A stretch of DNA of 59,405 nt, filler included, from Jimgerdemannia flammicorona (Eukaryota): the NCBI GenBank assembly GCA_003990765.1. It is 2 parts of 2 records of this genome, joined end to end, with 100 filler letters (N's around TTAATTAATTAA, not from the genome) between each part and the next. Parts side by side here need not be neighbours in the genome. Positions count along the whole stretch, not along the records: positions 1 to 29,662 come from RBNJ01000480.1; positions 29,763 to 59,405 come from RBNJ01000481.1. One strand, given 5' to 3'. Below are positions 1 through 59,405 of the stretch, piece by piece. Under the pieces are notes generated by a model that did no database searches, was not told the DNA's origin, and worked only from the letters and a program-made list of their open reading frames with translations. The translations under genes were made by a program, and so were the position numbers. The stretch's first letter is position 1; every line of letters begins with the position of its first letter.

Positions 1-113
1 TTTTTTTCACGAGGATTGATGATTTGTTCGCGATTGTGCACCATACGTGTCGCTCACATCAAATCCTCTCCTCCTCCTCCTCCACAATGGTATTAACAAT
101 CACAAATTCCTAG

Positions 114-413
114 GAAGCGACCGTGGAATCCTATGATCCGTTCCAAAATACGGTAGTACTCCGTCTCCTCCGCGTCGGCACGCGCCTCGCCGACGTCAAA
201 CCCGAGCTGGACCCGGACACGGGCCTACCGCAGCGCCGTAAATTCGAATTGGACGACGAGACGTTGGGCGGCGAATTCGTGATTGAGGACGACAATCCCG
301 CTGCCGACGCGGACGTGGGTGATGTCTTCGTCGTCGACTGGGCCGGCCTCATGGACGTCAAGAGGGTTGCAACGTCGACGCAGCAGGTGGGCGAGGACGG
401 CGCCGAATTATGA
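114..413 (+). CDS. Terminal exon of a gene extending left of the window; resembles the coilin C-terminal Tudor-like domain
   Basis: Acceptor tcctag at 108-113, open frame to TGA at 411-413, CpG-rich. Pattern EATVESYDP...KFEL...VDWAGLMDVKRV recalls the coilin C-terminus (from memory, not searched). Confidence 0.45.
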   Translation, partial: EATVESYDPFQNTVVLRLLRVGTRLADVKPELDPDTGLPQRRKFELDDETLGGEFVIEDDNPAADADVGDVFVVDWAGLMDVKRVATSTQQVGEDGAEL

Positions 414-910
414 GCTGTCATCTGATGGCGGGCGTGGGTTACGAGTCAGAATTGTAATTCGGTTTTCATTGCGCGTGTGCGAGTCGTGTGTAAATATGTC
501 ATGGAACATTTCTAGCAGCTTCATTTGCTTTACATCCATTAGAATTTAATCTCTTTTGGGGGAGGGTAGTTAACGTATTACTGCTGATACGTTCTTTCTA
601 CCGATTACGTGCGCAAACCTCGGTAATGTGAATTCACATTTATGAATAGATGAATAGGATGTCCTTTTGTACGAGATTCTATTGGGCGACCTGATCAGGG
701 CGACCTGATCAGGGAAAGCATTCTAGCTTAATATTTAGTCAATTCTGGGGAATTTACATGACACCGCAGGTCGCAAAAAAAAAAAAAAGAGGAAGAGAAT
801 CATGCAGCTTAGAAGATAAAAATACAGAATCTAGGTTTTTAGTTGAAATGCTCGTTATTCTACAATTTTGGACCTTCATCCAAACAGCCTTTCAACACCG
901 GTCTCGCCCC

Positions 911-1194
911 TCAAAACGGCATCTTCAAGTGATGTTCCGGCGTGTCGAATAGCAGTTTCCTCGGCGCTGGGATCGTGCCATGTTCGGGAACGTGGATCAG
1001 CTTGAACAGACCGGTCCCGATAGACATTGGAATTCCCATGATGATCTTCTCCGACACGCCCTCAATCGAGTCCTGCTTAGAATACAGGGAGGCCTCGAAG
1101 AGATGGTCAGTCGTCTTCTCAAACGAGGCCAACATCAGCACCGAGTCCTTCATCTTGGCGATACCGAAACGAGTGATGCCGAGGACTTCACCCT

Positions 1195-1254
<60 letters not shown>

Positions 1255-3165
1255 TTGAGAGAGAAGATTGAAGGGAGCGTAGTGTGAGTTATACCGTGTT
1301 TAGAAATAGTAGGCATAACAATACGAGACAGTTTGGATGCTGACCTTGTAACTCATGATATCACCGAGCAACTTGACGTGCCTTGGATCGATCGTCATAC
1401 CGTGATGAGTCATAGTTTCGTCAATCTCCCTAATGATCGTTTTTCTAAATACATAAATCTCTGTGAGCCAAATATACCATCTCTTATTCTTTCACATCCC
1501 ATGGAGAGAGAGAAAGATACTTAATATAAACAGTGTGAAGTCCCTACCTCGCGGCCTCAATACCCAACACTTTTTGCACTTCCATAATGTGGTTTGATGT
1601 CGTGTTCTGTCCAACAACACCCTCCGTAGTCATCACTTCCAACAAACCGTACCCTTCAACCACTAGGTACTTTATGCCAGAACGTTTCTGGTCCTCGCTG
1701 ATGACGGCACGGTTGACTGAGGGAATGCCCTGTTATCACCAAATGTCATCAATCAATCATTCCTTTAACTCGTCGAATACATATATCAGTGAAAATGCAA
1801 TAATTGATGATAAAGAATAAGTGACAAACCTTGATGATGATCTTGGGCAATGCTCTCTTCAAACTCTTCAAGTTGTAATACAATGAGCTCGAATCCTTGG
1901 CTGTCACGTACACTTTGATCCTATCGGGCTTTTGGGCGTGCACATTCTGGTTCGGGAGAAAAATGTGTGCATTGCAATAAGTCAAATAACTCGCATAATT
2001 ATTTGAGCTTATCCAAACCAACCAGAAATATCGACACTCACCGCATCACCAATCTTTAGCTTTGGCGCAGTGGCGATGGCATGCGCTACCTCGTAGACAT
2101 TGATCTCCAACTACGGCAAGGAATAAAACGATGATGGAGAAACCACGTGAATACTTTTTAACCCGCTCTTGAGATAGCTCATATCGTACCTGCAGTTTGT
2201 TGATAGCTTCAACGTCGAGCTTTAGACCAATGTAGCACTGGTCCGGGGTATAAACCTCCTCAACGAACTCTGCAACCTGAAGGTAAGAAGAGAGCATCAA
2301 TTATGATCAGCCACGGACCACAATGCCGTCGAAGGTGCATACCAATGATCAGATCTCGAGTTGGTCAAATAAAACCACATACATCACCCAACAACGTCTT
2401 CTCTACTCTTCCCTTGACAATTCGGGCTGCCTTCACATCCTGATTCGACACCAGCTCGGCCTTAATGACCGGCGTACTGATATTCTTAGAAGCGTTGATA
2501 ATTTCCTTGATACGTGGCACACCTTGGGTAATGTTCATACTAGCGACACCCGCAAAATGGAAGGTCTTGAGCGTCATCTGGGTACCGGGTTCACCGATGG
2601 ACTGAGCCCCCAAGGCACCAACGGCTGTGCCTGGCTCAATTTTCGCCTTCATGTATTTTCCAAGACACCTCTCGAGATACTCCCTCAACTGCTTCTCCGT
2701 GATCATGAATTGGTTATTTACAGCGGCTTTTGTTGCATCTAAAATAGTAACAAAAGAGACAGCCCAGTAATAATGAGATTCGCTATCCGAACACATGATA
2801 CAAACGCGATAGTAAGCTAATACGAATTCAAATTGCATACCATCGGTATCCGCGTCAATATCTACGCCTTCATACTCATCGTTAGGTTCGGCGATCCCTT
2901 CCTGCATACAAAACTGTTGCCTTAAGGCAACGAGTCGGTAGATGACCTTATTCTGGATGAATTCCATTAGCTCTTTGATGAAATTTTCCGTACAGTTTTT
3001 AACCCAAACGGATTTTTTCAATTCGCCGGTTGTGATCTTGTCGATTTGCCAAGGTAGTAGGGGTAAGTCACCGCTAGCATCCACAATTGCCTTTTTTTGA
3101 TGTAGCAAAGTGAAGGTTTCATGGTTTAGTTTGCTTTTCCACAAATATTCAGTATGCCCTGAGAA

Positions 3166-3202
<37 letters not shown>

Positions 3203-6200
3203 TAACAGATATACTAATACATACCCTAGTGTGTTTCAAGTTCCTCTCAAACTCCACAGGTTTACCCTCTCCTTCGAGAATCATGGGATCCAGTCCATCG
3301 TCACCGTAACAAAACTGCACCACGCCGCCGATCGAGTTCCTTACCGAAGAGTCATAGTGTGTCGTTAAATCCTCCAAGGCCTACAAGGAAATTAATATGA
3401 GCCACTATAAAAATCGACGGTGCACGCCTTTCCGATACCATCCACCCCGCTTCGCGTATATTAATAAATGAAATCGCATACCTTCATCAAACGCCTCTGC
3501 ATGTAACCAGTTTCAGCTGTCTTAACGGCAGTATCGACCAGACCCTCACGGCCAGAGACAGCATGGAAAAAGAACTCAGTGGGTGTCAGACCAGTGTAGA
3601 AACTGTTACGCACAAAACCCTTCGCAGCAGGCTCTTTGGCTATTAAGACAGAAACAGACATTTAGGGGAACAATAAGCATCCAAAGTCAGATTTTAAGCC
3701 ACGTTAACGAACAGTTTTTTTTTTTTTGACAATGCAGGATATTGTCCGCATATACCTACAATACTTCAAGAAATGGGGCAGAGTCCGATCATGGAACCCA
3801 TTTGGAATACGTTTGGCACTAATAATCTGCTGACCGACACAGGCTACCATCTGAGATACGTTGATCTGAGAACCTGTGAGGCAAAGTTAGAAGCTACATA
3901 TCAATGAAGACGCGCACAGAATGATAGAGAGCGAAAAAGAAATGTACCAAAACCCACCTTTGGACCCGCACATGGCCATAATCAATGGAGCATTGTCCTT
4001 ATTCAATTCCGTCATACAAATTCTGCCGAGATCGTCACGGACTTCGCTAAGTACGCCGGATACTTTGGACTGGCACAGGAAAGATGTCCACAAGAGTCAA
4101 CGGCCGCAATATAGGGATGCTGCTAGCCACGATGTAATATTCAAGCTAACACCATTGAACCAGTCTTACCTCCAATGTCTCCTCCTCGTTATAACCCGCC
4201 ATCGTCTCTAACTGGCCTTTTTGGTACTTTTCGATGAAGTTATCACAAACACTGTAAGCCGCCTCTACTTTCTTCTCCTTGATCTGTCTCAGCGCCTTAC
4301 CAGGAGTGACATCATTGATGCCGATGGAAAACCCTTGATTAGCTGTGTGATTGAGAGGGCGAAAGGCATATTATTCATATATATTGAAATCTGATGGCAA
4401 CAACGGGTCAAAAACATTTAGGACCTATAGTTGTAATTAAAATAAACTCACCCAACCACCTGGCACATAACTTTGCCAACCTATTCATGCAGTTCGCCGA
4501 CTCAATCGCGCCGTAATCCCTCAACACGATATAGAACACCGAATTCTTGTTGCCATCACCGACCGTGGACTTATCCATCAGACCGCACATAATCTCGCTG
4601 TTACGGATGATGAGGTAGCCATCGGCGGGACACAGGTCGCTAGCGCGGCCCTCCTTGGGCTGGAAGGATTTGTTCTTGGTTTCCACGTTCACTAGGACGG
4701 GCGAGGCACGGTTCGGGCGGAAAAGGACGTTGAAGATCTGCTTGCCGGTCCAGAGGCGTTGCGGCTGGTGGGCAATAGATGGGAATGAGTGGAACACTAA
4801 CGCATTGATCGCAAAGTCTAGACAAATGCCTTATTGTACGAAAGAGAGGAAAATGACTACCTTCCAGATGGTGGGCGGGGGGATATCAATCTTCAACTCG
4901 GCATCGCCCATCATCGAACAAATCTGCGTGAACATAGCGCGGCTGTAGAACCTATCCTTGTTGGAGAGCAGGTATGACGCTGTGATGAAATCCTGCGTGG
5001 CCGCGATCAAAGGTTGACCGTTACGCGGAGTGACGAGGTTGTTTTTGACCTGCAGCGGAATGGATAGTGACGATCAGCATCACAGAAATAATCATGCGAA
5101 GAAGGGTCAATACCGACGAACTCGAAGAAGCATACCCCCATCAACTCCATCGCCTCAGTTCGCGCCTCCTCCGTCTGTGGCACATGCATATTCATCTCGT
5201 CTCCGTCGAAGTCGGCGTTATACGGTGCGCAGACACACTCGTTGAAGCGGAACGTTCTCCACGGTTTGACTTTGACCTATGCAGCGTCATTTAGACGATG
5301 TCATGTTAGACACATCTGCCACACCAAAAATGCACAGCCAGAGAAATGACGAGACATCACAAATTGATAACATACATAGTGAGCCATTATACTAAGCCTA
5401 TGCAGCGATGGCTGACGGTTAAATAGTACGACGTCACCATCGGCAAGGTGACGTTCGACGATATCACCAATCTTCAAATCGGCAGCGATGCTCTTACGGC
5501 TGCCAGGAAACTTCAAAACCCTACAAACAATCAAGCACCGCACAGTTAGCCAAAAAATAAAAAATAAAAAGAAAAGGAGGTCCAACACTTAATCATAAAG
5601 ACAAAACAAACCTCTTAAGCCCGTTCACCACAGCATAGTTGGCTCCTGGGTGGGTATCGCTTCCGTTGAGAACGGCCTTGCGCAACCGTTCGATATTACC
5701 AGCAAAGACGCGTTCGGGGTAGGTCAGGATCTTGGCAACGAGTTCGGGGACAGCGACCTGTCATATACACAGACATGTGAAGGAATAGCGGTCTTTGAAT
5801 GAGTTAAATTCGATTCGGTTTTCATGCATTCGACTTTGCACGTACACCAGAGGCCATAGAAGCTCGTTACGACGTAGATACTACACTCACCTGATCGATT
5901 CGCATGTTTGGATCCGGCGAGATGACGGTACGGCCTGAGAAGTCCACACGTTTGCCCGACAAGTTCCCGCGGAAACGGCCCTGCTTACCCTTGAGACGCT
6001 GGCAGAGACCACGGCCTGGTTTGGAAATCTATAGATGATATGAGGTCCAGATTTCGAGAGCGTAAAAAGATCAGTAATGTGAAGCAAATCGACAGGCAGA
6101 GAAAAGGAGGGAGAGAATGGAGGAGCACACATACGTTAGCCGTCTGCACACCGGGGAGTTCGGCATTGATATACATGGCCGCCGAGAGCTGGAGGAAGTC

Positions 6201-7819
6201 CCATTGTTCCTGCGAAATCCAAGAACGGTACTGTCAATGGGTTCTGCAAACGATTTGTATAATAGGATATTATGGACGAAAAGGCAATGGAAGACCGCAT
6301 GCGCACCATTAAATGTGTCATCGTGACACCCTTTTCCAACGCAGCGCGGATAATGGCGTTGGAATAAATAATTTCGGTCAACTTCGCGGTCAGATCGTCC
6401 TCGTTACTGGAAACGAGAATAAAATATGGTATCGTTCACGTTACTCCGTATCTCGGATTGAGATTGCTGTGAAGGAAGATCACGCTCACACAGAACGTCG
6501 GCCGTATAGCATAATTAATTTGCATATTCACCTTGCCCCCTCCTGCTGAACCGACGGACGGATACACGCCGGGGGCACGGGAAGGTATTGCCAGATGTAT
6601 AGTTCGGGCCGACCATGTTCTGGGTCTAATCCAAGAAGCTCGCAATCCTACCGACCCAATTCAAAGTTGCCAAATGAAACTTAGTCGCCACCCTTGACTA
6701 TATCCAAGAAACATTGATCGCATCCTCACCTCTGGCGAAATCTGCTGAAACAGCGTCAACACTTTCAATGGGTTCATATCCTCCTGCGCTTTATTCAAAT
6801 GGGCCTTGAGCTCTGGTATCGTTGCCACGGCCATATCGAACGTCCGCTTAAATTCCTCGTGCTCATCGTGCGTGCGTTTGGCGCGGAACTTCTCGTGCAC
6901 AATCTTGAGAGCGCTCACTTTCTTGACCGTGCCTATCCCAGAGACATGGATTTGTGAGGGGTTGTCGTTCAACAGGTGAGTCGAGGCCGACGGAGAGGCC
7001 AGAGGGGACGAGATAATATCGGGTTGCCGTACCATTTGTGTTGTTGCAGTACTGGCAGTAGACAATTTTCTTGCATTTTTCGTTGATCTCTTTAACGATT
7101 TTGGAGCGACGCATGTTCTCGAGGTTGGATTGACGTAGACGTTGGAGGTATGTTCGGCGGTCAGTCTCTTCGAGCATGACGCGACTGCAGGCCTGTTAGT
7201 TCGGTCATTGAAAATGTGTGTGAGCGATGTGCCTTTCTTTTACCTGATGCTACTACAATCCGCCTAGCCAAAATATCATCAGGCAAACGGAGCATGAGAG
7301 ACAAACCTTGCAAATATTCTGCAAAATAGTGATGATGGCGCGGAAGTATCCAATATGAAACACCGGCAGGACGAGCTTGATGTACCCAAAGTGCCCGGCG
7401 CAATCTTTGGTCTGCTGACCGCAAGTCTCACACAAGCCCTCTTTCGCCGATGAACCCTATGGAATAAACGTGTTTCAAAAGTGTGTTCAATGGGGATGGT
7501 CTGTAGGGTTTTGAGCGAGAAATTTTATGGCAAAATTTCGAACTCACCAGTCTTAGATCTAGCACGCCGTGTTTCACAGGCGTCCGGTCTGCAACGTTGT
7601 ATAGGTCACGCTGGGTGACCTCAATCTCGGCAAGCTTGACCATGTCCTGTGGTGACAAGACTCCAAACTGGATGTGTTTGCTGGAAAATACGGTAAAATT
7701 GGTCATTATGTCTAGCATTGTCGTTGGATAGCGTACATTGCCACAAAATACGGTGGCGATGGCCCACGGAGTAGGGCTTACATTTTCTTGGGAGCATTCT
7801 CGAGTACTTGCTCCTTCAT
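911..7819 (-). CDS. RPC1: DNA-directed RNA polymerase III largest subunit (RPC1/RPO31/C160), about 27 exons
   Basis: ATG at 7819 ([19 protein letters not shown] across GT-AG intron 7781-7681). Zn motif [37 protein letters not shown]; catalytic [11 protein letters not shown] (~5190-5222); [63 protein letters not shown]; Pol III-type C-terminus [18 protein letters not shown] with no heptad CTD; stop at 911-913. Exon count is approximate. Confidence 0.96.
1197..1253. repeat. G57 homopolymer (poly-C on the sense strand) at the 3' end of the last RPC1 intron
   Basis: Directly visible; abuts the tcag acceptor of the last exon. Confidence 0.9.
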
Positions 7820-8029
7820 TGTGGATGGCTTAGGAAGGCGGTTGGTGGCTGTTGGTCCAACAAAAGGGCGAAGGAAGACACGACGTTGTTTTCGTGACGT
7901 TTATATTGAATATGTGACTGCCTCTCGAAGTTATTCCCTCCAATAGTTTAGAATCATACAGCATTTGGAACACTCCATCTTCTTTCTCCGACTACAGCAC
8001 TGGTTAACCTTAATGACTCATTTTACCTA

Positions 8030-8590
8030 GATAAAAGCACTGTGGCAAAACTGGTTACCAGATACAGGAAATTTCGCTTCGAGAGATCTACCAAGGAGCA
8101 TACGATCGCAAAGAGACGTTGGATCTGCGTGTCAATCTCTCACAAGTTACCGTCTGCCAACTCACAAACCAATTCCCACTTCAAGATAATACTTTAGTAC
8201 ATAGGGGACTGGAAGTCGGATCATGTGTTTGTCAACGCCGCAAGAGCACGTTTTTCTCCGCCGCGAAGGAGCAAGCAAAACGGATCCCGATCTAATCGTG
8301 TGTATCCAATGCAGACCAGGAAAGAACAGAAGCTCTCGGTCTAAAACAACGTTGCCTTATTATCTCGAACCAGGAAAGGGAGAAAGTTAAACGGCTGTCG
8401 AAAGAATATCGCGTAATCCAAACTTCGGAGACCCACAATGTCTGGTGCACTCAAATACACTGCCTCCGACCGTTGCAACAGAAATTAAGAGAAAAAGGTC
8501 TTACCGTTCGATTCGAACCAAATATTTAGCGGAACATCAGGATGACTTTGCTATCAAAGAACTCGGAGTTAATCGAACAAATTGAAGAGT
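8030..8590 (+). pseudogene. Frameshifted gene fragment resembling C-terminal parts of expanded Mucoromycota/Glomeromycotina Crinkler-like proteins
   Basis: Acceptor cctag at ~8030. Fragmentary translation LREIYQGAYDRKETLDLRVNLSQVTVCQLTNQFP / DWKSDHVFVNAARARF / LIVCIQCR, with frameshifts and stops. Family call is from memory. Confidence 0.4.
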
Positions 8591-8902
8591 CTGGGCCATC
8601 GCAGAAACCTCGTTTAGTTTTAAGCTGGCTTATATAAAGTATTCTCAATAATGTCATTGTTTCTATGAGATAATTACCATTTTAGGTGACGCGCTTCTTT
8701 TATGCATCTCAGGCCCTCACACTTTATTGTGGAAGTGCTTATTGTCAAATGTAACAATCCTACTTTTGGCGAAGTTTATTAAAAAGTACCTTAAGGCCCA
8801 TCTGGATTGGTACCCTTTTGACCAAATGGTAAAGTGGCATCGATCACGTGGTTTCAACGTCAAAAGCGTCTGCGACACAAAATTTTAGATAAAACGCATT
8901 CA

Positions 8903-9920
8903 ATGCCTTTTTTCGAAGCTCGCAGTGTTTCCAAGGCAAGGTCCGACGGCTCCTGGCTGTTCAAGGACATCAATGTCTCTTTGAATAAAGGCGATATTGT
9001 CGCCCTGACCGGTCCTAGCGGTGTTGGGTATTGTATCAACCGCACGAGCAGCATCGGCAGAAATCCATCCACCTCGGCTCACCCTCTTTACCTCTTCCTC
9101 CTCCCCTTGTTCACACCAACGCTGAAACTTCCTCCTGTCATGAAGGAAGACAACTTTTCTCAAATGCATAGCTGAGTTGATTCTGTATGAGGGCGGCAAA
9201 TCCTATCTACAGGATAAATCCGCCGACGAGTATGGCATCCCCAGCTGGCGCTCCCGCGTCATGTACGTGCCCCAACGCCCGCCGGTGATGGAAGGGACAC
9301 CACTCGAGTTCTTTGAAACCGTCAAGAATTTTGCGAGCCAGTCTAAGAGGCGTGAGTTTGGAAGTCCGGTAAGCGGTATCTCGGGATGTATTTTTTTATC
9401 GAGTGTCTGATTTATACCTGTGAAATACCAATTGTGTATGCTCACACCATTTATGTCTTTTTCGAGGTTGAGATCGGCATAGGATGGGAGCTTTCGCCCG
9501 ATTTATGGGAGCAGACTTGGAACACGCTCTCCGGGGGCGAAATGCAACGCATCGCCATCGCTATCGCTGTTGCTCTGAATCCCGACGTATTGCTTCTCGA
9601 TGGTAAGCTCCTTGAGTTCATAACTTGGGATAAACCTGGTAGTCATTACTAGCTTTTGAAACCTCTCGCTTCATCGCCATTGCCCGAACCCAACGCTGCT
9701 TATACTCACCAACGCAGAGCCGACTTCAGCCCTGGACCCCGATACCTCCATCCTGGTCGAACGCACCCTTCAGAAGCACACGTGCCTCTGGATCACGCAT
9801 AACCCGGAGCAAGAGAAACGCGTCGCCTCGCAGCACCTCATACTGGGTCCGCACGGCGAGCACCATCTGAACGGGAATGGGAACCATCGCTCAGGTGGTG
9901 CTGGATCTGTAAGAGGGTGA
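8903..9920 (+). CDS. Stand-alone ABC ATPase subunit (single NBD, no TM domain), FetA/YbbL- or STAR1-like; 4 exons (~8903-9026, 9146-9368, 9467-9602, 9718-9920)
   Basis: Walker A GPSGVG|KTT spliced across intron 1; Q-loop YVPQ; signature LSGGEMQR; Walker B/D-loop LLLD|EPTSALD; H-loop WITH; TGA at 9918-9920. Confidence 0.88.
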
Positions 9921-10435
9921 AACCTAAGTTAGGCAGGGAGTGTGTGGTGGCGTCTTTCGACGGGATAGGTAGTGATCGTGCACAGGATATTAGTAGGTCG
10001 ATACCAGTTAGATTTCGCATTGGGGTTGTGAACCTTGGCTCAAGTGATTTATTATTACCTTTTGGACAAGAACCTTTGTACAATAATCTAAAGATGAGAT
10101 AAAGCGTAATCATCAGACAGTTAGATTAACACAGGACAGTCGTAAAGGCCGTTTTCTGGAACTTTATCGACATATGTGCAAGCTATTCCGGGAGGAGGAA
10201 GGGCGAATATTCCTGTCTTCGTTAAGTTCATCATCGCATATTCGGACTTCGTTCACCTGGTGCTTCCCACAAACTCGTGTTTCGATAGAACGCTTCGGTG
10301 GCAGGAGGTTATTATGAAGATTGATCAAGATATCATGACCTCTTAGGCTGAGTAAAACTATGTAAAGGCGGTGCGATTCCTGCAGAAACTTCAACGAACC
10401 AATCATTCTGGTTCTATCCATATTGCAGTCCATAT

Positions 10436-10900
10436 TGTCACACTAAATTTGAAGAACCACAACAACCCAAAACAAATACAAACAGATCTACAAACAAACA
10501 TACCCTCAGTTATCTATAACTGTATCTGCTCTGACATCTAGTAAGTAATTGTCAACTCTGCTGCCAAACCTGAACTCTTGGAAAATATCTATAGTCTGAT
10601 ACTCTGCCACTTTGTAGAAACCAGATAAACTGTCTTGAATATAATTAATAAAGCCTACCAAATTGGACAAATCTTAAGTTACTTTCAAATCAGATGTCTC
10701 CTAGAAGAACTAAATAATTATCATCAAAATTCAGATATAACTGATCTATCTTACTACTAAATAACTATTACCTATAAATATCAAGAACTATTTACTGATA
10801 TTAGTAAATATTTTCCATCTTTATATCACTACTAGTGAGATGATTAGTACTCTTACTTATGGAAAAATCAATAATATAAACTAAGATATCTAATCAATAT
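10436..10900 (+). mobile_element. Degenerate LTR fragment of a third family, encoding a diverged homologue of the family-1 LTR ORF
   Basis: Starts TGTCAC where CpG content collapses. Translation IYNCICSDI**VIVNSAAKPELLENIYSLILCHFVETR*TVLNIINKAYQIGQILSYFQIRCLLEELNNYHQNSDITDLS...QELF...FPSL/ITTSEMISTLTYGKI is collinear with the family-1 LTR ORF. Confidence 0.8.
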
Positions 10901-10972
10901 ATAGTATATATGTATATAATAATAATATAATATTTAGTCAAGTCAAGAGCTTTAAATATAATAATGATATAA

Positions 10973-12330
10973 TTAGTACTTCTAAATAAATTAAATTAAT
11001 TCAAATTAAATTGAATGGAGATTGATTTAAATTAAATTAAATTAAATTAGGAATTTTTATATTTGAATTAAATTTGAATTAAATCAAATTCAATCTAAAT
11101 TGAGATCTGATTTGATTTAATTCAAATTAGTTAAATTGAATTAAATATCAATTTAATTTAAGATTTTAGTAGCTTATATTAGGATATAATTAGTTTTTTA
11201 TTTAAAAAATATATTACTTGAAATTTACATATTACTAATATATATAGAAATATATATATATATTCAAATATTTACTATATATATGAACTTATTTTATTAA
11301 TAATAGATATAAACTCTTTAATGTAAGTATGAACTACTATTTTATTTCTTTTTTTATTTACAAATACTTCTGTGAACATTTTTCTCTACAGATATTTTGC
11401 TTTTACAAATAGTTCTTTCTATTATATATCTTGCTCTATATTTTACTCATCTCTCTCTTAGATCAGACCATTCTTATTCAATAAAAGAGAAATATCAGAA
11501 ATATTAATCATCTTGTCATTTTCATCTAAGTTAATATTTTTGTATAGATTGTGAACTATTTTTTCAATCTTAAGTAGATTAATATAATCACAAATCTTAT
11601 TGATCATTCTGAACCATTTCATATATATTTTCTTGTCTTTTCTTTTGTTGAAAGTTCTTAGTAATATATTAGACCAGGTAATATAATCTAGCTATAATTA
11701 TATAAATAGATAAGTATATACCAAATAAGTATATACTAGTAAATATAAATCTATAAACTTGAAAATATACTTACAAATATACAAATAATAATAACTATAT
11801 AATGGTTAATATGTTTATCTTTTTGAAACACATTTATAAACTGAGATTTCTATTTGAAAAATATGAAATAGAGTAATTACTTTATATAGTTACTATATAG
11901 AATGACTTTCTAAGCTCATTCTTATCATCTTTTAGATAAATGAAATTATTCCAGACTCATAAATATTATATCACTTATTGGTAAGTATAAGTAAGATTTT
12001 TTGAAGCTATATATAGATCTTGGCTAGTTTATATTGAAGATTTGATTAAACATTTTATCAAAGACTTCATGAATATGAGAATAGTAGATTGTAATTTGAT
12101 AGTATAGCTATTTTTTTTAATAAAAATGAAAATAGTTGAGTTCATGAATAGCCAAATAAATATATGAACAGAATGTGAATGAAACACTCACTATAACATA
12201 AATTAAACCATCAATCTTTGGCCTTTAAGCCTACATCTTTCAAAATTTTAACAATAATGTCTGTTTTCAGATTACTATCATACTTTGAAAAAAGATCTTT
12301 AAGAAAAAGGTATTGAAGAAGCATCCTTAT
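10973..12330 (-). mobile_element. Extremely AT-rich decayed repeat, possibly a hAT-like DNA transposon relic with subterminal pentamer repeats (10980-11165)
   Basis: Almost no CpG. Arrays of AATT(A/G)A-like units in both orientations; only weak transposase-like peptide remnants. Confidence 0.3.
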
Positions 12331-12458
12331 GCACTGGACTCTGAGTATTACGAACATCATGCGTGAATGCTGTGCTCAAATTCATTAAAACTTACAAGAA
12401 AAATTCACGTGCACAGCTGGCTTATAAACAATAATGACCACAGCACTGTCTTCAGTAT

Positions 12459-13248
12459 CTACGGCCTACTATTCTTAGCCGGCGTTGTTGGAAGTTCACC
12501 AAAAGACCACCTTTGCTCATCAATTTGTACCAGATCCTTCCTCTTGCGTTTGCTATGTGCACGCGAATGAGAAAGTGAGACATTGTTGGCGTGGTCGCAA
12601 ATTGTCTTCAGCGTGACCTGAAAATGAAGTGACATGACAGTTAGAGGCTACATATCATCAAAGCAACGATGATGACATTATATGCATATGGTACCTTGAC
12701 ATCTGACATGAGCGCATAGAAACTTTCAAGGAACGCGAGCGTTTTCAGAGTGTTAGGCATTTTTGTACGGGAAAGTCTTCCCAGACGCAGCACGTTCGTC
12801 GCTCTACAATCCATGCCATATGTTTCGTGAGTCCACCCTTAGTAGAGGAATAAAATGATGCATCCATAAGTCTCTACAGCTTCTGAAATTTCATAACTGT
12901 ACATTTTACTTACTGTACACTTTACTTACCCCAGGACTGCATGCCTAGAACGGATGTGTTACGGAGATCCTCTTCAGATGCATTGCAGTTGGATGTAAAA
13001 AAGGTGTATAGCACATCACGCATTGCCACAGCTAGATCAACTCGATCTTCGAAAATCTTCTTATGATGGGCCATCGGGAGGCCACCGCTTCGGAGACCGA
13101 TGATAGCTTCGAGTTTATCAATGCTGTTCTTCAGAGTGCCCCGAAAATCGCACTTTTGACCAATCCGAGCACGCAGACCACTGAACGACCTTCATTGCGA
13201 CGGTAGGCTGAAGCCCAGCAAACAATTTCTCCATTACAAAGTTGCAGG

Positions 13249-13286
<38 letters not shown>

Positions 13287-13806
13287 GAGAAGTATAAATA
13301 TATGTCTAATCATGTTCCTTGCTTACACAGCTCTTTGCCTATACTTACACGTCCATATTTAATTCCTTCTTGTCCAAAAATCTCTTTGCTAGCATGTTTG
13401 GGAAGGCATTATCAAACGCGGCCTCGGAGACAGGGAGATCAACTTCGGCCAGGTTTTCGGCACTGCATGATAAAGGTTAGTGTGTTTTGGACATAAGCAA
13501 AAAGTGAATTATAATCCAACGTTGCTTACTTACTATGTGGTAACGGCACGTCTTACAATAGCGATCTCGTCACTGAGTTTGATGTCGTTATTCTTTTCGA
13601 TGACTTCCGGGGTTAACCTCTCAATCGCACTGATGATATTTTTATTATCTTCTTCATTCGTTATCTAAAAGAGCATGTAATAATATGAGTCAAAAATATT
13701 GTAAAATCTGTAACAAGATAAATATTACCTACCTTCAAAGAAATACAAAACTGCATCTGGTATGTCCGACTCAACTAGCTTTGAAACTTTGAATGATTTC
13801 ATTCCA
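12459..13806 (-). pseudogene. 3' half of an intron-containing host pseudogene (restriction-endonuclease-fold/Crinkler-like family), separated from its 5' half at 28704-29616
   Basis: Exons such as KLEAIIGLRSGGLPMAHHKKIFEDRVDLAVAMRDVLY...VLGMQSW, WTHETYGMDCRATNVLRLGRL...FYALMSDVK and VTLKTICDH...SRP*. GT-AG introns, frameshifts, CpG retained. Confidence 0.6.
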
Positions 13807-15658
13807 TAGAGTGCAGTGGGCTTCTTGTCAGTTGGAGATATTGCAGCTAGAATGAGCCAGGTTATTGGGCTGGGAGGATGTAGAAGACTGGAGACTGGAG
13901 TGTGCCTGATTGGAGGTGGAGGAGTTGAAGAGGTTGTTGAGAAAGGAGGAGGAGACTCATGTGTAGGAGATGACTACTAGGTTAAGGTGGCAGGGGTTGG
14001 AGAGGGTGAGAGATCTTCTAAGTATTTATCAAGACTTCTTCAGGCCCAGAGAGTAAGGCAGAGGTGGGATGGAGTGCTTGATGAGAAGGGCTCTTTGGTG
14101 TTTGAAATGTAGTAGATCTTAGATTCTTTAAAGAAGTGATGGAGAGGTCTATAGAGTAAGAAGGAAGGGGGTGCAGATGAGGAGGCTATCAGATATACTC
14201 TAGAGGATTGATATCCTCCAATGGTAGATAGTATTGGTAATCTGACTCTGCTAGTCCAGGAGAAGGAGATTTTATAGATTTTAGTAGCTATAAAATTAGA
14301 TATAGCTTTGAGCAAGAATGGTCTGTCTTGGGACTTTTAGAAAAAGATAGTAGGGGTCTCAGAGATGTTGGAGAAGATAGCAGTACTTGTAACTTTATTC
14401 TTGTGACTGGAAAGTGAGTTGAGAGAGAGGACCTTAGTCTAGTGGTACTGCTATATAAGGATAAGAGTAGGAGAGAGAATTGGAAAATTGACAACTTATC
14501 ATACTCTTGGATATAGACAGGAAGCTGGTCACAAAAGTGCTTGTTGGGAGACTGCAGAAGATAGTACAACAGGTATTGGGTGAGGAGCAATAGGGTTTTA
14601 TTAGAGGCTAGCTTATTAGAGATAAGACAGAATAGGTATATAATATAATTAAGAAGATAAGAGCTTGTAAACTGAATGAGAGATTGATCTTTCTGAATCA
14701 GAAGAAGGCCTATAATCATATTCAGTAAGTCTGGTTAGAGAAGATATTAGATATAATTAGTATTTCTTATTAATTCTGAGTGTCTATAATCTAACTATTA
14801 AAGAATAGTAGAGTAGTACTTATATATAATAGCTATTATAGTACTGCTTTTTTATTATAGAGGAGAGTTTTTCAGAGAGACCTATTTTTCTCTATTTTGT
14901 ATACTCTATCATTGGAACTATTTATATATAGATAGAATTTGCTATAAAGTAACTAAACTCTTAGTTTTTAATATAATCTAGAAGATTGAGATCTTTGTAG
15001 ATAATATAGTAATTGGTCTAAGCTCTATAGTAGATATAAATATACTATGGGTAATGATAGAATAGTATAAGAAGTACTCTGGGACAAAATGTAACTAGTA
15101 TAAGTATGAGACAATAGTTTTAGATAATAGTTTGATGAGTGGAAACATTATTGGAATAATTTTTCCAGCTAAAGAGACAGTGAGGTATTTAGGTATCTTT
15201 TTATCAGTATATAGCTCTGTTTTGTCTAAAGCTTGATGAGAGAAAAAGATTGGTATCTAGAGAGAGACCCTTCAGAGCTAGAGGGGGCACTATATCTCTC
15301 TGGTAGGCTGAGTGTCAATTCTTAATTTTTATTGATTATTCAAGCTATAGTATCTGGTATATTACTTGGATTTTTCAGCCTAGGTAGTAAAGAGGTTATT
15401 GAAGATAGCTAAAGACTAGATCTAGACTAAGAGATGGTATCAGATAGATTAGAAGGTCTTAGTGATACCTATAGATAAAGAAGGTCTTAATCTGATAGAC
15501 TTTTCTAAATAGTTATATTATCTGAGAGCTTAGTGGTTAAAGAGAACTATTAAGCTATAGGGAGATAAGTGAGTACTACTGATGCAGAAGGTCTGAGAGA
15601 TAAGGTTCTTCTCTAGAAGCTCTTTGAGTGATCTACTATTATTGATTAGCCTAGAGAG

Positions 15659-15764
15659 CATTAAATATTTATAGTATAAGAGCTTCTAATAGAGAGTAAT
15701 AAATGAGACTCATTAAATGCTTATAGTATAAGAGCTTCTAATAGAGAGTAATAAATAAGACTCA
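15659..15764 (+). repeat. ~52-bp tandem duplication inside LINE-A
   Basis: cattaaat(a/g)(t/c)ttatagtataagagcttctaatagagagtaataaat(g/a)agact occurs twice. Confidence 0.85.
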
Positions 15765-16141
15765 TTATATTAATTTGCAATAGTGAGATAATGAGAGAGA
15801 GGTATATTAGAGTTCAGCAATGTAGCAGTAAGATAGGCTACTTTGGGTAAATCTTTACTGATTAAATTTAACATAAATACTGAAGTGAAGTACTAGAGAG
15901 AGATAGAACAGAATTTGTAGTCAGTTGGCTAGTAGATAGCTGAGATCAGCAAAGAGTAGAACTGGACTAGTATTTGGTCCTAGAGTCAGAAAGTATAATG
16001 ATAGCTTTCTCTAAAGTTCTAAGTAGTATAATAATGCTTACTGAAGAGAAATATCATATTGAACTTTTATTTAGAGTCACTTTTTCCCTAGTAATAGAAA
16101 GAGTATAATATATAGAATAAGGTATAAACTATAAGCCCTAC

Positions 16142-18172
16142 TGTAAGAGGGTTGCTTTTTAGGGTAACTGTTACGTAGTTCTGGAAAGGTTTTCTGGATA
16201 TTCTGGATGTTCTGGAAGACTGTTTTCTTATGGTCAAGATCAATTTCATATAGAGTACATCCTCTATACTTATTGATTTCAAGATTGGATTGATGTCTCA
16301 ACCAAAGTCCTTTCTTGGACTAGTTCTGGATGTTCAGGATTTTCTGTATTTCAGGAAGTTCAAGAAACTAAGACCAGCTTAGTTGAATTGGCATATCGCT
16401 GCAGACAATACCCAATTAGGAAATTTCGTGATAGGGTTAGGAGTAGGACCTAACAGGAAGCGGATTTACTTAAGAGTGGTTTGTGGGTTATGGAATAGGT
16501 TTATTCGCTATTCATGATATTGCTATACTAGGAATAGTTGTGTGAAGGGATATTGTGGAGAAGTATTCAGGAATGTTCTTGTGTGTTCGAGTCTGAGATT
16601 CTGAGGTCTGGGGGAGGGGGTATTTATACTAGTGAGGGGCTATCTGGACTATGCTGAATATGGATGTAGTACTAAGTGCCTTGCTGAGTTGGAATGCAGT
16701 CATATAGTACAAGTGTGATCTGACATATCAAGAGATCATCTGACTGCTGAGTCAGTTCACAGTCATGTCATATAAGGCTAATCTATCTATACTATGACTG
16801 CTAGACTATTTATAGGTCATAAGCACTATCTGGGTAGTCTTCGATGACATCACTATTGATTGCATCATCTCTGATGAAGTAGTTATCTAGGAATAATGGT
16901 TTGCGGATTACTTCTTCTTGTTCGCTGAGATAATAATACATTGGAACTTCATCTCCATCCCATAGGATAGCATCATCTGTCTCGTATGCTGGATAAGGTA
17001 TTGGTGGGCAGAGGATGGGTGTATTGTCTTTGCTTTTGTCAGATTCACTGTCTGCATACCTTCTATAGGTTATAGTACTATGAGTCGCGGGGTTGTAGTA
17101 AGCTGGTGGCTGTAGTTCATGTCGCTCATACTCAGGTGGTGGAGTTGTTGGTTCGATCTTGAGGGTTGTCTGGAGGTACAGGTTGTGTTCTCCAGTCTCT
17201 TCATTATAATTGAAGTAATCAGGGGTGAACTTGGGTTGGTATTCGTGCCAGTGGTCATTGTTCCAATAAGTCTCATATGCAGTTATAAACTGTTGTAAGT
17301 TCATCAGCAAGGTTGGTGGAGTGATCAGGGTTGGCAGAGATCCTTGGCTTGAGGTCATGTCAGCATCAGAGGGATCATTGTCTTCTGCTTCATCTTCGTC
17401 GAAGTGGATTATATCGTAGACATCCTTCATGGCATATTCGACTTGAGGCATTTGTAGAATATGGTCATCAGGGTGTGAGAAGGTTCTGTCTGTGGTCTGG
17501 ACATATTCAAGGTACTTGTGGTTGAGTTCTTGTATCATGTCATCGATTTGGCCATAGGACAGGGTAGCAACCATTTCACTAGTAGTGACTCAGAGGTAGG
17601 GAATAAAGGTGTTATACTCATAGAAGAGTTCTCGATGTTTGCGGGTGATGAGCTTCTGGTGTTGAGACATCTGGGTAATATCTGTATCGTGGTGATGTTC
17701 GACCATGTCTTCTAAGAGGCAGCCGATCTGGTAGTAGCTTGATATTTGTCCGATCTGGTGGGCCTCGTTAAGTATATTCAGGGTGTTCCATCGGGCTTCC
17801 ACGAAGTAGAGGGGTGCTAGGCTATGGATATTCATGAGGGGCAGAGGGGGTGTGGCTCAGTTAACAATGGCATTCCAAATGTCAGTGTGGATACAGTTGT
17901 AGATCTCAGTGGTCATGTTTGTGTGTTTGGAAGTTGTGATTATTGTTTGTTTTGGTTTTCTGATTTGACGTGTCTCGGTGCTTGGTATATATGCATTTGG
18001 TCCTGATTGGTAAGGTTCCGTTTGTGTAGATCTTGTGTTCTGTGACTTCATATTGACTCAGCCTTGTGCACTGTGACTTCGGTTTGACTCAGCTTTATGA
18101 TTAAGCAGGTGATTTCCAGATTTGTTCAGAGGTCGCATATAATTTCGGTGGCTTGGAGGTTGTGCACTTACA
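16142..18172 (-). repeat. Family-1 3' LTR (2031 bp)
   Basis: Direct repeat of 24695-26725; minus-strand TATAAATA at 16628-16621 and AATAAA at 16505-16500. Confidence 0.97.
16810..18051 (-). pseudogene. U3-encoded accessory ORF (~410 aa), 3' LTR copy, with two in-frame TGA stops
   Basis: ORFs 18051-17857, 17835-17590 and 17574-16810 share one frame. The TGA at 17590 is CGA in the other LTR. Confidence 0.85.
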
Positions 18173-18173
18173 A

Positions 18174-18186
18174 CTCTCCCCTTCTT
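18174..18186 (-). other. Polypurine tract, family 1
   Basis: AAGAAGGGGAGAG, 1 nt before the 3' LTR. Confidence 0.9.
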
Positions 18187-18599
18187 AGCTTTTGACATCC
18201 TCGTCGGGGCGTTCTAATTTGTTCTAGTGTTGTTACACCATTTGGAAGGTCAAAAGTCTGGTAAGGTCCATTTTCTCAGAAAGTGGCATGCTCATAGTAC
18301 AGTTGCCTAATGCGTTGGATTCACATGTTAAAGAGTCATGTGTTCAATGCCGTGCACCGGAAGTGATTCTGACATCATTCACTGCTGGAGAATTTTCTCT
18401 AAGGAATCTTCTTAAATGTCTACGCCTTGTTTCCCACCAGTGGTATAGAGAGAATAGGCTTGCTTTCAGTTTTTTGCTATTTTTCCAGGGATTCGCTATT
18501 CCTGTCTTATTTTGCTGAGTTCTTGACTTAGTACATGATAGTTATAATATTCAGGAGAGTAATATATAGTATATATAGATAGGTGCAGAGTATTTGGTT

Positions 18600-21500
18600 C
18601 TAGTTGTTCAAGGAATCATATTCCTGAACTAGGTCAGTAGCATTCTGGAGATTGGTCTTGGGTTCCCAGATTGCATTGTGGATCAGGTAACCTTTCCATT
18701 TGACAAGGTACTCAGGATGGTTCTTGTTACTGCGTTTGTTGAGAATCTGCTCAACTTCGTACTCCTCTTGGTCATTAATAATGATAGGTACAGGTGGTTT
18801 GGTGGTCTGGTTTGGAAATAGTTTGTCATCATTTTCATTGTATCGCTTGAGACATTGAACATTAAAGACTGGGTGAATCTTAATGGTATCTGGTAGCACC
18901 AATTTGTAGGAGGTTGGAGAGACTTGTGCAATAACTTCAAATGGTCTAATGAACTTGCTATTTAGCTTTGTGGATGGTCTGTGCTTGAGGTTGTCAACTC
19001 GGTATCCTCTGATGTCTAGTAGAACTTTTTCTCCAATATCAAAAGTTTCTTCTTAGCGGTGTTGGTTAATATACTGTGATTGTTGTTCTTGAGCTAGCAA
19101 TAGATTCTTGATGGCAATCTGGCTTAAATTGCGCATTCGGAGTAAGAATTCTTCAACAGCTTTGACTGTGGAGGGTTCTTCAGTGGTTCAGATAAGTGTC
19201 AATAGGGTGTTTGGATTTTGTCCAGTGTTGGCGAAGAATGGGGTCATTCCAAAAGAGGCTTGCTTGCTATTGTTGTAGGCAAACTCAACTGTGGTGAGGT
19301 GTTCATGCCAATCATCTTGTCTGTAGGAGACATAGTTCCTTAGCATTTATTCCAGAGTTCGGTTCATTCTTTCGGTTTGGCCATTGGTTTCAGAGTGAAA
19401 GACTGTGGATAGTGCAAGTTTTATTCCAAGGTGCGCATGGAGGGCTTTCCAAAAGTGGCTGGTGAATTTCGGATCTCAGTTACTAACAATGATCTTAGGA
19501 AGACCATGATAGTGGAAGATGTTGTCAAACAAGAGTGTGGCTATATCTGGTGCTGTTGCAGTAGTGGTAGTAGGCACAAAGTGGGCTTGTTTGCTGAGGT
19601 AGTCCACAAAGACAACAATTGCATCTTTCCCATTCTTGGTTCAGGGTAGTTGTACAATGAAGTCCATAGAGATTTGTTCCCAATTTGCGGATGGTACTGA
19701 GATAGGGTGGAGTAAGCCAGGTTTTGCTAGTGTTGAGGTCTTGTTTCGTTAGCAGGCATCACAGAAAGTGATGTAGGTTTTGAGCTGATCTGCCATGCAG
19801 GGCCAATAGAAGTTTCGGGAGATAACTTTGTAACATTTATTAAATCCTAAATGTCCAGCTGTAGGGGCATCATGACATTCGAATAGGATAGTCCTTCAGA
19901 GGTCTCGGTTGTTTGGGACATACAGTCTGTCCTTGTAGTAGATAGCATTGTCCTTGAGTTGGTATTGATTGTACCAGATATGCTTGTCAGTATCATCATT
20001 GTTCAGGATTTCTCGGAGTGCTTGAGCTTCCTTATCATCAACACATGCTGCAATGATTTGTTCCATGATAGTATTGGTAACCAAGGTCAGAGTTTGGATA
20101 ACCTCTTCAATTAGTGGTCTGGAGATTGCATCGGCAACAATATTTTCCTTGCCAGGGTGGTACTGGATTTCGTAGTCAAAGTTGGTGAGAACTTTCATCC
20201 ATCTAGCTTGCTTTCGGGAAAGGGTAGCCTGTGTCTTGATGTTGACTAATGACTTGTGGTCGGTTAATACAGTGAAGTGTGCTCCTTCTAGATATGGTCG
20301 CCATTTGATCAGAGTGTCTATGATAGCTAGCATTTCCTTCTCGTAAGTTGCATAGTTGATTTCGGCATCATTGAACTTGCAGGAGTGATAGGCCACAGGG
20401 TGTCCTTCTTGCATGAGCACTGCTCCAAGAGCTAGGTCAGAGGCATCAGTGGTGACTTCATATGGTAGGGCAGGGTTTGCTGCTTGAAGTACTGGAGTGG
20501 TTATCAGGGCATCTTTCAGCGCTTGGAAGGCAGTATCTTGTTCAGATCCCCAATTTACAAGATTGTTGAAGTCTTTCTCTTGTTTCATGGTCCAAGGTTG
20601 TTCTTGTTTCTTACTGTGCTTGGTCATTTGGGTGAGGGCAGTAGCGATTTTAGCAAAGTTGGCAACAAATCACCTGTAATAGTTTGCTAATCCCAGGAAT
20701 GACTGGAGGTCTTTCAGCTTCTTGGGTGTGGGCCAATCTTTGATTGCAGAGATTTTGCTGGGGTCCACTTTGATTCCATTTGGTGTGACAATGTGTCCAA
20801 GGAATTGAATTTCTTTCAGAAGAAATTCGCACTTGCTGAGTTTTGCAAAGAGTCGGTTTTCTCGAAGTTTCAGTAGTACTAGTTCAAGGTGTTCAAGATG
20901 TTCCTCCAGGGTTTTGCTGAAGACTAGGATGTCATCAATATAGATAACAACGAATTTGTCCAGGTATGGATGTATAATGGTATTCATCAGTATCTGGAAG
21001 GTTGCTGGAGCATTAGTTAAGCCAAAGGGCATAACCAGGAACTCGAAGTGTCTATAGCGAGTTCGGAAAGCTGTCTTGTAGATGTCTTCTTCTTTCATAG
21101 CAATTTACCAGTAACCATTTCACAGGTCAAAAGAGCTCATGAATTGTGGGTTGGTGAGCCTATCGAATATTTCATCAATCCTTGGTAGTGGGCAACAGTT
21201 CTTGATGGTCTGTTCATTGAGATCGTGGTAGTCAATGCATATTCACAGGTCTCCTCCTTTTTTGACAACAAAGAGGACTAGTGTACCATAGGGTGATATG
21301 CTGGGTCTGATGAATCCTTGTTCTAAGAGTTTGTCAATTTTCTTCTTGAGTGCATCAATTTCTCTCAGAGACATGTGGTAGATTGACTTGAAGGCTGGTT
21401 TGGCATCTGGGATAGTCTTGATTGCATGGTCTACTGCTCGTTTGGGAGGTAGGCCTTTTGGGAGCTTCTTTGGGAATATGTCTCGGAATCTCTGGAGTAG

Positions 21501-23732
21501 TGGTCTGACACGGCTGTCAACTTTGGAAAAATCTTCTTCAGAGTTCTTGGGTTCTTCTTTGGATGGTCGGATGGAGATGGCAAAGAGAGGGCATTTCTTG
21601 GCCAATTTCTTGAGTTGTAGCTTATTGATGTGGGTGATCTTTAGTCCAGGGTCACTAGAGTTGAGTGAGTCCTTTTCGCCTTGTAGTTTGAAGTTGTGGC
21701 GTCCTTTCTTGATGGTCAGAGAATGGTTTACCCAATTGATCATGGAGTTCTCTTGTTTTAACCATGGAGTCCCAAGGATGATTTCATTGTCAGGAAGTGG
21801 TACGATTTGGAGGGTAACATGTACTCAGTAGTTGCCAATTCGGAAGGGTAGATTGCGGACTTCTTTGCTAATAACATGTGAGGTTCCATCAGCTGTAGCA
21901 ACTGCTTGAGTTTGCTGTACTGGGGAGATGAAGACCTTGAGTCTGTTGGCTGTCTCTTTGTTGATGAAGTTGCCTGAGGCACCACTGTCTATCATAATCT
22001 TGACAGGTGCTCCATTAACAAAAGCCTTAAGGGTGAGTAGTTTGTCTGATCCAATGCTGGTGATTTCAGCTATAGGAGTCTTTCTTCTATTGATTCTTCT
22101 TTGAGCCAGTTCATTGATATAAGAGAAGTAATCATCAATCATTCGGGAAGAGTACATTCCAATACCATGAGGGCATCAGCCACTTGGTATATATCCATCT
22201 TCTATCTTCTTGTAGAATTGTTCTTCTTTGCTCATGGTAGGTTGGGCTGGGGCCTTGTTTGATGAACCAAATCCTTTGGATCCTCGGATGGTGGGCAGTA
22301 GTTCAGGGACTTCCTTGACTATCAGGGTTGACTCGATTTTTTCAAATAGAATCTAGGCAATGCAGAAACCAATAGGGATCTTGAAGGGTATCCAACTGTG
22401 GTTTCGAATGAGGACAATGATTTTGCCTGTATAATCTTCATCAATGACTCCTCCTTCTACTGAGAGTCCTTTCAGCGCTAGGCTGCTGCGACAGCATATT
22501 CTTCCAACATGTCCTTCAGGGATTTGGATACTGATTCCTGTATAGACTTGTTTGACTTCTCGGTTAGAAACTGTAGCTTCTTCAGCTGCATACAGATCAT
22601 ATCTGGCTGCTTTTTGACTTCCTTTGGTTGGGGCCTTAGCAGTTTGTCTTAACTTGACAAAGTCTAGTGTTCTGGTGGTCAGGTTGTTGAGGTGGTGCAG
22701 AGTGGTAACAGTTGCTCATATTGCTGTTTGGGGTTTTCGGTTGGGGTAGGCACTGGCCATGTGTCCTGTCTTTCAGCAATAGAAGCATGCTCCACTTCTT
22801 CGAAGTTTATTCCTTTTGCCTTCAGTAAGTTTCTTGAAGGTACTGGACTGGGTGGGTTCAGGATTTCTGGGTGTCCAAGAGGTGGATGTGGAGGGAGCTC
22901 GGGATGCTTCATGCTTGGGTTCTTCTTTCTTGGTCCAAGTCCTTTCCTTGTTGTTAAATTGCCTTCGGGGCAGAATTGGTCCAGCTGTTAGGATTCGCTT
23001 GACCATGGTCTTGATTCTTGCTAGGCACCATTGTTGGTGATCACAACCAACTGGGCGGCCTTGTTCTCGGATTTTTCTAGTAAGCTATTCAGGCAGGGCA
23101 TCAAATAAATGGTCTGCTCTTGTACCATTTCGTGCTTCGTCATTGGCAATGTATCCTAGGCCAACAGTGTTCAGGAGTGACTCGAGTTTTGTACAGAAGG
23201 TTTTAAATTCTTCTTTGCCATGTACATCGAATTTGAGATTGCGGAGTTTTACTCAAGATTCGACAATTATGGTCTCGCTGCGATATTGAGCAATCATGAG
23301 TTATTTGAGTCCAGGGGCTACAGGATGGGCTCTATATCCTGGGGCATTGTTTGCTGCATTCTGAGCAACTACTGCAGGTCAGGTATCCCATGTGAGAGGT
23401 TTTTCAGGAAGGGTTCGCCACCATTCTTCGGTAGGTCCTTAGAAGAATATAACAACTCAGCAGACATAGGCTGTAGTTGTAGCAAAGAGTTGTTCCAGAG
23501 TGTGGTCTTGATTGTTTGTCAGAATGCAGTCAGCAACTCGTTCATTGGTCCATTAATTGGCTTCAAAGTTGGTGTCAACTACACTAATGAAGCTTTGGAC
23601 TTCTTGTGCAGTACCATTGAAGGTAGGTAGGCTCAGATTTTTGGTAAGTCGGGTCTGTTCGGCTAAGGCAGTAATGGTTGCTGCCATTATAGCTACTTGG
23701 GCTGTGAGATCCAGAATCTGTTGGTTCACCAT
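18600..23732 (-). pseudogene. gag-dUTPase-pol polyprotein, apparently one frame, broken by nonsense transitions
   Basis: Zn knuckle CFYC*KTGHMASAY(C) at ~22750-22790; protease IMIDSGASGNFI; RT KTAFRT...[13 protein letters not shown]...YIDDILVFS; RNase H VTTDASDLALGAVL...YEKEMLAI...TDHKSL; integrase HHCC and ISMDFIVQLP; GPF motif; chromodomain EYEVEQIL...YLVKWKGY...WEP (18600-18770). Confidence 0.95.
22260..22670 (-). pseudogene. dUTPase domain between the Gag Zn knuckle and protease (family 1)
   Basis: All five trimeric dUTPase motifs: AARYDLYAA, RSSLALKG, GGVIDEDYTGKI, CIA*IL, RGSKGFGSS. In frame with the upstream Zn knuckle. Confidence 0.93.
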
Positions 23733-24679
23733 GTTGATTGCTAGAGGTGGTTGGACTGCTGGTAGTGGTGTTACTGGTACTACTTGAGGTACTGGTGCAG
23801 AGTGTAATGGAGTTCTTTGGGTCTGTGTAAGTTGCTGGAGTAGTAGTTGTGGATTTGGAGTAAGGGCTTGATAGATAGCTATTTGTTGCTGTATAGGTGT
23901 ATTCTGTCCTGATAGATGTGTGTCTCCTTCGGTGGTGTATCCGGAATCGAATTCGGTGAGATACTCCTCCTCTTCTTCGGTTTGGTCCCCGTGTAATTGG
24001 GTTTGCTCGGCGTCAAAGTAGATAGAATCAGTTATATATCTGATTTCAGATGGACTTAATTCAAAGTCAAGTTCAGGTTCGGTATTGGTTTCAGATTCAG
24101 GTAGGGCTGTAGTAGGGCCTGCTTCAAGTTCGGGGTCAGGTAGTTGATGAAGGGTTTCTCTTGCTTCTTCCTTAAGAATATGGCAGGCCTTGCTGTTCTG
24201 GAATCGGTAGTATAATGCAGTCTTGGTCCTGGTGTGGTGAAAGTCGGTAGAGTTGAGCCACTTGGCTATAGAGGCTTGGGCTTCATGAGGAACTAAGGCT
24301 AGAAAGACTACTGCTGGTTGTCCTAGGTCGCTCAGATTTGTGGAGCTAACAAAACTCTTGTTGAGAAGAGTAAAGAAGGCTTCAATAAGACCTTCTTCAT
24401 CTTGACTTGCTGGGTGTAGTGCAAGGAGTTCGGTGAATAGGGTTTCACCTATTTGCTGGTTTAACTAGAGTACTTCTTTCTTAGAATGAAGTTTGTCCCA
24501 CTTGTTGCAGGTGTGGAGGTCAAATTGTCCTTGTACGTCAGGTTCAATTCTCTCCAGATTGTCAGATTGTTCAAGATAAATTCCAGTTCAGAGGTTGGGC
24601 TTTATACCAACTTGTAGGAATTCGCAGAGGGGTTTGTAGCGGGGTGAGGAAGCGTCTTGAAGCAGAATTGGATTGTAAA

Positions 24680-24691
24680 CCACTGCTACCA
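24680..24691 (-). other. Primer-binding site, family 1 (TGGTAGCAGTGG; possibly initiator tRNA-Met)
   Basis: Starts 3 nt after the 5' LTR with TGG. TGGTAGC resembles tRNAi-Met 3' ends; host tRNA not available to confirm. Confidence 0.75.
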
Positions 24692-24694
24692 AGT

Positions 24695-26725
24695 TGTAAG
24701 AGGGTTGCTTTTTAGGGTAACTGTTACATAGTTCTGGAAAGGTTTTCTGGATATTCTGGATGTTCTGAAAGACTGTTTTCTTATAGTCAAGATCAATTTC
24801 GTATAGAGTATGTCCTCTATGCTTATTGATTTCAAGATCGGGTTGATGTCTCAACCAAAGTCCTTTCTTGGACTAGTTCTGGATGTTCAGGATTTTCCGT
24901 ATTTCAGGAAGTTCAAAAAACTAAGACCAGCTTAGTTGAATTGGTGTATCGCTGCAGACAATACCCAATTAGGAAATTTCATGATAGGGTTAGAAGTAGG
25001 ACCTAACAGAAAGCAGATTTACTTAAGAGTGGTTTGTGGGTTATAGAATAGGTTTATTCGCTATTCATGATATTGCTATACAAGGAGTAGTTGTGTGAAG
25101 GGATATTGTGGGAAAGTATTTAGGAATGTTCTTGTGTGTTCAAGTCTGAGATTCTGAGGTCTGGGGGAGGGGGTATTTATACTAGTGAGGAGCTATCTGG
25201 ACTATGCTAAATATGGATGTAGCACTAAGTACCTTGCTGAGTCAGAATGCAGTCATGTAGTACAAGTGTGATCTGACATATCAAGAGATCGTCTGACTGC
25301 TGAGTCAGTTCACAGTCACGTCATACAAGGCTAATCTATCTATACTATGACTGCTAGACTATTTATAGGTCTTAGGCACTATCTGAGTAGTCTTCAATAA
25401 CATCACCATTGATTGCATCATCTCTGATGAAGTAGTCATCTAGGAATAATAGTTCGCGGATTACTTCTCCTTGTTCACTGAGATAATAATACATTGGAAC
25501 TTCATCTCCATCCCATAGGATAGCATCATCTGTCTCGTACACTGGATAAGGTGTTGGTGGGCGGAGGATGGGTGTATTGTCTTCACTTTCGTCAGATTCA
25601 CTGTCTGCATATCTTCTATAGGTTACAGCACTATGAGTTGCAGGGTTGTAGTAAGCTGGTGGCTGTAGTTCATATCGCACATACTCAGGTGGTGGGGTTG
25701 TTGGTTCGATCTCGAGGGTTGTCTGGAGGTACAGGTTGTATTCTCCAGTCTCTTCATTATAATTGAAGTAATCGGGTGTGAATGCAGATTGGTATTCATG
25801 CCAGTGGTCATTGTTCCAATAAGTCTCATATGTAGTTATGAACTGTTGTAAGTTCATCAGCAAGGTTGGCGGAGTGATCAGGGTTGGCAGAGATCCTTGG
25901 CTTGAGGTCATGTCGGCATCAGAGGGATCATTGTCTTCTGCTTCATCTTCGTTGAAGTGGATTATATCATAGACATCCTTTATGGCATATCCGACTTGAG
26001 GTATTTGTAGGATATGGTCATCAGGGTACGGGAAGGTTCTGTCTGTGGTCTGGATGTATTCGAGGTACTTGTAGTTGAGTTCTTGTATCATGTCATCGAT
26101 TTGGCCGTAGGACAGGATAGCAACCATTTCGCTGGTAGTGACTCGGAGGCAGGGAATAAAGGTGTTGTACTTATAGAAGAGTTCTCGATGTTTGCAGGCA
26201 ATGAGCTTCTGGTGTTGAGACATCTGGGTAATGTCTGTATCATGGTGGTGTTCAACCATGTCTTCCAAGAGGCGGCCGATCTGGTAGTAGCTTGATATTT
26301 GTCCGATCCGGTGGGCCTCGTTAAGCATATTCAGGGCATTCCATCGGGCTTCCACGAAGTAGAGGGGTGCTAGGCTATGGATATTCATGAGAGGCAGAGG
26401 GGGTATGGCTCAGTTGACAATGGCATTCCAAATGTCAGTACGGATATGGTTATAGATCTCAGTAGTCATGTTTGTGTGTTTAGAAGTTGTGGTTGTTGTT
26501 TGTTTTGGTTTTCTAATTCGACGCATCTCGGTGCTCGGTATATATGCATTTGGTCCTGATTGGTAAGATTCCGTTTGTGTAGATCTTGTGTTCCGTGACT
26601 TCATATTGACTCAGCCTTGTGTGCTGTGACTTCGGTTTAACTCAGCTTCATGATCAAGCAGGTGATTTCCAGATTTGTTCAGAGGTCGCGTGTAATTTCG
26701 GTGGCTTGGAGGTTGTGTGCTTACA
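24695..26725 (-). repeat. Family-1 5' LTR (2031 bp)
   Basis: Direct repeat of 16142-18172; TATAAATA at 25181-25174. Confidence 0.97.
25372..26604 (-). CDS. U3-encoded accessory ORF, 5' LTR copy: 338 aa open (26388-25372); 410 aa if the single TGA at 26410-26412 is restored
   Basis: Long uninterrupted ORF wholly inside the LTR, with a helical-looking N-terminal domain and an acidic, Pro/Tyr-rich C-terminus. Function unknown. Confidence 0.85.
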
Positions 26726-27016
26726 CCTACTATACCTAGTATAGTCAAGCTATTGAATAATAACTAGTCTAGGTTTAATAGAGATATAATACTTAGAGAG
26801 TAATAGAAGAGAGTTTGGTTTATATAGTATAGGTTCTATTTTAATAAAAATCTATAGAACTTTGAGTTTATAAAAAAAAAAAACAAATTTGTGGATACTT
26901 TAATTGTGAAAAATATTATAATATAAGATAGGAAGAAAAGTTTATATAGATATTTAAATATTGGCTAAGAGAATATATAGTTATTAGTAACTTCTAAAAG
27001 ATAGTTAGAAATTATC

Positions 27017-28202
27017 TTTTTTTTTTTTTAATGGACTCAATGTCTCATGGATTTTTATTGAAAGAGAACCTAGACTATATAGGCCAAAACCCTCCCCCAC
27101 CACCCATCAAGCACTGTCCCCCTATTAACCTAGGCTAGCTATTATCCAGCAGCTTGCCCATACCAGACACAGTAGGGCCAATAGTAGTCCATATCTCATT
27201 CTGTACACCATACTCTCTCTACTGTCAGGGGAAACCCAACCATATACCAATAACCGAAAGCACATACCCAAGAACCCAATGTATGTATAAGGCTATGCCT
27301 GAGCCAAATAGAATAGCTCCTGCCACTCCAAAGAGAATGACAGGTAAAGAAAACCCTCATCAAAGTACAATACAGTGGGTAGGACCTAGTTCTCCCAGTC
27401 AAGGTGAGTAAAGAACTTATATATAAGGTGGGAGGAGATCTCCAATACTCTACTACTCAAGCCTGCAGACCTTGATCACATTGCCATATCAGCTCTCAGT
27501 TCTAGTTGAGTATAGCTAAGATATCTGAAATAGGTAGTCTCAGGCCCCCCAACTCTCCCTAACAACCAGGGCCCAATCTGCCAAATCACCAAAAGAAGCC
27601 AAGAGTAACACCTACCACCTAACCACACTACATCAATCAAAAAGCCCCACCAAAGCAGTACCCACCCAGCCCCAATGACTGCCCTCAGTCTGGTACACTA
27701 CTGGTTCACTGTTATTGCCCTTCCTCCTATCTGTGATAGCCATCTCCCCTCCCATCCTGATAATATCTGAAAAACAGTCACCTATATCAGAACTGTGCTT
27801 GCTGGGAAGCTCACCAAAGCCAGAAGGCCCCACTATAGATATCGAGGACCTGCAGGTAATCTACACTGAGCACTTGATGCCCAAGGTTGGCTGACTCTCT
27901 ATGTAGCCTAAGACATACTGAGACAGCACCTTATTAGTGATGACAAAAGGAAGAAGGTGCCACACCAAAACAGATATACTCCAGATGTAGCTGAAGGCAC
28001 CAAAAACTATGAAAAAGTAGAGAAGACACTGATCTGATACTGATAAAGAGGCAACTCATCACCATTGCCTCCCTCCTACTACCCTACAATAGGTACAGTA
28101 AACCAACCCGAGGTAGAGGGGGTAATAATTGTGGAAAGTGGACTTGGAAGGTTACTTACCAAACCATTGTGACTGATAAGATAGTGGAGAAAGAAGCCTT
28201 AG
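27017..28202 (-). mobile_element. LINE-B: short 5'-truncated non-LTR element nested in LINE-A
   Basis: Poly(A) tail (T13 at 27017-27029), AATAAA at 27059-27054, ~15-bp TSD TAGTTAGA(A/G)ATTATC at 27002-27016 and 28203-28217; G-rich sense strand like the other LINEs. Confidence 0.75.
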
Positions 28203-28663
28203 TAGTTAGAGATTATCTAGAGATAAGACAGTATATTAATGGAATAGGAAGTAGATAGAGAAATTTGAAAGTGAGACTGATAGAATGTATCAGTAATAAG
28301 TAACTCACTGTAAAGTAGATATTGATATTATAAATAGAATTGGCTAAATATTAGCTATATATATTTGAAAAAAGTAGGTAAATGAGTTTAAAGAAGAAGG
28401 TAGCAAGGTGGAAGTAATTGATGAAGGATCTTTTGTCTTACTGATAAATAGGGTGAGATCTCCAGAGTAATCATTAATAATATCTAATAAAAGATATTTG
28501 TGAACTAAGTAATAAGAAGGTTGCAGTAATTAATAATCTAGTGATCTTCTATTATAATGAAAAAAAAAAGAAAAACCCCCAGGGAAATTGGGTAGAGAGT
28601 GGGGTTGCTGTATATTTTAAGGGTATAGATTGGTTTGGTAATAATGAATGAAGTCTGAGTGAC

Positions 28664-28703
<40 letters not shown>

Positions 28704-28705
<2 letters not shown>

Positions 28706-29616
28706 TTTCATTCCAGTCATGGGGTACAAAAGACTCGTCAAATCGAGAATATTCCAATAGGCGAGGCTGCAAGTGTTAAAAATCCCATATCGCTATTGAG
28801 AACTATGCTCTCTGACCAACTCAACAAAATTATGATCAACAAAATTATCACCGAAAATTAGAAGACTTACTTAAGGCAATTTTGTGTGTCTGGAATTGTT
28901 TTCGCATATTCCCTTAATACAGCTCCGACATCTGTTCCACTTTGCAAAACCCACGATCTCAAATGGGTTGACGTAAGACGGCTTTCAGTGCGCTCTGTGA
29001 ACTCGTCGCGAATCTTGTTATCATTGTTGCCACTGCCATTCTCAGCCAACTCCTCGTCGTTACTTCGTCGTTGCAATGCTTCTCGGTCAACTCGCTGTCT
29101 CTAATGTCACTACTGTCGCCCTTTTTGTCCACATCGTTGGCTTCTGGGCGTTCACTCTGTAGCAGGGTTTTCTTAGGGCATGATATTGGAAAGACTCTTC
29201 AGAATAAATGACATACCCAATTCTCTACTGTCGTGTTGAACCTCGTCTGGACACTAACGTTCGTGTCATGAATTGAACATACCGTCTTCTTTTCTCCTAG
29301 CCAAACTTCCCAATCTCGTTGAATAGCCTCTTCCTGTTTGTAAAGATAAAGATATTATAAATACCATATACTTCAAATTGATATGCATCTGAAGAAAAGA
29401 ATATTAATTACATACGTCATTCTTTACTACTTTGAGCTTTGCTTTGCTATTACTCTTCCTCAAAGCTAGAGAGAAAGCATCCTTATATTTTGAAATCGCA
29501 CGTTCTCTGTGTGTTGGATGAATTAAACGAAAGAAGGCCAGAGGCGTCGGATCCGTAGAGTTTAAGATCCACTCTACATGACGTTTTTTAAGTAGGCCTT
29601 TCCTTTTTGATGTCAT
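28704..29616 (-). pseudogene. 5' half of the host gene split by LINE-A
   Basis: ATG at 29616 (MTSKRKGLLKKRHVEWIL...), GT-AG introns, exon RSWVLQSGTDVGAVLREYAK. The last exon LAYWNILDLTSLLYPMTGMKS continues in frame at 13794 (FKVSKLVESDIPDAVLYFFE). Confidence 0.8.
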
Positions 29617-29662
29617 TGGCTTGGAATTTAATGATTTAATAATAATAGTGGATTAAAAAAAA

Positions 29663-29762
29663 NNNNNNNNNNNNNNNNNNNNNNNNNNNNNNNNNNNNNN
29701 NNNNNNTTAATTAATTAANNNNNNNNNNNNNNNNNNNNNNNNNNNNNNNNNNNNNNNNNNNN
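29663..29762. other. Assembly gap with artificial TTAATTAATTAA linker
   Basis: 100-nt N-run with a six-frame-stop 12-mer at 29707-29718. Confidence 0.95.
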
Positions 29763-32700
29763 TGCTTGAAAATCACTCTGTCTCCTATAACTCCAACCCT
29801 CTCCTCACTCTGTCTGTATATCTTCTTCACCAAACAATACTGCTGACTACCCTACCCATACCACCAACCTATCAGAGTATCCTCCATCAGTCCTTCCTAT
29901 TGCAACAGTCATACTCCAAAATCCAGATATCTCTCATCCTCAAATACATATAGCCAGTATTTACCCTAAAGTAAGCCATTCCCTCCCAACTCCTCCCACC
30001 AGTCTATCCTGCAGATCCTCCCACTGACCCCTCACACTATCTCCCCTCTGTATGATACTCAATCTCTTCTCAACCACTATCCAGAAGTCATTAAGTATCT
30101 CACACTCCTCTAGCCAATATTCAGGCATCTGTATAAAACTCCCTTTCTGTCCAACATTATAGCACTCCTCACAGTCAAAGGTTCCCTCTTCTACCAGATG
30201 GCCAGAGTAAAAGTTGATATAATATTCCTTCTTAATATATGCCACCAGACCACTTAATACTTCAGTGACAGCTACTGCCAAACCTCAGTACTCTAGTTCC
30301 AGATCTTGTTCTAGTCTCACTCTTTGTCAACACCTACTAACTACTATCTGCTGGGCCACAGATCCTGCCCCAACCCCCTCTGGCATTCAACCCCATCACT
30401 AATATCAAAGTCACCAAGAGGAGTGCCCCCTGCAACACTTGGTTCCATCTCTACATCACTGGGCCCCAAGGCCTTTCTCTCTCATATCCCTACTAATGAA
30501 TGCTAATACAGTATATCTCATCAGTGACTCCCTACTAGAAGCCCTTAAACTGCATATACCTATTGTTCTAAAGCCTAACCAAGGACAATAGATCTCTTGT
30601 GGATCCTCTTGATGAAGACCTCATCTCCTAGATCTTCTTCAATAGAGAAACCCAGCTACCTCTCCCCAGCTCAACAGCTCTCTTCAGCCACTATGCTCTC
30701 AGGCAGTGTACCTCTTTGAGAAGTCAACCAGCCCAAGTCCCCCTCTAGTCACCAGTAGGGACAAAATTTTCTAGCTAATCTGACTCCTCCTCCCTGGTCA
30801 GATCCATCCCTTAGTCAGTTTCAGCAGTCTCTTCACTACTTAGGCTGGGAAGTTCAGATGATATATCAGATATTACAACTTCAGCAGCCAGTAAGTATTC
30901 AAGATAGAAACATGCTCTGCCAGAGACAAGTAGTGGTCTCTCTAGCTTTACAGGGCCTCTCTCCAGATAACCACCCTCTGCTCCTATCAGAGTTTTGGAA
31001 GAATGAACTCATATATTGATAGATAGATGCCCAAGTACCTCACTGTCTCTCCAGCAGGGACAATTGTTCCAATGACCTCCTCCCCTACCAGACCATTATC
31101 CAGCACCATTTTTTCATACTTGTATCAATTTAGTTTAGCCCTAGAGTATACCTCATACCACTCCACAGTCTCCTGAGTTCCTCAATATTGGTAATCAAAC
31201 CTAGACTGACCACCATATTACCCACAAAAGCACCAACTTTCCACTCAATGCTATAAACTGAAAGCTCTCCTATCTTCTGCTGAATCTTATCCATTAGGGG
31301 ATCTAAGAAAAGTGCATACAAAATAGGAGACAGTAGGTCCCCCTGGAGAACACTTCTACCTAGAGGGAAAGTCACCCCTCAATGCCCATTATATGAGTAC
31401 AGCCCTGCTCTCTTCCAATAGACTGACTATTGCTGCTCAGAACTGATAAGGGACTCCAATCCTGTCTAGCACTATTGCCAACCAGACCTTCTAAACATAG
31501 TCATATGTCTTCTCCTGATCCAAGAAGACCAGGCACCCATCCAATCCATAGGCCCATATCCCTTCAATAATACTATGTACCCAAGCTATACTATCCCAAA
31601 TGAGTTGGCCTCTGACAAATCCCTACTGCTCTACTCCCAAGACCTGCTGGGCCACCTTCTACAGTCTCACTACTACTACCTTAGTAATTAACTTTCTGTC
31701 TATATCCAGTAGTATGATCAGTCTCCAGTTTCTCCAGTTCTCCCTCCTACTCTTGTTCTTATATAGCAGTACCACCAGCCCCAGATCTTGTTCCCCTACC
31801 CATCTCCCAGACTGCAGTACTAAGTCACAGAGTGTCCTCAGCTCTCCCAGCACATCAGGGATGTCCACCATCTTCTTCCAGAAAGCCCAGAGCAGGCCAT
31901 TCTCATCTGATACTCTACTCAATATAGTTGTAACAAGAATCTGGCAAATCTCCTCCTCCTGTACCAGCATCACCAGGTTGCTCAGCCCTTCTGCCTATAG
32001 TAGGTACCAATCCTCTAAGACAATACCAATGAAGGTATTGTCTGCCCCACCCTCTTCCTCACTCCACAAGCCACTCTACTGCTCCTTCAGTAATCTGAGA
32101 ATATCCTGTATACCATGTACCAATGTTCTCTCAGAATTGAGAACTCCTTCCCACCTCTACTGAACCTTCCTTACCTGAAGAGCTCTCATGAGAAACTTAG
32201 AGGGCCTCTCTCTTTCCTCCAGCCTCTGTCAATAGAGATACATTACCATACTCTGCACCTGCACCTCCTCCTCCTCCCACAATACCTATTATAACTCCAC
32301 AACCTCCTTTCTCACTTATAGCAATCTCCAATCTTTCACCTCCTCCAGGGCCATCAAATCTGCCCAATCTTCCAACAGTCTCATCAATCTAGTAGAGGCA
32401 CACACTCTCTTCTTCCTCCTCTATCTCTCAGCCACTATACCTGACTCTCTCCAATAGACTCTAGCAGCCTTCTTCAGCCTCATCCACCTAATGCCAACTG
32501 AGGCACCTTCTCTTATCCACCCCTCTACCCTCTGCCAAATATCATCAGCTCACTTGTCCTATAGTATCTTGTTGTCTATCAGAGAGGAGTTGAGGTACCA
32601 ATGTCCTGGTCCATCCCCACTCCCCCCAAAATGCCCCTGTCCCAGCAGTCCCCAATAATCAGACCACAGATACTATTCTACCTCTAGAGACCTCCAAAAA

Positions 32701-35452
32701 TCCAGACCTCAGCAGTCTGCTGTCAAAATCCAGTCAATCCTTGTCTCCAGACCACTCACTCAATGTATATATATCCTTCTATCACTCTATAGCTCTCTGC
32801 CAGCATCCACCAAAGCACTCAGTCTCTCTACTTCCTTTCACACCTCCAAACCTCTACTCTTTCTCTCCACCCCCCACTCTCTATCAGTTCTATCCAACAG
32901 TACATCTCTGACTATATTAAAGTCTCTGCCAAGCAGGTCTACTCCAGCCTCTGCCAGAGTCTCCTCCTCCTGGAGACCCTTTACCCACTCTACATACTCA
33001 CCCCTTACTACAGGACAGTAGTAGGATCCAACTATAACTAGTTTCTGATCAGTGCAAATCCACTCACCCCAGACCAGTCTGTCTTCCCAGTTCTGTACAT
33101 TCTGTATCTCCTCTCTGCTCTTCCTGACCAGAATCCCAACCTTGCCCTTCCAAACTGCTTCCCCTCTCCATTTTTTTTATCTATTCCAGTTTATCCAAAT
33201 TATCCTTACACTTGATATCCTGCAAAAGAAAGAGATCTGCCTCCAATCCCTTCAGCCAAGCAAAAATGTTCTATTGACAAAATGAACCCCAGAGCCCATT
33301 CATATTTAAAGAAAAAATATTAGTTGTATTGTTCATAAGAAATAATGTATAATAGTAAGTATATTCTCTACTGCTCCATATTTATCTCCTCCTGAGTCAG
33401 GTCTAGATCATATTTTGCAGCTTCTATCTTCTCTTCAGTTATCTTAGTCTCCAGTCTAACCAGAAGTTTAGTGAGCTCCCTATTCTCTTTCTCCTCAAAT
33501 TCCTCATAATATTCTAGGCAGGCCTCCTGCTAGAGCTACAATCCATACTGCTCTGCCTAACAGAAAGCAGCCCTCTCACTCAGTCCAGCCTCTCTCTCCT
33601 TATCAACCTCATACCCTTTTTCCTCCAGGAAAACTGCAAGAATCTCTACCTTCAGTGCCTCCACTACTCTCTCACTATATAGGATATATGTCTAATTCTC
33701 ATCACTCATCACTTACAGGTCTACCTCTCTCAATTCCTCTACTGCAAAGTTGTTTATCATCTTGCATATCCATAGCTGATTTCTCATCTCCTTCCCCCTG
33801 GGAGTCACTGGCTGCCCTCTATTCAGCATTAAGATATCAGCTCCTATACTTGCAGCCTCATCCCACTCCTCCTCCTGAACATCCACCAGTTCATCCTCAC
33901 TCACTACTACTATCTGCCTCTCCTTTGGTACCTCTGGAACTCCAAAGTGTACTCTCTGAGCTCCCCACATGGGCACATCCTCTGCCACTCTACTCCTTGA
34001 AGCTGGACCTCATCTAATAAGCAGTGTAGAGATCAGAGATAACTCCCAGACCTCAAAGGTGCCATCTGCATAAGAGTTATTTCCCTTCACCTCCTCTCCC
34101 CCTCCTGGCCCCTTCCCTACATTCTCTCTATTCTTACTGGCCCAGATACTCTCCTTGACTCCTCTCATGATTTCAACACCACCAGCATCCTTCTTTGCTC
34201 TGCTTTCCAGTTTCACCAACAGCTCTCTCTGTCTTTTATATTCTTGGGATCTTTCCCATCACCTCTTATCTACCTGAATTCTCTTTCCATCTACCACTTT
34301 CAAATACATCAACTCAATATACATCTTCCAAGCCTTAGCCCTCCACTCTACAGCACCACTCAGCTCTTCCAGTACCTCCAGCAGATCCTCTTCCTCCTCC
34401 TCACTCCCCTTCACCCTCATTACCTTGCACAAGAAAACCCCCCAGACCATCACTGAAGACCAGTCTCTAGCCTTTCCAGTAGCTTTCTTCCCTACCAACT
34501 AAATTTGAATATCAACATCTCTAGTCCTAAATGAGGTCCCCTCTCAGACCTGAAACCCAACATTGACTACCTTGTCATACTCAACCATAACTTCCACAAC
34601 TCTCCTCTTTATCTCCTCAGTAGTCACTATAGGTACTCTCTTCACTAGTAATTGTACCACCCTGGGGTCCCATCTCAAGCAACATATCATCAGAACACAT
34701 ACTTCTCTAACTATCAACTCCACCTTCAGAGCCTCCTCCAATGGTCCAGTCTTCTCAAAGCCAATCTCTACTCCTTTTAGTCTCTTTAGAAACTTCATAG
34801 ATACCACTCCAGCCACCTACTTAGCAATTAGCCCTAAGACCATTTTCACCATCACTGCCAAGCCCCAGAAGCACAAGGTAACTGTGAACTCTGAGATTGA
34901 CTTCTTGTGTAATGGTGCCACCACCAGTCTCATTATACTATCTGCCAGATTACTAGGCCTCATGCCTTTCCTACTGCTCAGTCTACCATCAGTAGTCTCA
35001 TCTAGATTTTTTTCCTGATCACCTATCATACTTTCATCAGCAGTCACCCTCAGTCTCTATACCATCAGCCCCACTATCCTGGCCCCCCAGAGAGACTCCT
35101 TCTTGAGGCTGCTGCCCTGCAGTCTTTGCCATCTCCTTGCCCCTCCTAAGTCAGCCCTCCAGTTCAGCTCTCTGCTGACCTCTCTTCACCTTATCTACAA
35201 AGCTTGCCCTCTCTGTCCCCTGACCTCCAGCACTGTCCCCTCCCCTATCATATTCTCCTGCCATCAGGCCCCTCATGCTTCTCCCCAAGTCAGGGCCTCT
35301 CCCCACATACTACCAGTCAAATGTACCCAGGCCACTCTGCCCAGTATGTACTTCAGAATGCTTATTGATTACCATAACTAGTAGTTTTTCTCCAGAAACT
35401 GTGTTGAAAGTATTGCCAAAAGATTTTATAATCTGAATATTACTGGAGAAAG
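29763..35452 (-). mobile_element. LINE-C: near full-length degenerate L1-clade LINE (ORF1 ~35330-33360; ORF2 from 33336; 3' end lost in the gap), abutting family-1 copy 2
   Basis: MNNTTNIFSLNMNGL endonuclease start; NWRLIILLDIDRKLITKVV; QGDLLSPILYALF; CEEC...EYWLEEC. Collinear with 52601-58165. Confidence 0.92.
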
Positions 35453-35456
35453 ATCA

Positions 35457-38400
35457 GCATACAATCTGTCCTTATAGTAGATAGTATTGTCCTTCAGTTA
35501 GTATTGATAATATCAGGTATATATGCTTGTCAATATCATCACTGCTTAGAATTTCTCAAAGTACTTGAGCTTCTTTATCATCAGTACATACTGTAATGAT
35601 TTATTTCATGATAGAGTTGGTAACCAAGATGAGGGTTTGGATAACCTCTTTGATTGGTGGTCTGGAGATTACATCAGCAATAATATTTTTCTTGCCAGAG
35701 TGATACTGGATTTTATAGTCAAAGTTGGTGAGAACTTTCATCCATCTGGCTTACTTTTGAGAAAGAGTAGCCTGGGTCTTGATGTTGACTAATAATTTGT
35801 AGTCAGCCAATATAGTAAAGTATACTTCTTTAAAATAGGGTCACTATTTAATCAGAATATCTATGATGACTAGTATTTCCTTCTTATAGGTTACATAGTT
35901 AATTTTGACATCATTGAACTTACAAGAATAATAGGCCACAGGGTGTCCTTCTTATATGAGCACTGCTCCAAGAGCTAGGTCAGAGGTATCAGTGATAACT
36001 TCATATGATAGAGCAGGATTTGCTACTTAAAGTACTAGAGTGATTATTAAGATATCTTTTAATACTTAAAGGGCTGTATCTTATTCAGGTTCCCAATTTG
36101 CAAGATTGTTGAAGTTTTTTTCTTATTTTATGGTCCAGAACTGTTCTTCTTTCTTACTGTACTTGGTCATTTGGGTAAGGACAGTAGTGATTTTGGTGAA
36201 GTTAGCAATAAATTACTAGTAATAGTTTGCTAATCCCAGAAATAACTGTAGGTCCTTCAGCTTCTTAGATCTAGACCAATCCTTGATTGCAGATATTTTG
36301 CTGGGGTCTACTTTAATTCTATTCAGTATAACAATATATCTAAGGAATTGAATTTTCTTCAGAAGAAATTTATACTTATTGAGTTTTGCAAAGAGTTAGT
36401 TTTCTCAGAGTTTTAGTAGTACTAGTTCAAGATGTTCAAGATGTTTCTTCAGAGTTTTGCTAAAGACTAAGATATTATCAATATAGATAATAATAAATTT
36501 ATCCAGATATGAGTATAGGATGGTATTCATCAGTGTCTGAAAGATTGTAGGAGTATTAGTTAAGCCAAAGGATATAACCAAGAACTTGAAATATTCATAG
36601 TGAGTTCAAAAGGCTGTCTTATAGACATCTTCTTCTTTTATAGCAATTTGTCAGTAACCATTTTACAGATCAAAAGAACTCATAAATTGTGGGTTGATAA
36701 GTCTATCAAATATTTTATTGATTCAGAGTAGTGGGCAACAGTTTTTGATGGTCTGTTCATTGAGGTCTTGGTAATCAATATACATTCATAGATCTTCTTC
36801 TTTCTTGACAATAAAGAGGACTAGTATACTATAAGATAATACACTGGGTCTAATGAATCCTTATTCTAGGAGTTCATTGATCTCTTTCTTGAGTATATCA
36901 ATTTCTCTCAGAGATATATAATAGATTGACTTGGCATCTGGGATAGTCTTAATGGCATAGTCTACTGCTCATTTAGATGGTAGGCCTTTTGAGAGTTTCT
37001 TTGAGAATATATCTCAGAATTTCTAAAGTAAGGGTCTAATATAGCTGTCAACTTTGGAAAAGTCTTCTTTAAGGTTCTTGGGTTTTCCTTTGGATGGTCA
37101 GATGGAGATAGCAAAGAGAGGGCATTTCTTAAACAATTTCTTGAGTTATAGTCTATTGATATAAGTAATCTTTAGTCTAGGGTTACTAAAACTGAGTGAG
37201 TCTTTTTTACCTTACAGTTTGAAGTTGTGGCATCCTTTCTTGATGGTCAGAGAATGGTTTACCCAATTGATCATGGGATTCTCTTGTTTTAACCATGGGG
37301 TTCTAAGGATGATTTTATTGTCAGGAAGTGGTACAATCTGGAGGGTAACATATACTCAGTAGTCACCAATTTGGAAGAGTAGGTTGCAGACTTCCTTATT
37401 AATGATATGTATAAGAGATTCTATCAGCTGTAACAACTGTTTGAGTCTGTTGTACTGGAGAGGTCAGGACCTTGAGTCTATTGGCTGTTTCTTTATTGAT
37501 AAAATTGCTTGAGGCACCACTGTCTATTATAATCTTGACAGAGGATCAATTGACAAAAGCTTGGGGTATAAGTAGTTTGTCTGATCTAATGGTGGTAATT
37601 TCAGTTATAAGAGCTTTCCTTCTATTGGTTCTTCTTTGGATCAGTTTATTGATACAAAAGAAGTAATTATCAATTATTTGGAAAGAGTATATTCTAATAT
37701 CATAGGGGTATTAGCTACTTGGTATAAATCTATCTTTGATTTTCTTATAGAATTATTCTTTCTTGTTTGATGAGTCAAATCCTTTGGATTCTTGGATAGT
37801 GGGTAGTAGTTCAGAAACTTCTTTGACTATCAGAGTTGACTTGATTTTTTCAAATAGAATCTGAGTGATACAAAAACTAATGGAGATCTTGAATAGTGTC
37901 CAACTATAGTTTCAGATGAGAACAATGATTTCACCTGTATAATTCTCATCAATGACTCCTCCTTCTACTGAGAGTTCTTTCAATACTAGGCTGCTACAAT
38001 AGTATATTCTTTCAATATATTCTTCAGAGATTTGGATGCTGATTCCTATATAGATTTGTTTGACTTCTCAGTTGAAAACTGTAGCTTCTTTGGCTATATA
38101 TATCCAGTAGCTTTTTAACTTCCTTTGGATGGGGCCTTAGCAGTTGGCCTTAACTTGACAAAGTCTAGTGTTTTGGTAGTCAGATTGTTGAGATAGTACA
38201 GAGTAGTAGCAGTTGCTTATATTGCTGTTCAGGGTTTTCAGTTAGGGCAAACACTGGCTATGTGTCCTGTCTTTTAGCAATAAAAGCATACTCCACTTCT
38301 ATAAAGTTCATTTCTTTCTCCTTTAGTGTATTTCTTAAAAATACTTAGCTGGGTAGGTTTAGGATTTTGGAGTATCCAAGAGATGAATGTAGAGAGAGCT

Positions 38401-41400
38401 TGGGATGCTTCATGCTTGAGTTCTTCTTTCTTGGTCTAAGTTTTTTCCTTGTTGTTGAATTGTCTTTGAGGCAGAATTGGTCTAGCTGTTAGGATTTGCT
38501 TGACCATAGTCTTGATTCTTACCAGGTACTATTATTGGTGATCACAACCAACTAGGCATCCTTGTTCTTGGATTTTTCTTGTAAGCCATTCAGATAGTAT
38601 ATTAAATAAATGGTCTACTCTTATACTATTTCATACTTCATCATTGGCAATATATTCTAGGCCAATAGTATTCAGAAGTGACTCAAGTTTTATATAGAAG
38701 ATTTTGAATTCCTTCTTACCATATATATCAAATTTGAGATTGTGGAGTTTAACTCAAGATTTGGCAATTAGAGTTTTACTATAGTATTGAGCAATTATGA
38801 GTTATTTGAGTCCAAGGACTACAGGATAGGCTCTATATTCTGAGATATTATTTGCTGTATTTTGGGTAACAACTGTAGGTCAGGTGTCTTATGTGAGGAG
38901 TTTTTCAGGAAGAGTTCACTACCATTCTTTGGCAGGTCCTTAGAAGAATATAACAACTCAACAGACATAGGCTGTAGTAGTAGCAAAGAGTTATTCCAGA
39001 GTGTAGTATTGATTGTTTATCAGGAGATAGTTAGTGACTTGCTCATTAGTCCATTGATTGGCTTCAAAGTTAATATCAACTATATTAATGAAGCTTTGGA
39101 CTTCTTGTGTAGTACTATTAAAGGTAGATAAGCTCAGATTTTTTGTTGATCAGGTCTGTTTGGCTAAGGTGGTAATGGTTGCTACCATTTTGACTACTTG
39201 TGCTATAAGATCTAGAATTTGTTGGTTTGCCATGTTGTTTACTGGAGGTAGTTGAACTACTGATAGTAGTATTACTAGTATAACTTAAGGTACTGGTACA
39301 GAGTATGATAGTGTTCTTTGAGTCTATGTAAGTTGCTAGAGTAATAGTTGTGGATCTGGAGTAAGGACTCAATAGGTAGCTATTGGTTACTATATAGGTG
39401 TATTCTGTTCTGATGGAGATATGTCTCCCTCAGTAGTATATCTGGGATTGAATTCACTGAAATACTCCTCCTCCTCTTGGCTTTGGTCTCTGTATAGTTG
39501 AGTTTACTCAGTATTAAAGTAGACAGAATTAGTTGTATTTTGGATTTCAAATAGGCTTAATTCAGATTCAGGTTCTGGTTCAATATTGGTCTCAGTTTCA
39601 GATAGAGTTATAGCTAGACCTGCTTCTGGTTTAGGATTAGGTTATTGATGAAGTATTTCTCTTGTTTCTTCCTTAAGAATATAGTAGACATTGTAATTCT
39701 GAAAGCAGTAGTATAAGGTAGTCTTAGTCCTGGTATGGTGAAAGTCAGTAGAATTGAGCCACTTGGCTATAGAGGCTTGGGTTTTATAAGGAACTAAGGC
39801 TAGAAAGACTACTACTGGTTATCTTAGATTACTCAGATTTGTAGAGCTGATAAAACACTTATTGAGAAGAGTAAAGAAGACTTTTATAAGACCTTCTTCA
39901 TCTTAACTTGCAGGGAATAGAGTAAGAATTTTGGTATATAGAGTTTCATCTATCTGCTGATTTAATTGGAGTACTTTTTTTTGTAAATAAAGTCTATCTC
40001 ACTTGTTACAGATATGGAGGTCAAATTGTCCTATACATTAGATTCAATTCTCTTCAAATTGGCAGATAGTTCAGGATAAATTCCAGTTCAGAGGTTAGGT
40101 TTTATACCAACTTATAAGAATTCTTAAAGAGATTTATAATGGGGTGAGGAAGTATCTTGAAGTAGAATTGGATTATAAATCACTACTACTAAGTTGTACA
40201 TAAGAGGGTTACTTATTAGGATAATCATTACATAGTTCTGAAAGAGTTTTCTGAAAGTTCTGGATATTCTGAAAGATTGTTTTCTTAAGATCAAGATCAA
40301 TTTTATATAGAGTACATCCTCTATACTTATTGATTTCAAGATCAGATTGATGTCTCAACTAAAGTCTTTTTTTGGACTAGTTCTGGATGTTCAGGATTTT
40401 CTATATTTCAGGAAGTTCAAGAAACTAAAACCAGCTTAGTTGAATTAGCATATCACTATAGACAATACCTAATTAGGAAATTTCATAATAGGGTTAGAAG
40501 TAGGACCTAACCAGGAGCAGATTTACTTAAGAGTAGTTTGTGGGTTATTAAATAGATTTATTTGCTATTCATGATATTGCTATATTAAGAGTAATTGTAT
40601 GAAGAGATATTATGGAGAAGTATTTAGGAGTTGTGTTCAAATTGTTCTATATACATATTCAAGTCTGAGATTCTGAGGTCTGGGGGAAAGAGTATTTATA
40701 CTAGTAAGAGGCTATCTGGACTATATTAAATATAGATATAGCACTTAGTACCTTGTTAAGTCAGAATACAGTCACATAGTACAAGTGTGATCTGACATAT
40801 CAAGAGATCATCTGACTGCTAAGTTAATTCATAGTTACATCATATAAGGCTAATCTAACTTTACTAATAACTGCTAGACTATCTATAGATTTAGATACTA
40901 TCTGGGTAGTTTTCAATGATATCACTATTAATGATATCATCTCTGATGAAGTAGTCATCTAGGAAGAGTGGTTCTCAGATTACTTCTCTCTGTTTGCTAA
41001 GATAATAATACATTGAGACTTTATTACTATCCCCCAAGATAGTATCATCTGTCTCATATACTGGGTATAGAGTTAGTGGACAAAGGAGGGATACATCATT
41101 TTCACTTTCATTGGATTTTCTGTCTGTATACTTTCTATAGGTTATGGTACTATAAGTTGTAGAGTTGTAGTATGCTAATAGTTATGCTTCATATCACTCA
41201 TACTTAGATGATAGGGTTGTTGGTTTAATCTCAAGAGTTATCTGGAGATATAGGTTATATTCTCTAATCTCTTCATTATAGTTAAAGTAATTGGAGGTGA
41301 ATGCAGATTAGTACTTATGCTAGTGGTCATTATCTCAATAGGTCTTATAGATAGTTATAAACTATTATAAATTCATCAGTAAGATTGGCAGAGTGATCAG

Positions 41401-42288
41401 AGTTGGTAGAGATCCTTAGCTCAAGATCATATCAGTATCAGAGAGATCATTATCTTCTACTTCATTATTGTCAAATTGGATTATATCATAGATGTTTTTC
41501 ATAGCATATCCAACTTGAAGCATTTGTAGAATGTGGTCATCAGGATGCAGAAAGGTTCTGTTTATAGTTTAAATATACTTGATATACTTGTAGTTGAGTT
41601 CTTATACCATATTGTCAATTTGGCCATAGGACAGAGTGGTAACTATTTCAGTAGTAATAACTTGAAGACAGGGGATAAAGGTACTATACTCATATATAGA
41701 AGAGTTCTTGATGTTTACATGTGATGAGTTTTTGATATTAAGACATCTGAGTAATATTTGTATCATGGTAATGTTCAATTATGTCTTTTAGGAGATGGTC
41801 AATCTGATAGTAGCATAAAATTTATCTGATGTGGTAGACTTCACTAAGTATGTTCAGGGCATTTCATCAGGCTTCTATGAAGTAGAGAGGTGTGAGGCTA
41901 TAGATATTCATAAGGGGTAGAGGGGGTGTGGCTTGGTTGACAATAGCATTCTAAATATCAGTATAGATATGATTGTAGATCTCAGTGGTTATGTTTGTAT
42001 ATATGTTCAAGAGTTGGAGTTGTTTGTTTGGTTTATTATAGTTCTGTTTTGATATATCTAAGTACTTGATATATATATATTCAGTCTTGATTGGTAAGAT
42101 TCTGTTTATATGAATCTTGTGTTTTATGACTTTGAGTTGACTCAGCTTTATATATTATAACTTTGGTTTGACTTAGCTTTGTAATCTTACATGTAATTTC
42201 TGGATTTGTTCAGAGGTCATGTGTGATTTCAGTGGCTTATTCAGAGAGTGATGTATGATTCCCGTAACTTAGGGGTTGTGTACTTATA
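35457..42288 (-). mobile_element. Family-1 chromovirus copy 2 (5' LTR 40195-42288 plus gag, dUTPase, PR, RT, RH), more heavily mutated and cut at LINE-C
   Basis: Collinear with 19918-26725; LTR end TTACA mutated to TTATA; ~32-bp tandem duplication near 42209-42271. Confidence 0.95.
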
Positions 42289-42329
42289 GTTCATTTCTAT
42301 ACCATCTGCTGTTAATTAGTTATTCTAGT

Positions 42330-43500
42330 TATTAGTCTCATTTCTGTGAACTATTGGTATTGAATAATAGATGCTCTATAAAGGACCATATCATTGAGTT
42401 AATAGTTAGGTTACTTCTTAGTTCAAGAGATAATATTATAAGAATTAATCACTGAAAAATACTAAATAAATCACTATGCTAAACAAGACTACTGTACAGA
42501 CTGAAGCTGTTCTATGACATATGATTTACCATCTCATAATATATAATTTGCTGCTATTTGACTTTTGAAGATATAACTCATTAACCACACTTAATGAGCC
42601 TAGAAGCTATCCTGCAATATATGATTTGCTATCTGACTTTTGAAGATATGATCTATCTCATAATATACTTATAATTTAACTTTTAAAGATATGACTCATT
42701 ATCTATACTCAATGAGTCTGAAAGCTGTTTCACAATATATAAATACCACCCATCATATATTGTATTTGTCTCTGCACTATCTGCTATTTATTGGTTATTT
42801 TGGTTGTCAGCCTTATTTCTGTAAATCATTGATATTGAACAATAGATACTCTATAAAAAACTGTATCATTTAGTTAATAGCTGAATTACTCTTTAGTTCA
42901 AGAGACAATGTTACAAGAATTAATTGCTGAAAAATGCTAAATAAACTACTATACCAAATAAGACCATTATATAGACTGAAGCTATCCTGTGATATATGAT
43001 TTATCATCCTATAACATATGATTTACTACTACTTAACTTTTGAAGATATGATCTGTTAACTGCACTTGATGAGTCTAGAAGCTATTCTATAATATATGAT
43101 TTACTATCCAACTTTTGAAGATATGATCCATCTCATGATATATAATTTGCTGCTGTCTGACTTTTGAAGATACTGTCATTCAACTTTTGATAATATATGA
43201 ATGGATTGTAATAAAAAAATAAAAAACATCATATATGAACTATCTGAGTTAATTATTTGAAAAATACTATCCAATATATAAATACTTCCCAACTTTTAAA
43301 AATACAAACCACTACCTGATATATGAATGTCATCTAACTTTTGAAGATACAAACTACCACCTGATATATAAACAGACCAATACTGCTACCACCTGATTTT
43401 TGAACTCAATTTTGAAGATACTATTATCTGACTTTTGACAACATATGCACTACCATCTGAATTAATTATTTGAAGACTTTTTAGGATCTTGAAAAACATT
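42330..43500. repeat. Degenerate ~475-bp tandem duplication with a recurring ACTTTTGAAGATA motif
   Basis: 42341-42680 matches 42816-43150. The motif or close variants occur at ~42561, 42636, 42679, 43037, 43111, 43160, 43337 and 43408. Confidence 0.8.
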
Positions 43501-43894
43501 CTGACAATGGCTTAGATATATTACAAATATATTTATTATCACATAGTAGTTGCTGAGTCCTTCAAATATACCAGATTCTCTTCAAGGTATATCTCTTAGA
43601 CTAACTCAAGTTTATTATAAGTAAGTTCTTATTGGAGTACCTTCCCAAGGTCTTATAGTCCTCAAACTTCTTATCTTTAACTGTCTTGTTATCTCTTAGA
43701 TTGCTTACAAGGGATTGTATATAAGTGAACTGGAACTGACTTTATTTCAGAGAAAATAAGAGAAGTATTTATACAAAATATAATTCAATGGTTGTTAAGA
43801 TATAAAGCTAAATATAAATTTCAATAACTAAAATAAAATACCAGGATAGAAAAAACTGCTAAGTTCTAGGATCAGCACTGATGGTTGTACAGGT

Positions 43895-43990
43895 TCAGAA
43901 TACTGGTATAATTCAGTATCATATCAGAATACCAGTGCTGACATTATTTAGTATTATATCAAAATACCAGTGCTGGCATTATTCAGTGTA
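43895..43990. repeat. ~35-bp tandem repeats in family-2 U3 between the ORF and the TATA box (also ~51163-51258)
   Basis: About 3 units of atca(g/a)aataccagtgctg(a/g)cattatt(t/c)agt. Confidence 0.75.
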
Positions 43991-44000
43991 ATCAAGGGAC

Positions 44001-44996
44001 TTAGAGCAGAATGTTCAAGACTATAGGGGCTTCATCATCAGAGGTCAGGATGTCTTCAAAGGAGATAAGGTCCATGAATATCTCATCTGTCTTATCATTG
44101 TTATTACATAAGTCATATATTTCACATACTTCGCATACTTTATTGTACATCTCATGTATATTATATAGGATGACATTATCACTGATGACATCATCACATT
44201 TGGCAGCAGAAAAATCAGGAGCTCTCTAATCTATGAGGTTCTCTTCTACAAAATAAGGAACAAATGTGGGGTCATAGAGGGGTCTAACCTGGATACTTGG
44301 GCCTTGGAATACTGAGATCAATCCTTGTAGGAATTGGTCTGAGTTATCCTGAAGGATGGAATGTCAGAAGTCTTCTACTTTATCACTATTGAGGGTGATA
44401 GTGGACTGGGTTTCTGTAGCAACCTTAGCTTCTAGTACATTGATATGGTGGGATGACAGGTCTCTGAAATCTGAGACTCTAATATACTCTAAGTTAGGGA
44501 TCAACCATGGTGTATATCTGAAGATCTGATAGATCTTCTTAGCTGTCCTTATTTTGCATATATCCATAGGAGTGGCATCTTGTAGCTCTTGAGTGCTGGC
44601 CTGTGGGAACTCCTGGCAGAGGAGGTTTCCTATTTCATATTCCTGCCATATTTGGAGGCATTCAGTAGCAATAGTGATCCTGGTTTCTATTTCACAGCAG
44701 TAGAGGATATAGTGATAAGGGTCACTAGTACCTAGGTTGATACTAGGAGTCCTTCTTGAGCAGATCCTCATGGCTCTTCTGATGTCTTGGAACATCCTTT
44801 CTTCAACCAAGGTGTCTTGATGATTCCTTGACCTTGAGGTTTGGCAGGCAGCAGGCATTTCATTTGTAGTGAGTTTTTGAGCTATTTTGAGATTGGTGGG
44901 TCTTGTTGGTTACTGTTACTGCAGTTCCTTGATCCTTCTTTTATATTTCTCAAGATGCTTGTACTGTAGTCACAATGACTCACAGTTGGTCATCAT
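44001..44996 (-). pseudogene. Family-2 U3-encoded accessory ORF (~331 codons reconstructed), 3' LTR copy
   Basis: One frame from ATG 44996 through the 164-aa ORF (44858-44364) to TAA at 44001-44003. It is interrupted only by TGA/TAA/TAG codons one transition away from sense codons. Acidic C-terminus. Confidence 0.8.
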
Positions 44997-45259
44997 TACT
45001 CATCTTGTATACTATATAATCTTCTTGTACTCCAATCTGGTGGCTTGTAAGGAAAGACTATCTCCTATGCTGATGTCATTATTTTGGAGTTACTGTTACA
45101 TCTTCCTTCTGAATAAGAATCTTCTTGAGTATCCTTTATTCATTGGTCTAGTCCTGAAAAATTTGCTGATTCCATAACCTCTGACAAGGGGTTAAAAAGT
45201 GGTGTTTATGGGCTGATGTCTTCTCTTTATATTTTGGCATGATAGTGAAGAGTTGCTCC

Positions 45260-45268
45260 CTTTATATA
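45260..45268 (-). promoter_or_regulatory. Candidate internal TATA box (TATATAAAG) upstream of the PPT and 3' LTR ORF
   Basis: Consensus TATAWAAR in the non-coding interval after integrase, ~265 nt upstream of ATG 44996. Confidence 0.5.
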
Positions 45269-45465
45269 GAGCAAGGGCCTGATTCTGATCTTGATCAATC
45301 AGTTGACAGTTCAAACTCCTCTGGCTTTGAAAGTCTCACAGACAAGTAGTTACTGGTGCCATATCTCTTAGAGAATGGTCCAGACAGATAGCCTACTGGT
45401 CATGAGATATGCTGTTATAATTCGTGGACTAGAACCTCACAGGTGATCATCACATTTTACTTCTC

Positions 45466-48400
45466 TTATATAGGTTTGTGGTACTTCTTGAGTCTGTTCC
45501 TATGTACTATGGTAGGCAGTATGGTCCCTGAGATTTTTCTAAGCCAGAAGGTAGTTCTCTTGATATCTTGCACATAGAAGGGTCCTTTCCTTTTGGGCTC
45601 CAGTTTTCATAACCATGAGGCTTCTACCATATTTTGATACAGTAGAATCTTTTCTCCAATTTGGATGAGTTCTAGGGTCTTGTGATTCTTTTCTACATTC
45701 TTCCTTATCAGTGCTTGTAACTTGATGATATAATCTTCAGCCATCTTCCTTATTTGGTATAGTCTCCAGATTTCTGCATCAACCTGTCTCCAAGTTAGGT
45801 CTAGATTTGTGGCTGAGATTCCATTAGAATCTTCTTCTCTGAAGAGCAGTTCCCTTAGGGTAAAGTGTGTGCTCTGTGACCATATGTCTCATAGAATAGA
45901 GAGGGTAGTTGAGAGATAGTTATCTCAATTCTCATATGTCTCTAAGATCTTCACCAGAATATTCTTGAGGGTCTTATTGGTTCTCTCTGTCTGTCCATTT
46001 CCTTGAGGGTGGTATGCAGTGGTCTTGATGTACTGGATCTTATATTTCTGATATATTATCTTATAGAATCTATTGAAAAATTCTGTGCCATAGTCTGTTG
46101 TGATTTGCTTTGGTATCTTGTAGTGGCAGATGATTTCTCAGTATAGGAAGTTAGCTATAGAGAGGGCATTGGCTTCTTGTAATACTCCTACTTCTATCTA
46201 TTTAGTGAAGAGGTCTACAATAACTATAATATAGTGATTTCCTGATAGTATTACTAGTAGTGGCCCAATGATATCTATTGCAATATGGTGGAAGAGGATA
46301 GGCTCAATTCTTGATGACCCAGGTGTCTGGTCTTGCTGATCTTATTTCTGTTTTTGGCACTTGTCACACCCTTTGATAAATTGGTGTAGGTCTTCTTCTA
46401 TTTTGGGCCACCATATGTTTCTTCTTGCTTTGTTATATGTGTTGGTTCCTTCTAGATGTCCTTACTCATGTACTTCCTTCATTACTTAATATTTCTTGTG
46501 TTTGAGTATTACTAGCTTTCCTCCTTTTCTGAGTGTAGTGTTGTCTAGTTCAAACTATTTCTAAGTCTGGTTGATGATGGTAATTGTCCAGGGTTTGAGG
46601 TGGTTAGACATCTTCTACTGCCCAAGATAGCTAATTAACCCATAGTATAGCTCTTTATTCATATTGTATAATCTTGATGGGGATATTTCAGGGTATCCTT
46701 GAGAGTGTATCAGCATTGGTGTTGGTTCTTCCTGAGTGGTGCTTGATAGTACAGTCATACTCTTGCAGTCTGTAGATCTATCTGACATATATTCCTTTGG
46801 AGTTCAGAGTGTGGAATAGCCAGGTAAGAGCAGAATGGTCTATTTAAATAGTAAAGTATTTCCTGGCTAGGTAGTAGTGGAACTTGTCTACTGCCCAAAC
46901 TACTGCTAAGCATTTGAGCTTGCATGACTTGTAGTTCTGTTCTGCTCTATAGATGCCTTGGCTTGTATAGGAGATGACATATTTATATCCATCTTTCTTC
47001 TAAGCTAGGACTGCTCCAAGTCCTATAGCACTTGTATCTGTCTGTAGGATGAATTCTAGGTTCCAATCTGGTCTTCTGAGGATAGGTGCTTGGGTCAATC
47101 TGGTCTTGAGTTCATTGAAGGTTTCTTGGTATTCCTTGGTCCATTCAAATTTGATTTCCTTCTTCAGTAGCTTGTAGATAGGTACTATAATGTTGGAGTA
47201 TCCTTTGATAAACCTTCTGTAGTAGCTGGCCAGTCCAAGGAAGGTATGGACTTCTGTAGTCATTCTAGGTCTCAGGTAGACTGCAATAGCCTCAATTTTT
47301 ATAGGATCTGTGTAGATTCTGGTCTGGTTGATAAGGTGTCCTAGATAGGCAATTTCTTGAGCTGTAAACTTACATTTCTTTGGCTTGATGTAAAGGCCAT
47401 GCTCCTTGAGCTTCTTGAGGGCTAGCTGTATGTGGTTGACATATTCCTATACAGTATTGCTGAAGATAATTACATCATCAATATAGACAAAGAGCTATTT
47501 TCCAATCTCATTGCTAAAGACTCTGTTCATTATTTGCTAAAAACTTGCTGGGGCATTGCACATTCCAAATGGCATTTGCAGATATATATAGGTGGCATTA
47601 GGTGTGATGAAAGCTGATTTCTCACTGACATCTTGAGTGAGACCAATCTGATGGAAGCCTGAGAACAGATCCAAGGTGGTGTAGTATTTGGCTTCACTTC
47701 TAAGGGTGGTAAGGATTTCTTGAATATTTGGCAAAAGCTGTCTATCCTTCTTGGTGGTGGCATTGAGCTTCTTGTAGTCAATGCAGAGTCTTGGCACAAA
47801 CTCTCCAGACTTACTTCCTTTCGTTAGGGCAAGGATAATGGGTGAGGTCCAGGGGCTGATAGCTTGTTTGATGATTCTAGCTTCTTCTATTTCCTTGAGT
47901 TCTGCTCACAGCCATTCTCTGTAGGCAGGTAGTATAGATCTGACTTTCTGGTAGATGGGTTTGGTATCACCAGTGTCAACTTTGTGATAGTACTTGGGTT
48001 CTTGATTGTGGATATCTCTAAAGTCTGTAGCAAGTACTCCTTCATTCTGGTGCAGGATCTTGAGAAGTTGTTCCTCTAGGGGAAAGTTTTCTCCAATGGT
48101 ATATGTGTGCTTATTCTGGTCCTTGTTTTTCTTGTATTCAAGTTCAGTAATCTTGGTAGCAGTATAGGCTCCTCTTCCAGTAGATCCAAAGTCTTGTTCT
48201 CCTCTCTTGGTCTTGATGAGTTTGATGGCTTCAATGATCTTGGATTTCTTGATTTTGTGAATCAGCATCTGGCCAATCCTGTTATGCTTCTTGACTTCGA
48301 ATGAGGTGGTGGGGTTGTGATTTCTGACTATGAGAAAGATCTCACTAGTATAATTAGAGTCAATTACTCCTCCTTTAACTGAGAATTCACTTTTGGCCAA

Positions 48401-50684
48401 ACTACTCCTAGTCTTGATAATTCCAGCATGGTTCTCTAGCAGCTTGACTCCAATTCCAGTACCAAGTAGGGTAGTGGTCTGTGGTTCAAGAGTAGTATCT
48501 TAAATGTTGGCAAGATCCATTCCTATGACTTCTTCAGTCTTGTATTCTGGGATCTTGGCTTTGGGGTGAAACTTCTTAACCTTAAGGGTGATATCTTGTT
48601 CTTGTTCCTCCTCATCATCACTGTCAGCCTGAAGCTCAGGGGGCTGGTCATCTTCTTCAGCTTTCCTTTTTACTTTGGCAGCTTCTTGCTCATATTTCTG
48701 TTGGCAGATTTTCCTGACTTCACTGATACAGGACCAGCAGTCATTCAGGTGTTCAGAGTAGTACATCCTAGTACCATGAGGGCATCTTCCTTGAGGGGCA
48801 TAGCCATTGATGATCTTATTGTACCACTGCTCATCTGTGAGCTTGGGTGTCTTGTTCTTGTTCTTATTCTTATTCACCAAGTGCATGAAGACCTCTGTGT
48901 CCTCTTCATCTCCTTCCTTCATATTGGATAAGACTCCTTTGTAGACATTGATAGAGACTCATATCTTTCTTCCTCTATAGTTGATCTGCATCTTCTGGAC
49001 ATTGAGGTCAATGATGGCCTTGGTCTTGTAAAATCATTGATTGCTAATGAGGATGTCATAGTTGGTGGTACTTGTAACAATCATATCTACTGGGATGGTA
49101 GCTCCTCCTATCTTGATGGGGACTTCCCAGATTTTGCCAAGGGGGGTAGCTCATATACTATCTGCTATAACATAGACTATCTTGGTGGACTCTTTAATGT
49201 CCCAGCCTAGGCAGTCAATTGCCTTCTTGCTTATGAGGTATCTTCTGGTACTAATATCAATGATGGCATCAAAGATATAGTCTTCAATCTGACATGGGGT
49301 ATAGGCTGATATCTTGTGCTGGTCTTTAGATTCTTCACCTAAGTTTTTGGATTCTTTCTATACATTGTGAGCTTCTACAATCTTGTACTCTTGATTCTTA
49401 GTAATAGTTGCAAGTCCTACTCTCAACTGCTGTCTGAAGGCAGAGACTTCAGCTAGTTGTCCAAAAGTAGCATTGACCTTCTGTTCCTTGAGGTCCTTGT
49501 AGATATCATACTAGTAGATCTTGGTCTTGTGCAGCTTCTGTTCTTTCTTGCTTTCACTTTCTCCTGAGACTAGAGTAGTGTCTTCAATGATTTGGTGAGC
49601 AGCTTCATCTAACTCCATATCTTGATCAATCTCCTCAGGTTGAGTCTTGCTTTGAATAGTGACAACTGGGGTCTTCTTTGGTCTTCCAACTGGCTTGCTA
49701 TTGCTTTTCTTGTCATAGGACTTGGACTGGGTTCTGGTATCTTCAGTAGCAGGGTAGAATTCAAGCTTCTTGTAATATTCTTTATCATCAGTATCGCCAA
49801 TTTCCTCAATGACTACTGCATTAGTTTATTCTCTGGTTCTGCTAGCATTGCTTAGTTGGGCTTTGCATCTTGTTTCAGTCATACAATTCTTGCATAGTGG
49901 CCTTCTTCTCTACATCTGAAGCATGTGATATTGCATTCTTCTGTAGCAGCTGCAAATCTCTGCACTGATCTCCTGTTGGCACTTCAGACTTCTCTAACAA
50001 CATTACTAAGGTGTGCAGTTATCTCGACAAACTGCTTGGCAAGTTCTTCCACTGGTTCAGCTTTGGCTGCCTTAGGGATAGGTGGAGATGGTTATCGTTT
50101 ACAACTGTGGTAGATATGATACTAGTTGGCTTTGATGGCTCCATCTTGATACTAGTTATTTTCTCCATTAAATATTTGGCAGGGTGTCTGGTAGTCTAAT
50201 ATCTCTGTACAAAGACCACTTTCTGATCAAGTATCAATGTAGCTGGGGTAGACCAGATTGCTAGGGCAATTTCAGGGTGAACTCCTTTGAGAAAGGTTGA
50301 ATCTACTATTTGTTCCTTGAAGGTATCATCATAGTCAGCCAGGACAATCTGATAGCAGATTCAAGTATAGAATGAGTTGAGATCTTCACTAAGTCCCTGG
50401 CAGATAGTATTGAGTTGATTCTTGAGAGCTTGCTTGATCTCTTCAGTATAGTATGTTGTTCTGAGGAAGGCCTTCATGTTGGCAAGTTTGGCTGTACCAT
50501 TATTGGTGATAGTGGCTATATTGAACTTGTCTCTGGCAGATCCTCTAAGGCTGACTGGTAGAAGGGCCAATTGTGCATCCACACCAAGGGCTCATATGGT
50601 GGTGAATTGTTCAAAGTCTTTTATAAAGATCAGAATTGACTCTTCAGTAGTATATTTATAGAATGTGGGGAGATATATTTCCAT
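45466..50684 (-). pseudogene. Family-2 gag-pol polyprotein with many stops
   Basis: ATG 50684; Zn knuckle CFRCREEGHYAR (~49890-49925); protease AIIDIS (~49250-49270); RT RLCIDYKKLN...LDLFSGFHQI...MPFGMCNAP...YIDD; RNase H LQTDTSAIGLGAVL; integrase IAIDIIGPL...TDYGTEF...AYHPQGNGQTERTN; terminal GPF module. Confidence 0.93.
48176..48592 (-). pseudogene. dUTPase domain between protease and RT (family 2)
   Basis: LKVKKFHPKAKIP, GMDL, TRSSLAK, GGVIDSNYTSEI, RIGQMLI, RGEQDFGSTG. Confidence 0.93.
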
Positions 50685-50804
50685 CTTGTCTTGAATTCTT
50701 GCAGGAGTGACTCTTGTAGTCAGAGTAGTTGTTGTAGGGGTTGTTCATTTTTCAGCTTGAGAGTGAGGAATTTGTCTTGAATCACCAGTCAATGGGCACC
50801 AAGT

Positions 50805-52369
50805 TGTTACATAGTGGTCACTGAGTCCTTCAAATATGCCAGATTCTCTTCAAGGTATATCTTTTAGACTAACTCAAGTTTATTATAAGCAAGTTCTTAT
50901 TAGAGTACCTTCCTAAGGTCTTATAGTCCTCAAACTTCTTATCTTTAACTATCTTGTTATCTCTTAGATTGCTTGCAAGGGATTGTGTGCAAGTGAACTA
51001 GAACTGACTTTATTTCAGAGAAAATAAGAAGAGTATTTATATAAAATATAATTCAATAGTTGCTAAGATATAAAGCTAAATATAAATTCCAATAACTAAA
51101 ATAAAATACCAGAACAGGAAAAACTGCTAAGTTCCAGAGTTGGTACTAATGGTTATATAGGTTCAGGATGCTAGTATAATTTAGTATTACATCAGAATAC
51201 TAGTACTAGCATTATTCAGTGTTACATCAAAATGCTGATACTGGCATTATTCAGTATAACCAAGGAACTTAGAGCAGAATGTTCAAGACTATATGGGCTT
51301 TATCATCAGAGGTCAGAATGTCTTCAAAGGAGATGAGGTCTATGAATGTCTCATCTGTCTCATTGTTATCATCATATAGGTTGTGCATTTTGCATACTTC
51401 ATGTACTTCATCACACATCTCATATATGTCATACAGAATGATATCATTGCCAATAATGTCATTATATTCAGCAGCAGAGAAATCAGGGGGCTCTCCAATC
51501 TATGGGGTTCTCTTCCACAAAATAAGAGACAAATATAGAGTCTTGAGGGGGTCTAACCTGGATGCTTGGGCCTTAGAATACTGAGATCAATCTTTACAGG
51601 AATTGGTCTGGGTTGTCCTGAAGAATGGGATACCAGAAGTCTTCTACTTTATCACTATTGAGGGTGATAGTGGACTGGGCTTCTGTAGCCACTCTTGCTT
51701 CTAGTGTATTGATATAGTGGGATGACAGGTCTCTGAAATCTGAGACTCTAATATACTCCAAGTTGGAGATTGACCATAGTGTATGCCTGAAGATCTGATG
51801 GATCTTCTTAGCTGTCCTTGTTTCGCATATATCTATGGGAGTGGCATTTTGTAGCTCTTGAGTGCTGGCCTGTAGAAACTCCCAGCAGAGGAGGTTTCCT
51901 ATTTCATATTTCTGCCATATTTGGAGGCATTCAGTAGTAATGGTGATCCTGGTTTCCATTTCACAGTAGTAGAGGATATAGTGATAAGAGTCACCAGTAC
52001 CCAGATTGATACTAGGAGTCCTTCTTGAGTGAGTCCTCATGGCTCTTCTGATGTCTTGGAATATCCTTTTTTCAACCAAAGTACCTTAGTGATTCCTTGA
52101 CCTTGAGGTTTGGTGGGCAGCAGGCATTTCATTTACAGTGAGTCTTTGAGCTATTTTGAGATTGATGGGTCTTATTGGTTGCTATTACTGCAGTTCCTTG
52201 ATCCTTCTTTTATATTTCTCAAGATGCTTGTACTATAGTCACAATAACTCACAGTTGGTTATCATTACTTATCTCATATACCATATAATCTTCTTATGCT
52301 CTAATCTGATGGCTTGTAAGGAAAGACTGTCTTCTATACTGATGTCATCATTCTGGGGCCATCATTACA
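50805..52369 (-). repeat. Family-2 5' LTR (1565 bp), containing the second copy of the U3 ORF (52265-51269, with a 1-bp frameshift near 51488)
   Basis: Ends TGTTAC...TTACA on the plus strand; 161-aa open segment 52079-51594; TATAAATA at 51041-51034. Confidence 0.94.
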
Positions 52370-52679
52370 CTATATAGAAGGAATAAATATATAAACATTA
52401 AGATATAGGAATTTAAATAGATTTTTGATCATAGTATCTGAATTCTTACAAATAGCAGTTATTTTACAGATATAGAATCTTCATAATTATAGAGATTTTA
52501 TAGATGTAAAGGATCTATATTTATAGAAAATAACTTACAGAAAACATAGTCATAACTTAGCTATCTTATAGCTAGTAAACTTGTATAAATATCTCACTAC
52601 CTTTCACCAGTAACATTCAGGTGACACAAAACTCAGACAACACTTTTTACAACGTTTTTGGTGTCCAACAACTATCAAC

Positions 52680-54596
52680 ATGGATGGCAATGATTGATCT
52701 GGTGAGCGTACTGGCCAGGGGGGTGACGGCGCCTTTGGCTGGCAGCAGGTGGGGAAGAGGGGAGATGGTTTGGGGATACCAGGGGCCTCGATGGCTAGCC
52801 GGGGCCCCAGCAGTGGAGGGAGGGGAGGTCTGAGGCAGAGAAGAGGGGAGCGGTCGACCTTTGCTGACAAGGTCAGGATGGGGAAGATGGCTTCTGGGCT
52901 GGATAGTTGGCTGGGACTGGGGAAGGCATCGATGGCTACTGCCGGGGGTCAGAGAGATACACCCCAGGGTACTGCTGGTGGTAGGGAAGGGGCCGGAGTA
53001 GGGGCTGGAGATGTGACTGCTGATGGGGCTGTGACTGGGGATCTGGCAAAAAATCCAGATGTGATGGCGGTCAGCAATTTGGGACTTGGAGGGGGCACAA
53101 GGCCCGGGGACCTGGCAGATGGGGTGACGGGCATGGTGTTGGCCCTGTTACTCAAGAAGTCGAGGTCTGAATTCGCAGTCACGATGTGCTTTCGGGGCTT
53201 GGCAGTGACAGCGAGAATGATTTTGGGGCTGGTGGTGCAGGAGGCTAAGGGAGCGGCGTCGGTAAAGTTCTTGAGGGGAAAGGAAGGGGTTGAGGTGGGG
53301 TTTGAGGAGGAGGACGCCTTGTTGGCGGCTATAGAGAAGGGGGTGATAGTTGGTGGGGTTGTGGTCCCTATGGCCCGGTGTATGTGCTGGGACCCCCAGG
53401 TGGTACAGTTGACCATGTTGGACCTCCCTATAGTGTCGAAGGAAAGGACCAGGGAGTTGGTTGTGGAGGCGATCAAGGAGTATGGCAAGATTGTGGATGT
53501 TGGGTTCAAGGTCTGGGAGGGCACAGAGCTTAGGACTGGAGACATCGATGTCAGGGTGCGACTGGCTGGAAAGGAGAATATGGGGAAGTCAAGGGACTGG
53601 CCAGCAGCACTGAGGTGGGGATAGGTGGAGTGTAAGGTCACTAGGGTGAAGGGGACTCAGGAGGAGGAGGAGGATCTGTTGGAGGCTCTGGAGGATCTGG
53701 AAGGGGCAGTTGCGAGGAGGAGATTAGCCTGGAAGGAGTTTGAGATCAGGACAGTAGTGGGGGAGGTGGATGGGAAGAGGGTTCAGATGGAGAAGGGGGC
53801 CTGGGAGAAGTTGCAGGGGAGGAAGATTCAGAAGGAGTTGTTAGCGAAGTTGGGTGGGGGTGGGGCTATTGGAAGCTCTGGGGCGAGGGCTGCAGGGTTG
53901 CAGGAGAGCACCTGGGCTGAAGGGGGAGAGATGGCCCAGGGCGGGGCGCAGATTGGAGTCAGAGAGGGGTGGGAGGACAACTTAGAGGTGGATGCTGAAA
54001 TGGGAGAAGGTGGGCACCCTCAGTATAGTGTTCCAAATGGGGCAGGAGGTGAGGAGGAGCTGATGGATGTGCCAGATGAGGAGTGGGATGAATCAGTGAG
54101 GAGGAGCGCACTGGTGGACCCCGAGGTGGATGGGGGACAGATTGCTCAAGGGGTGGCGGAGGCAGTAGATGAGGAGAAGTGGATGTGGAAGACCCTGGAA
54201 GGGGTAGCGGCTGAGGAGCTGGGGGGTGAGGACTTCAGGGTGATGGAGGAGAGGCATTGGAAGGAGATTCTATGTGGGGAAGAGGTGCCAAGGAAGATGA
54301 GGAATGAGATCCTGGCTGTCCTTCTGGAGTCGGTCGAGTATCAGGTTGATGATCAGCGAGAGGAGGAGCTTAGAAGGATTGTGAGTGACCGGGCACTTGT
54401 CTTGTGGAACTCGAGGAAGGGACTAGAGAAGTGGCAAGCAGTCTGCTTAGATTACAGGGTGGATATGGAGGAGGTGGACAGGGTGGAGTATCAGGAAATC
54501 TTGGGGGCACTGGATGCTCGGGATATTGCAGAGGGTGAATTGGAAGCTGAGCAGCTCTTGGACTTGGCGAGGGATGAGATGAGCATGGAATTATAG
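52680..54596 (+). pseudogene. LINE-D ORF1 (~638 codons, two in-frame stops)
   Basis: ATG 52680, TGA 52695 and TAG 53622 are in one frame. RRM-like region (QLTMLDLP...IKEYGKIVDV...TGDIDVRV) followed by an acidic tail. Confidence 0.8.
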
Positions 54597-54627
54597 GTTG
54601 AGGTCTCTTTTACAATTTCTATTCAAT

Positions 54628-57600
54628 ATGAACAGTACAACAAGGATATTCTCATTGAACGTTAATGGGTTACGGGGGGCGGCTAGGAGGAAGTACATCT
54701 TTGGTTGGCTTCGGGGTCTGGATGCGGACCTCTTCTTGTTACAGGATGTTCGGTATAATGCAGATGTGGATTTACAGGATTGGACTAAGGAATGGGGGGG
54801 TGCAGCAGTTTGGAGGGAGAAAGTGGGTATTCTTGTTTGGAAAGGGATGGGGGACATTGGGGACATTGGACATTGGGGGTCATGGGTGGTGTGGGGAGTA
54901 TGGAAGAGGCCTGGATGGGGCTTGCTGATGGTTGGGTCTTGTTACTGCCCGGCTGAGAGAGGGGAGAGAGTGGATTGGATTCGCAGGTTGAAAGAGGCTG
55001 GTTTATTGGGAGAAGTTGGGTTAGACTGTATGGGAGGGGACTTCAACATGGTATGGGATAAGGAGTTGGACAGGACTGATGGAGAGAGAGGTATGCGAGG
55101 TGAAAGTGGTGGGTTGGTGGACTGGTTGGAGATGGAAAGGTTGTGTTCTTTAGTGGACTCAGGGAGATATTTTTGGGCTGATCGGTGGGTGTATACCCAT
55201 TGGGCAGCAGGACTGGGCTCTAGGATTGACTGGGTTCTAACGGCAGAGTATTGGGGAGCAGATGTCTGGATGGTGCTGGGAGTCATATGGTGTCTATGGT
55301 CTGATCACTGGGGGTTGCTTGGAGGGGGGAGGTTTGGGGGAAATGAGGATGGGCCTGGACATTGGCGGCTAAATTCTTCCTTGTTGAAGGATAGGACATT
55401 GTGGGAGGGTTGGAAAGCAGAGGTGGTTGGCATTATCGGCAGGTGGCGGGATCAAGGACTGGCGATTGGGGACCACTGGAGAAGGTTGAAGATAAAGACT
55501 CAGGGGTATTGGAGGGAAGCGGGGAAAGGGAAGTGTGCTCAGCAAAGGCAGTGGGTGATGTGGGCCTCGCGGCGTTTGGCGGTGCTCATGGAGAGATGGG
55601 CAGGTGTGCCGGAGGATAGGGCCGAGACTGATTGGCGTATTGCAAGGATCTGGCAGGAGGTAGAGGAGCTCAAAGGGGTGCTTCGGAGGGAGGAAGAGGA
55701 GCAGTTGCAGGGGATGGTGGCCCGCTTGTGCTGGCAGGGGCTAGAGGAAGGGGAGAGACCTACTAGGTTCTTGTCACGGTTGTTACAAGCATGACAAACG
55801 AGGCAGTAGTGGGAGGGAGTTTTGGATGAGAATGGTGAGCTGGTGGTGGGGACTCCAGCAATTTTGGGCCTTTTGCATTCCCAGTGGGAGAACCTTTGGA
55901 GTGAGGATGAAGGGGGACTGGATGCTCAGGACATTGACAGGCAGCTGGGGGATTGGCACCCGGACCCTGCCATGGGACTTGGGGCATTGGGGGACCTGGT
56001 GAGTGGTGAGGAGATTTGCAAGATGGTGGCCTTTACGAGTAAAGGGACAGCCCTGGGAGAAGATGGACTCCCCTGGGATTTTTGGCAGAAGATGACAGGG
56101 GTGCGTGAGATATTAGAGGAAATGATGGCTATGTGCAATGAAGTTCTTCGGTCTGGTGCCTGGATTGGGGGTCAGCGCTTGGGGCTGGTCTCCTTGCTAT
56201 ATAAGAACAAGGGCAGGAGGGAGGATTGGAAGAACTGGCGGCCGATCATACTTCTGGACATGGACCGCAAACTGGTGACGAAAATCTTGGTGTTGCAGTT
56301 GCAAGGGATTGCACAGCAAGTGCTTGGTTTGGAGCAGCATGGGTTTGTCGGTGGTCAGTTGATTCGTGATGGAATGGCCTGGGTTCATGGAGTGATTGAG
56401 GGGGCCCGGGCTACAGGGGTGGATGGCAGATTGGTGTTTCTGGACCAGGAGAAGGCTTATGATAGAGTGTGGAGAATATGGCTAGAAGGAGTGCTGAAGC
56501 GGATTGGTATCCCCCTGGGGTTCCGAGGTTCATTGATCAGACTCTTGGAGGACAGTCAGGCGGCATTGGTCATCAATGGCCACTGGGGGGTGACCTTCCC
56601 CCTGGGCTGTGGGGTGCCACAAGGGGACCCCTTGTCACCCATATTGTATGCTCTTTCCCTAGAGCCACTACTGGACAGGATTCGGCATAAGATTGGAGGT
56701 TTGGACATTTTGGGGGTAAACTGGAAGGTGGGGGCCTTTGCTGATGACATGGTGGTCAGACTGGGTTCCTTGGAAGATGTTGGGGAGTTGTAGAGGACAG
56801 TGGAATGGTATGAGCGGGGTTCTGGTGCTAAACTAAACTGGCATAAATGTGAGACGCTGGTGCTGGGTGCTGGAATTGTAGGAGGTGATGTTATTGGGAT
56901 GGTGGTTCTAGCTGGTGAACCAGTGTGCTACTTGGGGATCTACTTCTCGGTGTTCAGATCTCTTCTTCCCTGGGCATGGTGGGACCGTAAACTGCTAGAG
57001 TGGGGCGATGTCTTGATATGGTGGAGAGGTCGGCATATGTCCCTTGCCGGAAGGGTGATGGTGTTAAATGTGTACTGGATGCCAAAGCTGTGGTATGTTG
57101 GATATCATTTGGATTTCCCACCATGGGTGGTTAAGGGGTTGTTGAAGATGGCAAGGTCGTGGATTTGGGGAGGGCAGTGGAGCCAGGTTGGCTGGGAGGT
57201 GCTCACACTGCCCTTGGAAAGAGGTGGACTGGGCTTAGTGGACTTTACTAAGTGGCTTTTGTGTCTGAGAGCCTGGTGGCTAAGGAGGGCGAGTGAGCTT
57301 AGAGGTCGGGAGTGGGTGTCACTCATGCAGAGGTTGTGGGAGGTTCGATACTCCCCACGTGGTGGCTCCGGTGACCTGCTTGCAATGGTGGCCATGGATG
57401 GGAGCCGGAGGATGCGGTTTACAGGCTTTTGGTCGAGAGCAGTGGATGGAGCTAGGAAAATCGGCCTTCGGTGGTGAGGTGATGAGGCCGAGGAGGTTTG
57501 GGGACCGCAGATATGGAGATGGGACAGACTTCTTTTAGGTGGTGTTCTGGTGGAGGACTTTCAGCTTGGCGAGGGTCTTGAGTGTCTGCGAGGCCTAGGT

Positions 57601-58165
57601 GGAGACCTGTGGCCTGAAGCCTGGCAGAGGGTTGGAATCAGGAAAGAGTGGGATTGGAATGGGCTCTGGCTTTGGAGCAAAAGGGTGAGGCAGTGGCTGC
57701 CCCCCAAGTTCTGGTTGGCATGGTAGTGGATCCTTCGGCGGAACATGATGCTGAACTATCGATCAGGTCACTTGGTGGATGGTGGGGTATTCAAGTGCAA
57801 GGATTGCTTCGATGTTGGTCAGGAGGGAGGAGTGGTACAAACGCCTGAACATTGGCTTGGCAAGTGCGAGATTTTGGGGGAGTTCTGGAGACGTATAATG
57901 GACAGGTTAGGGTTGGGGGCTGGGGGAGGGGAGGGAGGGGGGAGATGGGGAGAGCTTTGCCTGCGGTTGGTGGGTGGGGTCGGGGATGAATGGCTGACCC
58001 TTGGTTGGGCCTTGGCCATGTGGGTTGGGTTGGCGGGGCATTGGGTGCATGTATTTGAGGATGGGTGTCGGGTCGGGGTTAGTGAAAAGGTGATACGGTG
58101 GGAATGGTTGCTGTTGGACATTTTAAATAGCTGGTGGCGGGGTTGGGGTTTGGGTGGGGGGCACC
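54628..58165 (+). pseudogene. LINE-D ORF2: apurinic-type endonuclease, reverse transcriptase and C-terminal Zn motif; several nonsense mutations
   Basis: SLNVNGLR, LLQD, GGDFN, SRIDWVL, SDH; NWRPIILL, FLDQEKAYDRV, GVPQGDPLSP, AFADD, YLGI, ERGGLG; CKDC...TPEHWLGKC. Confidence 0.95.
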
Positions 58166-59405
58166 TGTAAGAGGGTTACTTTTTAGGGTAACCATTACGT
58201 AGTTCTGGAAGGGTTTTCTGGAAGTTCTGGATATTCTGGAAGACTGTTTTCTTATGGTCAAGATCAATTTCGTATGGAGTACGTCCTCTACGCTTATTGA
58301 TTTCAAGATTGTGTTGACGTCTCAACCAAAGTCCTTTTCTGGACTAGTTCTGGATGTTCAGGATTTTCCATATTTCAGGAAGTTCAAGAAACTAAGACCA
58401 GCTTAGTTGAATTGGCATATCACTGCAGACAACACCCAATTAGGAAATTTCGTGATAGGGTTAGGAGTAGGACCTAACAGGGAGCGGATTTACTTAAGAG
58501 TGGTTTGTGGGTTATGAAATAGGTTTATTTGCTATTCATGATATTACTATACTAGGAGTATTTGTATGAAGGAGTATTGTGGGGAAGTGCTCAGGAGTTG
58601 TGTTCGGATTGTTCAAGTCTGTTCGAGTCTGAGATTCTGAGGTCTGGGAGAGGGGGTATTTATACTAGTGAGGGGCTATCTGGACTATACTGAATATGGA
58701 TGTAGCACTAAGTGCCTTGCTGAGTCGGAATACAGTTACGTAGTACAAGTGTGATCTGACATGTCAAGAGATCATCTGACTGCTGAGTCAGTTCACAGTC
58801 ATGTCATACAAGGCTAATCTAACTATACTATGACTGCTAGACTATTTATAGGTTTAGGCACTATCTGGGTAGTCCTCGATGACATCACCATCAATTGCAT
58901 CATCTCTGATGAAGTAGTTGTCTAGGAAGAGTGGTTCGCGGATTACTTCTCCTTGTTGGCTGAGGTAGTAATACATTGGAACTTCATCTCGTCCCACAGG
59001 ATAGCATCATCTGTTTCGTATGCTGGATAAGGTGTTGGTGGGCGAAGGATGGGTGTACTGTCTTCGCTTTCATCAGATTCGCTATCTGCATACCTTCTAT
59101 AGGTTACAGCACTATGAGTTGCAGGGTTGTAGTAAGCTGGCGGCTGTGGTTCAAGTCGCTCATACTCAGGTGGTGGTGTTGTTGGTTCAATCTCGAGGGT
59201 TGTCTGGAGGTACAGGTTGTGTTCTCCGGTCTCTTCATTGTAGTTGAAGTAGTCGGGGGTGAACGCGGGTTAGTATTCGTGCCAGTGGTCATTGTCCCAA
59301 TAAGTCTCGTATGTGGTTATGAACTGTTGTAAGTTCATCGGCAAGGTTGGTGGAGTGATCAGGGTTGGCAGAGATCCTTGGCTAGAGGTCATGTCGGCGT
59401 CAGAG
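58166..59405 (-). mobile_element. Family-1 LTR, copy 4, truncated by the window end; contains the C-terminal part of the U3 ORF (stop 58854-58856)
   Basis: Starts TGTAAGAGGG, collinear with 16142-17370; retains more CpG than the other copies. Confidence 0.96.

Follow-up and report, generated by a model that had tools for sequence, protein, structure and literature searches.

In Neurospora crassa and other Pezizomycotina, RIP introduces C:G to T:A transitions in repeated or transposon DNA only, with a build-up of nonsense mutations and of AT content, and specificity is set by the base 3' of the C, the order in Neurospora being CpA >> CpT > CpG > CpC. The transposons of Pucciniomycotina carry a hypermutation of TpCpG, in which a 5' T is preferred. 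The specificity of methyltransferase-fold enzymes depends on the 3' neighbour, and known AID/APOBEC enzymes derive theirs from the 5' neighbour. DIM-2-dependent RIP in Neurospora requires DIM-5 and HP1, according to a preprint (bioRxiv 10.1101/115501), and a study of Zymoseptoria tritici reports a mitotic C>T mutator of methylated transposons that Dim2 promotes, with >98% of the changes at CpA and CpG spared, an outcome described there as RIP-like outside meiosis (PMC8016269). RIP-like mutagenic defence is at present considered to be confined to ascomycetes, some basidiomycetes having a counterpart centred on CpG. PMC8647823 states, citing another paper, that Mucoromycotina had yielded no RIP signatures, and a kingdom-wide k-mer screen places RIP-like signatures only in four ascomycete classes (PMC12543289); these negatives agree with the expectation of the first-pass annotation that such a process would be poorly documented in Mucoromycota. 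Here we describe a genome-defence-like mutation pattern that, as far as the literature we consulted extends, has not so far been described for this branch of the fungi.

The pattern was analysed in a single 59-kb window (the whole stretch of DNA studied) of Jimgerdemannia flammicorona, through three main comparisons from two transposon families and one tandem pair. The source fungus belongs to the Endogonales, within the Mucoromycota, and is not an ascomycete, which settles a placement that the annotation had left conditional. Its genome, 240-Mb in size as quoted in PMC7928374, is transposon-rich. The window contains a host gene, RPC1, that served both as unique-DNA control and as marker of host identity; in tblastn it covers residues 14-1474 of P0001, a protein named as the RPO31 of J. 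flammicorona. The remaining features are listed in the table. Element A interrupts element X and leaves it in two pieces, 13807-16136 and 26731-28703 (0 and 3 CpG, respectively); the similarity of element X to element Y, and likewise to the LINE of 52.4-58.2 kb, is 65-75%; element Y matches the LINE at 66-67% and element X at 65.5%. The N runs of the scaffold gap occupy 29663-29706 and 29719-29762. When the family-1 RT/RNase H ORF was used to scan metagenomes, only two distant relatives were returned, L001 and L002, whose 42-46% identity made them unsuitable for deriving a mutation spectrum.

Table. Features of the J. flammicorona window, in order of position.
Feature	Position	Strand	Remarks
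RPC1 (RNA polymerase III largest subunit), host gene	914..7679	-	tblastn match and Pfam Rpb1 domains
AT-rich tract, 22% GC	10396..12350	.	0 CpG; sharp edges at 10395 and 12351; CpG-normal host DNA on both sides
Unique left flank of nest	12351..13794	.	57 CpG, normal CpG
Element X TSD, left copy, 12-bp, GATTTCATTCCA	13795..13806	+	Read directly; identical to 28704-28715
Element X, old non-LTR (LINE-like) retroelement	13807..28703	+	Poly(A) 28667-28703, then 12-bp TSD
Element A TSD, CCTAC	16137-16141, 26726-26730		Intact, 5-bp
Element A, family-1 Ty3/gypsy retrotransposon	16142..26725	-	Protease, dUTPase, RT, RNase H, chromodomain
Element A LTRs, 2031-bp each	16142-18172, 24695-26725	-	Four-LTR alignment
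Element X TSD, right copy, 12-bp	28704..28715	+	Identical to left copy
Unique right flank of nest	28716..29662	.	37 CpG, first at 28736; ends at scaffold gap
Element Y, old LINE-related copy	29763..35457	-	0 CpG; reverse orientation relative to LINE
Element B, old truncated family-1 copy	35458..42238	-	LTR 40201-42238; no CpG; 33% GC
AT-rich tandem duplication	42301..43142	.	Copies 42301-42667 and 42776-43142
Family-2 Ty3/gypsy element (dUTPase, RT, RNase H)	43541..52356	-	LTRs ~43541-45087, 50809-52356
Younger LINE (endonuclease and RT)	52698..58164	+	56% GC; CpG O/E 0.29
Copy 4 (C4), family-1 LTR, cut by window end	58165..59405	-	CpG O/E 0.52

Within the window, transposon DNA has been subjected to a cytosine-to-thymine mutator whose effects accumulate with the age of the element and whose order is set by the base 3' of the C, CpG > CpA >= CpC >> CpT. 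The loss of CpG is extreme and has sharp limits. Positions 30001-42000 hold 0 CpG against the ~397 expected, and 30001-52500 hold 9 against ~763. Element A has a CpG O/E of 0.37, and the 8.8 kb of the family-2 element retain 8 CpG. In the old elements CpG O/E falls to 0.00-0.04 and TpA O/E reaches 0.89-1.19, compared with 1.04 and 0.73 in host DNA, as the annotation had noted of the older copies. Host exons, introns and unique flanks, by contrast, retain a CpG O/E of 0.85-1.05: the RPC1 exons stand at 1.05, the 1459 bp of the gene outside the tblastn matches (roughly its introns) at 0.85, and the left flank (12351-13767) at 0.95, with a TpA of 0.73. The flank CpGs closest to the nest, at 13767 and 28736, lie within 21-28 bp of the 12-bp TSD of element X, both copies of which are unmutated. 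The proposal that the flanks keep CpG close to the TSDs thus holds; their description as the halves of a pseudogene was not confirmed: 18 ORFs of at least 40 aa in the nest flanks, and 7 other ORFs, contained 0 Pfam families and a homologue search with one flank ORF found none. The AT-rich tract at 10396..12350, with dinucleotide O/E of 1.29 for CT/AG and 1.02 for TA, is probably a fully decayed old repeat. Such residual C as the old elements contain is found in CpT (CT/AG O/E 1.29-1.76, compared with 0.89 in host DNA), an observation that is independent of any alignment. Classical RIP indices, applied with their usual thresholds, mostly raised no flag on the mutated regions; a mutator of this kind would show that such indices overlook signatures fed by CpG, since each CpG that is lost replenishes the pool of CpA and TpG.

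Differences between copies are overwhelmingly transitions, as had been claimed for the family-1 LTRs. Between the two LTRs of element A there are 131 transitions and 5 transversions over 2031 sites, and between those of the family-2 element 198 and 4 over 1564 sites, a 26-fold and a 50-fold ratio, respectively; the tandem pair (42301-42667 and 42776-43142) shows 70 and 2 over 367 aligned bases. The other family-1 comparisons display the same bias: 88 transitions and 13 transversions over 1228 sites for A_lo and C4 (98 and 15 for A_hi and C4), 362 and 44 over 2030 sites for A_lo and element B (356 and 46 for A_hi and B), and 195 and 25 over 1240 sites for C4 and B. The TSD of element A is perfect, and its LTRs therefore started out identical. 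No clear TSD was recognised at the LTR ends of the family-2 element, and its LTRs may therefore not have been identical when it inserted. The individual sites cited in the annotation are present in the sequence: in the graded series copy 4 has CTACGCTT, the 24695-26725 LTR CTATGCTT and the 16142-18172 LTR CTATACTT, the four-LTR alignment contains GTACGTCC, GTATGTCC and GTACATCC at a neighbouring site, and the terminal TTACA has become TTATA in copy B. It should be emphasized that, with LTR divergence almost all hypermutation, clock ages derived from total divergence would be badly inflated.

To assign context, the ancestor of two copies was taken to carry C or G at every transition difference, a rule that presumes direction, and the neutral spectrum of unique DNA was approximated by controls inside the LTR pairs, namely transversions, T>C changes and CpT sites. 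Hits per site-copy in the element A LTRs numbered 64/288 at CpG, 42/590 at CpA, 20/426 at CpC and 3/522 at CpT, or 22%, 7.1%, 4.7% and 0.6%; by simple arithmetic the per-site rate at CpG works out at ~200 times that of transversions. This order recurs in family 2 (CpG 38/80, CpA 105/488, CpC 41/334, CpT 13/440) and in the internal region of the old copy B (104/176, 262/714, 137/547 and 74/665). By Fisher's test, CpA exceeds CpT with an odds ratio of 13 (p = 5e-9) in element A and 9 (p = 3e-19) in family 2, and CpC exceeds CpT with odds ratios of 8.5 (p = 5e-5) and 4.6 (p = 6e-7). The non-CpG changes that the annotation described as common are thus real and specific to context, and its central claim, a hypermutation restricted to repeats that extends beyond CpG, is upheld with respect to both CpA and CpC in repeats and transposons. 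The non-CpG component differs from that of Neurospora RIP: CpA is affected, but not on its own, CpC being mutated too and CpT spared. Comparison of the younger LINE with elements X and Y was rejected as a test of the spectrum; the copies are too diverged (66-75% identical, with many transversions), and the contexts were flat (CG 29/78, CA 65/313, CC 82/397, CT 64/259).

The effect of the 5' neighbour is modest, with T disfavoured; in element A TCG is the least mutated CpG trinucleotide, at 15/108, the other three ranging from 14/60 to 19/60. The pattern resembles that of Pucciniomycotina in being a RIP-like, CpG-centred C>T mutation of non-ascomycete transposons, but departs from it both in this aversion to TCG and in the involvement of non-CpG contexts. 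Only 1 CpG is left per family-2 LTR, and, by a hand calculation, this loss exceeds what the CpG:CpA ratio of element A predicts, such that two separate processes may be superimposed.

We regard transposon-targeted cytosine methylation followed by deamination, with DIM-2-class methyltransferases as the likely agent, as the probable source of these mutations, although by no wide measure of confidence. Once integrated, transposon copies are hit by the cytosine-to-thymine mutator on both strands, up to the element boundary; putative DIM-2-class (DNMT1-superfamily) enzymes would methylate cytosines of transposon DNA or heterochromatin, and the modified or enzyme-bound cytosine would then be deaminated, with a result akin to RIP that dispenses with the RID enzyme. 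The influence of the 3' neighbour accords with an enzyme of the methyltransferase fold. We infer both that the agent is a methyltransferase and that it is targeted by chromatin instead of by the pairing of homologous copies; a chromatin trigger may be suggested by the complete erasure of CpG and the sharp edges, a weaker argument on which we do not rely. According to PMC9963178, RID-1 is confined to Pezizomycotina, and the Endogonales possess DIM-2-like homologues. For J. flammicorona strain AD002, its Dataset S1 lists three proteins classed as DIM2 (JGI 471264, 479070 and 483080), all of which have BAH and C5-methyltransferase domains, together with three proteins of the KMT1/Clr4 class and two of the HP1 class; among occurrences 71-184 of that dataset there is no J. 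flammicorona row for DNMT1, DNMT5 or RID. The Dim2 mutator of Zymoseptoria offers a partial likeness, C>T in transposons at the non-CpG context CpA, in contrast with which CpG is the most mutated context in J. flammicorona and CpC is also hit. Several considerations count against the methyltransferase reading. Neurospora DIM-2 prefers CpT, according to a review (PMC13297926), which, like the CpA preference of the Zymoseptoria mutator, does not match the order seen here; and if DNMT1 and DNMT5 are truly absent, the upkeep of CpG methylation is unexplained. A more specific version, which we advance tentatively and consider rather unlikely, is that Endogonales run a RID-independent equivalent of RIP, in which DIM-2-class enzymes guided to H3K9-methylated or small-RNA-marked transposon chromatin would actively deaminate CpG, CpA and CpC for as long as the element is alive.

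It could be argued that the locus instead reflects a true RIP-like process, in which duplicated DNA is recognised by homology and mutated in bursts, probably at a particular life-cycle stage, without recourse to transposon chromatin; DIM-2-class enzymes could still be used, and DIM-2-dependent RIP is a precedent (bioRxiv 10.1101/115501). All the mutated DNA is repeated within the window or transposon-like, unique DNA escapes mutation as far as the very ends of the elements, and the two LTRs of a pair bear even loads, of 69 and 60 hits for element A and of 99 and 99 for family 2. The properties of canonical RIP set out above, from confinement to repeats through nonsense mutations and AT enrichment to the role of the 3' base, all recur in J. 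flammicorona. CpA, however, is not the dominant context, there is no leakage into the flanks, and strand clustering is inconsistent: in a strand-runs test with context-weighted simulations the four LTR copies gave P = 0.68, 0.011, 0.99 and 0.72, three thus lacking the clustering that single-strand bursts would be expected to leave. CpG is, moreover, fully erased even in copies ~80% alike, where a homology-dependent process should stall with divergence, and RID is reported absent outside Pezizomycotina, and thus in the Mucoromycota (PMC9963178). We therefore view recognition by homology as unlikely.

Editing of transposon DNA or cDNA by an AID/APOBEC-like or other free cytidine deaminase appears improbable. 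The extreme excess of C>T and G>A is the sole point in its favour. It is the LTRs of a single integrated element that differ, so the changes arose after reverse transcription, both strands are mutated at similar rates per site, and it is the 3' neighbour that sets the rate.

Ordinary decay of methylated CpG on top of background mutation, the non-CpG changes being nothing special, is more improbable still, although the locus has features of it. No context is mutated more often than CpG, which has been erased from old copies, and the depletion, in which CpG turns into TpG or CpA, is restricted to transposons; likewise, where CpG decays in vertebrates, Basidiomycota and Rhizophagus irregularis, transposon CpG becomes TpG or CpA and unmethylated unique DNA retains its CpG, and CpG-methylated transposons are documented in Rhizophagus, also of the Mucoromycota (PMC8647823). 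In J. flammicorona, however, CpG loss is complete and the excess extends to other contexts. Within one stretch of DNA and one span of time, CpA is mutated ~12 times and CpC ~8 times as often as CpT, 473/577 of the changes specific to copy B fall at non-CpG sites, and the 26-fold and 50-fold transition excesses count against this reading too. With C4 as outgroup, 29 of the 32 polarised non-CpG changes at CpA and CpC were C>T (CpA, 18 against 2; CpC, 11 against 0, with 1 other), as were 3/3 at CpT, and at most 10/68 of all C4-polarised changes could be T>C or A>G; indeed, 16 of the 20 CpA hits in the part covered by C4 are at sites without CpG ancestry in that copy. An artefact of assembly, alignment or ancestor reconstruction, to which the presumed direction of the ancestor rule and the scaffold gap within the window might point, is the least credible explanation, given the direction confirmed by the outgroup, the gap-free alignment of the element A LTRs over 2031 columns, the sparing of CpT in the alignment-free profile and the recurrence of the pattern in independent comparisons.

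A transposon-confined, context-specific C>T mutator in J. flammicorona would extend the phylogenetic range of RIP-like defence and would offer, outside Ascomycota, a natural test of the mutagenic capacity of DIM-2-type enzymes. Should the Endogonales indeed run a RID-independent defence, it would represent a RIP-like mutator outside Dikarya that screens based on composition have overlooked, and would suggest that the mutagenic use of DNMT1-superfamily enzymes predates RID.

The host, J. flammicorona, lies outside the ascomycetes, in the Endogonales (Mucoromycotina, Mucoromycota), as borne out by a 277-aa exon ORF (2368-3198, minus strand) that is a 97% match to J. flammicorona RPO31/RPC1, the runner-up being only 52-59% identical. 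In tblastn, residues 14-1474 of this protein map to window positions 7679-914. The map of the elements was obtained by self-comparison and Pfam scans of the window.

Host and transposon features of the window
Feature	Position	Strand	Remarks
Host genes	to ~10395		
ABC-transporter ATP-binding domain fragment (Pfam ABC_tran, E = 1e-6)	9356-9649	+	in CpG-normal host DNA, immediately ahead of the AT-rich tract
AT-rich tract without CpG	10396-12350		
Unique island, left	12351-13794		
Element X, old non-LTR element, poly(A) tail	13807-28703	+	intact 12-bp TSD GATTTCATTCCA
Element A, family-1 Ty3/gypsy, nested in X	16142-26725	-	2031-bp LTRs, TSD CCTAC
Family-1 LTR open frame, stop to stop	16810-17589	-	259 aa
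Chromodomain, family 1	18603-19052		C-terminal
dUTPase domain, family 1	22356-22715	-	
Family-1 LTR open frame, stop to stop	25372-26409	-	345 aa
Unique island, right	28716-29662		stops at scaffold gap
Element Y, old LINE-related copy	29763-35457		
Element B, old truncated family-1 copy	35458-42238		
AT-rich tandem duplication	between element B and family-2 element		
Family-2 Ty3/gypsy element	43541-52356		TSD not recognisable
Family-2 LTRs	43541-45087, 50809-52356		1 CpG left each; at least 40 per LTR reconstructable
dUTPase domain, family 2	47909-48499	-	
Younger LINE	52698-58164		
Long ORFs of younger LINE	52698-57477	+	five ORFs
C4 (copy 4), fourth family-1 LTR			truncated at window end

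In both Ty3/gypsy families protease and RT are separated by a dUTPase domain. The 2-kb LTRs of family 1 are unusual at such length in containing an internal ORF; the two open frames, on the element sense strand, belong to no Pfam family and may represent an LTR-borne accessory gene, or chance. In the younger LINE the first two ORFs share one frame and the last three another, with a single frame change near 54583-54596 and short stop-containing gaps separating the ORFs; the element appears only lightly damaged despite a CpG O/E of 0.29 at 56% GC. The 2-kb AT-rich tract (22% GC, no CpG) has abrupt edges with CpG-normal host DNA on both sides, and is probably a transposon relic mutated past recognition.

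Differences between repeat copies are dominated by transitions. The cleanest case is the LTR pair of element A: the two LTRs were identical when inserted, and across 2031 ungapped sites 131 transitions but 5 transversions now set them apart. For the LTR pair of family 2 the counts are 198 and 4 (1564 sites), and for the tandem pair 70 and 2 in 367 bp. Transitions predominate in every pairwise comparison of family-1 LTRs, and the graded example sites reported in the first-pass annotation were all found in the four-LTR alignment. Transversions and T>C or A>G changes serve as internal controls, as they accumulated alongside the C>T changes in the very same sequences. The former amount to ~0.12% per site-copy in the element A LTRs (5 in 2 x 2031) and the latter to at most 10 of 68 polarised changes; by our arithmetic, changes in element A exceed transversions per site ~60-fold at CpA and ~200-fold at CpG. 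The evidence base is one window and two transposon families, the second without a clear TSD.

To assign hits, that is inferred C>T (or G>A) changes, to a sequence context, the insertion-time state was set to C or G wherever a transition separates the LTRs of a pair.

Hits per site-copy (one site in one copy) by dinucleotide context
Comparison	CpG	CpA	CpC	CpT
Element A LTR pair	64/288 (22%)	42/590 (7.1%)	20/426 (4.7%)	3/522 (0.6%)
Family-2 LTR pair	38/80 (saturated)	105/488 (21.5%)	41/334 (12.3%)	13/440 (3.0%)
Element B, 4729-bp internal alignment	104/176	262/714	137/547	74/665

The hypermutation thus reaches past CpG, as had been proposed: CpA and CpC exceed CpT in both element A (odds ratios 13 and 8.5, respectively) and family 2 (9 and 4.6; all p <= 5e-5). 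In the 4729-bp alignment the apparent hits of element A are flat, at ~5-6% in non-CpG contexts and 10% at CpG, which is ordinary lineage divergence wrongly polarised by the C/G-ancestor method. A 5' T is mildly disfavoured, with TCG hit at 15/108, whereas the remaining CpG trinucleotides range from 14/60 to 19/60. By hand calculation, CpG loss in family 2 exceeds that predicted from the CpG:CpA ratio of element A, and the CpG and non-CpG components may therefore be separate processes. The retroelements are strongly strand-skewed, with GC skew reaching +0.5 or -0.5 (14001-26000, 30001-36000 and 52001-58000), and gypsy-element sense strands are C- and A-rich; this skew looks intrinsic to the families rather than made by the mutator, because per-site hit rates are similar on both strands.

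Plain CpG decay, as an alternative reading, is at odds with the excess at CpA and CpC. Polarisation with C4 as outgroup gave 18 C>T changes against 2 in the CpA class. The CpC class gave 11 and none in the opposite direction, with a different state at one further site, and in the CpT class all three changes were C>T. In the CpG class there were 25 C>T changes against 8, the contrary changes plausibly reflecting parallel losses in C4. Within the part covered by C4, 16 of the 20 CpA hits lie at sites that are non-CpG in C4 too, and thus these hits are not leftovers of CpG decay; the CpA hit rate is 16/316 at non-CpG sites and 4/28 at former CpG sites. The alignment-free profile of the old elements displays CT/AG O/E of 1.29-1.76, compared with 0.89 in host DNA, and TpA O/E of ~0.9-1.2 compared with 0.73, as expected if the remaining C sits in CpT. 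An artefact is at odds with this profile, the outgroup check and the gap-free alignment.

The mutations are limited to the transposons. Between 30001 and 42000 there is no CpG, against ~397 predicted from present base composition, and between 30001 and 52500 there are 9 against ~763, whereas CpG O/E is 1.05 in host exons. The stretches of RPC1 outside the protein matches (1459 bp, roughly introns) have a CpG O/E of 0.85. The halves of element X retain 0 and 3 CpG, and its 12-bp TSD copies are identical although they contain CpA and CpC sites. As had been claimed for the unique flanks of the nest, CpG persists close to these TSDs, the nearest lying 28 bp ahead of the left copy (13767) and 21 bp beyond the right copy (28736), and the two unique islands have CpG O/E of 0.95 and 1.03. 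Element X lost its CpG after inserting, while the DNA that it split did not, and its flanks were spared regardless of coding status. CpG O/E is 0.37-0.52 in element A and C4, 0.02 in family 2 and 0.00-0.04 in B, X and Y; the load increases with element age, as judged from composition and nesting. The proposal of a repeat-restricted, RIP-like C->T/G->A hypermutation extending beyond CpG is therefore confirmed as an observation and supported as an interpretation, while its mechanism we can only infer.

In Y, B and family 2 the ratio (CpA+TpG)/(ApC+GpT) is 1.13-1.41 and the composite index is <=0. By classical RIP-index thresholds most hypermutated regions of the window score 'negative', since lost CpG keeps replenishing the CpA/TpG pool, and RIP screens may have missed the J. 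flammicorona pattern through such index-negative regions. The suggestion that a RIP-like process, or one driven by non-CG methylation, is poorly documented in Mucoromycota agrees with two reports: PMC8647823, citing Venice 2020, states that RIP signatures went undetected in Mucoromycotina, and repeat-directed k-mer signatures were confined to four ascomycete classes (PMC12543289, in the main text of which 'Endogon', 'Jimgerdemannia' and 'CpG' do not occur). Among the matches listed for Jimgerdemannia methylation, Mucoromycota RIP and Endogonales transposons, the pattern was not found described. Transposon-directed cytosine hypermutation is of a known kind, but is undocumented for the phylum Mucoromycota in the literature searched.

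With respect to mechanism, deaminase editing of cDNA is at odds with the differences between LTRs of one integrated element, with strand symmetry and with dependence on the 3' neighbour. Methyltransferase-fold enzymes read the 3' neighbour of cytosine. Such an enzyme, working on transposon chromatin, would generate C>T either through deamination of 5mC or by direct enzymatic deamination, and fits the 3'-neighbour dependence, the hits on both strands, the action after integration and the sharp limits at element ends. We know of no specificity that matches the order CpG > CpA >= CpC >> CpT. A runs test for same-strand clustering, the pattern expected from one-strand bursts, gave no signal in three LTR copies (P = 0.68, 0.99 and 0.72) and a nominal one in the fourth (P = 0.011). 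As CpG erasure is complete at ~80% likeness and there is no leakage into the flanks, we lean towards a trigger that is independent of continued similarity between copies.

Candidates for such an enzyme are listed in PMC9963178, according to which RID-1 is exclusive to Pezizomycotina and Endogonales have DIM-2-like homologues. In its Dataset S1, three proteins of J. flammicorona AD002 (JGI 471264, 479070 and 483080) are classed as DIM2 and bear BAH and C5-methyltransferase domains, while KMT1/Clr4 is represented by three entries and HP1 by two; among the matches listed (71-184 of 184), J. flammicorona is absent from the DNMT1 and DNMT5 blocks. In Zymoseptoria tritici, Dim2 promotes mitotic C>T mutation in methylated transposons (PMC8016269), although the mutator described there spares CpG, the context hit most in the window. 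Similarly, Neurospora DIM-2 is reported to prefer CpT (PMC13297926), in contrast to the window, where CpT is hit least. With two precedents, Zymoseptoria Dim2 and the DIM-2-dependent RIP of Neurospora, which requires DIM-5 and HP1 (bioRxiv 10.1101/115501), a mutagenic role for a methyltransferase is nevertheless plausible, and we propose with moderate confidence that a methyltransferase mechanism underlies the transposon hypermutation in the window.

Follow-up and report, generated by a model that had tools for sequence, protein, structure and literature searches.

A putative accessory gene within the long terminal repeat of a dUTPase-bearing Ty3/gypsy chromovirus

The long terminal repeats (LTRs) of retrotransposons are normally thought to be non-coding, and they are treated, and usually masked, as regulatory DNA. 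Genes encoded in the U3 region of the LTR are a feature of complex retroviruses, with examples in MMTV sag, lentiviral nef and the bel region of foamy viruses. A stretch of DNA from the Jimgerdemannia flammicorona assembly GCA_003990765.1 (the window; 59,405 nucleotides, including 100 filler letters between two joined records) raises the question of whether a Ty3/gypsy retrotransposon can also carry a gene inside its LTR, and on which side of the promoter for genomic RNA such a gene would lie. An earlier note on this DNA had described a long open reading frame (ORF) in the LTRs of one element family. A conserved gene in this position would escape both transposable element (TE) annotation and gene callers; each insertion would duplicate it, and solo LTRs would retain it. 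The reading that we favour, with a probability of about 0.75, is that of a real gene, maintained by selection and belonging to the element, located inside the LTR and upstream of the predicted promoter.

The element and its LTR open reading frame

Element 1, on the minus strand of the window, is complete in its layout: a target-site duplication (TSD), LTRs with TG..CA ends, a primer-binding site (PBS), a polypurine tract (PPT), and the order gag-dUTPase-PR-RT-RH-IN-chromodomain (Table 1). Pfam searches placed the protease at 882-998, RVT_1 at 1145-1302, RT_RNaseH at 1407-1505, Integrase_H2C2 and rve at 1595-1764, and Chromo at 1978-2026 (E 3.4e-14), and also matched SH3 and a dUTPase that sits between gag and protease. 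Together with the LTR ends and TSD and the PBS and PPT, this order of PR-RT-RH-IN with a C-terminal chromodomain identifies element 1 as a Ty3/gypsy chromovirus. The PBS-like TGGTAGCAGTGG is presumably a match to a tRNA. An env-like ORF is absent from element 1, where just 427 nt separate the pol stop from the 3' LTR. The sequence is decayed, with coding regions interrupted by stops (35 over the full length of the internal frame), and transitions among the copies are CpG- and CpA-biased.

The longest reading of the LTR ORF begins at ATG 26604 and spans sense positions 122-1354 of the 2031-bp LTR, entirely within it. In the 5' LTR of element 1 (copy A) this reading holds 1 internal stop, TGA 26412-26410, among 411 positions, and its open part covers 25372-26388 on the minus strand. 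The layout described in the earlier note is borne out by these positions: a start about 120 nt from the 5' end of the LTR, an open length of 338 codons, an end about 190 nt before the TATA box (the stop codon ends 190 nt ahead of TATAAATA at 25181-25174), and an AATAAA further downstream (the only one in the LTR, at 25058-25053). The note had also reported that the TGA at 26410 is CAA in another copy, and codon 41935-41933 of copy C is indeed CAA, encoding Q; the homologue P0002 has R at this site, and an ancestral CGA fits both. The true start may be ATG 26469-26467, which would give 365 codons, instead of 26604: it is the start of P0002, and a TATATA box separates it from the upstream ATG.

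The wider claim that each LTR carries the ORF stands in part: homologous ORF sequence occurs in all four family-1 LTR copies, but the frame is long and open in copy A only. In the 3' LTR of element 1 (copy B), the ORF copy at 16819-18051 has two internal stops, including the TGA of copy A, and has lost its terminal stop. The remnant in copy C (about 40900-41992) contains 20 in-frame stops (counted by eye) and three 4-nt insertions, and copy D retains the C-terminal 182 codons (58857-59404) with one stop and a 1-nt deletion. All four family-1 copies within the window are defective, and the LTR gene is now inactivated in every one of them. The TGA, at codon 65, is common to both LTRs of element 1, so the LTR gene may be dispensable in cis. 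Element 1 probably transposed with its LTR gene already truncated, barring the use of Met 26388, supply of the protein in trans, or a doubly mutated CpG site.

Table 1. Features of the two element families and their LTR ORFs, in coordinates of the window.
Feature	Position	Strand	Details
5' LTR of element 1 (family 1, copy A)	24695-26725	-	2031 bp, ends TGTAAG...CTTACA; blastn self-comparison and sequence
3' LTR of element 1 (copy B)	16142-18172	-	93.3% identity to copy A; blastn self-comparison
Target-site duplication GTAGG (5 bp), element 1	26726-26730 and 16137-16141		flanks both sides
Internal region, element 1	18173-24694	-	gag (CCHC), dUTPase, protease, RT, RNase H, integrase, SH3, chromodomain
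PBS-like TGGTAGCAGTGG	24680-24691	-	starts 3 nt past 5' LTR
Polypurine tract AAGAAGGGGAGAG	18174-18186	-	1 nt short of 3' LTR
Family-1 LTR ORF, longest reading	25372-26604	-	410 codons and stop, one in-frame TGA
CCAAT (26563-26559) and TATATA (26544-26539), promoter-like pair	26539-26563	-	70-95 nt upstream of ATG 26469; putative function
TATAAATA box, presumed genomic-RNA promoter	25174-25181	-	identical in 4/4 LTR copies, within strongly conserved block
AATAAA, presumed poly(A) signal near R/U5 boundary	25053-25058	-	sole one in LTR
LTR copy C, 5' LTR of truncated element 2	40201-42238	-	79% identity; blastn self-comparison
LTR copy D, solo or 3' LTR	58166-59405	-	cut by window end; blastn self-comparison
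Degenerate AT-rich remnant, more distant homologue of ORF N-terminal domain	10512-10878	+	45% identity over 104 residues, E 1e-20
Family-2 LTR ORF in 3' LTR (about 43537-45100)	44001-44858	-	collinear with 271-aa P0004 across full length
Family-2 LTR ORF in 5' LTR (about 50805-52369)	51269-52127	-	

Promoter motifs and the position of the frame in the LTR

Assigned from motif positions, the ORF occupies the predicted U3. The TATAAATA region, downstream of the ORF, is the best-conserved block of the LTR, and the AATAAA sits 123 nt beyond TATAAATA. From its position in the predicted U3, the gene would be copied into both LTRs by reverse transcription, and it would survive in solo LTRs. The second set of motifs, the CCAAT/TATATA pair, lies at the other end of the ORF, and a motif scan finds the TATATA kept in copies A, B and C. 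The TATA-like box, at a distance of 70 nt from ATG 26469, may point to a promoter dedicated to the gene, from which it could be expressed in either LTR or in a solo LTR. We put slightly less than even odds on an mRNA of its own that would start from this pair and end at the sole AATAAA; such an mRNA would make each LTR a self-contained gene cassette.

The same pair of motifs lends itself to another arrangement, in which genomic RNA starts at CCAAT/TATATA and takes in the ORF as its first cistron, within a very long R or leader and not in U3. This would resemble the extra 5' ORFs of the plant elements Ogre and Retrosat2, and it draws on the placing of the pair ahead of ATG 26469 in copies A, B and C as well as on a TATAAA found 87 nt before the ATG in the second element family. 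However, it needs an R of about 1.4 kb and a 5' AATAAA that is ignored 1.4 kb from the cap. The TATAAATA region, identical in all four copies, fits a main promoter downstream of the ORF, as does the identity of copy C, which is 86% in the LTR downstream of the ORF and 78% in the ORF. We consider a transcription start upstream of the ORF for the genomic RNA unlikely. Read depth has a peak at 24797-25084 in DNA runs and in run X13, which we guess to be RNA; as the same peak appears in the DNA runs, that in X13 is uninformative on transcription.

Further evidence on the organization of these LTRs comes from a second Ty3/gypsy family in the window, which is also a chromodomain element with a dUTPase in its polyprotein (Pfam). 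Its LTRs contain an ORF of about 271 codons that is unrelated to that of family 1. The two copies are open for 181 and 163 codons, lengths that were reached by 0/1000 and 2/1000 shuffles, respectively, and the protein has three intact open homologues of 215-271 aa from metagenomes. The order in the LTR, TATAAA, ATG, stop, TATAAATA, AATAAA, matches family 1. Homology between the two LTR proteins was undetectable (tblastn best E 0.85; hhalign probability 0.3%), and they have a charge layout in common, with a basic N-terminus and an acidic C-terminus. As the two families fill this position with unrelated genes whose products are alike in charge layout, the recurring feature is the LTR slot and not a particular protein, and this suggests a recurring solution and not an accident.

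Evidence for a selected, element-borne gene

Judged from comparisons of its sequence, the family-1 ORF evolved under purifying selection as a coding sequence. Over the ORF stretch, the remaining five frames hold 13-37 stops each, and G is more frequent at the first codon position (0.29) than at the second (0.11) or third (0.13). At sites common to LTRs A and B, differences from copy D are distributed over codon positions 1/2/3 as 5/4/23, whereas a context-aware null predicts 9.5/10.2/12.1 (p = 4e-4). In this comparison 23 changes are synonymous and 8 non-synonymous, against 11.2:16.6 expected (p = 1.7e-4), a synonymous excess that is measured over 31-32 differences only and within the C-terminal 182 codons. 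As a control, copies A and B, the two LTRs of one insertion, are consistent with the neutral null (p = 0.08). The earlier note had proposed neutrality, with dN/dS near 1, as a check on the gene, and the predominance of synonymous changes between lineages speaks for selection.

Constraint on the ORF is comparable with that on other parts of the element. For one pair of elements, the ratio of non-synonymous to synonymous changes (N/S) in the ORF is 1.25 (94 N, 75 S), and for the same pair it is 1.19-1.29 in PR-RT-RH and 1.71 in gag. A more diverged homologue, P0001, is 63% identical to the ORF (158/250) and open across 247 residues, with indels only of whole residues (2 aa each). Neutral simulations attained the divergence of P0001 free of stops in 4/500 and 15/500 cases; the open frames of database homologues are ascertained, since only open frames get called as proteins. 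In relative synonymous codon usage, the ORF resembles gag-pol of its own element (r = 0.78) and not the exons of the neighbouring host gene (r = -0.22).

These comparisons also bear on where the ORF came from. LTR retrotransposons are known to acquire foreign ORFs, according to the sections of PMC6431247 drawn on here, and the ORF could have been captured in this way as part of a host gene or of a different mobile element, and be a passive passenger without function for the retrotransposon. Two observations fit such an origin: the LTR protein matches no known retroelement domain in Pfam, and its premature stop was apparently already present when element 1 transposed. It is difficult to reconcile with the element-like codon usage, with synonymous changes predominating between lineages and a constraint equal to that of pol, or with diverged relatives (63% and 45% identity) that retain the frame or conserved motifs. 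Furthermore, the second family holds another conserved gene in the same LTR slot, and about 15 billion proteins include no homologue of the LTR protein from outside TEs and none from a host, which answers the concern about recent host capture raised in the earlier note. A captured passenger is thus very unlikely in our estimation, and on this sequence evidence the ORF belongs to the element and is not a recent host capture.

A chance open frame would be favoured by the composition of the A/C-rich, T-poor strand, which is stop-poor, by Markov-1 shuffles of the LTR that run open for up to 214 codons (mean 96), and by the low confidence of the structure models of the protein (pLDDT 34.6 and 40.9). 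We give it almost no weight, as no shuffle reaches 338 codons (0/2000), differences between lineages gather at third codon positions, and homologous open frames exist elsewhere.

The LTR protein, its candidate roles and known systems

The family-1 LTR protein has 365-410 residues, with a basic N-terminus, a helical middle, a strongly acidic tail rich in Tyr and Pro, and a pI of about 4.2-4.5. Two metagenome fragments, both TE-like, are its sole relatives among 1.84 billion representatives of about 15 billion proteins. Pfam returned no family for the ORF at the cut-off, the best match being UvsY (E 0.1; 13.5 bits compared with a cut-off of 22.8), and at E up to 1 there were two sub-threshold chance matches and nothing else. 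The best match among PDB sequences had an E of 0.54. In the ESM Atlas the best score was 0.86, under the level of 0.9 taken as a lead, and the top named taxa, represented by hypothetical proteins of Mucoromycota, were given no weight. AlphaFold2 models of the 410-residue protein from a 3-row alignment (pLDDT 34.6), and of its N-terminal 200 residues from 7 rows (pLDDT 40.9), were too low in confidence for fold comparison. The motifs PPEY (residue 260) and PPAY (residue 270) were considered as late-domain-like PPxY motifs and dropped, P0001 being without them. A pattern search for the nucleotide source of P0001-P0005 gave 74 + 68 matches in metagenome contigs, 9 in viral contigs and 29 in genome contigs, and none was confirmed.

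On its sequence features, we take the ORF for a genuine accessory gene borne by the LTR, with a predicted U3 location and a putative function, and its carrier would be a dUTPase-bearing Ty3/gypsy chromovirus that is probably fungal. A fungal carrier is favoured by the bias of transitions to CpG and CpA, by the dUTPase-bearing type of chromovirus, which has been reported from fungi, and by the occurrence in soil metagenome runs; for a host RNA-polymerase fragment, the Atlas gave a weak lead to Basidiomycota, with the phylum known for 5 members. Expression from the 3' LTR and a transactivator or anti-silencing role, as put forward in the earlier note, are conjectural. Candidate roles for a regulator are activation of the LTR promoter, a brake on copy number, or a defence against methylation or repeat-induced mutation. 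Action of the protein in trans in the nucleus on the LTR promoter of its family, as an activator or copy-number regulator, must be regarded as doubtful. A broader proposal is that some fungal chromoviruses arrived independently at a 'complex retroelement' layout, with an LTR cassette (own promoter, accessory ORF, main promoter and shared poly(A)) that houses either of two unrelated proteins, and with a trans regulator whose dose would track copy number; this is tentative, and we would lean against it. If the cassette reading were true, every LTR, including many solo LTRs, could supply a trans-acting regulator. If expressed, the gene would have counterparts in the regulatory genes of complex retroviruses, here in a fungus, and an element family would gain a simple means of sensing or controlling its copy number.

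Among known systems, MMTV sag, located in the LTR U3 of a betaretrovirus, encodes a superantigen that is a type II membrane glycoprotein. Like sag, the family-1 ORF is a sense frame of several hundred codons that lies wholly in the LTR, upstream of the (predicted) LTR promoter and hence in both LTRs. Unlike sag, it comes with no Pfam similarity, no env and a probable fungal host, and its acidic protein has the character of a cytosolic or nuclear one. Betaretroviruses have a dUTPase between gag and protease, as does element 1. Lentiviral nef and foamy-virus bel/bet, which have accessory or regulatory functions, sit at the 3' genome end and overlap U3 in part; env-bearing viruses express them through mRNAs that are spliced or come from an internal promoter. 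The family-1 ORF, in contrast, is wholly inside the LTR and has no homology to them in Pfam. The foamy virus Tas protein combines a basic nuclear-targeting part with an acidic activation part, and the family-1 LTR protein likewise has a basic and an acidic part. The likeness to complex retroviruses drawn in the earlier note therefore holds for layout, but does not extend to env or, in Pfam, to sequence similarity with sag or nef.

Extra ORFs have been described in several groups of LTR retrotransposons. In plant Ty3/gypsy elements (ORF0 of Retrosat2/RIRE3/RIRE8, and Ogre), the sections of PMC3485330 and PMC6431247 drawn on here describe them as lineage-restricted, of unknown function and associated with unusually long LTRs, evolving faster than pol yet under constraint, and located internally, either after the 5' LTR and ahead of gag-pol or downstream of pol. 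The family-1 ORF is similar in being lineage-restricted, in its lack of a Pfam domain and in an N/S comparable with that of pol. Unlike the ORFs of Ogre and Retrosat2, it is within the LTR itself and present in four LTR copies, of which copy D is a solo or 3' LTR. LTR retrotransposons of bdelloid rotifers add accessory ORFs, some of them alongside a dUTPase (PMC5408684, in part); the captures in the rotifer sections of PMC6431247 are downstream of pol, around or replacing env, and none is described there in an LTR.

By domain content, the elements can be compared with fungal chromoviruses that carry a dUTPase in the polyprotein, namely PosPlaTy3 of Postia placenta, elements of Phanerochaete chrysosporium, and Tmt1 of Tuber melanosporum (PMC2864245, in part). 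Both families in the window are like this group in being Ty3/gypsy chromodomain elements with a polyprotein dUTPase. In the available sections of PMC2864245 no LTR-borne ORF is described for these elements, and a figure legend assigns some element an 'add. ORF' of unknown function. Similarly, the fungal survey 'LTR Retrotransposons in Fungi' (PMC3248453) mentions no LTR-internal ORF in its available portion. The phrase 'ORFs within the LTRs' in PMC6673714 was considered as a precedent and set aside, as it means ORFs between LTRs. We found no description of an ORF inside the LTR of any LTR retrotransposon in the open-access literature searched. Sequence of the element is also present in soil metagenome runs, and the junction between the internal end of element 1 and the start of its LTR (26725 to 18173) was found again in contigs from three of the four public runs.

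Structure of element 1 and its LTR reading frame

The window holds a nest of transposable elements beside host genes. Element 1, a family-1 Ty3/gypsy chromovirus on the minus strand, is structurally complete: its LTRs (copy A at the 5' end, copy B at the 3' end) are 93.3% identical with termini TGTAAG...CTTACA, and a perfect 5-bp target-site duplication, GTAGG, flanks it on both sides. A PBS-like sequence, TGGTAGCAGTGG, lies 3 nt past the 5' LTR; the 3' LTR is immediately preceded by a polypurine tract, AAGAAGGGGAGAG. The 6.5-kb internal frame contains 35 stops, with dUTPase, protease, RT, RNase H, integrase, SH3 and chromodomain still readable by Pfam. Sequence of element 1 is present in soil metagenome runs, and the junction from internal end to LTR start (26725 to 18173) was found in contigs of three of the four public runs compared with it; the LTR boundary is therefore valid for other copies elsewhere. 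Upstream of the recognisable capsid/CCHC part, the gag frame is mostly open over its first ~400 codons (23500-24690, minus strand), and this long N-terminal extension is acidic, with Q/P-rich runs.

Features of the window
Feature	Position	Strand	Remarks
Copy A, 5' LTR of element 1	24695-26725	-	2031 bp
Copy B, 3' LTR of element 1	16142-18172	-	2031 bp
Copy C	40201-42238	-	79% identical; 5' LTR of truncated second family-1 copy
Copy D	58166-59405	-	end lost at window edge
Family-2 element	43537-52369	-	Ty3/gypsy; LTRs ~43537-45100 and 50805-52369
LINE-like non-LTR retrotransposon, copy 1	52749-57477	+	endonuclease/exonuclease/phosphatase and RT domains
LINE-like non-LTR retrotransposon, copy 2	30475-35345	-	diverged second copy of the same element
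Host RNA polymerase largest-subunit gene, exons	~900-7830	-	Pfam RNA_pol_Rpb1_5, E 4e-29, on 2365-3198
ORF pieces	8822-9652	+	Walker A-like (GPSGVG) and ABC-signature-like (LSGGEMQR...LLLD) motifs

The earlier note had described a long sense-strand ORF starting near the 5' end of the LTR and ending before the TATA box, and the geometry of this minus-strand ORF is confirmed. In copy A, 338 codons are open (25372-26388); counted from ATG 26604, the reading has 410 codons and a single TGA, at 26412-26410. The ORF starts at LTR position 122 and stops 190 nt upstream of the TATA box TATAAATA (25181-25174); the single AATAAA of the LTR (25058-25053) lies downstream. As predicted, the TGA position is CAA in copy C and Arg in the database protein P0002. 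The claim that each LTR carries the ORF stands for its presence in copies A-D, but the frame is long and open in copy A only. Copy B has two internal stops and has lost the terminal one, a count by eye gives 20 stops in copy C, which also has three 4-nt insertions, and copy D has one stop and a 1-nt deletion; the premature TGA is common to copies A and B. In LTR sense positions, the family-1 order is TATATA 182, ATG 257, stop 1354, TATAAATA 1545 and AATAAA 1668. Stops occupy 2 of 411 positions in the ORF frame, compared with 13-37 in each of the remaining five, and none of 2000 composition-preserving shuffles reached 338 codons (longest 214).

Selection, relatives and codon usage

Four lines of sequence evidence (substitution pattern, internal control, relatives and codon usage) indicate that the family-1 LTR ORF is a gene. 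In pairwise comparison of the natural copies, A and B differ at 136 sites; 131 of the differences are transitions, about half of which are at CpG. Within the ORF these differences fall 28/16/45 on codon positions 1/2/3, against 32.8/21/34.6 expected under a context-aware neutral null (p = 0.08), a spread that fits the null, as expected of decay after insertion. Sites at which A and B agree and copy D differs were taken as partly reflecting the divergence of active lineages. These are distributed 5/4/23 where 9.5/10.2/12.1 are expected (p = 4e-4), with a synonymous to non-synonymous count of 23:8 against 11.2:16.6 (p = 1.7e-4). Between elements 1 and 2, the non-synonymous/synonymous ratio in single-change codons is 1.25 for the LTR ORF, 1.19-1.29 for PR-RT-RH and 1.71 for gag.

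When 1.84 billion representative proteins were searched in full with HMMER, only two relatives were returned, both metagenome proteins. P0002 (128 aa, 92% identical) begins at Met 26469. The other, P0001 (247 aa), is open throughout, with 63% identity (158/250), 82% positives and whole-residue indels only. Neutral simulations to the divergence of P0001 remained free of stops in 4/500 and 15/500 cases, a test weakened by ascertainment, as proteins are called from open frames only. A fifth, heavily AT-shifted remnant (10512-10878, plus strand) matches the LTR protein across its N-terminal domain with 45% identity. It lies in a very AT-rich stretch (10000-16100, GC 0.25-0.39), probably an ancient LTR from a related family that has mutated heavily. 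Codon usage of the LTR ORF correlates with gag-pol of element 1 (r = 0.78) and, in a small sample, gives r = -0.22 with exons of the neighbouring host RNA polymerase gene.

The LTR-gene finding is real, and is more general than first reported. The LTRs of the family-2 element (~1.55 kb, 87.4% identical to each other) flank a pol with ~31% identity to that of family 1, and Pfam detects dUTPase in the polyproteins of both families (E 1.5e-29 in family 1; 8.3e-22 in family 2, 45088-50806). In family 1 it occupies residues 685-811 of the read-through frame (18174-24692), between the gag CCHC knuckle and protease; this gag-dUTPase-protease order is that of betaretroviruses. Sense ORFs of 181 and 163 open codons are present in the two family-2 LTRs, lengths reached by 0/1000 and 2/1000 shuffles, respectively. 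Their homologues are three open metagenome proteins of 215-271 aa, 70-81% identical, the longest of which (P0004, 271 aa) is collinear over the whole slot (LTR sense positions 230-1084). Motifs follow the same order as in family 1: TATAAA 143, ATG 230, stop 1087, TATAAATA 1315, and AATAAA 1342 and 1472. No homology between the LTR proteins of the two families was detectable by tblastn or hhalign. In both, the N-terminus is basic (+3 to +4 per 30 residues), the middle is neutral and the C-terminal third is acidic, closing with acidic-hydrophobic runs; each has a pI of 4.5.

Known parallels and a proposed mode of expression

Complex retroviruses have U3 genes, MMTV sag among them, and nef and bel overlap U3. 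These are the closest parallel in layout to the family-1 ORF. We do not place it in their class, because no homology to sag, nef or bel was found in Pfam or PDB sequences, no env was found in element 1, and U3 is here predicted from motifs. Extra ORFs known in Ty3/gypsy elements either precede gag or follow pol in the available text of three sources (PMC3485330, PMC6431247, PMC5408684). There, Retrosat2 ORF0 (PMC3485330) and the extra ORFs of Ogre and rotifer captures (PMC6431247, PMC5408684) are located between the LTRs, whereas the family-1 ORF is inside the LTR itself. Fungal chromoviruses bearing dUTPase are described from Postia, Phanerochaete and Tuber, and the available text on them (PMC2864245) does not mention a gene in the LTR. 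A phrase search of the non-subscription literature turned up no description of an ORF lying within the LTR of a retrotransposon.

The family-1 gene lies inside the LTR and precedes its best-conserved block, whose TATA box is identical in all four copies. If the genomic RNA is driven from this TATA box, the ORF would lie in U3, given how LTR reverse transcription is established to proceed. It would then fall in the 3' untranslated region of that RNA, be copied into both LTRs and be kept in solo LTRs. We favour, at about 45%, expression from a separate mRNA that would start in the first 250 nt of the LTR and end at the LTR poly(A) signal, since ATG 26469 has a CCAAT/TATATA pair ahead of it and few fungal genes would be expected to splice over 6.5 kb from the leader. 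The layout of basic N-terminus and acidic C-terminus hints at a nuclear protein that would regulate the family's promoter in trans, either an activator or a dose-dependent brake, although we consider this role doubtful. The TGA common to both LTRs of element 1 argues against the gene being essential in cis.

Placement of the ORF within a long R or leader, not U3, appears unlikely. That it is a passively captured fragment is improbable: the selection signal and codon usage oppose this, no host homologue was found among the proteins searched, and the LTR slot recurs in a second family. A chance open frame is scarcely credible, being contradicted by the shuffles (0/2000), the synonymous excess relative to copy D and the open homologue P0001.

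Mutation patterns and neighbouring features

Differences between the two LTRs of element 1 are almost only transitions, as expected from methylated-cytosine deamination. C-to-T changes weigh far more heavily on copy C, where 88 of the 181 singleton C>T changes are in CpA context, and this looks like repeat-induced point mutation in its sequence pattern. The window shows two mutation regimes. The CpG and CpA bias of the transitions, the type of element and the occurrence in soil metagenome runs point to a probable fungal host.

The minus-strand LINE-like copy adjoins the truncation point of the second family-1 element (~35.4-35.5 kb). The host RNA polymerase gene, presumably Pol III subunit-like by sequence motif, has a long poly-proline run at ~1200-1290, and the motifs of the ORF pieces at 8822-9652 suggest a small ABC-type ATPase gene. 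Two N runs of 44 bases each (29663-29706 and 29719-29762), read as an assembly gap or masked stretch, fall where filler joins the two records. A direct repeat of ~367 bp (80% identical, spacing 475) is located at 42301-43142, between copy C and the family-2 element.
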